DNA of 64,000 nucleotides from positions 5,354,325-5,418,324 of the forward strand of contig NC_057718.1 in assembly GCF_004010195.1 (NCBI RefSeq). The letters run 5' to 3'. This DNA is from Chiloscyllium plagiosum. Its lineage: Eukaryota. The translations under genes were made by a program, and so were the position numbers. How positions within the stretch are numbered: position 1 is the stretch's first letter; each line of letters begins with the position of its first letter. Of the stretch, positions 1 to 64,000 are shown piece after piece. Below the pieces are notes generated by a model. It saw only the letters and a program-made list of their open reading frames with translations, searched no databases and was not told where the DNA came from.

Positions 1-79
1 TAGATTCTTGATCAGTTGGGGAATCAAGGGTTACGGGGAAATGACAGGAAAGCAGATGTGAGATATTTCGGGTCAGTTG

Positions 80-1190
80 GGACATCATGTTGAGGTTGAT
101 GAAGCCTCTTCTAGAATACTATGTGTAGCTCTGGTCTCCCAGTTATTGGCAGGGTATGACTAAACTGGAGAGGGTTCATAATAGATTTATCAAGATGTTA
201 CCAGGACTGGAATGTTTGAGTTATAAAAATAGGTTGGTTCGACTGGGATTTCTTTCACTGGAGCGTAGGAGGTTGAGGGGTGACCTTATAGAATTATGAA
301 GTCAGGCGAATATCAAAGGTCATTTTCCTAAGATGGGAGAATTCAAGACTAGAGGGCACATTTTTCAGGTGAGAAGAGAAAGATTTAGAAAAGACATGAG
401 GGGCAATTTTTTATGCAGAGTGGTTAGTGTGTGGAATGAACTACGAGAGGAAGTGATGGATGTGGGTACAGTTACAATGTTTAAAATGCATTTGGATAAG
501 TACATGAATAAGAAATGTTTAGAGGGATATGGTAAAATGCAGGCAGCTGGAACTAGTTTATTTTGGGAGCAAGTTGGCATGGACTAGCGAGACTGAAAGG
601 TCTGTTTGTTAATGTGGAGGAGCCAGTGTTGGACTGGGGTGAACAGTTAAAAATCACACAACACCAGGTTATAGTCTAACAGGTTTATTTAGAAGCACTA
701 GCTTTTGGAGCGCTGCTCCTTCATCTGGTAGCCGCGGAGCAGGATGATAAGACATAGAATTTATAGCAGAAGATCACCATGTCATGCAACTGAAATGATA
801 TATTGAACAGACCTAGATTGCTGTTAAGTCTTTCATCTTTTAGAATGGGTTGCAGGTTTTGGTTCATTAATATGTAAATCCTAGAAGTTCTCTCAAGTCA
901 CATAACTTAAGGATTTTTAACAAAAAGGTGACACCTCAGCTCAGACAATGCATTAAAGGTGTGAGGTTAGAGTCTGTCTGTATCTTAATTTTGATTCAGA
1001 CTGGTTCTATTGCCAAAGTGGAATATTACATGGATTGACTGCCTGCAGATTGTGCACTTTTTGAGCAAATAAGCCTGTTGGACTATAACCTGGTGTGTGA
1101 TTTTTAACTTTGTCCATGCTGTATGACTCTATGACCAGACACGAGGGACTGAATGGTCTACTCCAGTTCTTATTTCTTATGGTCTTATTG
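80..1190 (+). mobile_element. CR1 LINE 3' fragment, interrupted by a Penelope-derived insertion
   Basis: ORF 333..587 (TRGHIFQVRRERFRKDMRGNF..RVVSVWNEL) is a typical CR1 ORF2 C-terminus. The CR1 3' tail (..gctgtatgactctatga) resumes after ~1111. Confidence 0.8.
612..1112. mobile_element. Penelope-like pseudo-LTR fold-back insertion (family B)
   Basis: The left arm (gttaaaaatcacacaacaccaggttatagtctaacagg, ~646-683) is the reverse complement of the right end (cctgttggactataacctggtgtgtgatttttaac, ~1074-1108). A hammerhead-like motif lies on the minus strand at 699-727. Confidence 0.7.
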
Positions 1191-1307
1191 ACTCATTTCA
1201 TTCATCCTACATTTAATAATATTGTTCCCAATCATAGAAATCTGATTAACCAAAACAAATGGTCCTGAAGTCATGGTAATCATATAAACTTCACATTTGT
1301 ATCAGTA

Positions 1308-1513
1308 CTGGCAGTTCCTGGGTTGCGAATAGACTCCATGCTGGAGTCCAGTCACAAGTCAAGTTGTATGCAAGTCAGAAGACAATGCAGGACAATATAT
1401 AGTTTGTAAGTGGAGGAAATATTTGTATGTCAGATCTTTCAAATTACGTCCCTGGTATGCAATCATAAGCATGAGCGTTCGTAACTTGACGTTTGTAAAT
1501 CAGGGCCACCCTG
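1308..1513. mobile_element. Degenerate Tc1/mariner (Tigger/pogo-like) MITE
   Basis: TA|CTGGCAGTTCCTGGGTTGCGAA ... TTTGTAAATCAGGGCCACCCTG|TA forms degenerate terminal inverted repeats with flanking TA. Confidence 0.4.
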
Positions 1514-2931
1514 TATTCATTGTTTTAGGAGCTAAGAGATAGGAGGTGATCATCCAGCCTCTCAAGTCTGCTCGGTTCACCTTGATTGGAAATGATCTAT
1601 ACTTTCGTTCTAATCACCCTCTCTCGCTCCATGTTGGTTGAAAACCTCACCTATCAAAATTTTAGCATCCTTCATCATGAGGATGCGATAATTCCATCCA
1701 TAAACCTGTCTGGGAGAGAGAGACTTCAAAGTTTCCACCTGATTTTTTTGGGATAAAGTCTTGCTGATTTCTGCAGCTACTTTTAAGGTTGTGACCCTGT
1801 GTTCTTGATTCCTCTACCAGAGAAAGTAATTTCTCTTTGGCCTGCTTATGGAATACTTCTCACTGTTTTAAGCATTTTGGACAGGCCACCAATCGATCTC
1901 CCATCCTCAAACTGACACCGAGTGTTAACCTGCCAAGTTCTGCTGTTCTCCTGAATCTTTGGATCCGAGGTCAGTGGATCCTTGCTGACATATTGTGCCC
2001 AAACTGAAGGCAGTATTTTTTGAGTGATCTGTTTAACTAAACCATATCTATTTCCCCATTGTTGCCCAACTATTCATCAATCACTTCCCCTGCAGAATAA
2101 GCCTCCATGTTGTAGCTGAGGTCAGGAATATAAATATTTACATATTCACACTGGCTGTATCTCTTCAAAGGGGCAGGGGACTTGAATTCTAATCATTAAC
2201 GAACTCCTCAACTCAATGCACAGCAACATCTCTCAATTCCTAAGGGACAGCTTTCACTTCTGTTCAGGTTATACAAGCTTCTTGTAAGAATTTTTCTATT
2301 AGTGAGTTCATCCGAGTTCAATGCATTCAATTAGTGCAATTTGAAGCATCAGTTCGAGCTCTGTGACTTATGGATCACTGTGCACTCAGACATCTCAGTG
2401 TTATTATTAATAATAATATAAAACTTGGTCTCAGATTCCACCATGTGCCAAGCAGATAAATCCTTTTCGCATTGAGGAGAACATTGAAGGGTTTTGACAG
2501 AGAAACAAAGACAAAGTGCTTGCACTGGTGAGAGGGTCAGTAACTGGAGAACACTAATTTAACATAATTGACAGAGGAACCTCAGGGAAGTTGGGGAAAA
2601 TTTATTTTACGCGTTGAGTTATTGCCATGTGGAATGCACTCTATGAAAGGATATTGAAAGCAGACTCAATAGTAACTTGCAAAAGGGAATTGGATAAATA
2701 ATTTAAAAGGAAAAGCATGTGCAAGGCTGCATGGAGCAAATAGAGAATGGGGATTAATTGCATGGCTTCCTGAAAGTGTTGTTAAAGATATAATGGCCCA
2801 GTGGTCTCCTTGTGAACTATGTGAGTCAGCATGACGTGAATTTGCAACAGCACAGTCTCCTTCCATTATGAACAATTCAGGCTAATGAAAGTAAGGCTTT
2901 TTTATCCTGTATTAACTGAACTTTTCCACAG

Positions 2932-2968
2932 GGACCGTCTGCTTGGCTTAAATCGCAGCAATCGTGAG
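2932..2968 (+). CDS. Candidate 37-nt internal exon of an unidentified host gene (reads DRLLGLNRSNRE)
   Basis: Acceptor taactgaacttttccacag| and donor GAG|gtaaaa. One frame is open, there are three CpGs in 37 nt, and the context is not repeat-like. No homologue recognised. Confidence 0.25.
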
Positions 2969-3179
2969 GTAAAAATACTGTGTGTGTGTATGTGTACCTG
3001 CCTGAATGGATGCAGACAGCACAAGGCTTTCCTGTAGTTTAAAGCAGCAAAGAATCCTATGCATTGGCTTCCTCTGCTGGAGTCTATATGTTCGTCTGTG
3101 CTTCCCATGTTTCACACTCTAATAGAAATACCACACAAACATCCTGCAGACTCAGGTGTGATACTCACAGAAGCCAACA

Positions 3180-3384
3180 CTTTTGGAGGTGTGGACTTTC
3201 AGATGAGATATTATATCAAAGCCTCGTCAGTTGGATGTGAAGGATCCGATAGCACTGTTTTGAAGACTTTCTCCCTGGTGTCTTTGGCTGCTACTTAACC
3301 CACAAAACCACCTAATTAAAAACAGATTATCTGATCACCTATTTCATCAGTGTTTGTCACAGTGTGCTGTGCTCAGGTTGGCCG
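3180..3384 (+). mobile_element. Deu-domain SINE (SacSINE1/AmnSINE-like), degenerate
   Basis: ggaggtg..ctttcagatgagatatta...aaaacagattatctgatcac matches the DeuSINE central-domain pattern as I recall it. Confidence 0.55.
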
Positions 3385-3459
3385 TTGTTCCAATCACAAT
3401 AGGCATCATGGTCAGTGCTGAAGGGCCCGTTGCTGTACTGCTCTGTTGCTGTAATGTTA

Positions 3460-3625
3460 TAAAACCCATCAGGCTCACTAATGTTCCTCAGGACTGGGGA
3501 ATATGCCATCCTGACCTGGTCTGGCCTACGTATAATGTTGTTGACTCTTTACTGCCCCAGGGCAATTACGGAGAAACAATAAATGCTGACCTAGCCAGTG
3601 ACATCCACTTCCCATAAATGAATCA
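3460..3625 (+). mobile_element. 3' part of tRNA-like SINE (family S2) sharing its tail with the L2/CR1-group LINE
   Basis: aaaacccatc..cactaatgt..cctggtctggcctac..caataaatgctgacctagccagtgacatccac; the same tail occurs at ~11380-11432. Confidence 0.65.
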
Positions 3626-3713
3626 ATAGAAGGTCACGGACCGTTGAATTGTCATTAAAAACCCATCCAGTACTCACTAATATTCTTTAGTGAGGGGAAG
3701 CAACTAATACTGT

Positions 3714-3741
3714 CTGAAGAAGTGCTTATGCCTGAAACGTC
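3714..3741 (+). ncRNA. Minimal type I hammerhead ribozyme motif (Penelope-associated)
   Basis: CTGAAGA-A-GTGC-TTAT-GCCT-GAAA-CGTC. Core CUGANGA and GAAA, stem II with a mismatch, palindromic ACGT stem III, GUC triplet. Confidence 0.6.
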
Positions 3742-3841
3742 GATTCTCCTGCTCCTTTGATGCTGCCTGACCTGCTGCGCTTTTCCAGGAACACATTTTT
3801 CAGCTCTGATTTCCAGCATCTGCAGTCCTCACTTTTCTCCC
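3716..3841 (+). mobile_element. Penelope-like pLTR 3' end (family A), truncated at the hammerhead motif
   Basis: Homologous to the ends of the 11620-13828 element. 10-bp TSD aatactgtct at 3706-3715 and 3842-3851. Confidence 0.85.
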
Positions 3842-4327
3842 AATACTGTCTACAACACAGTTAGACTTTTAACTTCCCTTCTCTTTCAGCTGTGAATTTA
3901 CTCTATAAAATGCAATTATGTAAAGTTGAGGCACAAAGAAACAGCGTGTGCAAAATTATCATACAAAATAGTCTTCTAAACATGTCCAGGAAATTTCAAT
4001 GTAACAGCAGCATGAGGATATGAAGGATTGTACAACTAGGAAATTCACATTTCACTGATTTACACCAATGTTATACCAGTTATCACCACATTTTATATCA
4101 CTGGAAATATAGCTTGTTAGAAAAGCTCTATATGTAAGCAATAATCTGAATTTCCTGAGTGGGTATAGAAGGTTACGCGCTCAACTTTGGGAGCAGAGCT
4201 CTAACTGATGTTTCATAGGAACAGAGTAGCAGGAGCAGACCATTCAGCCCCTTGAGTCTGTTCCACCATTCAGTATGATCCTGGCTTACTTCACCAGCAC
4301 TTTCCTGTGCTATCCCCATATCCCCTT

Positions 4328-4502
4328 GGTTTCCTCCCACAGTTCAAAGATGTGCAGGCCAGGTGAATTGGACATGCTAAATTGCCCATAGTGTTAAGTG
4401 TATTAGTCAGAGGGAAATGGGTCTGGGTGGGTTACTCTTTAGAGGGTCGGTGTGGACAGGTTGGGCCGAAGGGCCTGTTTCCACACTGTGGGGAATCTAA
4501 TC
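4328..4502 (+). mobile_element. HE1-like V-SINE, 5'-truncated, inside an antisense CR1 fragment
   Basis: ggtttcctcccacag..gtgaattggacatgctaaattgccc..gggccgaagggcctgtttccacactg..aatctaatc. Confidence 0.85.
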
Positions 4503-5061
4503 ATATCCCGCTATACTCGAACAAAAACATAGCTGTCTCAGATTTAAAATTAACAACTGATCTAGTATCAACTGCTGTTTGTGGAAGACAGTTCCTAACT
4601 TTTATCACCTTTTATATGTTGAAGTGCTTCTTATTATCTCTCCTAAACAGGAAATGATTTATCTTTATGTACTCTGTCTTTTCCTGTTAATATGTTGAAG
4701 ACTTCAATCAGATCACCCCTTTCACCTCAATTCTGGGGAGAACTGACCTAATTTGTATAATCCCTCCCCGTAAATTAACCACTGAAGTGCAGGCATTATT
4801 CTCATATCTCTATATTATAATCCTTCCAAGGCCAATATATGCCCAGATTTGCTCACTGTACTACAGTTAGGGATTCCCTGGCTCTGATTTATAATGCTGT
4901 GTGTCAAAATCTGCTCCAATAGAGCCTATTGGGCTGACAACGTCTGCTGGATTTCCCTGAGAAATCTTAATGATGAAAAGCCAGTGCATGCAGATAAAAC
5001 AGGTTTTCACAACCTTTCTATCGTTTCCACACAGCCAATCTTTTTAACTTTTCCTCACAGC

Positions 5062-5750
5062 CAAGGGGTTTACCAGGATGTTGCCTAAATTGGAGCATAA
5101 GAGATATAAGGAGATTTTGGACAAACTTGTATTGTTTTCATTGGTGACTGATGAGGGCGACCTGATAGTCATACACAACGTTATGAAAGGCATGGATAAG
5201 GTGGGTAGTCAGAATCCTTTTCCCAGTGTGGAAATGCCAAATACCAGGTGCTTAGGTTTAAGGTGAGAGGGGAAATATTTAAAATAGAGGCACGTTTTTT
5301 TACACAGAGAGTGGTGGGAGCCTGGAATGTGCTGCCAGGGGAGGTGATAGAAGCAGATACAATAGCAATATTTCAGAAGATTTAGACAGACACATGAACA
5401 GGCAGGAAATAGAGGGATATGGACTATGTACAGGCAAATGGGATTAATTTAGAACCCCACAATGGTCTGTCTACTATCACCAGGTCATCATTTATTTACA
5501 CATGCATAGTACACGACACTGACCCAGTGAGCACAGAGCTGGCTCTGAAGGTGAGCAGAACACTTGACATTTCAGTTTGTATCTGTCAGTCAGGGCTCCC
5601 TGATTGAACCAGGTTAACAGACCCAATTGGGGAACTCATTCAATGATATCCACCTGGCTGGCATTGTTCCAATCACAACAGGCATCATGGTCAGTGCAGA
5701 CATGGTGGGCTGAAGGGCCTGTTGCTGTACTGTTCTCTGTTCTACGTTCT
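5062..5750 (+). mobile_element. CR1 3' fragment interrupted by an antisense solo LTR (~5452-5680)
   Basis: ORF 5078..5266 resembles the CR1 ORF2 C-terminus. The insert is the reverse complement of the 6879-7109 LTR family (ends ..ttccaatcacaaca). Confidence 0.7.
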
Positions 5751-6878
5751 TTGTAAGTGCGTATGGTGGGAATGGGGAATTTGGAGAGAAACTGGAACCA
5801 TGGCCCGTAAGAAAATGGGAAGATTGGGAATGTGCAATGACACAAATTGGGAATGGCACAGTGCAGGATAATGAAAACTGGGAGAGTGGGAGGAGTCAAA
5901 TAAACAAAACTGGAAGTCTCCTGATAATTGTGACTGTGAACTGGAATGAAGGGAGGATTTGGCAATTGGCAGCTAGTTGCCCCACCTTTCAATTTCATTG
6001 CCATGGTGCACTATCGTGGTGGATAATACTGCTTTCATCTTTACCTGATTGCCTCTTTCTTCCATTTAGTTGAGACCTTAATGTTTGTGATATGCTGTGC
6101 ACTCTTGTACGTGCACAAATAGAAACCCCGAGCAGAGTTTGTGATTTTTGCGGGTGATTTGCTGACTTGGTTCCATAGCTGACACATTAACACCCTGGGA
6201 GAGTGATGAAAATGGCAACATCCTCAAAGCATCTCCCGAGACTCTGAACTTAATGAGACTAAAGCCATTAAATCTTATCTCCAATAGCAATCTATGAAAA
6301 AGAAAATCGCTTCTATCTGTTGTAATTGGCTGGTATTTATGAAAATGAGCTCCAGTAACCATAGTAACAGAAGTTAATCTCCTCAGATGGAGAATTAGGC
6401 TGATTAGGTTGAGGAGAATTTAAATAGTCGAAAGAGGAGTGATAGGTATTACCTGTCTGCTTTGCAATGGAAAAGACCAGCTCACTTTATCAAATTATTA
6501 ATGATGCAAACTTTGATATTACTGTCAGGTTAACAGGGGTCACTCTAGGCCTGATTCAAAGTACTCCTGAACTTTTATTGTTCCTGATTTCTTCCACTTG
6601 TAACAGATTGATGCAATGTTGCACCAGGGGCTTCTAACCTAAGTCATGCTCAGTGTGCCCTATTAGCTCATGTTAGCCTCTTCCTTCATGTTGCCTGTCA
6701 AAACAATTGTCCTTCGTGACTATTTTTGCCATTGACACGGCCTTTCAGTGATGTTCCATGTATGGTGTCATCTTGCCAAATGACCAGTTGAAGGGGTTTA
6801 TCTTATGGGGAAAGGTTGGACCCATACTCATTGGTGTTTAGGCGAATGAGCAGTGTTGATCTTACGGAAACATATCAG

Positions 6879-7109
6879 TGTAGTGATTGGAATGAGGGCC
6901 ATGTAGATTATTGGGTATGAGATCCTTGATTGGGATTGTTAACCTGAACCAATCAGAGAGTCCTGGCTGACAGATATAAACAGGAGATTCAGAGAATCTT
7001 CTCATTCTCGGGACTGGCTCTGAGCTGGCTGGTTAGAGCTCAAGTACTGTACACATGTAAATAAAGGTTAACTTGGTGACGGGATACCAGCCTCTGTGCA
7101 GAGATTTCA
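6879..7109 (+). mobile_element. Short solo LTR (231 bp) inserted in a CR1 fragment
   Basis: TG...CA ends; 5-bp TSD atcag (6874-6878 and 7110-7114); internal CCAAT, TATA-like gatataaa and AATAAA in LTR order. Confidence 0.8.
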
Positions 7110-7637
7110 ATCAGGTTTTGAGGAGGTTTGACAGGGTGGGCGATGAGGCAGATGTTTCCCTGATGGAGGAATCTAGATCCAGGGGACAAAGCTTAGAAAT
7201 AGGGCTCCTTTCAGTCAAGACAGAGATGAGAAGAAACGGTTTCTCTGAGAGTTGTGAGTCAGTCTGATTTTCTTCCAGCTAGAGCAATAGAGGCTGCGGA
7301 ACTGAGTGTATTCAAGGTTGAGTTAGACAGATGTTTGATTGACAAGGGGGTGAAAGGTCATGGGGAGGGGAATCAAACAGGAGTGGAGATAAAGCCACAT
7401 CGCATCAGTTGAGTGATGATGGATCAATCTTGAGGAGCAGAATGGTCCTGATTCTTGTGTTCAGAAATGGCTTAATTATTGGCTCTTTTTGATGTCTGTA
7501 CTTCCCTTTAGAATTTCAATCTGGGCATTTTCACAGAGTCACAGAATTATTGACAATGCTGAAGGACATTCAATCCATCATACCTGCACTCGGTCTCCAG
7601 TGTCATTCTCCTGCCCTTTCCCAGTGACCCTGCATAT

Positions 7638-7834
7638 GACAAACAAAAACAGAAGTCACTGGAAAAGTTCAGCAGGTCTGGCAGCATCTGTGAAGAGAAA
7701 TCAGAGTTAACCTTTCGGTTCCGGTGATCCTTCCTCAGAGTCTCTCTTCACAGCTGCTGCCAGACATGCTGAGCTTCTCCAGCAACTTCTGTTTATGTGT
7801 ATGATTTACTGCATCTGGAGTTCTTTTGGTTTTA
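7638..7834. mobile_element. Penelope-like fold-back insertion (family C)
   Basis: Internal inverted arms; TSD accctg(c/t)atat at 7627-7637 and 7835-7845; minus-strand CTGAGGA-A-GGATC-ACCG-GAACC-GAAAGGTT at 7709-7738. Confidence 0.8.
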
Positions 7835-10236
7835 ACCCTGTATATTTCTTCTGTTTAAATAATCATCTAATACACTCTTGAATGCCTTGTTTGAGCTTCC
7901 AGGCAGTATGTTCCAGATCATAAACACTTGCCAATGTGAATAAATCTTTTTTCTCATGTCACATTTACGTTTTTGGCAAATGACTTTAAATCTGATGTTT
8001 ACATTCTTGATGTGTTTACAAATGGGAACAGTTTTTCCCGATCCAGTCTGCGTAGACCCTCATAATTTTTGTCAATTCAATCAAGTCTTCCCCTCTCCAA
8101 GGGACAAACAATCTCACAATCTCCAATTCATCCTCATAACGGAGGTTTCTCATCTCTGGCACTATTCCCGGGATTTATGAAGACATGTTAGTTAAAACAT
8201 GGCTTGTATTCCCTTGCGTATGGACTAGTGAGGGGTCAGCTGTCAGAAATGTTCATATGTTAGAGGGATTCAATCAGATGAAAGCAGAGAACCGATCTAC
8301 TGTCAGGGGAATTCACAATGAGGAACATAGTTGATTTAATTTGATTTATTCGATTTGACTTGATTTATTTATTGTCACATGTATCTTGTTACAAAATACA
8401 CTGAAAAGTGTTGTCCAGCATCACTGCTCTCTGGCTATACCTTAAAACACAGAAAACTAAAGCAAAACATAGAAGATACAGACACAAAAATGAAGAAATA
8501 ACAGTCCTTTTTGTGAAGATTTAAAAATATTCATGTTGGGACATCCAGCAAAGAAATCAGAAAGCACTTGATCAGACAAAGATATGACTGAACTGATTCG
8601 ATTTTCTTTTGGTTGATGGTATCAGGGGCTATGGAGCTGAAGGGCTTCCTCCTATCTCTTTGTCCTGAAACAATGTTACTCCATGAAAGCGGGTAGATTA
8701 AATTATCTTCAAGTCAAATGATTGAACAGTTGGGCATAATAAACTAAATGAATCTTTGAAAAATGTAATTGTTGTGCTCAGTCATGGGTTCTAAATGTTG
8801 CCATTGAACATAAGGCAGACCAAACTCAAGGAGCTAAATGGCCTCTTCTTAGTCCTAATGTTATGATCTTTCCTGATTAGTTGTTAGACTTTTCAATCAT
8901 AATTTAATAGCCAGTGACAACACATATTCAGTTCAGTATAATACAACAGTGACCTTCCTTCCTGATACCCCTTTCTGTGGTTGGCTGAAAGAACTCTGTT
9001 TCCATGCTGTGTACCTGATGCAATGGTGATGGTTCGATTATTTACTTCCCCATCTAGTGGGTTTGAAACCAGGGGGAGAAATGAGTAAAATCCAGTGGGC
9101 GCTGCACTCCCCACCCAACTGTCTGCCACTCCCCACATCCCAGTGAGCTCACTGAGAAAGGAGCAGCTGTGTAACCTGCCTACTTTTGAGACTATTGAAT
9201 TGACCACAAAGACCTTATCTGCCCCATGGGTGTTATATTTGTAACAGGTGATGCCCATGCTCTCTTCTAACAACCTGTCTCTTGGTCACTCACTATTGTC
9301 TTGTCATGGTCTGCCATCTTGATCCTGGTGGCCCCAGACCTGCATGGACTTCTTGGAATATTGAGACTGCCCATGCCACCAGTGACCACCACTGCTGTGA
9401 TGACAGAGCCAGTCATCTGATTAGCTGGCGGCTTTCTTAGAGGGGACTTCTAACCTCAAGAAGGGCAGATGTTGAGTTTCCAATTACTTAGCATTGCTGC
9501 CAGTAGACAGTTTGAAAAGGAGGGAGATTAACCTTTTCTCTCCCTACAAATGGTGGCCGACCTGCTGAGTTTGTCCAGCACTTCCTACTTTTACTTGCTT
9601 ATTCAAGGGCATGACATTTTTATTTAGAAACTGGATTTGATACTTTTGTGACACTAAGTGATACTCAGTGGTTTGGGGTTGAAAGAGAAAAGAATCCACT
9701 TAGCAACAATTTTGGATTGGTTCTCAGCCGTAGCTTGTCACAGAACTTAGAGGAGAGACAGCAGTTTGAAAGAGAACTCCAAAAGCTTTTCATCAAGTGA
9801 GGTCACTCTTCCTCTCTATCTGTGAGTGGAAAAGAGATAACAGTTAAAGACACTGCAAAGATAGAAAATTGTTAACTCAAGCTGAGACCTAGGTCTAACT
9901 GTCCTTCTTCTGAACTGAGGATTACAGTGGTCTACAAACGTGTGATGTCATAATTAAAAAGCAAATAATGAACTGTGAGAAAGTCATCTCACTCTACCCC
10001 CTTTAATGTGAACTCTTGATCTACAGACTAACAATAGTCCTGAGAAACAATCAATCTTGTCTGTCCTATTTATGAATGCATGCATGCGTGCACATTTGGA
10101 TTTAAATGACGTATAGTTTAATTTATATTTTAGCAATTAATGATCTGTTTTCTATATGCTAGTGGACAGATTTCTGATAAAAGTTTTTTGTTTCCTTATT
10201 ATTGATGACACCTGGTGTAAGTTTCTTTGTACTAAA

Positions 10237-11432
10237 CTATCCATCATCTACAAGGCACAAGTCAGGAGTATGATGGAACACTTGTCACAAAGCTGCTCCC
10301 TTTTTTCTAAAAGCTGTTCCTTTTCTCAAGGACACTGTGTCCTTGATATTTTTCAGAGGGGTCATAAACATCTCCCCAGTTTCGATTAGACTTTGGTACA
10401 GAGGTTAAAGGGTATTGAGAGGCCTTTTTGTTTATATGTAAACAGATGAGACTTCAAACCAAAGTGGTCATGTTTAAGAAGTGACCTGTATAATGAAAGG
10501 GGCCTGGAGCGCTCTCCAGCTGAGCAGTTCAGACCAGAACTAGTTAGGAGTTCAGCTGTGTGGAAACAATCTCTCTCTCTCTCTTCACCGCCCCCGCCCC
10601 CCTCACTCCTTCTGCCCTTCTAACTTCAACCTGTAAACATTTATTCCATTTTTACTGTTTTATTAAGGCGTTTGGTTATTGGGACTGTTGTGTAAATTCA
10701 GAACGGATAATAATGTCTAGTTTGGAGAAACTGAGTTCTGTAGGGGTTATTTATTTTGTTCTTTGTGTTTCATTGTGTAATTTTGTGAATTTTTTTTGTC
10801 TGTTTTAAAACATGGTCATCAACCTAGCCAACTTATTCCGGGTAATTGTCACTGTACATTTACCAAACAAAATTGCAAAGTTATGGTCTGGGCTGCCTGC
10901 TTAAGAATGTTTTGAGTGGTCTGGCCTAGTCTATAACATACTCCCCAGTTGACTGGATGAGTACAACTCCAGCAACACTCAAGAAGCTTGACACCATCCA
11001 GGACAAAGCAACTTGCTTACATGACAGTACATCCACAAGCATCCATTACCTCCACCACCTACGCTCAGTAGCAGCAGTGTGTACTATCTACAAGATGCTC
11101 TGCAGAAATTCATCAATGATCCTCAGACTGCACCTTCCAAACCCACGTCCACTTACACCCAGAAGGGCAAGGAAAACAGATATATTGGGAACACCACCAC
11201 TTGCAAACTCCCCTCCGAGCCACTTACCATCCTGACTTGGAAATGCATTGCCATTCCTTTAGTGTCACTGGGTGAAAATCCTGGAATTCCTTCCTGAAGG
11301 CCATTGTGAATCAGCCCACAGGACTGCAGCGGTTCAAGAAGCCAGCTCACTCCCACTGTATCAAGGGGCAACAAGGGAGAGGAAATAAATGCTGACCCAA
11401 CCAGTGATGTGCACATCCCACAAATGAATAAA
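10237..11432 (+). mobile_element. L2/CR1-group LINE 3' fragment, split by the solo LTR
   Basis: Reads IYKAQVRSMME|..STTPATLKKLDTIQDKA (ORF2 C-terminal region). 3' tail ..aataaatgctgacccaaccagtgatgtgcacatcccacaaatgaataa. Confidence 0.75.
10283..10938 (+). mobile_element. Solo LTR (656 bp) inserted in a LINE
   Basis: TGT...ACA ends; 4-bp TSD cact/tact (10279-10282 and 10939-10942). The LINE sequence (gatggaa-tact-cccc) rejoins across it. Confidence 0.8.
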
Positions 11433-11619
11433 ATATATTACTTAGATAACAATTACAGTCAGACATTAAACATGCTAGTGATCGTTTTGGTCAGATTTTG
11501 GATTTGTGATGTCTGACACGCTTGATTCCCAGTGCATTAATCCCATCGGGGTCATAATGTGGCTCAGAGCTAAAGAGCTTTCCTTTGATTTATTCACGGT
11601 ATGTGCTTATCTCTGGCAA

Positions 11620-13828
11620 GGAGGAGAAAGTGAGGACTGCAGATACTGGAGATCAGAGTCGAGTATGTGGTGCTGGAAAAGCACAGCAGGTCAGGCAGCA
11701 TCCAAGGAGCAGGACAATCGATGTATCGGCCATAAGCCCTTCATCAGGAAAGAGGTTTGTGCGTTGGGGCTGAGAGATAAATAGGAGGGGGTGGGGTTGG
11801 GGAAGGTAGCTGAGAAAGCAATAAGTGGATGAAGGTGATTGGTCAGAGGGGGGAGTGATGGACAGGTCCATTGGTGGTGCTGAGTTGGAGGTGTGGGACT
11901 GGGATAATATGGGGATCACAACCTCACTTCCCATCACCAAATCATCATCTCCCAGACCTTCCACAACCTCATCACCTCTGGGGATCTTCCATCCACAGTT
12001 TCCAACCTCATTTTCCATGAGCCACTGCCCGATTCTACCTCCTTACTAAGATTCACAAACCTGACTGCCCCGGGTCGGCCCATTGTCTCAGCCTGTGCCT
12101 GTCCCACTGAAGTCATCTCTCCCTACCTTGGCACCATCCTGTTCCCCCTTAATCCAGGAATTCCCCACCTATATTCGTGAGACAACCCATGCCATTCACG
12201 TCCTCCAAAATTTTCGTTTCCCTGGTCCCCACCGCCTCATCTTCACCATGGACATCCAGTTGTTCAGCCACAATGAAGCACTCAGTTTCTTCCTCTCACG
12301 CCATCCGATCCAGTACCCTTCCCCGACACCCTCATCCACCTGGCTGAACTGGTCCTCACCCTCAACAACTTTGTCTTCCAATCCTCTCACTTTCTCCAAA
12401 CCAAAGGGGTAGCCATGGGCACCCGCATGGGACCCAGCTATACCTGCCTGTTTGTCAGATACGTGGAAAAGTCCGCATTCCACAGTTACACCGGCACCAT
12501 TCCCCACTTTTTTCTCTGCTACATTGATGACTATTTTGGCACCACCTTGTGCTCCCACAAGGAGGTTGAACAGTTCATCCACTTCACCAACACCTTCCAC
12601 CCTGACTTCAAATTCACCTGGACCATCTCAGAAATCTCCCTCCCCTTCCTGGCCATCTCCAACACTCTCTCTGGCGACCGATTAACCACATATATACTAC
12701 AAGCCCACCAACTCCCACAGCTACCTAGACTACACCTCCTCCCACCCTACCTCCTGTAAAAACGCCATCCCTTATTCCAAATACTTCCGTCTCCACCGCA
12801 TCTGTTCCCAGGATGACCAATTCCACCTCAAAGTCCCAGATGGCCTCTTTCTTCCACGATCGCAACATCCCTTCCTACGTGGTTGATGATGCCCTCCAGC
12901 TCATCTCCTCACTTCACGCACCCCTCCCAATGCAGTAAGGATAGAACCCCCTTGGTCCTCACCTTCCACCCCACCAAGCTCCGTATACAATGCCTCATCT
13001 TCCGCCACTACTGCCATCTCCAAACGGACCCCACCACCAGACATATATTTCCCTCCCTACCCCTATCAGCATACCAAAAAGACCATTCCCTCCGTGACTC
13101 TCTCATCAGGTCCAAGCCCCCCACCAGTCCACACCCCACTCCTGGCACCTTTTCCTGCTACCGCAGGAAGTGCAAAACCCTCACCACTCCCCTCACCTCT
13201 GTCCAAGGCCCTAAGGGATCCTTCCACATCCATCAGAAATGTATCTATACCTCTACCAATGTCATCTACTGCATCCGTTGCACCCAGTGTGGTCTCCTCT
13301 ACATCGCGGAGACAGGACGCCTTCTTGCGGATCGTTTCAGAGAATATCTCTGGGACACCCACACCCATCAACCCCACCGATCTGTGGCTGAACACTTCAA
13401 CTCCCCCTCCCACTCCATCAAGGACATGAAGGTCCTGGGTTCCTCCACAGCCAAACCGTTCCCACCAGACACCTATAGGAGGATCGCCTCATATTCTGCC
13501 TTGGGACCTTGCAACCACACGGGATAAATGTGGATTTCAACAGCTTCCTCATTTCCCCTATCCCTACATTATCCCAGTCCCAAGCCTCCAACACGGCACC
13601 ACCCTCCGACCCATCCATCATTGCAGCCTCTGACCTACCACCTTCTCCCTCACCTTCATCCACCTATCACTTTCCGAACAACCTTCCCCCAAACCCCAAA
13701 CCCCATAACCTCCCATTTATCTCTCAGCCCCGACCCACAAGCCTCACTCCTGGTGAAGGGCTCACTCGACTCTCCTGCTCCTCGGATACTACCTGACCTG
13801 CTGTGCTTTTCCAACAACACACTCTCTA
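11620..13828 (+). mobile_element. Penelope-like retroelement (RT + GIY-YIG endonuclease), 5'-truncated, with inverted 5' pseudo-LTR
   Basis: RT motifs MGTRMGPSY and YIDD (12415..12759). Cys-rich linker CYRRKCKT and GIY-YIG-type VIYCIRC..LYIAETGR (12883..13527). 11620-~11915 is an inverted copy of the 3' end. Exact 14-bp TSD cttatctctggcaa (11606-11619 and 13829-13842). Confidence 0.92.
11916..13527 (+). pseudogene. Frameshifted Penelope RT/GIY-YIG ORF
   Basis: Coding motifs are spread over several frames (ORFs 12083, 12415, 12883) with frameshifts and stops. Confidence 0.85.
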
Positions 13829-14619
13829 CTTATCTCTGGCAAAACCAGCAGTTGTTGACCGTCCTTGATTTGTCTTGAGAAAATGTTGTTTACCCACCCT
13901 CAACCCTTACCAGTTGAACAGTAAAGATATAAGAAGATCCCAGATAAAAACAGTGCCTCCAAATGGTTCAGAACCATTGTGGCTGATCTATCATAACCCA
14001 TAACTAGCCCCCATCTCTCTGTCTGAGTGGAAATATTTGTTTTGATTATAAACCCTCTTTCAGGAATGGCATGGTTATAATGTCGCAAGTAACCAGAGAC
14101 TCAGGTCGATACTTTAGGCGATCAAATCCTGCCTTGGACAAAAGTCTGGAATCGAAGGTTAATCTCAGAGATGGTGACTAGGAATCTCTGGGCTGGATTT
14201 TCTGAATAATGGCAAACATAATCAGATTACACTCCATTCCTAACATTTGAATTTTAAGAAACAGCTCTACATTTCTGACAGAATTTTCTGATCATGGGTC
14301 CTGCAGAAATATAGAGCCTACCTTCAATCCAATTGTGTTCATCATTACGGGGAGGATAGGCAGGAGGTGGGGGGGGGGCCCAAATCAGGCATTTTTTTTT
14401 AACAGCTGTAGCTACTGAATTCTGCAACTCAAATTTTCAGCAACACAGCTATCCACTTGAAGGCTCTTTTGAAATGGAAATTTGTGAGCTAAGTGTGGGA
14501 CTATGGTGCCAAGTGGGAAAGGTGGCAGATGGGTGAGATGTCAAGTAGGCAGGGTGCCAGGGTGAAACGTGCATGGGGTGCCAATTGGATGGATTGCCAT
14601 GATACTATATGGGAAGTGT

Positions 14620-15030
14620 TCCAGCTGTATTCAGCATTTTTTGGAACAGAGAAGATCAAGAGATGACTTTGAGGTGTTCAAAATTATAAACAAGTTTGAC
14701 AGAGTAAAGAAGGGTATTCTTTACTGGTAAGTCAGTAACAAGAGGTCACAATTTCAAGATAGTCAACAAGAGAGCGAGTAGTGAGATGGCAAGAAATTTA
14801 TTTACTCAGAGAGTTGTTGAGATTTGTAATGCACTGCCTGGGAGAATCGTGGAGGTGGATTCCATAAGAGGTTTCAAAAGAGAGATGGGTATATATTCGA
14901 AAGCGATGAACTTAGAGGCCACAGAGATATGGCTGGAGAATGGAACTAGCTGAGTAGCTCTTTCAGGAGCTGGTACAGACAAGAATGGGTCAAATGGCTT
15001 TCTTCTGTTCAGTAAAATTCTGTGATTCTA
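14620..15030 (+). mobile_element. CR1 3' fragment
   Basis: ttggaacagagaag..gaggtgttcaaaattat..tttactcagagagttg..; CR1-type tail ending tgattcta. Confidence 0.7.
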
Positions 15031-16164
15031 TCATTTTGGGTATGAAAAGTGGAGTTGGACAGTGGAGAGTATATATGGTTTGAAGGTAGGATGATGGGTA
15101 GCAGGTGTTATGTCATTCAAAGGAGAGGGGAGGTGTTCAATCCTGAAGGAATATTGGGATCCAGGGACAGAGGGGTGTGTTGGGGATGTTAGCTCCTCAA
15201 GGCAGAGGGGTGTGTTGACTCCCAAGAGGATAGGAAATGCCAGGTAGACAAAGTCGGCAGATGTTGGGTTCATTGGCATTGATGTGATGGTTGTGGGCAT
15301 GCTGGCTCAGGATCAGGAAGTTGTAAACCTTCTGGGGGAGATTTAACTGACTTGAGGCAAGTTAGGGGAGTCGGTTTAATAGTTACCTAGGAGTTAGATA
15401 TAAGTTCTTGTTACAGTTAGGTTTCTAAGCAGTCAAATGTTTCCTGAATAGCTTTTTATGTAAAAACATCAGAACCCTTCAAATTTTCCAGTTGAAACTG
15501 AAACATTCAAAGGGTTTCAGATGCCAGGGATTTCCCATCAGAATCTTTAATGTCCCAGCCAATTCTCTTAGAGTCTGTTACAGTTGGAACTTTGCAAGAT
15601 CTCAACAAATAACTTCCATCTATGCTACAAGAAAGACTATCCAGCCTTTAGAATATCTGGGTCTACGCTGTTGAAAACCCATTTCATTCACTAATGTCCT
15701 TGAGTTTAATTTCAGCTTCCAAATGATGGTGTATTTGTTAGTTTCAAAGTTTCATACAGTATTTCTCTTTTCTTGAGAAGTGGGGAAGTTTTCGCAGGAT
15801 TATGAGGCTGGTTGCCAATCTGCAGAGCCACAATATGAACATATCTTCCATGGACGGAAAGTCATAGAGTAAGGCTTGTGTCAATAGCCTCTGACAGAGA
15901 CTCTAAGTGCTAAAGCATAAAACCTCCACATCAAGATCACCAGTAAGTGTGGTCCTGGAACTAAGTATAGAGTGAGCTTGAAATGATACAACATTCAACT
16001 GAGATTTCTACTTTGCCTCTTCAAGGGCAGCTAACTTTGTGAACTTATTATTAGTCCTTGGCTACCATTTCTGATGTGGCTAGCAGAAGGGGCAATGAGT
16101 GAGTGTAAGCGACAAGAGGAATAACCTCAGTTCTTTATGTGAAGCAGGCTTTTCTCTCAATGCA

Positions 16165-16728
16165 ATGGAATATTGCTGCAAGGGGGTAACTCACCTTCTG
16201 ACTCCCCACAGTCTGTCCATCACAAAGCACAACTCAAGAGTGTGATGGAATACTCCCCACTGCCTGGATGCGTGCAACTCTGACAATACTCAAGAAGCTT
16301 GACACCATCCATGACAAAGCAGCCTGCTTGATTGGCACCACATCCATAAAGTGTCCATGTTCGCCACCATCGATGTTCAGCAGCAGCAGTGTGTACAATC
16401 TACATGATGCACTTGCCAAAAATTGCCAAAGATCCTAGACAGCACCCTCCTAATCCATGACCACTTCCAGCCAGAAGGACAAGGACAGCAAATACATGGG
16501 AGCACTTTTCAAGTTCCTCTCCAAGCCTCTCACAACCTGACTTGGAAATATATTGTCGTTCCTTCAATGTCACCAGGTCAAAATCCTGGAATTTTCGCCC
16601 TAAGAACATTGTGGATCCTACTACAGCACATGGGCTGCAGTGGTTCAAGAAGGCAGCTTGCCCTTACCTTCTCAAGAGCTATAAATGCTGGACCAGCCAT
16701 TAATGCACATATCCAATGAGTGAATAAA
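16165..16728 (+). mobile_element. L2/CR1-group LINE 3' fragment
   Basis: Same family as 10939-11432 and 40535-41490 (gtgtgatggaatactccccac..aagcttgacaccatcc..ataaatgctgg). Confidence 0.75.
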
Positions 16729-18154
16729 AAATAATAACAGAATAAGCGGAACTTCTTCAATGCTGTGACTTTATTTCACCAATTTATTTTCCTCTCTGTT
16801 ACAGTAGAAATATTACATTTGTTTAGCAGTTTTACAAATCTGAAAAGTGTTTCAGAATTAATGCATCCAAAATTCCTTCACAACCCACATTGAGCACAAT
16901 TACAAAAGTACAGAACTGCACGTCCAAACTTTCTATTCAATATTCCCTCAGGCTTTACCACAGTGAATTTAGTGCCTCAATGTGCAATGTACCTTAGCCA
17001 CTGCAACGAGTAAAGATTTTATGCTCAAAGCCTGGAGTGGGAGGACCTTGGGACAAGCACAGCCTCCTTCATATTTCAAACTGGAACAGATTGCCTGTAA
17101 GGCTGATAGAGGCAGAAACTCTCATAGCATTGAAACATTTAAATGTACATTTACGATGCCAAGGCTTACAAGGCTATGGACCAAGTGCTGGAAAATGGGA
17201 TTGGAATAGACAGGTGGTTGTTTTTGACCAGTATGGATTTCATGGGCAGAAAGGCCTTTTCTATGCTGTTGATCTCTGTGACAGTACTAGCAGTATTTTC
17301 ATACTGAAACTCTAATGTGTCTAATTCCTGTCTGCTCTAAGGTCTCATTCCTGCTTTCCTCATTCTGAAGCCATCTCTCAGTATAATGTTCTTTTCACTT
17401 TACTAACTCCAGCTTTATATCTTAATATTTGTCTTGTGTATGTTTAACTAACTGTCAATCTACCTCTAACATTGCTTTCGTTTAGTTTCACTGTAAAGTT
17501 ATTCCCCTTTGCACCATCTGTCAATATTCTGTGTTAATATAATGATAATCCTTTGATCTTTGCTACGTGCGCAGGGTAGTGAAGAAGTAGAATTCCTGCA
17601 GTGTGTTCAGGAGAATTTTCTACATCAATATGATTCCCATCTCATGAGGAAGTAAAAATTTCAACATCTGCCTCTGGGGAAAGAGCTGGGTCAAGTCGAT
17701 CAAGTCTCAATAGAGAAACATTTAGTGAGCACTGGTCATTGGTGTAAGTTTAGAATACGTTTGGGAAAGAAGAAAGAACAATCACGGGGAAAAAATGTTT
17801 TAATTCGAGCAAGGCCAATTTCAGTGGGATGAGACCACAGTCTAGAGGGATGCAGGATTAAATGACTTGGCAAAATCTTGACAGACGGAAAATAATGTGG
17901 GAAAGTATGAGCTTATACATTTTGGCTGGAAGAATAGAGGATATGAATATTATTCAAATAGAGAAAGAATGCAAAATGCTGCAGCACAGATAGGCTTGGC
18001 ATCTTTATACATGAATCACAAAAAGCAAGCATCCAAATTCAACAGGAAATAAGAAAGGTAAATAGAATTTTGGCCCTTATTTCAAAGGGAAGAGAGTATA
18101 AAAAGAAGGAAATCTTCTGGAAAGTAAACAAGGCTCTAAGAGGACAGGGCATAT

Positions 18155-18815
18155 GATGGTGTTGTCACTGGACTAGTAATCCAGAGACCCAGGCAACATT
18201 CTGAGGATTCAATTTGAATTTCACCACAAGAGATGGTGGAATACATATTCTATGAAGTATGGAATTGAAAGAGAAAATTATGACCAAGAAACCATTGTCG
18301 TTTGTTGTAAAAGCATATCAGATTCACTAATCTATCTTTAAGGAAGAACTCTTCTATCCTTACCTGGTCTGGCCTACATGTGGCTCCAGACCTACAGCAA
18401 TGAGGTTGCCTCTTAATCACCTCTGTGATATGGTGCAGCAGGCTACTCAGCTGCTAGAAATCTTAAGAAAAGATGGATCATCTGGCATCGGCCTAGGCAC
18501 CAGAAAAGACAATGGTAAACTCAGCTCTGTTGGCCCTGCTAAGGCTGATGCCTGAAGTTGTTGGAGGTCAGTCATCTCAGCTCCAGGACATCTCTGCAAG
18601 AGTTCCTCAGGCTCAAGTGTTTTCAGCTTCTTTATCAATGACCTTCCCTCCATTGTAAGGACAGAAGTGGGGATGTCTGCTGATTATTGCACAATCTAAG
18701 CACCATTCATAGATCCTCAGATACTGAGGGATTTCGTGTTCAGATGCAACAAGATATGGACAATATCCAGGCTTGAGCTGAAAAGTGACAATCGTGCCAG
18801 GCAAGTACCATCTAC
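18155..18815 (+). mobile_element. S2 SINE-like head continuing into LINE RT-coding sequence
   Basis: 18155-18425 matches the S2 SINE body. ~18595-18695 reads ..VPQ..FSFFINDLPSIVRTEVGMSADYCT, a degenerate FINDLP..FADD RT motif. Confidence 0.6.
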
Positions 18816-19549
18816 AGCAAGTGTCACACCCCACTAGGGTGACACAATGGGAATCAAGCCCTGCTATTCTCAGAGTTGTCACAAACATTAGAGTTTATAA
18901 AAATATTGAATTCCCACTGCACCTGTCCTTTTAGACCCAGGTTGACAAAAATACATGGAAAAGATTCCTGCACTTAACAAGGATTATTATTTATCAAAAT
19001 AAATAGATTCTAGCTGCATGTAAACAATTATGAAACATGGACATGTAATTCGGAGTTTAAAATCTAACCCTCTTGTAAAACTCCCTCTGCACACACACAG
19101 AGTTGAGAAAAAAACATTGATGTAATCGGTAGAAGGGAAAATCTAAACTTTGTTTTAGTTAATGGAGGACTACATTGAGGCTGGAGCCAGGGAGATTTGG
19201 CCAGGTAAGTGTAGGTGATTGGTCTGTGGAAAGATAAAAAAAATCATCAATGGTCAACCATAGTTTCATTGAATGGCAGAGCAGACTCATTGGGAAGAGT
19301 GGCCTACATTTGCTGTTATGTTTTATAGATCTGAACTAGGTAAATTGGAATCCAAGTTGAGAGGCAAAGAATGGATCACTTGTTGCCAAAATACCAGTGA
19401 TCTGGCATACAGTCATTGGACTTAAAGCATTAACTCTTTTCTCTCTACAGATGCTGCCACTACTGCTGAGTTTCTCCAGCATTCTCCGGTTTGGCTATAA
19501 ACTAATGGTTTGGCCTCAACTAGGTTATTGAATTCAAATGTGGGCTGCA

Positions 19550-19890
19550 CCAATGATAGTGATAGTGTCAACAGACTAGTGATCAGATCACCAGCTTGAT
19601 GTTTTGGAGACATGGGTCAAATCCCACCATGGCAAATTGGAATTCAATGAAAACTTGAAATTGAAAATTGAAATTGAAATTGACCCCAATCGCAACCATG
19701 TAACCACTGTTGTTCATTATTAAAACAAAAATCTCGCTCATTGAATTTCTTTAGGGAAGAAAATCTGACATTCTTACCTAGTTAGGCCTACCTCTGACCT
19801 GTGCTTAACACGGAATTGCCCTCAGGGAATTAGAGATGGACAATAAACGTTGGTCTAGCCAACAATTCCTACATCCTGTGAATGAATATT
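19550..19890 (+). mobile_element. tRNA-like SINE family S2
   Basis: B-box-like GGGTCAAATCCC at 19614-19625; body ..tttagggaagaaaatctg..; LINE-shared tail ..aataaacgttggtctagcc..catcctgtgaatgaata. Confidence 0.7.
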
Positions 19891-20571
19891 TTAAAATATT
19901 GCAAGAAGTTTGTGAAGGAATTTGAGTAAAAGATTGAGGAGAATAGTTCCAGGGATAAGTGAATTCAATTAAATGGGATCAAAATTGCGAGAGAAAGACT
20001 CAGAAGGTCTAGCAAGGTGAGAGAAAGCAGAGTTGTTTTGGGTCTGAAGTCTCTTTTTCAGAACAGTATGTTCAATTCCATGGAATGATTGTAGAAGCCA
20101 GTGTCATCTCTTCAGAGTAGGTTGAGAAGAGGTTTAATCAAAGTGCCATGGACCAAAGGCAAATGTCTTGACAGAGTAGATTGACAGAATCTTTTCCCAT
20201 TAGCTGAGGAGTCAAGCACCAGTTAGCACTTAAGGTAACCTGCAAAGAAACCATCAGTAATGTGGTGAAAAACATTTTGCAGAGCGAGTGGTTAGAAGTT
20301 GGAATGAACTGCATGTAAGTGCAGTGGAGGCTGATTCAACTGGGGCTTTTGAAAGGTAATTGGATAATAATCTGAAGAGAAAAATACATCTAGGTCTCTG
20401 AGGAATGGATAGGGGTGTGGAACTCACTGTTTTTTTTTCCAGAGTGTCAGAACAGACAATGCCCTCCATTCTGTGATACTGTTCCTTTATTTGATGTGTG
20501 AAATATTCTACCATATTCTGCAATTATATCAGATCATTAATCACATCAGTTACACTACAGATGTGTTATAT

Positions 20572-20820
20572 TGATGGAATCCGTACAGTGATGAAGCAGA
20601 CCATTTGGCCTATTGAGTCCACACCAGCCACCTGAAGAGCATCCCACCCAGATCCATCCTATCCTTGCATTTCCCCATGGCCAATCCACCCTAACCTGCA
20701 CGTCTTTGAACGGTGGGAGGAATTCGGAGCAGCCAAAAGAAATCCACGTAGACATGGGGAGAATGCATAAACTCCAAACTGACAGTTGTCCAAGGCTGGG
20801 TCCCTGGTGCTGTGAGGCCA
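20572..20820 (-). mobile_element. HE1-like V-SINE
   Basis: Reverse complement of the V-domain (gtggagtttgca..ttctcccc). Confidence 0.8.
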
Positions 20821-21050
20821 CCCCAACATCAACAATTCCATCACCCTACCTTGGCTGTTACTTCTTTTGTTTCTGCAGTTTGCATGCAACTGATGAATAT
20901 TGCAATAAGAAATTCACCTTACCAGCAAACTTCCCTCCAAAGTAAACTCAAGGCTGCCTGCTCCCAACATTCACTGTACTGAAAGTCAACAACACACAAG
21001 TCTGCACCACAACGCACAACACACAACACACAATACATAACACACAAAAA

Positions 21051-21385
21051 GGGGTGGCACGGTGACTCAGTGGTTAGCACTGTTACCTCACAGCTCCAGG
21101 GATCTGGGTTTGATTCCAGCCTTGGGCATCTGTCTGCGTGGAGTTTGCACGTTCTCCTCGTATCTGCATGGGCTTTGTCCGGGTGCTCCGGTTACCTCCC
21201 ACAGTCCAAAGATGTGCAGGTTAGGTGAATTGGCTGTGCTAAATGTGTTCAGGGATGTATAGGTTAGGTGCATGAGTCAGGGAAAATGTACAGGAATGGG
21301 TCTGGGTGAGATACTCTTCGGAGGGTTGGTGTGGACTTGTTGGGCTGAATGGGCCTGTTTCCACACAGTTAACGATTCTAATTCT
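21051..21385 (+). mobile_element. HE1-like V-SINE
   Basis: tRNA-like head with A/B boxes, V-domain and (ttctaa) tail. Confidence 0.88.
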
Positions 21386-21712
21386 AACACTGAGGAACTG
21401 TGACTCAGAAAATCTGGAACATGCTGGTTTTGCAAACTTCTTGCTGTCCAGATCTCATAAATATTTTTAATAGCTCAATATTGCTCATGAACATCTCTTA
21501 GCTACACTCCAAGTACTGGCACAGAATAGCTTCCAGCACACTGATTAGACTTGCTGAAATTTGCAATTAAGTTTTTCATCTGGTATTGTTGTTTATCAGC
21601 AGTAATAAAATGCCCATTTGTCCTTGGTCCTTTAGCTTCCACTTTATTGCTGATAATTTGATAAACTTGAAAGAAATATGATGCACAATCCTGATCCAAC
21701 TCTCTGGAAAGT

Positions 21713-21909
21713 TACTGAAAACAAAAAATGCTGGGGATGACAACAGGTCAGACAGCACCCTTGGAGAGAAAGCAAGCTAACATTTCCTGAAGGTCATCGG
21801 AACTTGACATGTTAGCTCGCTCTCTCTCCATGGTTGCTGCCTGACCCACTGTGATCTCCAGAATTTGTTGTTTCAGTACAGATTCCAGCATCTGCAGTAA
21901 TTTCCTCCT
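21713..21909. mobile_element. Penelope-like fold-back insertion
   Basis: Inverted arms; 14-bp TSD actctctggaaagt (21699-21712 and 21910-21923); tail cagcatctgcagt. Confidence 0.8.
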
Positions 21910-22197
21910 ACTCTCTGGAAAGTGAAATTGGTGAAGTGTTTATTTTATTTGTGATTGGTATGTGTGTATCACTAACTAGTTCAGCAGTTATTGCCCAACA
22001 CTATATGCCCAGAGGACAGTTAAGAATCAACTGCATTTTTGCAGGTCTGGAGTCACATCTGGATCAGACCAGGTCTGGAAGGCAGATTTTCTCCCTGATG
22101 GACTTTTATGAAAATTGATAGTGGTCATCATTAGACCAGGTTTTAATTCCAAAATTTTACATGTTGTTTTATTGAATTCAAAAGTCACCATCTGTCA

Positions 22198-22695
22198 TTG
22201 AGTCATAGAGTTATAGAGATGCACAACATAGAAACAGACTCTTTGGTCCAACTCGTCCATGCCGACCAGATATCTTATGTAAATATATTTCCATTTGTCA
22301 GCATTTGGCTCATATCCTTCTAACTCTTCCTATTCATATACCCATCCAGATGGTTTTAAATATTAAAACTGTACCAGCCTCCACCACTTTCTGTGGCAGC
22401 TCAATCCACACACACACACTACCATCTACATCAAAATATTGCCCCTTAGATCCCTTTTAAATCCCTCCCCTCTCACTTTAAACTTATGCCTTCTAGTTTT
22501 GAGCTCCCCCACCCCTGGGAAAAGACCTTGTCTATTTACTCGATTCGTGGCCCTCATGAATTTATAAACCTCAGCCCCCAATGTTTCAGGGAAAATGGTC
22601 CCAGCCTATTCAGCTTCCCCCTATAGCTCAAACCCTCCAATCCTGACAACATCCTTGTCAATCTTTTCTGAACCCTTTCAGGTGTCACAACATCT
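22198..22695 (-). mobile_element. CR1 3' fragment
   Basis: The tail reads (gagtcata)n on +; the body matches 50764-51190. Confidence 0.85.
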
Positions 22696-22972
22696 GTTGC
22701 CAGGACATTATCCTGGAGTTCTGGTCTGCTAGCCTAGAATGTTCCTACATGGCGACCATATCCACTTAATGGATAAACACCATCTTGCAGAATGGGAATG
22801 ATGTACAAAGTGAGTGTGGGAGAGATGAATGGATGGTTTTCTGGCCTGGCATTTCCTGGTTGTGCTATCTCACTGGGTAGAAAAGTCAACAAAAGAAGCG
22901 ACAGACAGACATTCTGTTTGTCCTCTTCTTTTCTTGTAAATAGGTTTCTTAAAAGACCTTGATCCCATTTGT

Positions 22973-23302
22973 GGGCGGCACGGTGGCACAGTGGTTAGCA
23001 CTGCTGCCTCACAGCGCCAGAGACCCGGGTTCAATTCCCGCCTCAGGCGACTCTCTGTGTGGAGTTTGCACATTCTCCCCGTGTCTGCGTGGGTTTCCTC
23101 CGGGTGCTCCGGTTTCCTCCCACAGTCCAAACCTGTGCAGGTCAGGTGAATTGGCCATGCTAAATTGCCCGTAGTGTTAGGTGCAGGGGTAAATGTAGGG
23201 GAATGGGTCTAGGTGGGTGCGCTTCGGCGGGTCGGTGTGGACTTGTTGGGCCGAAGGGCCTGTTTCCACACTGTAAGTAATCTAATCTAATCTAATCTAA
23301 TC
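22973..23302 (+). mobile_element. Young full-length HE1-like V-SINE
   Basis: A box TGGCACAGTGG (22984-22994), B box GGTTCAATTCC (23028-23038), intact V-domain, CpGs retained, (TCTAA)n tail. Confidence 0.93.
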
Positions 23303-24385
23303 ATTTAGCTTCTCAGATCAGCCATAATCCCACTGAATGGCAAGCAGACTCAATAGGCTGAATGGTCAACTTCTGCTGCTGCATCTTATGGTCTCAAGTT
23401 CTGACGATAGGTCCTGTGGATGCAGGGGAATCAAATGACTTGCCCAATGTGCAGAACAATGTGCTGGCAGGAGAGATAAAGGAGTAATGATGTTCACCAA
23501 GATCAGAAATGTCGCCAAATGAACAAGTTCAGACCCGTGAGCTGGATCAACTTTGCTAAAAAGGTCTCTATAGAGAAGTCATATTAGGCTCAAAACCTCA
23601 GCTCTATTTCATTTTGTACTGATGCTTCCAGTTATGCTGAGTTTCTCCAGCACTTTCTGTTTTCATTGAAAAACAATAATGAAAAGCGACAGATACAGGA
23701 GAAAGATGTCTGTATATTCACCCCTGGGAGGCATGCAGCAGGCTGCGAGCATCACTTGTCCCAACTATTTAATGCTGTGTTCACTGAATCGGGAGTTAAA
23801 TTTCATCCATAAATGTCTCTCAGAAAGTGCAAACTCAGTCTGTTTCTCTGTCTAAAACTGACACTCATACTGGCTCCTCAGATGTCATATGGTTGTTTTC
23901 AGCTTCAGAATAGTTTCTGATCATTATTTACGTGTTTTCAAGGTTTATTGTTCCCCTCATTGCCATATTCCAACTATCTCTCGGTATAATGTGCTCACTC
24001 GATCAACTCTCGCCTCACAACCCCATTGTGTTCTTACATAAGATTATCAAACTCTCATCCTGTTGCAACATTGCTCCAGTTTAATTATATTTAAGACCTT
24101 TCCCCTCTTGTACCATCTGTCCAGATTCTGTGTTATCTCGGTCTCACTGTCAGCCAAGCTCATCTAATCCATTGAGCTCCAGTACACATACATTCTGCTC
24201 CTTCTGATTATGTGCTAAATATCCCATCTTGCTGTGTTTCTCCTCATCCACACAGCCTGTGATTTAAACTCCAGCAGACACTCTCTTCCGACTGCATTTA
24301 TGATCTTCCTGCACACTTCTGCCTACCTGGGTTCCCCTTCAGCAGGGTTTTTCAGCAACAGCTTCTAAAAGGTGTTTGGCAGAAT

Positions 24386-24388
<3 letters not shown>

Positions 24389-24419
<31 letters not shown>
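24389..24419. repeat. (GT)n microsatellite
   Basis: Direct inspection. Confidence 0.95.
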
Positions 24420-24420
<1 letters not shown>

Positions 24421-24828
24421 ACTCCCTCAACAGTGATGCTTGATCATGGCAAGAACCTATGTGCAGAATCTTCTAATGTCGGGACACTATTGCACTGTGA
24501 CTCCCACATAGTTCTGGTTGAGCAGAAAACTCTTCCACTCAAACTGCCTGCCGATCCTACTGGGACAATTTCACCTGAAGTTTGAATGCAATATAGTTCA
24601 TTCTGAAACTAGGGTTCCAAATCTGTACAGAGAAGATTACGAAGGGATAAGTTGATTGTTGTGAATTGGGAAAATACACTAAAAGGTTTTAGCAGAATCT
24701 GTTGATTGCAGACTGTAAAAGCTTCTTTAGGTACATGGAAAGGAAAAAGTTAATAGGGACACCTCAGCCATTGCAGGAGAATTTTGTAGTTGCTTTTGAT
24801 GAGATGAGATATAAGGTTCCATCCACCA

Positions 24829-25090
24829 GGGCGGCACAGTGGCTTAGTGGTTCACACTGAGTTCGGGCAACTCTCTGTTTACAAATTCTCCCTGTGTCTG
24901 TGTGAGTTTCCTCTGGGTATTCCGGTTTCCTCCCAAGGTACAAAGATGCAAACGTGAGGTGGATTGGCCATGCTAAATTGCCCACAGTATCCAGGGATTA
25001 GCCAGGGGAAATAGATGGATAGGATGGATCTGGGTGGGATTCTCATCGGAGGTCAGTGTGGACTCAATGGGTCAAATGGCCTGTTATGAT
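24829..25090 (+). mobile_element. HE1-like V-SINE, internally deleted
   Basis: gggcggcacagtggc..attctccctgtgtctgtg..ggccatgctaaattgccc. Confidence 0.8.
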
Positions 25091-25491
25091 TTGATTATTG
25101 ACACTCAATAACCAGTATTTCAAGAAACCCTACATGGTCTACAGCAGACTTGCACTCCTTTAGAGCCCAAACACCGAAGCAATAAGGAAAATGAACCATG
25201 GCTGAGAAGTTAAAGATTGAATTAGATCAAAGGAAGTAGATTGTATGGACGCTTGAAAAAGTAGTCAGCCTGAGGATTTGGATCAATTTGAAACCTAACA
25301 AGGGAGATCCAAGAAACTGATTAAGAGAGAGAAAAGAAGAAAAAGAAAGAGGAAACACAAACGTGTGAGAAACATAAAGGCAGAGTGGAAAGAAAAAAAT
25401 TAACAGAGACATCTGCCAGCCATGATATTCCATCTGGTCACAGATTTCAGCGGGGTCCACACAATTTGGTGAGTTGGGAAGACAAATAGTC

Positions 25492-25645
25492 ATGAAATTT
25501 CAAGTAAAATTTTGAAATTTAATGTAGTGATGTGAAATTCAAGTCAGAATATTGAAGTTTAATGCAGAATGTTGAATTTCAACACGATATTGAAATTAAT
25601 ATAGAATTTTAAAATTCAGTGCAGAATTTTGAAGTTCAATGCTAA
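25492..25645 (+). repeat. Degenerate ~20-bp minisatellite (tgaaatttaatgcagaattt)
   Basis: About 7 imperfect tandem units. Confidence 0.75.
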
Positions 25646-25997
25646 GAAGCCTGATGTAATGCATTCTCATCAGACAAATGAGAAAATATAGGCACAAGTG
25701 TAGACCCCTTTGAATCTGCTCTATGATTCAATATGATCATGGCTAATCAACCAACTCAGTACCATACCCTTTGTTGCCTTTAGCCCAAAGAATTATATCT
25801 ATTTCCTTGAAAACAGCAAGGCAAGATGTGATAGAAAGTAAATGATAAAGTTCTCAAGGGACTGTTGAATCTGAAGATCGCATACATAAATCTTTGAAAG
25901 TAAATGGGCCAACTGATAAAGCAGGATTCTGAACCAGTGATGATGAAAGAATGTCAATCGATGCCTAAGTTGGGGATTCTCATGTACTGCCCCGGTC

Positions 25998-26530
25998 AGA
26001 GAATCCCTACAGTGTAGAAATAGGCCGTTCACTCCATCAAGTTTGCACCGATCCTCCGAAGAACATCACACCCAGACCCATTACTCCACATTTACCACGT
26101 CTATTCTTCCTAATCTGCACATCTCTGGACACTATGGGCAATTTAGCATGGCCAGTCTACCTAAACTGCATACACTGTGGGAGGAAACTGAAGCAGGAGA
26201 AAGTGAGGACTGCAGATGCTAGAGATCAGAGGCAAAGAATGTGGTGCTGGAAAAGCGTCCGAGGAGCAGGAGAGCCAACATTTCGAGCATCATGAATGAG
26301 CTCTTATTCCTGATGAAGAGATTATGCCCAAAACATTGACTCTCCTGCTCCTCGACTGGCTGTGCTTTTCCAGTGCCACACGCGAGGAAACTAAAGCACC
26401 TGGCAGAAACCCACACAGAATTGGGGATAATGTGCAAACTCCACACAGAGAGTAACCCAAGGCTGGAATTGAACCTAGGTCCCTAGGGCTGCAGTGCAGT
26501 ATTGCTAACCACTGAGCCACCATGCCACCC
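25998..26530 (-). mobile_element. HE1-like V-SINE interrupted by a Penelope insertion
   Basis: The antisense V-SINE halves join across 26196-26383. Confidence 0.85.
26196..26383. mobile_element. Penelope-like fold-back insertion (family A)
   Basis: 15-bp TSD gaggaaact(g/a)aagca (26181-26195 and 26384-26398); inverted arms; decayed hammerhead ctgatgaagagattatgcccaaaac. Confidence 0.85.
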
Positions 26531-27179
26531 TAAATTTATGGTTTAGGTTATTCCCTGGAGATCTTCACTCACGAAAAGAGGATTGATGTGACACATATGA
26601 AACTTTCGCATCACTTCTGAGAAACATCCTCCACCTTCCAGCCAGATGAAATCAATTTCTATTTTTCAAAGTGGCAGAGCTGTGGATTGAATCTAGATAT
26701 TTAGAAACAAAGTGTAAGAACTCACAGCTTTTCATTGAAGGATGATAGAAAACCAATAAAATGTTTCAAAAGTAAATCAAGTTACAAAAAGGTGAGAACA
26801 ATTTGATCGAAATCAGAAAGAAGTGAGAAGCTGGGTCTTTGCGCACTCCTCATACCATTCTTGCTGAGAACACGGAAGATTGAAAGCGATGCAAACCAGA
26901 AGGAGGCCATTTGTTCCATCAGTCTGTGTTGGCCTGTCTCATCTCAAGTTCCAATCTTTTGGTGGAACCCCATTTGTTTTGGAAGCTTGTTACACATTCA
27001 AGTCATTTTGGTGGTGTTTGTGGTGTTTTTCTTTCTCTACCCTGCTTTCAGCGAGTGAGTTTTGGAACTCCACTAACCTCCAAAGGCATTGCTTAACACC
27101 CCTTTCATCAAACTTTAAAATCCATTTCTTTCTGTTTTATTTTCCAGCTCTGTTAAGGGAAATATGTCTGTCTTATTGT

Positions 27180-27455
27180 AGATTCCCTGTGAAAGCAGGC
27201 CATTCGGCCCTTCAAAGAGCATCTCAGCCAGACCCACACTCCACCCTATCCCTGTAACCCTGCATGTCTCATAGCTAATCCAACTAATCTACATATCTTT
27301 GGACACTATGGACAATTTAGCTTGGCCAATCGAACTAACCTGCAACATTTTTGGACTGTGGGAGGAAACCCATGCAGACTTCACTCAGACGGTCACCCAA
27401 GGGTGGAACTGAACTCCCTATGAGGCAGCAGTGCTAACCACTGAGCCGCCGTGTC
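27180..27455 (-). mobile_element. HE1-like V-SINE, deleted
   Basis: ..gaggcagcagtgctaaccactgagccgccgtg is the antisense SINE head. Confidence 0.75.
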
Positions 27456-27762
27456 GACCCCAGTTTCTGCTGTTTGAAGAAAAGTAATTGTGGCCTGTTC
27501 AAACTTTCTGTCATGGTCAAAAATCATGTCAACATCTGTGATCATTTCATTTAGTTCCAGAGAAAGTTTGGAAATTTTGTGACAGCTTTCCTTGGTGAAA
27601 GGAGATCTGGCAGAGATGTTTGAAATCATGAGTGATCTGGACAGAGTGATCAGGAGAAAACGCTCCTATTCTTGGAATGGGAGCACAGATTTGAGAAATT
27701 GGTAAATAAAAGCAATAAGGAGAAAAATGTGTTCATACAGAGAGTTTTTGGGATCTGGGATC

Positions 27763-28108
27763 ATAGAATCACTGCAGTGTGGATACAGGCCCTTTGGCCC
27801 AAGAAATCCACACTGATCCTCCGAAGAGTGACTCACTCAGACCCATTCTCCTACCCTATTATCGTAGATTTACCGCTGACTAATGTACTGAACCTACGCA
27901 TCCCTGAACTCTATGGGCAATTTAGCATGGCCAATTTAACTAACCTGCATGCCTTTGGATTGTGGGAGGAAACTAGAGCACCAGGAAATCCATGCAGAGT
28001 TAGGGAGAATGTGCAAACTCCACACAGATAATCACCCAAGTTTGGAATGGAACACAGGTCCCTGGTACTGTGTGGCAGCAATGCTAACCACTGAGCCACT
28101 GTGTTGCC
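27763..28108 (-). mobile_element. HE1-like V-SINE inside a CR1 fragment
   Basis: Antisense V-domain and head; CR1 3' sequence on both sides. Confidence 0.85.
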
Positions 28109-28544
28109 CCAAGATGTACTGCCTGAGGATGAGGTTGAAGCAGGTTCAGTCAAGGCATTTGAAAGATCATTATCCAAAAAGGAATAGATTAAAGTGTTGT
28201 ACATACTTCCCTTCATAGGACCAGCACAGACAAGAAGGGCTGAATTGTCTCCTTCTGTACTATAATTAATCAGTGATTCTATTAAACCAACAAAGATGTA
28301 TCTTCTCTAATAATAACTGCAGTCATTTGGTTTGTCTCCAGCACCATCTTATTTGTGATTATTTGAGATTATTGCTTTGCTTTAATTAATCAGTTGATTG
28401 GTCATTCCTTCACTTGTTATTCAGCTTGTTGACATCCTACTCACACCATTTGTGCTTATCTGTTGACATTCTTAATCATCTGGAATAATTTGCCATTACC
28501 TCGCTGCCAATATAATCTGTGCCTGTGCGCTTTCCTTCTCTTCA

Positions 28545-28666
28545 TCTGACAAAGAAGCTGCACTCCAAAAGCTTGTTATTATAAATAACCCTGTTGGACT
28601 ATCACCTGGTGTCATGTGCCTTCTGACTGTCCACTCCAGTGCAACACCGGCACCTCCACATCATGG
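28545..28666 (+). mobile_element. Penelope-like pLTR end (family B)
   Basis: Homologous to the reverse complement of 612-727 (ctgttggacta..acctggtgt..cagt..aacaccggcacctccacat). Confidence 0.7.
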
Positions 28667-29054
28667 CTAATAATGACAGTCTCTTATTCAGCACATTGAA
28701 GCTGCAAAGTGCAACTAATGCAGATTGTGTATTTTCGGCAGTACAAATTCAATGGGCAGAAGGGCCTTTTCTGTCATGTATGAAACTTAAAGGTTGAACT
28801 GTAATATCCTTTCAATCAGAAAGCTGATACGTAGGTCTTGGGCTCAAGTTAAAACCATGAAGACGTGCAAAAATCATGAGTTAACCAAAAGAGACAAACA
28901 AATTCAGCCAGTAAAGTGCGGTGGGGGACAGATTATTAAAATGAAAGGAATGTTTTAATAAAATTACAAACTGATCATTCACCTCCATAATACTGGAAGT
29001 ATAAGTAATTTTGTAATTTTCAGAACTTCGTCGAGGACATGAACCACGTTTTCA

Positions 29055-29297
29055 CATCAGTAGAATCAAGAGCAGCTTCTTCACTGCTGTTTTCAAACGT
29101 TTGAATGGACCTCTTTAGTGTGAATGCAGATCTCTCTTTGCACCTTCTCAGTGGCTGTAACATTATATCCTGCACTCTGTTCTGTGACCCTCATGCACTT
29201 GTATTGTATGATCTGCCCATAAAGCATACAAGACAACTCTTTACTGTATCTCAGTAAATGTGACAATAATAAATCTAATCCAATCCAATCCAATCTC
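29055..29297 (+). mobile_element. LINE 3' end (Rex1/Babar-like), (CCAAT)n tail
   Basis: Reads ..RIKSSFFTAVFKRLNG, followed by ..tgtgacaataataaatctaatccaatccaatc. Confidence 0.55.
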
Positions 29298-29754
29298 ACA
29301 ACATTTGAGGTAGAGTATAGTTGGATCCCTCAACTGACTCAATTGTTCTGACCATGATGATGTTAACCAGTTCTGAAAATGAATTGACTTTATCAGGGAT
29401 TAGGTGAGCTTTGGACATAAGAACCCCTTTAAATAAGAGGTGAAATGGTTTCTGGGTGGAGCAGGGACCACCTTCTGCAAGTGGTGAATACTTGGTGATG
29501 TGGAATAAACATTGATTTCCTCATTTTGCATCCATTGCCGGAGGTGTTCAGAGAGGAATTTTAATGCATTTCGCCCCTAAATGGCTTGAGGATTTTTAAA
29601 ATTTAAACTGATTCTCTACCTCTCCCAGGAGACTGTTTCTAGGCAAAAGTGACTGAATGCCTACTCCAAGATGCACAAGATATTGTAGTTCTATGGGACA
29701 TCTCCTTTCTCCAATGTTGTTTATGCACCTGCAATTGGGCAGAAGATTCTGCCA

Positions 29755-29886
29755 GTCAAAAATATGTGGTGTTGGAAAAGCACAGCCAGTCAGGCAGCAT
29801 TGGAGGAGGAGAGTGGACGTTTCAAGCATAAGTTCTTCATCACTTTTTGATTCTGATTTCCAGCATCTGCAGTCCTCACTTTCTCT
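29755..29886. mobile_element. Penelope-like insertion with inverted left arm (family A)
   Basis: Degenerate 15-bp TSD cagaagattctgcca / cagaagactctgtca (29740-29754 and 29887-29901). Confidence 0.75.
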
Positions 29887-32049
29887 CAGAAGACTCTGTC
29901 AATGTGCTTTGGATTGAGAAGCCAGTGCTGAAAGCTGAGCTAGCCACACCATTGAGCGCCCTGTACAAATTTGTGTGCTTCTATATCAATCAAAAGAAAG
30001 TTCACGAAAACAACTTAATTGGCAAACGCCACTGCCCAACTTTCATAGATGTCTTCTTCATCATGATGGACGGATGTCAACTTCTGCTCCGAAGTAAATG
30101 GCACGAAGGAATCTGTGCTCAGAATTAATGACCAATTTTATATCAACAGCAGATGGGTTTTTAATTAATTGTTCCTCAACAGCAGATGTTTGTCAGCAAT
30201 GAGAAGAGGCTGCAGATGTGACATGAGATTGGTTTGCCTGAGCATTTTGAGGCTGCGATTTTGATCAGTTCTGCGTGCACTGTCAGCAATTGTTGTACTT
30301 CCACTTTGTAAAAAAAAAAGTTTAGCTGAAAACTCCATCCTGATGTGACACTCCTCTGTGAGGCACTACTTACTATTACGCTATGGAGTATAAATCTCTG
30401 AACCCCTCAATATATAACTGCCTCATGATTACACAGTGGAGACCTTTTATTTTGATGTGATTAATGCAGATTTGTCTTTTTTGCTATATAAATGTCTGGC
30501 ATCATGTGAAACACCTTGTGGAAAGTGGCACTTGAAACTTGACATTCTGGTCCAAAGATATGGTCCATCATCATTATACCTCAGAAAATTTCACAAATAT
30601 GTGTTTCACCTTTGAGTAGAGGCCAAGCTAACCTTGTTTTTATTCATCCACTTTTGTAAAGGGTGATGGTCAAATGTACATGATGTATTTTTCATGACTA
30701 AATACAATCTTGTTGCACATTGTGAAGAACACAGAGCACCAACAATGCCAACACCATCAGAGATTATCTTGTTGATACCTGTGTGATTTTGCCATTCAAA
30801 AAATGGTTGATGCTTTAGCCTGCAGCGTGACAACCTTACTGCATAAGGGTATGGAGCTGCACAAGCTCTCCTTGTCACAACTGTGCAGAGTCTGTCTCTG
30901 TTTCTTATTTTCCAATTACATTACTGACTTGCTCAGGATAACAGTGTTGCAGCTCCGTGCAAGTGAAATATCACCTCAGCCCCTTCCCAATCCAATGAAG
31001 GTGACGTAGGAACACTCTCCATCTTGTTAAACTCCTCAGTTTCATGAGTCTTTGTGTGTTTTACAGTACTTTATAACAAAAGCAAATTACATTTGGGTAT
31101 ATAGTTTAGGAGCAGGATTAGGCCACTTGGCCATTGGCTCTACTCTGCCATTTAATAACATCAGGATTTATAACATCAACTCCACAATCCCATCTCTTTT
31201 ATCATGCGATTTAATGCCACACTATGATTGGAGATTTCAAACAGTTTAAGAGCTGTCTTTAGACTTTGATTTAAAAGAACATTGTTTCTTATACTTTAAT
31301 ATGTAATCATAGATATACTCGGCTCTCACTTAAACAAGGCTGTTCTCTATTCATGTTCTCTATTCTAATCCAACACTCAATCTCACTGAATTCACTCACA
31401 CTGTGCTATTTATGCCCAGTGGGGAGAAACTCTGACATCATTGCATGTTTGTTTCAGGGTTTAGCCCCTCCCTTACACAACAACCTTCCCCGAACTTTTC
31501 TCCCCATGTCATAAATATTGACTAACAATCATACTCAAACAAAATAATTAGGTACTTCTTCTCTACAGCGTTTTTCCTTGGTCCTCCTACTGACTCCCAA
31601 ATCTTTGATTTGATTTATCTGTGTCAATAGGTCGATGAGGACAGTCTATGACAAGATAGAGAAAAACTTAAAGTAAAGCTGGTGATCTTGGATGCTGGTT
31701 TCCTTTAGATCGGAGATTTTTAATCATTTTGTCTGAAGGAACTTGTAGTGACTTAACGGTCTTCCTTTACCAATATGGTGTGACCATGGCGATGAATGAA
31801 GATATTCCTTTTTCAAGATGATTGAAGGCTTTCTAAAGGTTCTGTGGGGGGAAAGATACTCAAAATGGCTTCACTCAATAACATTCAATAATTTTTTGAC
31901 GGTGTCGAATATGGTTGTCTTAACTACAATGGTGCTGATTTCTGTGTGCGAGACATTTTTGTGTCTAATTCATTATCACATGATCAGAAGAAATGTGCTC
32001 TATTTCTTGATCTGTATTTTCATAAGTAAAACTTATAAAGAAAATGAAA

Positions 32050-32500
32050 GCACATGGGAATCAGGGTAACTTGGCAAATTATATTCAAAATTGACTGAAC
32101 AACAGGAGGTGGAGGGTGTTGTTAAAAGACTGTTTGCATGACTGGAGGCTGGAGTCCAATAGTGTTCTCCAGTGACCAGTGCTGGACCCCTTATTATTTG
32201 TGATATACATTAGCAATGTAGAATTGAATGTGTGGGGGATGAGAAATACATTTGTAGATGACACATAGATTGGCCTGGTGATTTACCATAACGAAGATAT
32301 AAGCGGCTTGGACAGATAAGTGGCAAATGGAACTTAACCCTGAAAAGTGTGAAGGGATGTATTTTGAAAGAAGTAACAAGACAAGGGAATATCCAGTGTA
32401 TGGCAGGATGCTTAGAAAAAGAGGGACTCTGGGTGCTTTACCCCCGAAGATGACAGGACAGGTTAATAATGTAGTTAAGGCGACATTCAGGACAATCTCA
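32050..32500 (+). mobile_element. CR1 RT fragment
   Basis: Degenerate WIQNWL..PLLFVIYI..FVDDT; ORF 32327 MELNPEKCEGM. Confidence 0.7.
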
Positions 32501-32614
32501 GGACAGCCATAAAGTCAATGAAACACAGCTGAGGTGTAATCCTTAGAGGAGGAATCACAGTAACCAATTTGTACACAGCAAGCTCCCACAAACAGCAATG
32601 AAATAATGTCTTAA

Positions 32615-33065
32615 AGTACGGAATCAGACCCTTCAGTCCATGGACAACATAATCCCAAACTAAACTAGTCCCACCTACCTGCTCCTGGTCAATATCCCTC
32701 CAAACCTTTCCTATTCATTTATCTATCCAAATGTCTTTTAGCCATTGTAATTGTACAGCCATCACTTTCTCAGGAAGTTTATTGCACACATGAACAACCC
32801 CCTGTGTTAAATATTTGTCCCTCGTGTCTTTTTTAAATCTCTCTCCTCTCACCTATTCTTGAAATTCTTCATCTTTTGGAAAAGGCAACTAGTTTTATCT
32901 ATACCTCTCACTATTTTATCTAATTCTACAAGGTCACATCTCAACCTCCTACACTCCAGTGAAAATATCCCACCATAGCCAGCCTGTCTTTATAATTCAA
33001 ACCTTCTAAACCTGGCAACATCCTGGTAAATCTCTTCTGAACCTTCTCCAGCTTTATAATATCTT
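32615..33065 (-). mobile_element. CR1 3' fragment
   Basis: Antisense of the family seen at 80-610. Confidence 0.75.
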
Positions 33066-33264
33066 TCCACTCTGCTTTTACTTGATGATGACAGAATGAT
33101 AAATTTTATGCTAAATACTGGTGAGAAAGGGCTTGATGACTATGTAGATGAACCTCTGAAGTAAGCTGTGATGTAACTGGAATGTGCTATTACTCTGTTT
33201 GGAGTTTGAAGCCTGTACAGCACAAAATATGCAGTTCTGTAGCCTTAATACATGCACAGTATAT

Positions 33265-34240
33265 CATAGAACATAGAACAGGACAGCACAGAACAGGCCC
33301 TTTAGCCCACGATGTTGTGCCAAGGTTTAATCCTAATGTAAAATATAGTAACTTAACCTACGCACCCCTCAACTCACTGCTATCCATGTGCATGTCCAGC
33401 AATCGCTTAAGTGTCCCCAATGACTTCGCTTCCAGCACTTCAACTGGCAACGCATTCCATGCATTCACAACTCACTGCGTAAAGAACCTACCTCTGACGT
33501 CTCCTTTATAATTTCATCCTAATATCGTCAAACTTATGACTCCTCGTACCAGTCAATCCTGCCCTGGGGGAAAGTCTCTGGCTATTGACTCTATCTATTC
33601 CACTCATTAGTTTGTACACCTCAATCAGGTCTCCTCTCTTCCTCCTTCTCTCCAGAGAGAAAAGTCTGAGCTTATTCAACCTTTCTTCATAAGGCAAGCC
33701 CTCCAGTCCAGGCAGAATCCTGGTAAGCGATCTTTGCACCCTCTCCAAAGCCTCTGTATGTTTCCTATAGCAGGGCAGCCAGAACTGGACACAATATTCC
33801 AAGTGTGGTCTCACCAGGGGCTTGTAGAGCTGCAGCAAAACCTTGCGGCTCTTAAACTCGATCCCCCTGTTAATGAAAGCCAAAACACCATATGCTTTCT
33901 TAACAACCTTATCCACTTGGGTGGCAACTTTGAGGGATCTATGTACTTGCGCACCCAGATCCCTCTGTTCCTCCACACTGCCAAGAATCCTATCTTTAAT
34001 CCTATATTCAGCATTTGAGTTCGACCTTCCAAAATGCATTACTTTGCATTTATCCAGGTTTACTCCATCTGCCATTTCTCAGCCCAGTTCTGCATCCTGC
34101 CTATGTTATGCTGCAGCCTGCAGAAGCCCTCTATACTATCGATGACACTTCCAACCTTTGTGTCATCTGCAAATTTACTAACCCACCTCTCAATCTCCTC
34201 ATCCAAGTCATTTATAAAAACTACAAAGAGCAGAGGCCCA
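33265..34240 (-). mobile_element. Well-preserved CR1 3' portion (RT C-terminal half)
   Basis: GPLLFVVFINDLD..SKFADDTKVG (34060..34240); KCKVMHFG..LVRPHLEYCVQFW (33506..34075); (catagaa)n tail on +. Confidence 0.92.
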
Positions 34241-34744
34241 ATAAACAAAGTCTGGCCTAAGCTTTTATGAAAACCCATATTAGAACATATTGCAACATGG
34301 TGGTTGGGATGAAGCTACCGGACTAAGATTGACTTTTTTTTTAAGCGGAATCTTACATTCTACATGACAACTGTGTGTGCCCATGAAGCAAAGTTGAATC
34401 ATGCAGCAAAAATCCTCAGAATATTTCCTGTGACTTGAAGGCTTACCAGAAGTGAGGTGAAGTGTTGACAACTTACACAAGATGAGATAAAGTGAGGCAT
34501 AATCCTTAACCAGCTCACCAGTCTCTGTCTTTTCCAAGGTCTGACAATGCTGAGAAAAGACCGATACTGGCACTTACAGGAGTTGTGAAAAATACACTTC
34601 TCATCAGTACATTACTGCTGGAATCAGAATGAGTACAGCTCAGAACATGCTGTCCTGTAGCCTTACTGCAGTTTATCAGCAATTGCTGTTTAACAGTCAC
34701 TAAGAATTCCTGTCTGATCTTCTATGAACACCCTAGAACAAATA

Positions 34745-34930
34745 TAAGGGGAATGTTTGTCTTTGAAATAGTTCACATGAGATCTGTTGCATTCACCTGA
34801 GAAAGTAAACAAGGCCCTAGTTTAATATCTCATCTGAGAGACAGTACCTCTGTCAGTACTCCCTCAATACTGCATGGGAACTGCCAAGATTTGTCTTGGC
34901 GTTTTTTTGGAATGGAAATGTTCTGACTTA
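34745..34930 (-). mobile_element. Deu-domain SINE fragment
   Basis: gtttaatatctcatctgagagacagtacctc..gtactccctcaatactgca is the antisense Deu domain. Confidence 0.55.
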
Positions 34931-35867
34931 GAATTGAGATACTACAGAAAGGCAGCACCCAGTCTTTTCAATACTACATATAGATAAATGAAAGAAACAC
35001 AGTGAAGTTTTGCTCATCAGAAATCAGAAAGCATCAAATTAGATTTCTGGCTTGTACATGATGTATCGTTCAGGCATGGCACACTTAGATTTCGTTTTCC
35101 AGAAACCAGCCCTTTGAATAAATGCATTGTGTGCCCAAACACTCGGAGGTGCTATTTTGAAGCAGATGCCTTTTGAATCCAAGACTGCACTTTTCAAATA
35201 AGTCTCTACAGCTCCTTTCAGAATCAATTATACATTGCCAAGCTTAAAGACAAGATCCATTTTAATAAATTATAAGCTGTGGTCACTGCGAGCTAAATAT
35301 TTTAATATACAGAATATTATTTTATCAATCAAAAGAACATTCTTTCTTTCCTAATGATAATTCTAAACATTGTGCATTTTTGTAAATTAAATATTTCATT
35401 TTGAAAGCAGTAGTAATAGACATTTTCATTTGGAGGTTTTGATGTTATTTAGTCTCAGCATTTATCCTGTATTTCATTTTTACACGTTTCACTGCACTTG
35501 GAGACATCAATCAGCTCAGCCATCTCCTTCAGGGCTCTGTGACACAACTATAACTGAGCCAGCCAACATTAACATCCTGAGGGCCCATCACAGACAAGCA
35601 GCAGACTTGGGCCAGCTACTTTGGCAGCAGGGCATGAGCAGAAGGCCAGAGGCCAGGCAAAGGTTGACTGGTACCTCCACTCCTGAACACATTCCCCTGT
35701 CTACCAGACTGAAGTCAGGAGCATGGTAGAATGCACTATCTGAGTGTCACCAACTGAAGCAATACAGAGAGAAATCAATCATACCCAAGACACAGCAATA
35801 GATTGACACCTCTGTCCCAGATTCAATGCTTTTCCACCATAGCCTGATGGGAAGGAGCTTTTGCTGC

Positions 35868-36581
35868 TTTGCATCTGCCTTAAATATTTACTTTGTAAAG
35901 TTAGGTATAGTGTTAACACAGGGGTAAAAACAATGCTCACATGATGGCTATTGAACTGGATGACTAATTCAGACACTTGACCTAATCATTTGGAGAGATC
36001 AATCCAAACACACCAGGGCAGCAGCTGGAACATATATTGGAACCAGGTGGTCGGTACTACAGGGACTCTTGTGGTGCAGTGGTGGTGTCCCTACCTTTGA
36101 GCTAAAAAGTCTGAATTCAAGATAACCCCCCTGGCTCCAGAGGTGTGCCTTAACATCTCTAAATTGGTTGTTTAGTAAAAATATTCAAAGAGTCTCATGC
36201 TGTTACTGCCTGAAATCACCAGAATATCAGAAAAAAATCCAACTGAATGAAGAATGCCGTTTTGGAATGAAACTTTGTCAGCCTTACTCTGTCTAGTCTA
36301 TACATGGTCTTTGACCCACAGCAGTGCAGTTGATTCTTAACTGCCCTCAGAAATGGTCAGTTGTGTTCGTGAAGGGAGCCCATCATCACCACCTTAAGGG
36401 TAGTTTGGACAGGCAAATAAAAGTTTGACTCACCAGAGACACCCACATACCCACTCCAAATGATTAGGTCAAGTGTCTGAATTAGTCATCCAGTACAATA
36501 GCCATCATGTGAGCATTGTTTTTACCCCTGTGTTAACACTATACCTAACTTTACAAAGCAAATATTTAAGGCAGATGCAAA
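35868..36581. repeat. 128-bp near-perfect inverted repeat (35868-35995 / 36454-36581)
   Basis: The arms are reverse complements with 2 mismatches by eye. The 458-bp spacer is old SINE-like sequence. Confidence 0.92.
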
Positions 36582-37445
36582 ATCCATTTGAGGGATGTGT
36601 GCATTACTGGATGGGTCAACATTTATTGCATTCCTCTAGTTGCGCTTGAGAAGGTGGTCGTGAGCTGCCTTCTTAAACCACTCCAGTCCACCTACTGTAA
36701 GTAGACCCACATTAACCTTAAGGAGGGAGTTCCAGGATTTTGACCCAGTAACAGTGATGGAATGGTATATATTACATAAATCAGGATGGTGAGTGGTTTG
36801 GAGGGAAAGTTGCAGGTGGTGGTATTCACATGTATCTTGTCTTTCTAAATGGAAGTTGTCTTGGGTTTAAAAGGTGCTTTCTATGGATCTTTGAATTTCT
36901 GCAGTGCATCTTGTAGATCGTACACACTGCTGTTACTGAGCATTGGTGGTGAAGGGAGTGATGCTTGTGGATGTGGTGCCAGTCAAGCAGGTTGCTTTGT
37001 CCTGTACGGTGTCAAGCTTCTTGAGTGTTGATGGAGATGCACCCGCCCAGACAGGTGAGGGGTATTCAGTCACACTCCTGACTCGTCCCTGTAGATGGTG
37101 GGAGAAAGTGAGGATGCAGATGCTGGAGATCAGAGTCAAAACGTGTGGTGCTGGAAACGCACAACAGGTCAGGCAGCATCCGAGGAGAAGGTGAGTCAAT
37201 GTTTTGGGCATAAACCCTTTGTCAGGCGTTTGGGTGTGGGGGAGGTTTGTGGTGGGGAAGGGGGCTGAGAGATAAATAGGAGGTGGGTGGGCTGGGGGAA
37301 GGTAGCTAGGAAGGCAGTTGCCTCAACAGACTTTCAGGAGTGAGGAGGTGGATCACTCACCTCAATATTCCTACCCACTGACCTGCTCTTGCAGCCTTTG
37401 TGTTTATATGGTGAATCCAGTTGAGGTTCTGGTCAAAGGTAACTC
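36582..37445 (-). mobile_element. L2/CR1-group LINE 3' fragment with a Penelope pLTR insert (~37102-37320)
   Basis: ORF 36933..37211 reads EYPSPVWAGASPSTLKKLDTVQDKA. The insert matches 11620-11820. Confidence 0.8.
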
Positions 37446-38552
37446 TACTCTTCTGCTCTGCTTTGAACCTCATCTGCTACCTGTCCGTCCATCCTACCAA
37501 CTTGTCCACCTCCTTTTGGAGTTCGAATGTCCTCCTCATGTTTTACAATTTTTCTGAGTTTCCTGTCATCAGCAAATTTTGAAATTATTGCTTGCACACC
37601 AAGACCTATTTCAGGAAAAGCAAAAATCCCCTGAGAATGACAAAGCTGCCTCCAGCTCAAAAACTATCTGTTTTCCATGACCCTCTGTTTTCTATCACTC
37701 GTCCAATTTTGTAATGTCGACCTGTAATTGTTATTTTCTGTTGTTTTCTGGAGCTCTTATGTATGTTGGACGTTTTCTGTTTGTTTGGATTTTCTATCTA
37801 ACTGCACTTTTACTTTTAATTTCTGATGTATGCTCGGAATTAGAGAGAAATTCATCCAGCATGAAATCTTCACCAGCCACTTGGTGTAACTGATTGATTG
37901 TTACTGAATGAATCAAAATGGGAATTTTAAAAAAATTGTTCTGCGAATTACAAAAATGACTTTACTAAGGTAATGGTTTCTGAGAATGTGTCCATAAATC
38001 ACTCAAACCATCTCAATTTGAAGTTATAAATCACTGCTCAATGTTTTGGGCTTTGAGTGTAATGCCAGTATGAAACAGAAATGTAAAGGGTCCCCTTGAG
38101 ATTAAGAATAATTCAAATACATTTAGTAATATCGAACTAATCAGAGAATGGTCACAGCATAGAAAGAGGACATTTAGTTCTTTGTATTCATGGAACCCCT
38201 TGGAAAGAGCAATTTAGCTCAGCCCACTCCCCTACCTTCTCCCTGTGGACCTGCAATTTCTTCCTCTGTAGATAATTATCCAAATCTCTTTGAAAGCTGC
38301 AACTGAATCTGCCTCTATCACATTTTCAGATCCCAATCACTAGCTGGGTACAAATGGGCAGAAAGAAAATCGACGCACCCCATCTACCCCACTTAAACTT
38401 GGAAAATGTCTTATAATCCACAGTGGTTGGCTGTCTGCCTTGAGACTGGGGATACTGTACTCCTTTCACTACCAGACCTGAGGCAAGTCAGACTAATAGA
38501 GTGGGTAATGGGATGGCTGAGCTCGGAGATGTGTCACTGATGTTCAACTCAG

Positions 38553-38781
38553 AATTGAGAGTGTAGTGCTGGAAAAGCACAGCCGGTCAGGCAGCAGCCG
38601 AGGAGCAGGAGAATCAACATTTATGGCATAAGCCCTTCATCAGGATGGGCTTTTCTGATGAAGGGCTTATGCCCAAAACATTGATTCTCCTGCTCCTTGG
38701 ATGCTGCCTGACCTGCTGTGCTTTTCCAGCACTACATTCCTGACTCTGATCTTCAGCATCTGCAGTCCTCACACTCTCCTC
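38553..38781. mobile_element. Penelope-like hairpin insertion (family A)
   Basis: ~90-bp inverted arms meeting at two opposed hammerhead remnants, plus a ~40-nt unpaired tail. 16-bp TSD ctgatgttc(a/g)actcag (38537-38552 and 38782-38797). Confidence 0.9.
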
Positions 38782-40534
38782 CTGATGTTCGACTCAGGTT
38801 GGCATGGTCTGTTGGGGGTCAAATGGTTGTGAATGTAAGGGCCACATCAAGCATGGGATATTCCAAGAAAGTTAGCTCGGGGTGGGATGTCTAGGTGTGA
38901 GAAACCCTGGACTGGGAAAGGCAAGGAGAGGAGGAGTAAAAACAACAGGAAGATATAAGAATCAAGCTCAAATCTAGGGACCAACAATGCAAAGTAATTA
39001 TATATTAATTATTTATTTAAACAAATGATTGTTTAGATGAGTCTAAACTAATCACGAGCAAATCTGACATGAAATTCAGGAGAAGCCTCTATACCCAGAG
39101 AGACATGAAAATGTGGAACTTACTCCCACAAGGCGTCACAGCAAAAACTGATGGATTTGAGGAGAAGCCTTCCAAATATTTAAAGGCGAAAGGAGTAGAC
39201 AGTGAGGATCAGGTGTGAAAGAGTTGAAGGAGGCTCATGTGGTGTAGGCAGACCAGCAAGGGCCAGTTGGAAATGGCCTGATTGTGTATCAGGCCAGTTG
39301 GGAATGGCCTGCAGCACACTAACTAGGAGGAAATGCAAAGTGATGAAATAGACACTCAATGGCACTCATAAATCCTTAAGGTTGATAAATTTGTAAAACT
39401 AAACATATTAGACCAGATTTTCGAAGGACTGGCAATCTCACACACATTACCACTCAATTATTCTGTTTTTATGAAAGGTGGGAGCTCTATTTTGCTGTGA
39501 GGAGAATCCAATCAGGACCCCTTCAGAAATGGGGAACCATATTTCCATCTGTAACAACTTCTAGGCAAAGAGGAACTCCACAATGGAATCTTCAAATTCC
39601 CAGGCAATACCTTCAGTGTCAGCGACAAAGGGGATTTCATTAGGGGCCCCAGCAAATCTCCTACCCATATTGAATAACTATCATTTGGAAATTGGAAAAT
39701 CCAAGCCATGTGATTATAAATTGATCCACAGATTAAAGCAGCAAAGTGGCTAAGTTGAACTCAGCAAATTCTTTGGACAAGCAACAGTTAGTGTATTGGA
39801 AAGATTTTCGAAGGAGTGACAATCTCGCACAGTTCGCAACTCCATCGTTTCTTTATCACGAGAGGAGAGAACTCCACATTTCCAAGAGGGGATTCTGATC
39901 AGGGTTCCTTCTGAAATGCGGGGCCATTTTTTCATTCTGACTGATCTTTTGCAGGGCAGAACTGTCAGAGGGAGACAACTCGCGCTCTTGTTCCCCAGTA
40001 TTCAGCCTCTGAATTCGGAAATTTAAACCTTTCCAATGTGCGACTGTGTTTGCCCAGAATGGAACAGCTCAATCCCTTTTCACAGCCAACCTTCCTTCTG
40101 AACTGCGATGCAGTCACTGGGCAGTTCTGGGCTTGTCTAAGAGTGTGCAGATAGGTTTGCTTCCACTTGTGGAAGCTGGTTGTCTGCACGGATCATAGCA
40201 TCCCACAGACAGATTAAATAATTCAAGGGAATGTTGGGATAGTGTGCTAGAAATGAAGCACTGTTAATTCTGGAGTTTCCATAAATGTCAACACTTGATG
40301 AAACCAACCATAAATTACACAATTCTACTATGTAATTTAGAATCTAACTACAAATTCCAGATTATGACTATCTAAGGGACATTTAAGCGACTTTTGGATC
40401 GGCATAAGGAAGTTAGTACAATGAAGGGTATGTAGGTTAGTCTGATCTTAGGGTACGATAAAAGGCCAGCCCAACATCGAGGGTTGAAGGGCACGTACTG
40501 TGCTGTACTGTTCTATGTTTCATGTTCTATGTTC

Positions 40535-41490
40535 TACCTCCAATAAGAGATAATCTAACCATTGACCCTTGACATTCAATGGCATTACCATCTATGAATC
40601 CCCTACTATCAACATCCTGGAGGTTACTATTGACCCGAAGCTCAACTGGACTCACCACATAAACACAGTAGCTATAAGAGCATGTCAGAGGCTGGGAATA
40701 CTGTGAGAAAGTGAGGACTGCAGATGCTGGAGACCAGAGTTGAAACATGTGGTGTTGGGAATGCGCAGCAGGCCAGGCAGCATCCGAGGAGCAGGAGAAT
40801 CGACATTTCGGGCATAAGCCCTTCTTCAGGAATGAATGAATTCCTGCTCCTCGAATGCTGCCTGGCCTGATGCCTTTTCCCAGCACCACACTTTTCAACG
40901 CTGGGAATACTGTGGCAAGTAACTCACTTTCTGACTCCCTGAAGCCTGTCCACATCTACAAGGTACAAGTCAGGCATGTGATGGAATATTCCCCATTTGC
41001 CTGGATGGGTGCAGCTCCAACAACACTCAAAATCTTCACACCATCCGGGACAAAGCAGCCAGCTCTATTGGCATCACATCGACAAGCATCCACTCCCTCC
41101 ATCACCGACATTCAGCGGCAGCCGTGTGCACTATCTGCAAGATGCACAGCATAAGTTCTCCAAAGATCCTTCAACAGCACCTTCCAAACCCACAATCACT
41201 ACCATCTAGAAGGACAAGGACAGTAGATATATGGGAACACCACCACCTGCAAAATCCACTCCAAGTCACTCACCATCCTGACTTGGATATATTGTATATC
41301 ACCATTCCTTCACTGTTACTAGTTTAAAATTCTGGAATTCCCTCCTGAAAGGCATTGTGGGTCAATATACAGCACTTGGACTGCAGCAGTTCCAGAGGGC
41401 AGCTCACTCCCACCTTCTCAAGGGGCAACTACGGATGGGCAATAAATGCTGGGTCAGCCAGTGACACACACTTCCCATGAGTGATTGAAA
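40535..41490 (+). mobile_element. L2/CR1-group LINE 3' fragment
   Basis: Reads INILEVTIDPKLNW..; IYKVQVRHVMEYSPFAWMGAAPTTLK; shared 3' tail. Confidence 0.8.
40706..40899. mobile_element. Penelope-like fold-back insertion (family A)
   Basis: Exact 15-bp TSD gctgggaatactgtg (40691-40705 and 40900-40914). Minus-strand CTGAAGA-A-GGGC-TTAT-GCCC-GAAA-TGTC at 40802-40829. Confidence 0.9.
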
Positions 41491-42547
41491 AAACCTTGGA
41501 AGAAAATACACACCATTTTCCATTAACAAGAAAATAAATATTTATTGCAAATAAGTTTGTTTTAATCAATAGCAAAAATGTGAATTGTCAATCTATAATT
41601 CCAGAATTTAAGCTTTTTAACACTGTCATGCACAGACAAAGAGATACACAAATGCAGTAAAAGTATTAAGGGTGTGAAAGAGGAAGAAGGAAGTCAGAGA
41701 AGCTCAGTTCTGGCACCAGTTTAGATCACAGCCACCAACGAGTCATTTTCCTTTGGATCCTTTCAATGTTTTCTGACTCGATGTTGATGTCACAAGGTGT
41801 GGATAGCGATTCTCACTTACAGGATTTTCATTCACTTCTTGAGGATTTGCCCTTTCAGTTTCACAGATGGTGTTTTTTTTTTCCCCAGTTTTCCTTTCCA
41901 CAGGGGAGTTTCAGGGAAAGTAGCTCATAGAGAAACCTGAAGGAGAAGAGCTAGTTATGAAGGGGTTTTCTTTCACTTCTCCACCCTGAAGGGCTGTTAA
42001 GGGGTTGATGGATATAGGGAGGGGGGTGCAAGTGGAGATGAGGCAGATAAGGGCAAGAGTGAGAAAAAAAATGGATGTTTTCTCTTTGCAAGCTGGATGT
42101 TTCTGCTGTAATGTCCACACCCAAAGCTATAGCCAGTAACCAATCAACTCGTTGCTATTACATTGAGCCCTCCTGAACCTACAATAATTGGTGCCAATTG
42201 AAAAGCCAATCAAAAGACTATCTCTAGGCAGAATTTCCCTGAACACCCACAGGCAGTGCTGACTTGTCTGGGTCTCCCCCTCACTTTTTGTATGAGGCAA
42301 CATTATGGATAAAATTTATAATGGGCTCCAACAACTTGTTTTTAAAACTGCAAACATCTTCTTACACAGTTTCCTTGATGTAAAGATAGTCGGCTACAGT
42401 CTAGAAATAAAGAGGTGGCCCTTACAGTTTGAATCTCAAGTATGAAGGTAATGTCTCAGCAGTAGTCTCTGTCGTGTAATGACCTGATAGCCACCAGAAT
42501 GTAAAGTTATAGTTGTTGCTTCACGTTTACTCCTGACATAGGAAAAA

Positions 42548-42572
42548 GAGAGATAGAGAGAGAGAGAGAGAG
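42548..42572. repeat. (AG)n microsatellite
   Basis: Direct inspection. Confidence 0.9.
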
Positions 42573-43771
42573 ACTGAATGAAAAAAATAGCGATAATGGA
42601 TGAATAGGACTTTCATGAGTTGGAGTACAGGCAGAATTTTTGAACAAATGCCAACAATCTTTTCACGAAATTATGGCCACTGTTCTGGCAGCAGCTTGCA
42701 ATCATAATTCAATTTTTCGATGTCGTTGTGGAAATAAAAGACAAAGAGGAAAAACTTTAAAATAAGTGAAGGCCAATTTTACAACAAAGGCTGCAGCTTT
42801 TCAAGAAGGCAGCTAGCCACCATCTTCTCTGAGGCAATTAGGGGTGGGCAGTAAATGTTGGCAATGCTCACATCCCAGGAACAAATAATTAAGTCAAAGA
42901 TGAGATGGGAATTTCCAGCAGTGTGATGCAAATCAAATCCTTCTCAAGATAGCGAGAGTTATTCAAGGGGGAGGTACAAAGGATCCTAAACAAATAAATT
43001 CCCAGAAATAAAAAACTGTGGACTCTAAAATATTGACTCCCTGGATATCGAAATGCATACAAAATATGATCAGGCAAAAAAGGAAAGCTATAATCTGATC
43101 CTGCAGAAAAATGGATGGAAAGTGTAATGGTGGAGTTGAAAAGAAAATTAGGAAAACTATGTTGGAAATAATATTACCAAGTTAAATCAAGAAAAACTAA
43201 ATGTGGTTTGTAACTACATTCAGAGCTTCAGAATAACTAATAAAAGAATAGGGCCAATTCGAGTCCAGAAAGGTAACTTGTGAATAGAGGCAGAAGATGT
43301 GAGTATGGTTCTGAATGAAGGCTGTGATTGTCTTCACAACAGAGGGAACACTGCAATAGCTAAGGAACAAGAGAGTGAATTTATGATTGAGACAATTATA
43401 GCAAGAGAAGAAATGTTAAAGGAATGAGACTCTTAGATAGTATTTTAAGGTTTGCATGACCTATATCCAGGCTACTAAAAGAAACAAGGGTGAAAATATG
43501 GAGCCACTGACTATTATTTTCCAGTTCTTTGTTGCAACAGGTGTGGTGCCAGGGAATGAGAGAAAATCTAACCTTCTCATTGCAGGCTGTCCCTCGATTC
43601 AAGGAAGATGTCCTCTCAGGGTTGTGAGTCAGTCTTCATGTCATTGAGCAGGCTGACTCTTGATCCACTATATTGTAGGATCCAAAATGCAGGAATTCCT
43701 TCCCTTTCTTTCCCTCTCATCACCTTGGTGGACAATTTGTCACCATGTTGAAGGAATAAAAACAAGCTTGT

Positions 43772-44212
43772 AGAGTCATACAGTCATAGAGATGTACAGC
43801 ACGGAAACAGACCATTTGGTCCAACTCATCCATGCCCCTCAGATATCCTAAATTAACCTTGTCCCATTTGCCAACAGTTGGCCCATTATTCTCTAAACCC
43901 TTCCTATTCATGTACTCATTCAGATGTCTTTTAAAAGTTATAATTTTATAGCCTTCCCACTTCCTCTGGCAGCTCATTCCATACACGCACCAACCTCTGT
44001 GTGAAAGAATTGCCCCTTAGGTCCCTTTTAAATCTTTCCTCTCTCACTTCAAACCTTTGCCCCTCTGGTTCTAGACTCCCCCACCCCACGGAAAAGACCT
44101 TGTCTTCTACTCATGCCCCTCATGATTTTATAAACCTCTATAAGGTCACCCCTCAGCATCCATTGCTCCAGAGAAAATAGCCCCAGCCTATTCAGCCTCT
44201 CCTTGTGGCTCA
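43772..44212 (-). mobile_element. CR1 3' fragment, abutting a sense CR1-type tail (44213-44326)
   Basis: Reads ERLNRLGLFSLEQ..RGDLIEVYKIMRG; (gagtcata) tail on +. Confidence 0.85.
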
Positions 44213-45819
44213 AACGGGGAGAATGCGGGTAAGTGGAGTTGAAATGCCCATCAGCCATTATTGAATGGTGGAGTGGACTCGATGGGCCGAATGGCCTTAC
44301 TTTCACTCCTATGTCTTATGGTCTTAAACATTTATCAATGTTAAGGTTGCTATACTTAGGAAAGGCTTCAAAGTATCTTTGAAATATTTGCTTTGCCATT
44401 CTCTGGAACATTGACCATTTGCAAGTTGGATAAACAAGAGCTTCCAGTCATTGATGCTGATTTTGCAGACATTTTGCCTGAATGCAATGGAGTTGGTCTC
44501 AAGAAGGACTCAAGCATCTGCTCACCAATCCTCCCATTGAATCCAGAAGAGGCATTGCTGGTGGCATTTTTCTAGAACTCTGATGGATCACTGACACACA
44601 ATTCAGCTCTCAGTGCTCTGTACTGGGGACGTCTGTTGACTGGCACTTCATGGGCTATGTCTTTGTTTGAATCAAAGGTCTAAGTGATGTCTATATGAGT
44701 TGCTCCATGAAGGGGGATTGATCCCTGCTGGACAGATAATCGATTCCTTCAATCAGTAACAAACATCCATGTGGCACCAAGACATCACAACATTCAAAAT
44801 TCCAAGAGGAGGCGGATCACTATCTCAGTGCTAAAGTAGCCTGATGACGGAGAGCAGTTCTAAATGCAGCTCACAATCAATCTGGAAAACCCTCACGTGT
44901 CCAACTCCACTTCCGGCAAGTGGAATCAAATAAAGTCAGCTGTCTTAGACCATTGGGTTCAAGCACCAAAGTCACTGGAGCTAGTTTGACAAAAACAATG
45001 CAGAAATATGTGGCCTCCTGGAACTCAACCAAACCATTTGCATTTTGTGGCAGAACAGCCCAAGATCACAAGTCAAGAATTTGGTAGCATAAAATGGCAT
45101 TTGTGTTAGGAGATGGGATGGCTGTTTTTTTTTATTTAATGCAGCCTTTGTGACAATATTAAACAGCTACTTACCTGCAAAATAAATCTTAGTGGCTGCA
45201 AGAGTCTAGAGACTACTTTTCAGCTGCAGAATATATAGTCAGCAACTTTGCCTGAGGTAGATTGTGAACACTGTCTGGTAGCAATAACTCACTGGGCAAT
45301 AGAGCAATGCTGTACTGGACCCATCAGCAGTTGTGTTGAAAAGTGACATGACGTGTGCCATGGTGTTTAGCAATTGATTTTGCTTCTTTGTGTTTTCCCT
45401 TTGTACTGAGAGCAATGTATCAACATTATCACTGAAGCATCCCCGCCACCATCCCCCACCCCACCTCCCCATTTCCTTCCCTTGCATACAATAATTGCCT
45501 CTCCACTCCACAGAATTTTCCAGCACTTTTGGAACAAGACGGCTTCAATTTTGTTTCTGATTCTTAGATTCTTCATTGTTCTTGCTTCATGTTACCTTAG
45601 CATGCCATATTTTGTTTAAAACTAATGCCAGGGAGAGAGAGCCTGAGAAATTCAATGATAGATATTCTGTAATCAACCTGTTCAGAAATGTCATTACACA
45701 CATCGGGAGCAGGTAGGACATGAGCTAGTGGATCCTAGATTAGAGATAGGGACACTACCACTTTATCATACGAGACCTGACAATTAATGATGTGCTAAAA
45801 ATTATGACTTGAAAGGACA

Positions 45820-47230
45820 AATGGGGAAAATCCCCTTAGGGAACTTTGTCCCATTGTTTAAAAAAGAATCCTGAATAATTACAGGCCACTGTATTGATGG
45901 GCAAACAATAAGAACAAATTTTGATGCACAGTATAAACTGTAATTTAGACAGGCATGGATTACTGAGGGACTACTAGCATGGGTTTGTTAAGGCAAAGCC
46001 GTATCTGACTAAAATAATTGTATCTTTTGGAAGCATTAATCAGGAGGTTCAATGAGGTTAATGCACTTGATGTATTCTCTATGGATTTCAATGAAGCTTT
46101 TGAGAAGTTAGAAAAGTTACACATTATAATCCAAAAAAACATGACAAGCTATACCCAAATGGACTCAATGACAGGAAACCAAAGAACATGATAGGTCGTA
46201 TGGCACAGTAGCTCAGTGGTTAGCACTGCTGCCTCACAGCGCCAGGGAACTGAGTTTGATTCCAGACTAGGGTGACTGTGTTGAGTTTGCACATTCTCCC
46301 CTGGCCTGTGTGGGTTCCCTCCAGGTGCTCTGGTTTCCTCCCACAGTGCAACGATGTGCAGGTTAGGTGGTTTGGCCATGTTAAATTGTTCAGAGTGTCC
46401 AGGGATGTGCAGACTAGGTGGGTTAGCCATGAGGAATGCAGGGTTACAGGCATAGCATTGGGGGGAGCAATGCATATGGGTGTGATGCTCTTTGGAGAGT
46501 CAGTGTGGACTTGTTGGACTGAGTGGCCCATTTTGACAATGTAGGGGATCTATGGGCATCATGGAATTAGGAACCATTGGGCATGCAGTTGATGTTGATG
46601 AAGGAAGCTGTAGACTGCAGGAAGATATCAATAGGCTGGTCAAATTGGCAGCAAACAACAAATAGAGTTCAAACTAGCAAAGTAAGGGGTTAGGCATTAG
46701 CAAACAAGATGAGGGAATAGACAATAAATGATGATGAGTGTGGAGGAACATGGAGGTCCTGGTATGCATGTCCTGAAGGATAAGTATTAGGAGATGAGCT
46801 GGTTGATTAGGCAAATGGGGAATTATTCTTTATTGGCAGAGATTTAGATCATTAAAGCTGGAAGGTTATGTTAGAACTGCCCACAAAAATGAGTTGGGTT
46901 ACAGCCGGAGTACAATATAGCTTTAGTAACCACATCACAGGAAGGATGTGATTGCGCTGGTGAAAGTACTGAGGACAATTAAAAGGACTGTACTGCAGAA
47001 ATAGATGCGATTGTTTCTTTGAAACAGAGGAATCTGCGGGAAAGATTTAATTGAGGTATATTATAGAGGTAGGGGACTAGAGAGAGGTGAGGAAGGATGT
47101 ATTCCCTCCACAGAGAGGTCAAGAATCCAGGTTCGGAGATTTAAAGTCATTGGATAGAGTCTTTGAGAGGAAATGAGGAAGGAGTTTTCAACCAGAGTCT
47201 GATGAAGGTGTGGAATTCATTGCCCACAAA
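45820..47230 (+). mobile_element. Old CR1 RT fragment containing an HE1-like SINE (46200-46550)
   Basis: Degenerate HGFVK..LT..MDF..AF motifs and CR1 C-terminal sequence; V-SINE head and V-domain at 46200-46550. Confidence 0.7.
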
Positions 47231-47234
47231 TGTT

Positions 47235-47758
47235 CAAGTTGTGAAAAGTTCATGCAAGTGGACTCAGAAAGGAACTCTAAAATTGTGTCCACATTCTAAG
47301 GAAAATAAACCCAGAGGAATCAGTTAAGTAAAATCTGAGTGGAAGATCTGAGATGGGAATGAAATGTCTCTAGAATGGAATATCTGTAAAAGGATAGTGT
47401 TTGGAAACAGGTTGAAAGTTTTTGCTTTTTATATTGTGTGTATTTATATTATATGTGCATAAATCTATTATTTTTACTCTTTTGTGGCATAAACTTATAA
47501 TCTGTTCTTAAAGTACATCTGCAGCCTCAAGTGAATATGTTTCAGTGACCAATCACCTTGCAAATCAACTGCAAAAGTTAAATGTATGATTGATCAAGCC
47601 AGGTCTTGTTCAGGCATTCTGATGAAGGGCCTCTGGACCTGAAAAGTTAACGCTGTCTCTCCCTTTATAGATGCTGCCAGACCTGCTGAATGTTTCCGGC
47701 AATTTCTGTTTTGGTCCCATTCTGGAATCTGTCTTGTCCAGCAGTTGGGATTGCAACA
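47235..47758 (+). mobile_element. LTR-like repeat fragment with a Penelope pLTR insert (~47615-47715)
   Basis: Homologous to 53928-54298; ends ..gggattgcaaca. The insert carries CTGATGA-A-GGGCC-TCTG-GACCT-GAAAAGTT (47619-47648). Confidence 0.55.
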
Positions 47759-48079
47759 GCAGTGTGAGTGAATGTGTGAATGTGTGTTTGTGAAACCATG
47801 CTGTAAAGTCTCCAAAGTAACTGTATTTTCCTCAGGTATGAAGTCCAAGGTTATGGTCAGTATTCCAGAAGCATGTGTCTATAAAAATGTGAGTGAGTGG
47901 ATTTGGAAGCATGGCCGAGGCAGATACTCTTATCATATTTGAAGAAAACATTTGGAGATGTGTGTGCGAGACCAAAACCTACTTGGTTACAGACTAAGAG
48001 CTGAATAACTCTTATGTGACCAGTACAAACATGATGGACTGACCAGCCTCCTTCTGTGCAGGTGTTTGATGTGATTCGA

Positions 48080-48175
48080 GGAGAAAGTGGGGGCTGCAGA
48101 TGCTGGAGATCAGAGCTGAAAATGTGTTGCTGGAAAAGCGCAGCAGGTCAGGCAGCATAACCTGACCTGCTGCGC
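48080..48175. mobile_element. Very short Penelope-like fold-back insertion (family A)
   Basis: Exact 15-bp TSD tttgatgtgattcga (48065-48079 and 48176-48190); hairpin gcgcagcaggtcagg / cctgacctgctgcgc. Confidence 0.88.
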
Positions 48176-49940
48176 TTTGATGTGATTCGACAGAGAATGC
48201 CACATTGTGTTTAGAGACTTGGCTTCAGTTGTCACATTGATCTTTGAGAAACAGATGGTGAATTAAGTGGAAATAAATCAAAAAACTGTGCCCAGATTGG
48301 TAAACCAATGAACAATCTTATAATTGATGTGTGACTCCCAGAGCCTGAGCACAGATTAGCCTGAGAAACCCCCTGAGACAAAGCAAGAGATTTATCCCAG
48401 TATTTGGGCCTGTGTTTGATATTGATTGAACTGACAAACATGGTGCTATGCACAGCCTGAATTATTGAGTGGTCAAAGCACGCACAGAAGCAACACACAC
48501 AAACAGAATTCAGATATAATTGAGAATTATTACGATGAAACAACTAAATACATAGATGATTCCATTTTATCACCACTTCTACCAATAGCTTAAGTTGTTG
48601 AAAAGCTAATTCACAGTGTGATTAACACATGCACACTCAGATAGTGGGAATCTTCCTGCTGTAATTAGTGTCACCATGGTTGAATGGTGATTAATGATTC
48701 AAGAATGTAAACAAAGGGAGTGTCAGTGGGAGGTTGAGGTATATACCATTGTTATATATAATTGCACTGTTTGATCAAATTGTATGAATAAAGGTGAAAG
48801 TGGGTACTGCACAGGCTAGAAGAGGATGAAAAAAACACTTGGCATTTCTGCAGCATCTCTGATAATCAAAGCACATTGCTTTTGGGTGAGTTGGCAATGA
48901 AGGTGAAAGGGAAAAAGGTATTGGGGACACGGATTTGCATAGTTTAGTAGTTTGACCCAGGCTAAAGGGTGCCATGTTATTGACTGGGGGCACACGAGTT
49001 GTCATGTGCTGGGAATAAATTGTAATTGGGAATAAAAGGGCCCATGGGAGAGGTTTGGAACACAGGATAGCATGTGTTAGCATACATGCATAGACAGTGG
49101 TTGGCATGTGAGGGGATGAAGGCTAAAGGGGCTAACATTGATCAAAGAACTGGGCCAAAGTTCCAGATCAGCATGGCATGGCTTTTGACCAACTTGCCCT
49201 GCACTTCCTAATCCTAATATATGAATATGGCTGCCTGACTGGAGATGAGGCTGTGCAAGTGTGTGTGTGTGTGTATTTGACTGTATTTCTGAAATGTGTA
49301 ACTGCATGAATAAGTGGGTTGCATGACCAACTGTGTAATTAAGTTTGAGTGTGCATGTTTATGCATATGTGCGAGTGTGTGTGAATAGGCGAATGGGTGT
49401 ATGAAGAAAACTGTATTATTATACATTTATTATTTTGGGATTTGAGTTTTGACCTGGAGGCAGATGGAAGGAGATCAGTTCTGTGAAGGTAATTGTTTTT
49501 TTAAAAAGAGGTCAGAAAGTAATTTGAAATAGTGACTTAGCATTAATTCCAGGAAGGTGTGTAACTGCAGTTAAGTGCCTGGCAGGATGCCTGCAGTGTG
49601 AATGGATGGAACGTTTATGTTGTTGAATTTACATGAGACCAGAAAGCCTTTAGATTAGGTTTTCAATTGAGTTGAGAGGAATCAGGGTTCATTTCAGGAG
49701 GGTCATTGTGTCTCCTGGCATGAGATTCAGACTTTTAGTTCTGGGCAGCAACCACCCAACCTGGAGTCTTTAGTTTGTGCAGCTTCCAAGTCAGAAACAG
49801 TTTGGCTGGAAATCTTCCAAGTTGTTAACAAATAAAAAAGTTTTGAATTGTGAAAAGTTCATACAGTCATAGAGTCAAAGAGATGTACAGCACAGAAACA
49901 GACCCTTCGGTCCACTCATCCATGCCTACCAGATATCCCA

Positions 49941-50749
49941 GTGGGCCGAGCAATGGTAGATGGAGTTTAATTTAGATAATTGCGAGATGCTGCATTTTGG
50001 TAAGACAAACCAGAGCAGGACTTACACAATTAATGGGAGGGTCCTGGGGTGTGTTGTTGAACAGAGACACTTAGGGGTGCAGGTGCACAGTTCTTTGAAA
50101 GTGGTGTTACAGGTAGGACGGGTGTTAAGGAAGGTGTTTGTCATGTTAGCCTTCATCAGTCAGAGCACTGAGTACAGGAGTCGGATGTCATGTTATGGCT
50201 GAACAAGACATTGTTAAGGTCGCATTTGGAAAACTGCTTACAATTCTGGTCAAACTGCTAATAGGAAGGATGTTATTAAACTGAAAAGAGTGCAAACAAA
50301 TTTCTGAAGTTGTTGTCGAGACTGGAAGGTTTGAGTTATAAGGAGAGGCTGGATAGGCTAGGACTTTATTCACTGGAGCACAGGAGGCTGAGGGGTGGCC
50401 TAATAAAGTTTAATGAAGTCATGAGAGTCATAGAGTCATAGAAATGTACAGCATGGAAACAGACCCTTCGGTCAAACCTGTCCACGCCGACCAGGCATAG
50501 ATAATCTGGATAATCAAGATCTTTTTCCCAGGAAGTCCAAAACTGGTGAGAGGGGAAAGATTTAAAAAGGACTTAAGAGGCAACATTTTTTCCACATTTG
50601 TACATCAAGTCCCTCCTCCCTACCTTTTATCTTTGCCTGCTTGGCACACCTTCCTCATTCCTGAAGAAGGGCTTATGCCCGAAACATCGATTCTCCTGCT
50701 CCTTGGATGCTGCCTGACCTGCTGCACTTTTCCAGCAACACATTTTTCG
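49941..50749 (+). mobile_element. Chimeric insert: sense CR1 fragment plus Penelope pLTR end
   Basis: MEFNLDNCEMLHFG.. CR1 piece, then family-A pLTR with hammerhead CTGAAGA-A-GGGC-TTAT-GCCC-GAAA-CATC (50661-50688). Flanked by taccag(a/g)tatccca at 49927-49940 and 50750-50763. Confidence 0.7.
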
Positions 50750-52423
50750 TACCAGGTATCCCAACTCAATCTAGTCCCACTTGCCAGCACTCGGCCCATA
50801 TCCCTCTAAACCCTTCCTATTCGTATACCCATCCAGATGCCTCTTAAATGTTGCAATTCTACCAGCCTCCAACACTTCCTCTGGCAGCTCACTCCACACA
50901 CGCACCACCCTCTGCGTGAAAAAATTGCCCCTTAGGTCTCTTTTATATCTTTCCCCTCTTATCCTAAACTTGTGCTCTCTAGTTTTGGACTCCCACACCC
51001 CAGGGAAAATACCTTGTCTATTTACCCTGTCCATGCTTCACATGATTTTATAAACCTCTATAAGGTCACGCCTCAGCCTCTGACGCTCCAGGGAAAACAG
51101 CCCTAGCTTATTCAACCTCTCCCTATAGCTCAAACCCTCCAACCCTGGTAATATCCTTGTAAATCTTTTCTGAACCCTTTCAAGTTTCGCAACATCCTTC
51201 GATAGGAAGGAGACCAGAATTGCACACAATATTCCAAACGTGGCCTAACCAATGTCCTGTACAGCCTCCCATCTCCTGTACTCAATGCTCTAACCAATAA
51301 AGGAAAGCATACCAAAGGCCTTTTTCACTATCCTATCTACATGCAACTCTACTCTAAGGTCTCTTTGTTCAGTAACACTCCCTAGGACCTTACCATTAAG
51401 TGTATAAGTCCTGCTAAGATTTGCTTTCCCAAAATGCAGCACCTCGCATTTATCTGAATTAAACTCCATCTACCACTCCTCAGCCCATTGGCCCATCTGA
51501 TCAAGATCCCATTTAAATTCAAGGTAACATTCTTACTTGTCCATACACCTCCAATTTTGGTGTCATCTGCATACTTACTAACTGTACCTCTAAAGCTCAC
51601 ATCCAAATCATTTAAATAAATGATGAAAAGTAGTGGACCCGTCACTGATCCTTTTGGCTCTCCACTGGTCACAGGCCTCCAATCTGAAAAACAACTCTCC
51701 ACTATCACCTTCTGGCTTCTAGCTTTGAGCCAGTTCTGTATCCAAATGGCTAGTTCACCCTGTATTCCATGAGATTTAATCTTGCTAACCAGTCTCCCAT
51801 GGGGAAACTTGTCAAACACCTTACGAGAGTCCATATAGATCATGCCAACCACCCTACCCTCATCAATTCTTTTTGTTACTTCTTCAAAAACCTCAATCAA
51901 GTTTGTGAGACATGATTTCCACACACAAAGCCATGTTGACTATCCCTAATCAGTCCTTGCCTTTCCAAATACATGTACATCCTGTACCTCAGGATTCCCT
52001 CCAACAACTTGCCCACCACTGAGGTCAGGCTCACTGGTCTATAGTTCCCTGGCTTGTCTTTACCGCCCTTCTTAAACAGTGGCACCACGTTAGCCAACCT
52101 CCAGTCTTCCGGCACCTCACCTGTGACTATCGATGATACAAATATCTCAGTAACAGGCCCAGCAATCATTTCCCTAACTTCCCAATGAGTTCTAGGATAC
52201 ACCTGATCAGATCCTGGGGATTTATTCACTTTATGCGTTTCAAGGCATCGAGCACTTCCTCCTCTGTAATATGGACATTTTTCAAGATGTCACCACCTAT
52301 TTCCGTACATTTTATATCTTCCATGTCCTTTTCCACAGTAAACACTGATGCAAAATGCTCATTTAGTATCTCCCCATCTCCTGCGGCTCCACACAAAAGG
52401 CCGCCTTGCTGATCTTTGAGGGG

Positions 52424-52592
52424 ATTGAACGAAGATTAGAGTGGTGCAGGAAAAGCACAGCAGGTCAGGCAGCATCTGAGGAGCAGAAAAATCGACATTT
52501 CGAGCAAAAACCTTTCATCGGGAATGAGATATCATGCATCACTCTAATCTTGACTCTAATCTCCAGCATCTGCAACATCCACTTCTGCCTAC
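52424..52592. mobile_element. Penelope-like insertion with inverted left arm, inside the CR1
   Basis: Exact 15-bp TSD ctgatctttgagggg (52409-52423 and 52593-52607). Confidence 0.88.
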
Positions 52593-54662
52593 CTGATCTT
52601 TGAGGGGCCCTATTCTCTCCCCGGTTACCCTTTTACCCTTAATGTATTTGTAACAACCCTTTGGATTCTCCTTAATTCTATTTACCAAAGCTATCTCCCT
52701 TTTTGCCCTCCTGATTTCCCTCTTAAGAGCACTCCTACTACCTTTATACTCTTCTAAGGATTCACCTGATCTATCCTGTCTATACCTGACATATGCTTTC
52801 TTCATTTTCTTAAACAAACCCTCAATTTCTTTAGTCATCCAGCATTCCCTATACCTACCAGCCTTTCCTTTCACCCTAACAGGAATATACTTTCTCTGGA
52901 TTCTCGTTATCCCATTTCTGAAGTGTTCCCATTTTCCAGCTGCTCATTTACCTGCAAACATCTGCCCCCAATCAGCTTTTGAAAGTTCTTGCCTAATACT
53001 GTCACAATTGGCCTTTCTCCAATTTAGAACTTCAACTTTTCCATCTGGTTTATCTTTTCCCATCTTTATTTTACAACTAATAGAATTATGGTCGCTGGCC
53101 CCAAAGTGCTCCCCCACTGACACCTCAGTCACCTGCCCTGCCTTATTTCCTAAAGAGTAGGTCAAGGTTTGCACCTTCTCTAGTAGGTACATCCATATAT
53201 TGAAAATGCTTAGCAAATTCTTCTCCATCTAAAACCTTAACAGTATGGCAGTCCCAGTCTGTGTTGGAAAGTTAAAATCTCCTACCATAACCACCCTATT
53301 ATTCTTACAAATAACTAACAACTCCTTACAAATTTGTTTCTCAATTTCCCTCTGACAATTGGCGGTCTATAATACAATCCCAATAAGGTGATCATCCCTT
53401 TCTTATTTCTCAGTTCCACTGAAATAACTTTCCTGGATGTATTTCCAGGAATATCCTCCCTCAGTACAGCTGTAATGCTATCCCTTAACAAAAAGGCCAC
53501 TCTCTTGCCTCCCTTTCTGTCTTTCCTATAGCATTTGTATCCTGGAACATTAAGCTGCCAGACCTGCTCATCCCTGAGCCATGTTTTTGTAATTGCTATG
53601 TTATCCCAGCCCCATGTTCCTAACCTGATTTCCTTTGCCTTCCCTGTTAGTCCCCTTGCATTGAAAAAAATGCAGTTTAATTTATCCATCCTACCTTGTT
53701 CTCTGCTTTGTCCCTGCTTGCCCTGACTGTTTGACTCGCTTCTTTTCTCAACTGTACCAGTCTCAGATAGATCTCTTTCCTCTATCCAATTTAGGTGCAA
53801 TGTGTCCTTCTTGTACATGTCACTTCTCCAGCAGAAGAGATTCCAATGATCCAAAAATGTGAATCCTTCTCCTATATACCAGCTCCTCAGCCATGGATTC
53901 ATCTGCTCTATCCTCCTATTCCTACCGTCATGCCAGTGGTCTTGGGAACGGACTGTAAAATTGTCACCACCATTCAATAAAAATGAACTGGAAGGAATCG
54001 GTTTCAGTAAAATTTGAGATAGGGATGAAATTTCCCTGGAATAGACTATAAGAAGATAATGTTGGGAAACAGATTGAAATTTTCTTTTGCATTTTGTGTT
54101 AAGATCTTTCTAACTGTTGTATCTATGTTTGTAAAACTTATTTTTACTCTTTGTGGCTTAAACTTATGCTTTGATCTTCAAGAACATCTGCAGCTTGAAG
54201 CAAACATGTTTCTGTCAAATCACCATGCTAATCAACTGTAAAAAACTAACATATGACTTATCAAACCAGGTATTATTCTCAATCAGATTGATTGTAACCT
54301 CAAACCTACCTTCCCAATTACCTCTGATAAGCTTCACCCCTTTGCTTGTCAAGATCAACCACTGCCTCAAAAACATTCAAAAATTCTTCTTCTACTGCCT
54401 TTTCGGAAAGAAAGTTCCAAAGACATTGAATGAAATGCATTTTTCCTCATCTTTGTTTTAAATGGCTGAACCCTTATATTTAAACAGTAACTCCTATCTC
54501 TCGGTTTCCCCACAAGAGGAAACATCTCCTCCACATCCACGCTGTCAACACTTCCCAGGACTTTCAATCAAGTCATGTTTTACTTTTCCAAACTGCAGCA
54601 AATTTCACTGTGAGTGAAATTGTGAATGTTACTGTGTGTGTGTGTCTGAGTGACTACTTGAC

Positions 54663-55162
54663 NNNNNNNNNNNNNNNNNNNNNNNNNNNNNNNNNNNNNN
54701 NNNNNNNNNNNNNNNNNNNNNNNNNNNNNNNNNNNNNNNNNNNNNNNNNNNNNNNNNNNNNNNNNNNNNNNNNNNNNNNNNNNNNNNNNNNNNNNNNNNN
54801 NNNNNNNNNNNNNNNNNNNNNNNNNNNNNNNNNNNNNNNNNNNNNNNNNNNNNNNNNNNNNNNNNNNNNNNNNNNNNNNNNNNNNNNNNNNNNNNNNNNN
54901 NNNNNNNNNNNNNNNNNNNNNNNNNNNNNNNNNNNNNNNNNNNNNNNNNNNNNNNNNNNNNNNNNNNNNNNNNNNNNNNNNNNNNNNNNNNNNNNNNNNN
55001 NNNNNNNNNNNNNNNNNNNNNNNNNNNNNNNNNNNNNNNNNNNNNNNNNNNNNNNNNNNNNNNNNNNNNNNNNNNNNNNNNNNNNNNNNNNNNNNNNNNN
55101 NNNNNNNNNNNNNNNNNNNNNNNNNNNNNNNNNNNNNNNNNNNNNNNNNNNNNNNNNNNNNN
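54663..55162. other. Assembly gap (500 N)
   Basis: Run of N. Confidence 1.
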
Positions 55163-57265
55163 GTATGTCAGCCTGGATTCTGGGCAGTAACATCCTGTTC
55201 TCTGGGCGGTATCTGCCTGGTCTCTGGGCAGTATGTCAGCCTGGTCTCTGGGTGTTATGTCAGTCTAGTCTCTGGGTGGTATGTCAGTCTGGTCTCTGGG
55301 TGGTATGTCAGCCTGGTCTCTGGGCGGTATGTCAGCCTGGTCTCTGGGTGGTATGTCAGTCTAGTCTCTGGGTGGTATGTCAGTCTGGTCTCTGGGTGGT
55401 ATGTCAGCCTGGTCTCTGGGCGGTATGTCAGCCTGGTCTCTGGGTGGTGTGTCAGCCTGGTCTCTGGGTGGTATGTCAGTCTGGTCTCTGGGCAGTATGT
55501 CAGCCTGGTCTCTGGGTGGTACGTCAGTCTGGTCTCTGGCTGGTATGTCAGTCTGGTCTCTGGGTGGTATGTTAGTCTGGTCTCTGGGCAGTATGTCAGC
55601 CTGGTCTCTGGGTGGTATGTCAGTCTGGTCTCTGGGTGGTATGTCAGCCTGGTCACTGGGCGGTATGTCAGCCTGGTCTCTCGGCATTATCAGCCTGGTT
55701 TCTGGGTGGTATATCAACCTGGTCTCTGGGCAGTATGTCAGCCTGGTCTCTGGGCTGTATGTCAGCCTGGTCTCTGGGCATATATATCAGTCTGGTCTCT
55801 GTGCAGTATCAGCCTGGTCTCTTGGCAGTATCAGCCTGTTCTCTAGGCAGTATGTCAGCCTGGTCTCTGGGCGGTATCTGCCTGGTCTCTGGGCAGTATG
55901 TCAGCCTGGTCTCTGGGCAGTGTCAGCCTGGTCTCTGGGTGGTATGTCAGCCTGGTCTCTGGGTGGTATGTCAGCCTGGTCTCTGGGCAGTATGTCAGCC
56001 TGGTCTCTGGGTGGTATGTCAGTCTGATCTCTGGGCGGTATGTCAGTCTGGTCTAGGGCTGGTATGTCAGTCTGGTCTCTGGCGGTATGTCAGCCCTGGT
56101 CTCTGGGTGGTATGTCAGCCTGGTCTCTGGGTGGTATGTCAGCCTGGTCTCTGGGCGGTATGTCAGCCTGGTCTCTGTGCGGTATGTCAGCCAGGTCTCT
56201 GGGCAGTATGTCAGTCTGGTCTCTGGGCGGTATGTCAACCTGGTCTCTGGGCGGTATGTCAGCCTGGTCTCTGGGTGCTATGTCAGTCTGGTCTCTGGAC
56301 AGTATCAGCCTGGTCTCTGGGCAGTATGTCAGCCTGGTCTCTTGACAGTATCAGCCTGGTCTCTGGGTGGTATGTCAGCCTGGTCTCTGGGCAGTATGTC
56401 AGCCTGGTCTCTGGGCATATATATCAGTCTGGTCTCTGGGCAGTATCAGCCTGGTCTCTGCGCAGTATGTCAGCCTGGTCTCTGGGCGGTATGTCAGCCT
56501 GGTCTCTGGGCGGTATGTCAGCCTGATCTCTGGGCAGTATCAGCCTGGTCTCTGTGCAGTATCAGTCTGGTCTCTAGGCAGTATGTCAGCCTAGTCTCTG
56601 GGCGGTATCAGCCTGGTCTCTGGGCGGTATGTCAGCCTGGTCTCTGGGCAGTATCAGCCTGGTCTCGGGGCAGTATCAGCCTGGTCTCTAGGCAGTATGT
56701 CAGCCTGGTCTCTGGGCAGTATCAGACTGTTCTCTGGGCAGTATCTGCCTGGTCTCTGGGCAGTATGTCAGCCTGGTCTCTAGGCGGTATGTCAGCATGG
56801 ATTCTGGGCGGTATGTCAGCCTGGTCTCTGGGCAGTATCAGCCTGGTCTCTGGGTGGTATATCAGTCTGGTCTCTGGCGGTATGTCAGCCTGGTCTCTGT
56901 GCGGTATGTCAGCCTGGTCTTTGGGCAGTTTTAGCCTGGTCTCTGGGCGGTATGTCAGCCTTGTCTTGGGCAGTATGTCAGTCTGGTCTCTGTGCGGTAT
57001 GTCAGCCTGGATTCTGGGCTGTATATCAGCCTGATCTCTGGGTGGTATGTCAGCCTGGTCTCTGGGCTGTATATCAGCCTGATCTCTGGCGGTATGTCAG
57101 CCCTGGTCTCTGGGTGGTATGTCGGCCTGGTCTCTGGGTGGTATGTCAGCCTGGTCTCTGGGCGATATGTCAGCCAGGTCTCTGGGCAGTATCAGCCTGG
57201 TCTCTGGGTGGTATGTGAGCTTGGTCTCTGGGCAGTATGTCAGCCTGGTCTCTGGGCGGTATGTC
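55163..57265. repeat. Tandem satellite, 24-bp unit GGTATGTCAGCCTGGTCTCTGGG(C/T) with 22-bp variants
   Basis: Continuous array of roughly 90 units (estimated from length), running into the gap. Confidence 0.97.
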
Positions 57266-58675
57266 CGTCGTGTCTCTCGGCAGCTTGTGGTGTTGTCTTG
57301 GCTCGGCGTGTGACTGGGCCCTGCCCAGGCATGTTCCCAAGGTCTCTTGGGGAGATCGGGAGGCAATAGCTTTAGCAACAGCGAAGGTATTAGCAGCAGC
57401 TTTATCGAGGACAGGCAGCTGAGCTTTCCCAGTGAGCAAAATAAGTGGAAAACTCATCAAAGACTGTTGAACTTTTAACTTATTACTTTAGTTTCTAGTT
57501 TAAGTTAGGAAAGATTCTCATGTTCACTATTACCTTATTTCTTTATTTTCCTATTTATTCTATGAAGATAATGCTTAACCTTTTAACTTTGTTTCTCTCA
57601 TTACTTTATACCTAATCTTTTTGTATCTAGGTAGATTAGTACCTAACATGGCACCTTGTGTGGCACCATTATATACTTTTCACTGTACTTCTGTACATAA
57701 GAACACATGACAATAATATTTAAATCTCAATTAGATTTATCTCTCTCTCAGACCCAAGTTGGCAGAAGGCACAAACCAGACTTCTGTACCTAAAGAATGA
57801 CTATTTATTAACTAAATAGAATCTAGCTAAAGGTAATCAGTTATGAGCTGTTGGCTTATAACACTGCTAGCTAAAATTCTAATCTTTTTATTAAAAACTC
57901 CCCGTTACACACACAAATAGAGTTAGACACAGGCAGGAAAGAAAGTATGTCTGGTTGGAGGGAAGGACTGGGAAAGCAGTTCAGTGGGTTCCTGTTCACA
58001 GGATCTGCTAGGATGATTCTTGTTCTGATAGGAACACTGTTTCTTGGACTTCTTTCTCTGGAATCTTTCACTTATTTACAAAGAGCACAGGGTGCCTGGT
58101 CCATGTTTAGAAAAGCTTATTAGTTAAAAGTCGCAGTTTGTAGCAGCTGCGGTACAGAAACATAAACTGATTTCCTTCAAACTTAAAATGGTTTTTCTGC
58201 ATAGATCAGTGGCAGCTCCAGGACTTGTGGAGGTCTGAAGCTTTCTCACTATCTTGTGTATAGTACCAAACTGTTCAGCTGCTTGAGAATCAATCACATA
58301 ATTGTTGGCCGACAGATTACCTTCATCATCAATAACTGGTCACTAGTCCACAGTCTGTTCACCTATTTGCTGCCAGTTGTACACAGCCTTTGGCTCCTGC
58401 TTGCAAATATTTCAGCACAGGTCATTCTGCTATAATGCATTTCTCAAAGACAATTCACTGGACACGATTGATGAATCAGGGAAGCTATTGTAAAGCACGA
58501 ACATTTAAAACGTGTGTTGGCTGTCATGCGATTACCTTTAAGCACTGTTTCTAAAGCGTAATTATCCTACAACATGGGTTTGCGCAAGAACCATACTAAA
58601 TGTGAAGTTACAGGGATAGGGGGAGGGGGAGGGGGGGAATAGATGGCATGCTTTTTGAGGGGTCAGTGCAGATTA

Positions 58676-58990
58676 GCAGCACGGTGGCCCAGTGGTTAGC
58701 ACTGCTGCCTCACAGTGCCAGGGACCTGGGTTCAATTCGGGCCTGGGGCAACTGTCTGTGTGGAGTTTGCACATTCTCCCTGTGTCTGTGTGGGTTTCCT
58801 CCAGGTGCTCCGGTTTCCTCCCACAGTACAAAGATGGACAGGTTAGGTGAATTGGCCATGCTAAATTGCTCATAGTGTTAGGTGCATTGGTCAGCGGTGA
58901 ATGTAGGGGAATGGGTCTGGGTGAGGTGCTCTTTGGAGGGTCGGTGTGGGCTTGTTTGGCCTGTTTCCACACTGTAGGGAATCTAATCTA
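58676..58990 (+). mobile_element. HE1-like V-SINE
   Basis: Head, V-domain and aatctaatct tail. Confidence 0.9.
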
Positions 58991-60290
58991 AAAGGGCCAA
59001 GTGGCCTCTTTGTGCACTGCAGGGATTCGATGATTCAAATCATTACTCAGAATAATCTATCAAATTCTATGCAAAAGCCCATATCATACTGGTGAAACCA
59101 TCCCATAAACATTTCATTTTTTTATAAAGATCAGCTAGAGCTAAATCCATCTCAATAACTTTCTGTCCATCTTATGGTAGTTGTGCATGTGTGTAATTTC
59201 TCCAGCAGCAGTATGCACTTCTTTTATCTCCTTGAGTCACTCATCAGTAAAAGTGTGTGTGTGTCATACTGGCTTATCCTTTCTGTTGTTATGCCACGAT
59301 GTACACAACCAGATAACCATTTTACAGTGAACGATGAGCTTCATCAACATCAGTGGGCGGCACGGTGGCACAGTGGTCAGCACTGCTGCCTCACAGCGTC
59401 AGAGACCCGGGTTCAACTCCCGCCTCAGGTGACTCTGTGTGGAGCTTGCACATTCTCCCCGTGTCTGCGTGAGTTTCCTCCGGGTGCTCCGGTTTCCTCC
59501 CACAATCCAAACGTGTGCAGGTCAGGTGAATTGGCCATGCTAAATTGCCTGTAGTGTTAGGTGAAGGGGTAAATGTAGGAGTATGGGTCTGGGTGGTATA
59601 CACTTCAGCGGGTCGGTGTGGACTTGTTGGGCCGAAGGGCCTGTTTCAACACTGTAAGTAATCTAATCAATGTAAGTAATCTAATCTAATCTAATTCTAA
59701 TTACATTATTTTAATTTGCATTGTTCAAATTAGTTGTTTTTAATTAGCACCGGGGGATTGCTGGGGATTCCTGGTCTGGGTGAGGTGCTCTTTGGAGGGT
59801 CGGTGTGGGCTTGTTTGGCCAAAGGGCCTGTTTCCACACTGTAGGGAATCTAATCTAAAAGGGCCAAGTGGCCTCTTTGTGCAGTGTAGGGATTCGATGA
59901 TCCAAATCATTACTCAGAATAAGTCTATCAAATTCTATGCAAAAGCCCATATTATACTGGTCAAACCATCCCATAAACATTTCATTTTTATAAAGATTAG
60001 CTAGGGCTAAATCCATCTCAATAACTTTCTGTCCATCTCGTGCTAGTTGTGTATGTGTGTAATTTCTCCAGCAGCAGTATGCACTTCTTTTATCTCCTTG
60101 AGTCACTCGTCAGTAAAAGTGTGTGTGTGTCATACTGGCTTATCCTTTCTGTTGTTATGCCACGATGTACACAACCAGATAACCATTTTACAGTGAACGA
60201 TGAACTTCATCAACGTAATTGCAATATTTTAATTTGCATTGTTCAAATTAGTTGTTTTTAATTAGCACCGGGGGATTGCTGGGGATTCCT
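58914..60290 (+). repeat. Tandem duplication of a ~518-bp unit (58914-59772 with SINE insert; 59773-60290 without)
   Basis: Near-identical sequence from ggtctgggtgaggtgctc to ggggattgctggggattcct in both copies. Confidence 0.92.
59355..59697 (+). mobile_element. Young HE1-like V-SINE
   Basis: Nearly identical to 22973-23302; CpGs retained; (TCTAA)n tail. Confidence 0.93.
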
Positions 60291-60404
60291 GCAAACTCCC
60301 AGACATTCTGGGAACATTGGCAATGCTAAGAAGGAGGATGGTGTGGAGCATAACAGCTGTTAGATATTGAATGGACTGAATGGCCTGTTTCTATGCTGTC
60401 AAAG

Positions 60405-61045
60405 TGGAGGCAGTGGTGTACTGGTAAAATCAATAGACTAGTAACCCCGTAACCCAGGCTCATGGTCTGGGGATGTGGGGTTTGAGTTCAATAAAAGTCT
60501 GGAATTGATACTTGCCTAATGATGACCATGTATGCACTGTTAATTATGATAAAACACTATCTGGTTCCCTAATATCCTTAAGATCTCTGAATCCCTACAG
60601 TGTGGAAACAGGCACTTCAGCCCAAAAAGTCCACACTAAACCTCTGAAGAGTATCCCACCCAAATCCATTGCCCCACTCTATTAACTCCACATTAACTCT
60701 TCACGAACACATCGGGTAATTTAGCATGGCCAATTCACCTAACCTGCACATCTTTGGATTGGGGGAGGAAACCGGAGCAAACCCACACAGACACGGAGAG
60801 AACGTGCAAACCCCACAGAGATGGTCACCTGGGGCTGGCATCGAACCCGGGTCCCTGGCGCTGTGAGGCAGCAGTACTAACCCCTGAGCCACCCAGGGAA
60901 GGAATTCTTGCTTGGTCTTACCTACATGTGACTCCAGACCAACAGTCAATACGGTCAAAATTTAACTGCCTTCTGGACAATTAGCAGATGGGTAATTAAT
61001 ACTTGCCCAGCCAGAGATCCCCACATCCCATGGAAGAATAAAGTG
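60405..61045 (+). mobile_element. S2 SINE interrupted by an antisense HE1-like SINE (60588-60893)
   Basis: The S2 body (..ctggttccctaatatcctt|..|agggaaggaa..ctacatgtgactccagacc..) rejoins around the V-SINE. Confidence 0.75.
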
Positions 61046-62099
61046 AATGCATTTATACAATCCCAATTCCAGTTAACATGATCTGAATGGTAAGTGGAAT
61101 GGTGTGCAAACCTGGGGTGGAGGATTGGAGGTGTCGACGTTAAGACTTTGTAAATGAAGTGATTCAACCTTGTCAGCAATTGAACAAATAGCTCAATCAG
61201 TTATGTTGAAAGGTGCAATTGCCTCCTCATTTCTGGCTGGCAAGCATGAAAGGTCCTCAGCAGATTCACATCCCACACACCAGCAAGGGCTTCACTTTAT
61301 TCTGATCTGCATGCCTGGAACAGATTGTGGCTCTCAGGTTGAGTAACAAAAAGAAATCGCGTTTCACGGAAAGGACTGTGATTTTGATTGAAGTGAGCAT
61401 TATATAAAGTCACACAGAACTCAGTTATTGAGTTTCAATTGTCCAGATTGAGGCGTGAAGAGAATATAAAAGTGTCACCAATTAGGTGGGAAAGCAAGTA
61501 GACGAAACGAGATTGTCACACCAAACAGAGAAAGAATAATAAGGTCTGCTTTTTCCAGGAACTGTACGGGGAGAGGAGAGCAAGGTCGAAAGAAAAGAAA
61601 GTAATGAACAAACAGGAAGAGGAGAGAAAGTTGGGAGGGGTGGGGGAGGGCGAGCTGCAAGGAAGAAAAGGGGTGGGGGTGGGACTGATGGGCGGGCTAG
61701 CAACAGAAGGTGAAAAACAAAAGTGACAAGTAGAGGAGAACCAGAGGAGTAAAGCACAAAAGAGAGAAGGAAAGGAAAGGAAGAAGGACAAAGGGCAAGA
61801 GACATCGGGGATGGTAGAGAGTGAGTGAGTGAAAGAGAAGAGAGATGAAGAGAGTGATTACCTCTTTATTGTTTTTTTTCCCTCAGTGTCCTGATACAAC
61901 ACACCATTGGTAGCCACATGAGTGATCATCTGACAGCCCTGGGTTATTGGAGCTACCAGGATTAGTTGGGGATTCAGGCAGAGCGGCCTTTCTCTCCTAA
62001 CTACACTGAGGGACACCTCTGACCTCCACTCAAATATCACCCACAGCAGAACTATGAGCAAACCTTTCAATAAGAGTGAGGTATTGAAACAATACTGGC

Positions 62100-62360
62100 A
62101 CTCCCTCGTCCACAGTCCACTGGGTATCACTCTCACCTTAGTCTTGAAGCCAGAGGTCTGAGGCTTGAGACCCTTTACAGACACCTGAGACCATAAAATA
62201 AGCTGACATTCCTGAGTAGGACTGAGGGGGTGCTGTACTGGCGAAGGTTCCTTTTCTTTAGAGTTGGATGTTAAACCAAGACCCCAGCACAGGGTAACAG
62301 ACCCCAATGCATAAACAGAAGAAAATTAAAGGTATTCTGCCAGTAACTTCATCAAAGTTA
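62100..62360 (+). mobile_element. Deu-domain SINE fragment
   Basis: actgagggggtgctgtactg..ggatgttaaaccaagacccc. Confidence 0.5.
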
Positions 62361-62414
62361 TTACTTCAGCCCACAGTTTGGAAGAAAATGAGCAAAAAAC
62401 AAATGTTAACTAGA

Positions 62415-62585
62415 GAATGGAAAGGGTGAAAGGGCAAGGGTGAAGGTATAAGGATGAAAGGATAAGGGTGAAGGGATAAAGATTAAAGAATAAATGTAAA
62501 GGGTAAGAGTGAAGGGATAAAGGTTAAAGGGTAAATATAAAGAGTAAGGGTGAAGGGATAAAGGTTAAGGAGTAAGGATGAAGTG
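62415..62585 (+). repeat. Degenerate 6-7-bp purine-rich tandem repeat (TAAGGG/TGAAGGG-like)
   Basis: Direct inspection. Confidence 0.75.
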
Positions 62586-63474
62586 AGAGAAAGGACAAAC
62601 CCTGGGATCGTAAAAGTGAAAGCTGTGCTTAAGCATAGAGATGGTGGGCAGCTGTGATAAGGAGTTGAGAAACATGAGCAGAATCTTGAGATGCAAGAGA
62701 GGCTGTTTGAGAAGGACGGATAGATATAATTCTAGTCCACCACTGAATTGATGAGAACACAGAGTAGCAAGTGAATGATAGACAGACAGGCAATTTATCG
62801 TCACTGTTCCCAGGTCTGGATTAATCCAAAAGTAAAATACTGAAGCTGGTGGCAATCCGAAATAAAATCAGAAACTGTTAGAAATACTTGGCAAACCAGA
62901 TACCATCTGTGGAGAGGGAGAAAAACCAAGGGCTGAATCTTTTGTCTTCTGAGCATGAATTGCATTGAGTTTAATGGAGGGATCTTCACTGTAAAATCGC
63001 AAGGGTTTTTTGCCCTGTCTTACCAAACTTATCTCAATAACTAGACACCATATCGCTTTGGCATTCATCACACCCGTTTCCAGCCCAATCTTACCACGGG
63101 CTGGTCCCAGAACAACCCAGCACTCAAGACATCCACTGAAAGAATGGCATCCCTTGCATCCACACTATCTTTGAAAGGCCACTATGTGCCTGGACAAGTG
63201 TTGGCAACCTGGCATTACCCTTCATTAGCCATGGCATAGTACAGCAGCCACAGGTTGACCATAGTGACAAAGCCAGTGCAGCTGGCATTCCCTCACACAA
63301 AAACAAGCACATTCTCTCAGCTTTGTTGCTCAGACAATCTAGTTTACTCAGCCTTAGCTACATCCCACCCATACACAGTCTCTAAGTCACCATGCCCAGA
63401 GCACAGCTAAATGTTATCATTGATCAGAGAGTGGAGCATCAGATAAAGGGATGTAATTAGACAATTCTAAATAT

Positions 63475-63811
63475 GGATGTAGGTTTGCTCGCTGAGCTGG
63501 GAGGTTCATTTCCAGACATTTCATCACCCTACTAGGTAACATTTTCAGTGGGCCTCAGACGAAGCACTGCTGATAAGTCCTGCTTTCAATTTATATGTTT
63601 GGGTTTCTTTGGGTTGGTGATGTCATTTCCAACCCAAAGAAACCCAAATATATAAATTGAAAGCAGGACTTATTAGCACTACTTCATCTGAGGCCCACTG
63701 AAAATGTTACCTAGTAGGGTGATGAAACGTCTGGAAATGAACCTCCCAGCTCGGCGAGCAGACCTACATCCAGAACCTCAATCTGAGCTACAAATCTTCT
63801 CAAAACTCGCT
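63475..63811. mobile_element. Penelope-like hairpin insertion (family D) with hammerhead motif
   Basis: ~143-bp inverted arms (63475-63617 / 63629-63771), 11-nt loop, 40-nt tail. Exact 12-bp TSD aattctaaatat (63463-63474 and 63812-63823). Confidence 0.88.
63695..63734 (+). ncRNA. Type I hammerhead ribozyme motif, with core G8 mutated to A
   Basis: CCA-CTGAAAA-TGTTACC-TAGTAG-GGTGAT-GAAA-CGTC-TGG. Stem I CCA/TGG, stem II GTTACC/GGTGAT, palindromic ACGT, GUC site. An antisense twin lies at ~63512-63551. Confidence 0.6.
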
Positions 63812-64000
63812 AATTCTAAATATCAATTTCTATTTACATGCAGCCAAATCAAAAGCGAACTCAAACAGAGACTGCAGTTCTCCCCCTCAGTGCTAACTAA
63901 ATGGTGGCATTGGGACCAACAAATATTTTACATTCTGCAAGGTACCAGACCCATGTGTCATTGTGATTCTGGTTTGTAGCCCTAGTCGCAGATGCTCCAT

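Follow-up and report, generated by a model that had tools for sequence, protein, structure and literature searches.

Penelope-like elements and their hammerheads

The minimal hammerhead ribozyme (min-HHR) of Penelope-like elements (PLEs) is an already known type of motif (Cervera and De la Pena 2014), and the families reported here add members to it without altering the picture of these motifs. The metazoan PLE min-HHR, as excerpts of PMC4209133 present it, has the same boxes CUGANGA and GAAA, the same single bulge at 9/10.1 and closing pair G10.1-C11.1, the same 15.2-16.2 palindrome without a loop 3 and the same short helix I as our copies; it likewise occurs in many sequence families per genome that differ by compensatory changes, mostly as solitary copies in truncated elements, with some close pairs on opposite strands. 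Helix II differs, with 4-6 bp here versus the 6-8 bp stressed in that source for Schistosoma and Drosophila, and so does the host, a shark-like genome with a high motif density. Our literature search found no description of these PLE hammerhead families; in the one paper that it brought up, 'shark' describes nothing but the form of the ribozyme.

Endonuclease-positive PLEs, in the portions of Craig et al. 2021 (PMC8557442) and Frangieh et al. 2024 (PMC11167929) that describe their insertions and proteins, show the same frequent 5' truncation, the same adjacent inverted 5'-truncated copy that yields a fold-back, the same optional 3' tail and target-site duplication and the same order of RT, Cys-rich linker and C-terminal GIY-YIG domain; the tail measures 42-47 nt here as against the 30-40 bp quoted for them, and the direct pLTR-ORF-pLTR unit is not seen in our window (the whole 64-kb stretch of DNA analysed). 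Newt satellite 2 and Schistosoma Sm-alpha, which belong to Rfam Hammerhead_1, share the core, the open helix I and a weak helix III proposed to form between two copies, but they possess a short real helix III hairpin, loop-loop contacts and detectability by Rfam, all three of which are missing from the window motifs. Animal non-LTR retrozymes (preprint 10.64898/2026.07.22.740005, in excerpt) likewise carry a type I hammerhead and are akin in sequence to PLE terminal repeats, but they form head-to-tail arrays, none of which lies in this window.

Set beside these systems, the pattern that recurs in the window is very probably a min-HHR located in the 3'-terminal, pLTR-equivalent segment of PLEs, with at least 16 copies from four lineages (families A-D), and we hold with marginally greater confidence still that the motif itself is a true PLE min-HHR.

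Copies, anatomy and covariation of the motif

The copies were collected with a covariance model, R1, made from genomic copies of families A-D; both this model and our structural parse are fitted to the proposed structure. R1 gives 25 matches in the window at E<=10, 14 of them with E<=0.05, and the best 16 (E<=0.61) all come from families A-D, so that seven further copies join the nine named by the first-pass annotation (Table 1), each of which proved, on reading and by its R1 match, to carry the motif. The bare word CTGANGA-N5-35-GAAA occurs 17 times, a count never reached in 100 dinucleotide shuffles, which give 8.3 +/- 3.1, and only 5 of these 17 words lie inside named copies, because the remaining named copies have core lesions. 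Beyond the 16 copies in 64 kb, 41 incidental matches were met in about 278 kb of flanks. The earlier statement that every copy bears at least one lesion extends to all 16, the mildest lesion being that of the copy at 40796-40835, where a U.G wobble is left; the relatives of the young copy at 50655-50694 elsewhere in the genome are 94.8-99% identical to it.

Table 1. Motif copies and insertion features of the window (positions counted from its first letter)
Feature	Position	Strand	Evidence and remarks
Family B motif	694-733	-	R1 23.9 bits, E 6e-4; lesions U4>A, G12>A
Family A motif	3708-3747	+	R1 27.8 bits; helix II mispair at 10.2
Fold-back	arms 7636-7698 and 7743-7805		44-nt gap holds family C motif 7703-7744
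Family C motif	7703-7744	-	R1 12.9 bits, E 0.61; G.G at 15.2/16.2, helix II mispair
Target-site duplication of PLE insertion, 13 bp	11608-11620 and 13830-13842		identical 13 bases read
Inverted 5'-truncated copy heading PLE insertion	~11621-11753		contains family A motif 11714-11753
Family A motif	11714-11753	-	not named earlier; R1 13.4 bits; A14>U, C.A at 15.2/16.2, helix II mispair
PLE reading frame, decayed (RT and GIY-YIG endonuclease)	11914-13482	+	tblastn with P0003 residues 253-791 as query: 34% identity, 547 aa, E 8e-69
PLE insertion's own hammerhead remnant	13750-13772	+	helix II 3' strand and GAAA box deleted
Family A-like motif, decayed	26304-26343	+	not named earlier; R1 17.9 bits; G12>A, C.A, helix II mispairs
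Family B motif	28540-28580	+	R1 28.6 bits; G8>A, G12>A, helix II mispair
Family A-like motif	29810-29846	-	not named earlier; R1 21.0 bits; C3>A, helix II partly lost
Family A-like motif	37192-37231	-	not named earlier; R1 17.7 bits; G8>A, G12>A, C.A
Fold-back, 95-nt arms	38549-38643 and 38655-38749		family A head-to-head pair at centre
Family A motifs, head-to-head pair	38610-38649 and 38649-38688	- and +	R1 matches; the first not named earlier
Fold-back	arms 40734-40796 and 40842-40904		45-nt gap holds family A motif 40796-40835
Family A motif, best-preserved	40796-40835	-	R1 40.4 bits, E 2e-8; only change C15.2>U
Family C motif, A.G (15.2/16.2) subfamily	47613-47654	+	R1 36.7 bits
Family A motif, young copy	50655-50694	+	R1 38.2 bits; G16.2>A
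Family A-like motif	52488-52527	-	not named earlier; R1 18.9 bits; U4>C, helix II mispair
Fold-back, 149-nt arms	63474-63622 and 63624-63772		family D head-to-head pair inside
Family D motifs, head-to-head pair	63509-63554 and 63692-63737	- and +	R1 matches; G8>A in both; the first not named earlier

The anatomy was read from 131 R1 matches, 118 of them distinct and 130 assignable to a family. From 5' to 3' the motif consists of CUGANGA, one unpaired base, helix II with its closing pair G10.1-C11.1, GAAA and a palindrome, ACGU in families A, C and D and AGCU in family B, without a loop 3; helix I has 3-4 bp and helix II 4-6 bp. The boxes C3-U4-G5-A6-N7-G8-A9 and G12-A13-A14 are found in all four families, and the bulged base at 9/10.1 is present in 130/130 matches, as A in families A (57/57), B (29/29) and C (32/32) and as U in family D (12/12). 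Among the 118 distinct matches, pair 10.1-11.1, whose C11.1 lies within a CpG, is G-C in 69, G.U in 39, A-U in 3 and otherwise composed in 7; pair 15.1-16.1 is A-U in 114; and pair 15.2-16.2 is C-G in 46, G-C in 24, U.G in 16, G.U in 1 and otherwise composed in 31. At least one subfamily of family C (11 query-like copies) has the non-complementary A.G at 15.2/16.2 and therefore spread without the palindrome. No copy has a closed helix III hairpin, since the mere four bases between A14 and H17 leave no room for a loop.

These pair counts bear out the original description of a minimal type I hammerhead whose helix II covaries and whose palindrome is either ACGU or AGCU, and the accompanying claim that stem II changes while its pairing is kept agrees with the compensatory changes between families: 85.0% of helix cells are paired as against 63.1 +/- 0.9% in 500 shuffles (0/500 reach the observed value), and 272 cells are altered on both sides as against 96.8 +/- 7.3, on a base of four lineages and a few subfamilies, that is, of few independent events. 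At 10.4-11.4 each family has a pair of its own (A, C-G; B, G-C; C, U-A; D, A-U); at 1.1-2.1, in helix I, families A and B have G-C, C has A-U and D has U-A. The covariation tool's own count, for which the model alignment puts family B one column off, is 72.5% versus 61.2%, and 22-48% with the partners slid. The division into four distinct families needs one correction, as A and C are homologous to each other over some 60-100 nt that follow the motif and are therefore not wholly separate.

Intact motifs, in which the boxes, helix II, 15.1-16.2 pairing and an H17 other than G occur together, make up 47/131 genomic R1 matches (A 28/57, B 3/29, C 8/32, D 8/12), and 18/50 if window and incidental matches alone are considered. 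The variable sites are the CpGs N7-G8, C11.1-G12, C15.2-G16.2 and C17-G1.1, which read CG, TG or CA according to the copy, just as the first-pass annotation had attributed the lesions mostly to CpG decay; departures from the boxes are concentrated at N7-G8 and C11.1-G12.

Setting within Penelope-like elements

The Penelope origin earlier assigned to the motif families is corroborated in all four, the longer genomic copies of families A-D having a GIY-YIG endonuclease remnant some 190-700 nt upstream of the motif, which itself lies about 95-135 nt ahead of the element's 3' end. For family A, a reading frame at 699-1352 of locus L028 matches, at 43% identity, the C-terminal end of a protein of 816 aa that has RVT_1 + GIY-YIG; upstream remnants were also found for family B at locus L038 (E 8e-6), family C at L062 (E 2e-17) and family D at L113 (E 7.5e-7). 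In protein P0003 (816 aa), RVT_1 at 304-477 scores 26.2 bits, under the Pfam cut-off of 29.6, and GIY-YIG at 720-761 scores 20.3 bits, under the cut-off of 22.6; in P0001, GIY-YIG exceeds the cut-off with 23.2 bits. The closest named proteins are those of Rhincodon and Chiloscyllium.

The copies are dispersed and accompanied by target-site duplications, and an adjacent inverted copy is present at 6/30 family A loci; the window contains four fold-backs. At the 30 family A loci the 3' ends fall into a long class (14 loci) and a short class (16 loci) that differ by 42-47 nt, which is the 'tail' signature described for PLEs in excerpts of PMC8557442 and PMC11167929. The pLTR setting claimed at first needs qualification: a 3'-terminal PLE segment it is, but 'pLTR' is a loose term for window copies that are 5'-truncated 3' ends and fold-backs. 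Neither a direct pLTR-ORF-pLTR unit, nor a same-strand motif pair around the RT-EN frame, nor a direct tandem motif pair occurs within the window, and a dimer partner is therefore absent here. Every copy in the window is dead on arrival or decayed, belonging either to a 5'-truncated tail, to a fold-back that includes an inverted 5' copy or to the single insertion that has an RT-EN frame. Short copies of about 130-180 nt are numerous, and they start just ahead of the hammerhead, at an initiator-like word.

Cleavage, alternative readings and biological meaning

Were the motif to act as a ribozyme in the manner suggested by published work on this class, the palindromic tetranucleotides at 15.1-16.1 of two copies, in the same RNA or in two RNAs, would pair to supply the missing helix III, each core would then cut 3' of H17 (here C or U), and the cuts would trim tandem or read-through transcripts. 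Whether the intact copies self-cleave appreciably in vivo is a nearly balanced matter that we judge to lean slightly towards the negative, and activity of any copy in this window is very improbable. In thermodynamic predictions, four intact natural copies fold no better than shuffles do (z -0.93 to +0.55). In RNA run X21, a family A copy is covered by 2393 raw reads of either orientation, and 97% of these reads continue into unrelated flanks; no pile-up of read ends at the predicted cut was seen in this poly(A) single-cell library, of which about 2% of the run, with low power, was covered.

An unlikely alternative, which in part overlaps our best explanation, is that PLEs keep the motif chiefly for a job other than cleavage, perhaps as a 5' leader of the element's RNA or as a structure in it that proteins recognise, its hammerhead chemistry being vestigial or hitch-hiking. 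Every motif-holding genomic copy spans the cut site, and its template RNA was therefore uncut there; no copy class begins at position 1.1, and neither do any RNA reads among the low-power X21 data; and the family C subfamily with A.G at 15.2/16.2 spread all the same. Excerpts of the literature point in the same direction, as cleavage is dispensable for insertion in vitro, where catalytic mutants have no effect, and no RNA-seq ends were found at the cut site in Anolis (PMC11167929), and PLE clades that lack the hammerhead proliferate well (PMC8557442). Against all this stand the eleven catalysis-only core bases and the H17 other than G, which are kept across lineages with otherwise unalignable 3' sequence and which a hairpin signal alone would not need, as well as published assays, seen in excerpt or through citation, in which PLE hammerheads do cleave, slowly in vitro (PMC4209133) or as dimers (Lunse, Weinberg and Breaker, as cited in PMC6765202).

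It is quite improbable that the copies are non-autonomous 'non-LTR retrozymes' or SINE-like elements, made of tandem hammerhead repeats that move by way of a circular RNA, rather than derivatives of autonomous PLEs: many copies are indeed only about 130-180 nt long and begin just ahead of the hammerhead, and the excerpted preprint (10.64898/2026.07.22.740005) links the retrozymes of vertebrates, one cartilaginous fish among them, to PLE pLTRs, but none of the 5 Tandem Repeats Finder rows in the window holds the motif, the longer copies of 4/4 families have endonuclease remnants upstream, and the copies lie scattered and have target-site duplications. That ordinary repeats without any relation to hammerheads resemble them by chance is extremely improbable, for although the hammerhead models of Rfam gave no match (Hammerhead_1 and relatives, neither at gathering score nor at E<=10 in the window, nor on the 401 bases around an intact copy, L007:1350-1750), and although the short boxes CTGANGA...GAAA are expected about 8 times per 64 kb, it is contradicted by boxes, bulge, closing pair and palindrome common to four lineages with compensatory helix changes, and by endonuclease remnants that put all the motifs at the PLE place where the literature locates hammerheads.

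The hammerhead of families A, B and C could lie at the extreme 5' end of a transcript driven by the element's own promoter, a tentative proposal that we regard as somewhat unlikely. In these families an initiator-like word, YYANWYY, has its A 4-7 nt ahead of C3, an AT-rich word lies upstream of it at a further distance of about 30 nt, and the short copies start almost exactly at the initiator-like word, not randomly. If the proposal is true, the very numerous copies of about 130-180 nt that a hammerhead heads would be cDNAs made over the full length of short terminal-repeat transcripts, left uncut and mobilised in trans, and the ribozyme would trim read-through or tandem transcripts or remove a capped leader, and would not serve in making the template.

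The genome of a cartilaginous fish joins the hosts of hammerhead-bearing PLEs; it has at least four lineages at a very high density of copies, and its natural motifs, intact or mutated (G8>A, G12>A, palindrome A.G), could be used as a mutant series that already exists. In it, a young and abundant family is found alongside broken-palindrome subfamilies, and the 5' ends of the short copies suggest that transcription starts just ahead of the ribozyme; this genome could help to decide whether cleavage matters to the PLE life cycle.

Penelope-like elements bearing the motif

The Penelope origin proposed in the first-pass annotation is borne out by the longer copies of all four families of Penelope-like element (PLE) 3' ends, A to D, in which coding sequence for the C-terminal region of a PLE protein precedes the hammerhead motif by roughly 190-700 nt. 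In family A, a reading frame of one genomic locus (L028, 699-1352, 217 aa) matches two shark proteins as well as the 816-aa PLE-type protein P0003, with 43% identity to the last 180 residues of the latter, Cys-rich linker and GIY-YIG motif included. The GIY-YIG Pfam match of this frame alone is weak (E 0.25), and family A is linked to PLEs because its homologues carry RVT_1 plus GIY-YIG: both fall just under the Pfam cut-offs in P0003, and GIY-YIG lies above cut-off in a second PLE-type protein, P0001. P0003 also matches loci of family C (L062, E 2e-17) and family D (L113, E 7.5e-7), and the shark protein P0001 matches one of family B (L038, E 8e-6). This RT/EN view draws on few loci, with N stretches in the coding parts of L004, L007, L008, L010, L024, L043 and others.

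The same annotation had spoken of four distinct families, which stands for B and D, neither having a blastn match to the 3' parts of the other families, but not for A and C, which are homologous after the motif. Genomic copies resemble the window copy at 94.8-99% in A, 91-95% in D, 83-90% in B and 80-86% in C, and A and D are therefore younger than B and C. Alignment of the loci places a defined 3' end about 95-135 nt after the motif and shows 5' truncation in most copies. Four fold-backs occur in the window, an adjacent inverted copy is found at 6 of the 30 family A loci, and the family A 3' ends form two classes, 14/30 long (by about 45 nt) and 16/30 short; loose ends in sequencing runs fall in two clusters separated by 42-47 nt. 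These insertions share with published PLEs the 5' truncation, the inverted 5' copy and the optional 'tail', all given as PLE signatures in PMC8557442 and PMC11167929, where the tail is explained by two internal reverse-transcription start sites. The two 3'-end classes at the loci of family A (L001-L030) and family C (L061-L090), for instance at L021:1462-1513, bear the signature of this tail.

In family D (L091-L114), the motif is preceded by a variable array of repeats, each about 18 nt long, and by the word TATAAATA about 52 nt before C3 (hammerhead numbering throughout); the three truncated copies seen begin at or before this word and not at the hammerhead. For a family A stretch (L021:1440-1690), 55-85% of the sampled words occur in runs whose labels give four coded organisms, A-D, and the family is therefore common to several labelled hosts or their close relatives; no RNA run was listed among the runs containing this stretch.

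Features of the window and of genomic loci (L numbers)
Feature	Position	Remark
Decayed RT-EN frame	11914-13482	against P0003 residues 253-791, E 8e-69; sole PLE insertion with a frame in the window
Inverted 5'-truncated copy heading that insertion	about 11621-11753	
13-bp target-site duplication of the insertion	11608-11620 and 13830-13842	
Hammerhead of the insertion itself	about 13750-13772	partly deleted
Further motif copies (covariance model R1)	11714-11753(-), 26304-26343(+), 29810-29846(-), 37192-37231(-), 38610-38649(-), 52488-52527(-), 63509-63554(-)	
Short copies starting just before the hammerhead	window 50655, L065:2417, L021:1592	
MicroRNA-like near-matches on the fold-backs at 63.5 kb and 38.6 kb	63571-63675, 38613-38685	at least three
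Other sub-threshold microRNA-like matches	26258-26357, 21744-21848	

Anatomy of the motif and covariation of its stems

The pattern is present in the sequence at all nine sites that had been named. The window has 17 occurrences of the word CTGANGA-N5-35-GAAA, whereas 100 shuffles gave 8.3 +/- 3.1 and never as many as 17; the named copies hold five of these 17 exact words, the others lacking one because of core lesions. The covariance model R1, derived from genomic copies of families A-D and run with filters off, returned 25 window matches at E<=10 and 14 at E<=0.05, and the best 16 are all copies of families A-D, namely the nine named and seven further ones, although its E-values express family membership and provide no independent proof of a ribozyme, since relatives of these same copies went into the model. 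The density of motifs, 16 in the 64-kb window and 41 incidental matches in about 278 kb of flanks of 90 loci, suggests a genome total on the order of 10^5 in this 3.56-Gb assembly, an order of magnitude only, both samples being biased to PLE-rich DNA.

Structurally, the 5' strand of helix I is followed by C3-U4-G5-A6-N7-G8-A9, one unpaired base, helix II (4 bp in A, 5 in B and C, 6 in D, with closing pair G10.1-C11.1), G12-A13-A14, a loopless A15.1-N-N'-U16.1 in which N and N' are complementary, H17 (C in A and D, U in B and C) and the 3' strand of helix I (3-4 bp). The palindromic stem III is as had been described, ACGU in A, C and D versus AGCU in B. Feature by feature, this is the minimal hammerhead (min-HHR) of metazoan PLEs described in PMC4209133, which also reports as traits beyond its search descriptor the extra base between 9 and 10.1, G10.1-C11.1 and the palindromic 15.2-16.2.

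That stem II changes while its pairing is kept likewise held on counting, with compensatory pair changes between families among 118 distinct matches. Re-parsed by script according to structure, with helix II pairing as tie-breaker so that the parse leans to structure, these matches have 85.0% of cells paired versus 63.1 +/- 0.9% in 500 shuffles (0/500 reaching the observed value), and 272 cells changed on both sides versus 96.8 +/- 7.3. On the R1 alignment the pair count is 72.5% versus 61.2% (slid partners, 21.8-47.7%), which understates pairing because R1 inherited a one-column shift of family B; the MAFFT motif alignments are structurally wrong across families, A1 shifting B by one column and A2 misplacing D. 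At least two Watson-Crick types occur in 9 of the 10 counted pairs, the tenth, A15.1-U16.1, being invariant as expected for a core pair. Within families, pair 10.3-11.3 follows the path G-C, G.U, A-U among family C copies, 1.2-2.2 goes from A-U to G-C in the family C variant L050, 1.3-2.3 differs between two subfamilies of B (G-C versus A-U), and 10.4-11.4 has undergone a compensatory double change from C-G to U-A in a family A-like copy (L054:2278-2317). Few independent events (four lineages and some subfamilies) underlie this covariation, and the fitting of both alignments was guided by the structure. Folded as monomers with ViennaRNA, four intact natural copies did no better than shuffles (z -0.93 to +0.55), and among the dimers only that of family A used the palindromic region.

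Other identities fared poorly. The motif is not a retrozyme array, forming no tandem arrays in the window. Of the near-matches to Rfam microRNA-like models, all below gathering, at least three (MIR5565, 63.4 bits against a gathering threshold of 80; mir-190; mir-3202) coincide with retroelement fold-backs and not with microRNA genes. Neither the window nor the 401 bases surrounding an intact copy matched any Rfam hammerhead family, whether at gathering or with E<=10, the expected outcome for a motif that lacks helix III. Pfam searches of 26 window reading frames gave one RVT_1 match, at 51382-51939(-) (E 8.7e-12); P0003 has no match there, and the frame is therefore not linked to the motif at 52488-52527, being probably another kind of retroelement that adjoins it. 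Elsewhere in the window, a U6 snRNA-like stretch at 30575-30679(-), with 34.1 bits against an Rfam gathering threshold of 44, is probably a U6 pseudogene, and a minisatellite at 55163-57265 (89 copies of 24-nt units, 85% matches) adjoins an N gap at 54663-55162.

We conclude that the initial observation is correct and that the motif is of a known type, to which lineages are added. Min-HHR motifs are reported in PMC4209133 from fish PLEs, coelacanth, Xenopus and reptiles, and one cartilaginous fish figures in a 2026 preprint survey of retrozymes and PLEs (10.64898/2026.07.22.740005); our literature search returned no description of the shark-type families, and the fish and coelacanth motif families in the supplement of PMC4209133 may match more closely.

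Lesions and intact copies

Every copy in the window is lesioned, as had been claimed, all 16 departing from the ideal motif; the mildest, at 40796-40835(-), has only a U.G wobble in the palindrome, and the next, at 50655-50694(+), has G16.2>A. The attribution of lesions to CpG decay is also supported, variable CpG sites appearing as CG, TG and CA in different copies: N7-G8 in B, C11.1-G12 in all families, C15.2-G16.2 in A, C and D, and C17-G1.1 in A. The excess of the CA state in the family B sample reflects the selection of loci by their likeness to the window copy; at a CpG still CG in that copy, both decay products are found.

After removal of three loci that were the window itself and of three 5'-cut motifs, 47 of 131 matches are intact (28/57 in A, 3/29 in B, 8/32 in C and 8/12 in D), as are 18/50 of the window and incidental matches. 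Motif states were counted over natural copies, and natural intact copies, rather than a consensus, can serve for the question of activity.

Start of the short copies and the role of cleavage

Among loci L001-L090 and the window, the 5' ends of short copies are not random. Homology on the upstream side ends 0-6 nt short of C3 in 10/30 family A loci, 6-9 nt short of it in 15/27 family B loci and 0-5 nt short of it in 24/28 family C loci, with few stops at 10-41 nt; family A depth in sequencing runs falls about five-fold at the short-copy start, with diverse loose ends. These 5' ends coincide with the A of an initiator-like word, YYANWYY, which in long copies has its A at -4 in 10/14 of family A and 4/4 of family C and at -7 in 3/5 of family B; an AT-rich word precedes it by about 30 nt (13/14 in A, 3/4 in C, 3/5 in B). 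Judged from these sequence features, the short-copy start is likely to be the transcription start of the terminal repeat itself, consistent with PMC6765202 and PMC8557442, which describe PLE repeats as holding promoter and start site and, for a tandem, place these in the upstream partner's terminal repeat.

According to the literature, a single motif without its own helix III would be unable to adopt the active fold, and two motifs would pair via their palindromic tetranucleotides, each cutting 3' of H17. Neither fold-back arrangement in the window favours such a dimer: at 38.6 kb and 63.6 kb the sense motif is base-paired to its own inverted copy, and at 7.7 kb and 40.8 kb it lies in the loop of a 63-bp stem.

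Several lines of evidence temper a central role for cleavage. Every genomic copy contains the cut site, and the template RNAs were therefore uncut; neither the copies nor the reads include a class that starts at position 1.1. In a poly(A) single-cell library (X21, about 2% of the run read), RNA reads of both orientations cover the family A stretch, and 97% of them continue into unrelated flanks, which looks like passive read-through. A family C subfamily has A.G and not C-G at 15.2/16.2 in 11 copies (L066, L067, L070, L073, L075, L076, L077, L082, L084, L087 and window 47613-47654) among loci chosen by likeness to the window copy, and in 0/9 incidental family C matches. Copies thus continued to arise from a source whose palindrome was broken. 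This evidence agrees with the reports, in PMC11167929, that catalytic mutants leave insertion in vitro unaffected and, in PMC4209133, that PLE hammerhead cleavage is slow in vitro.
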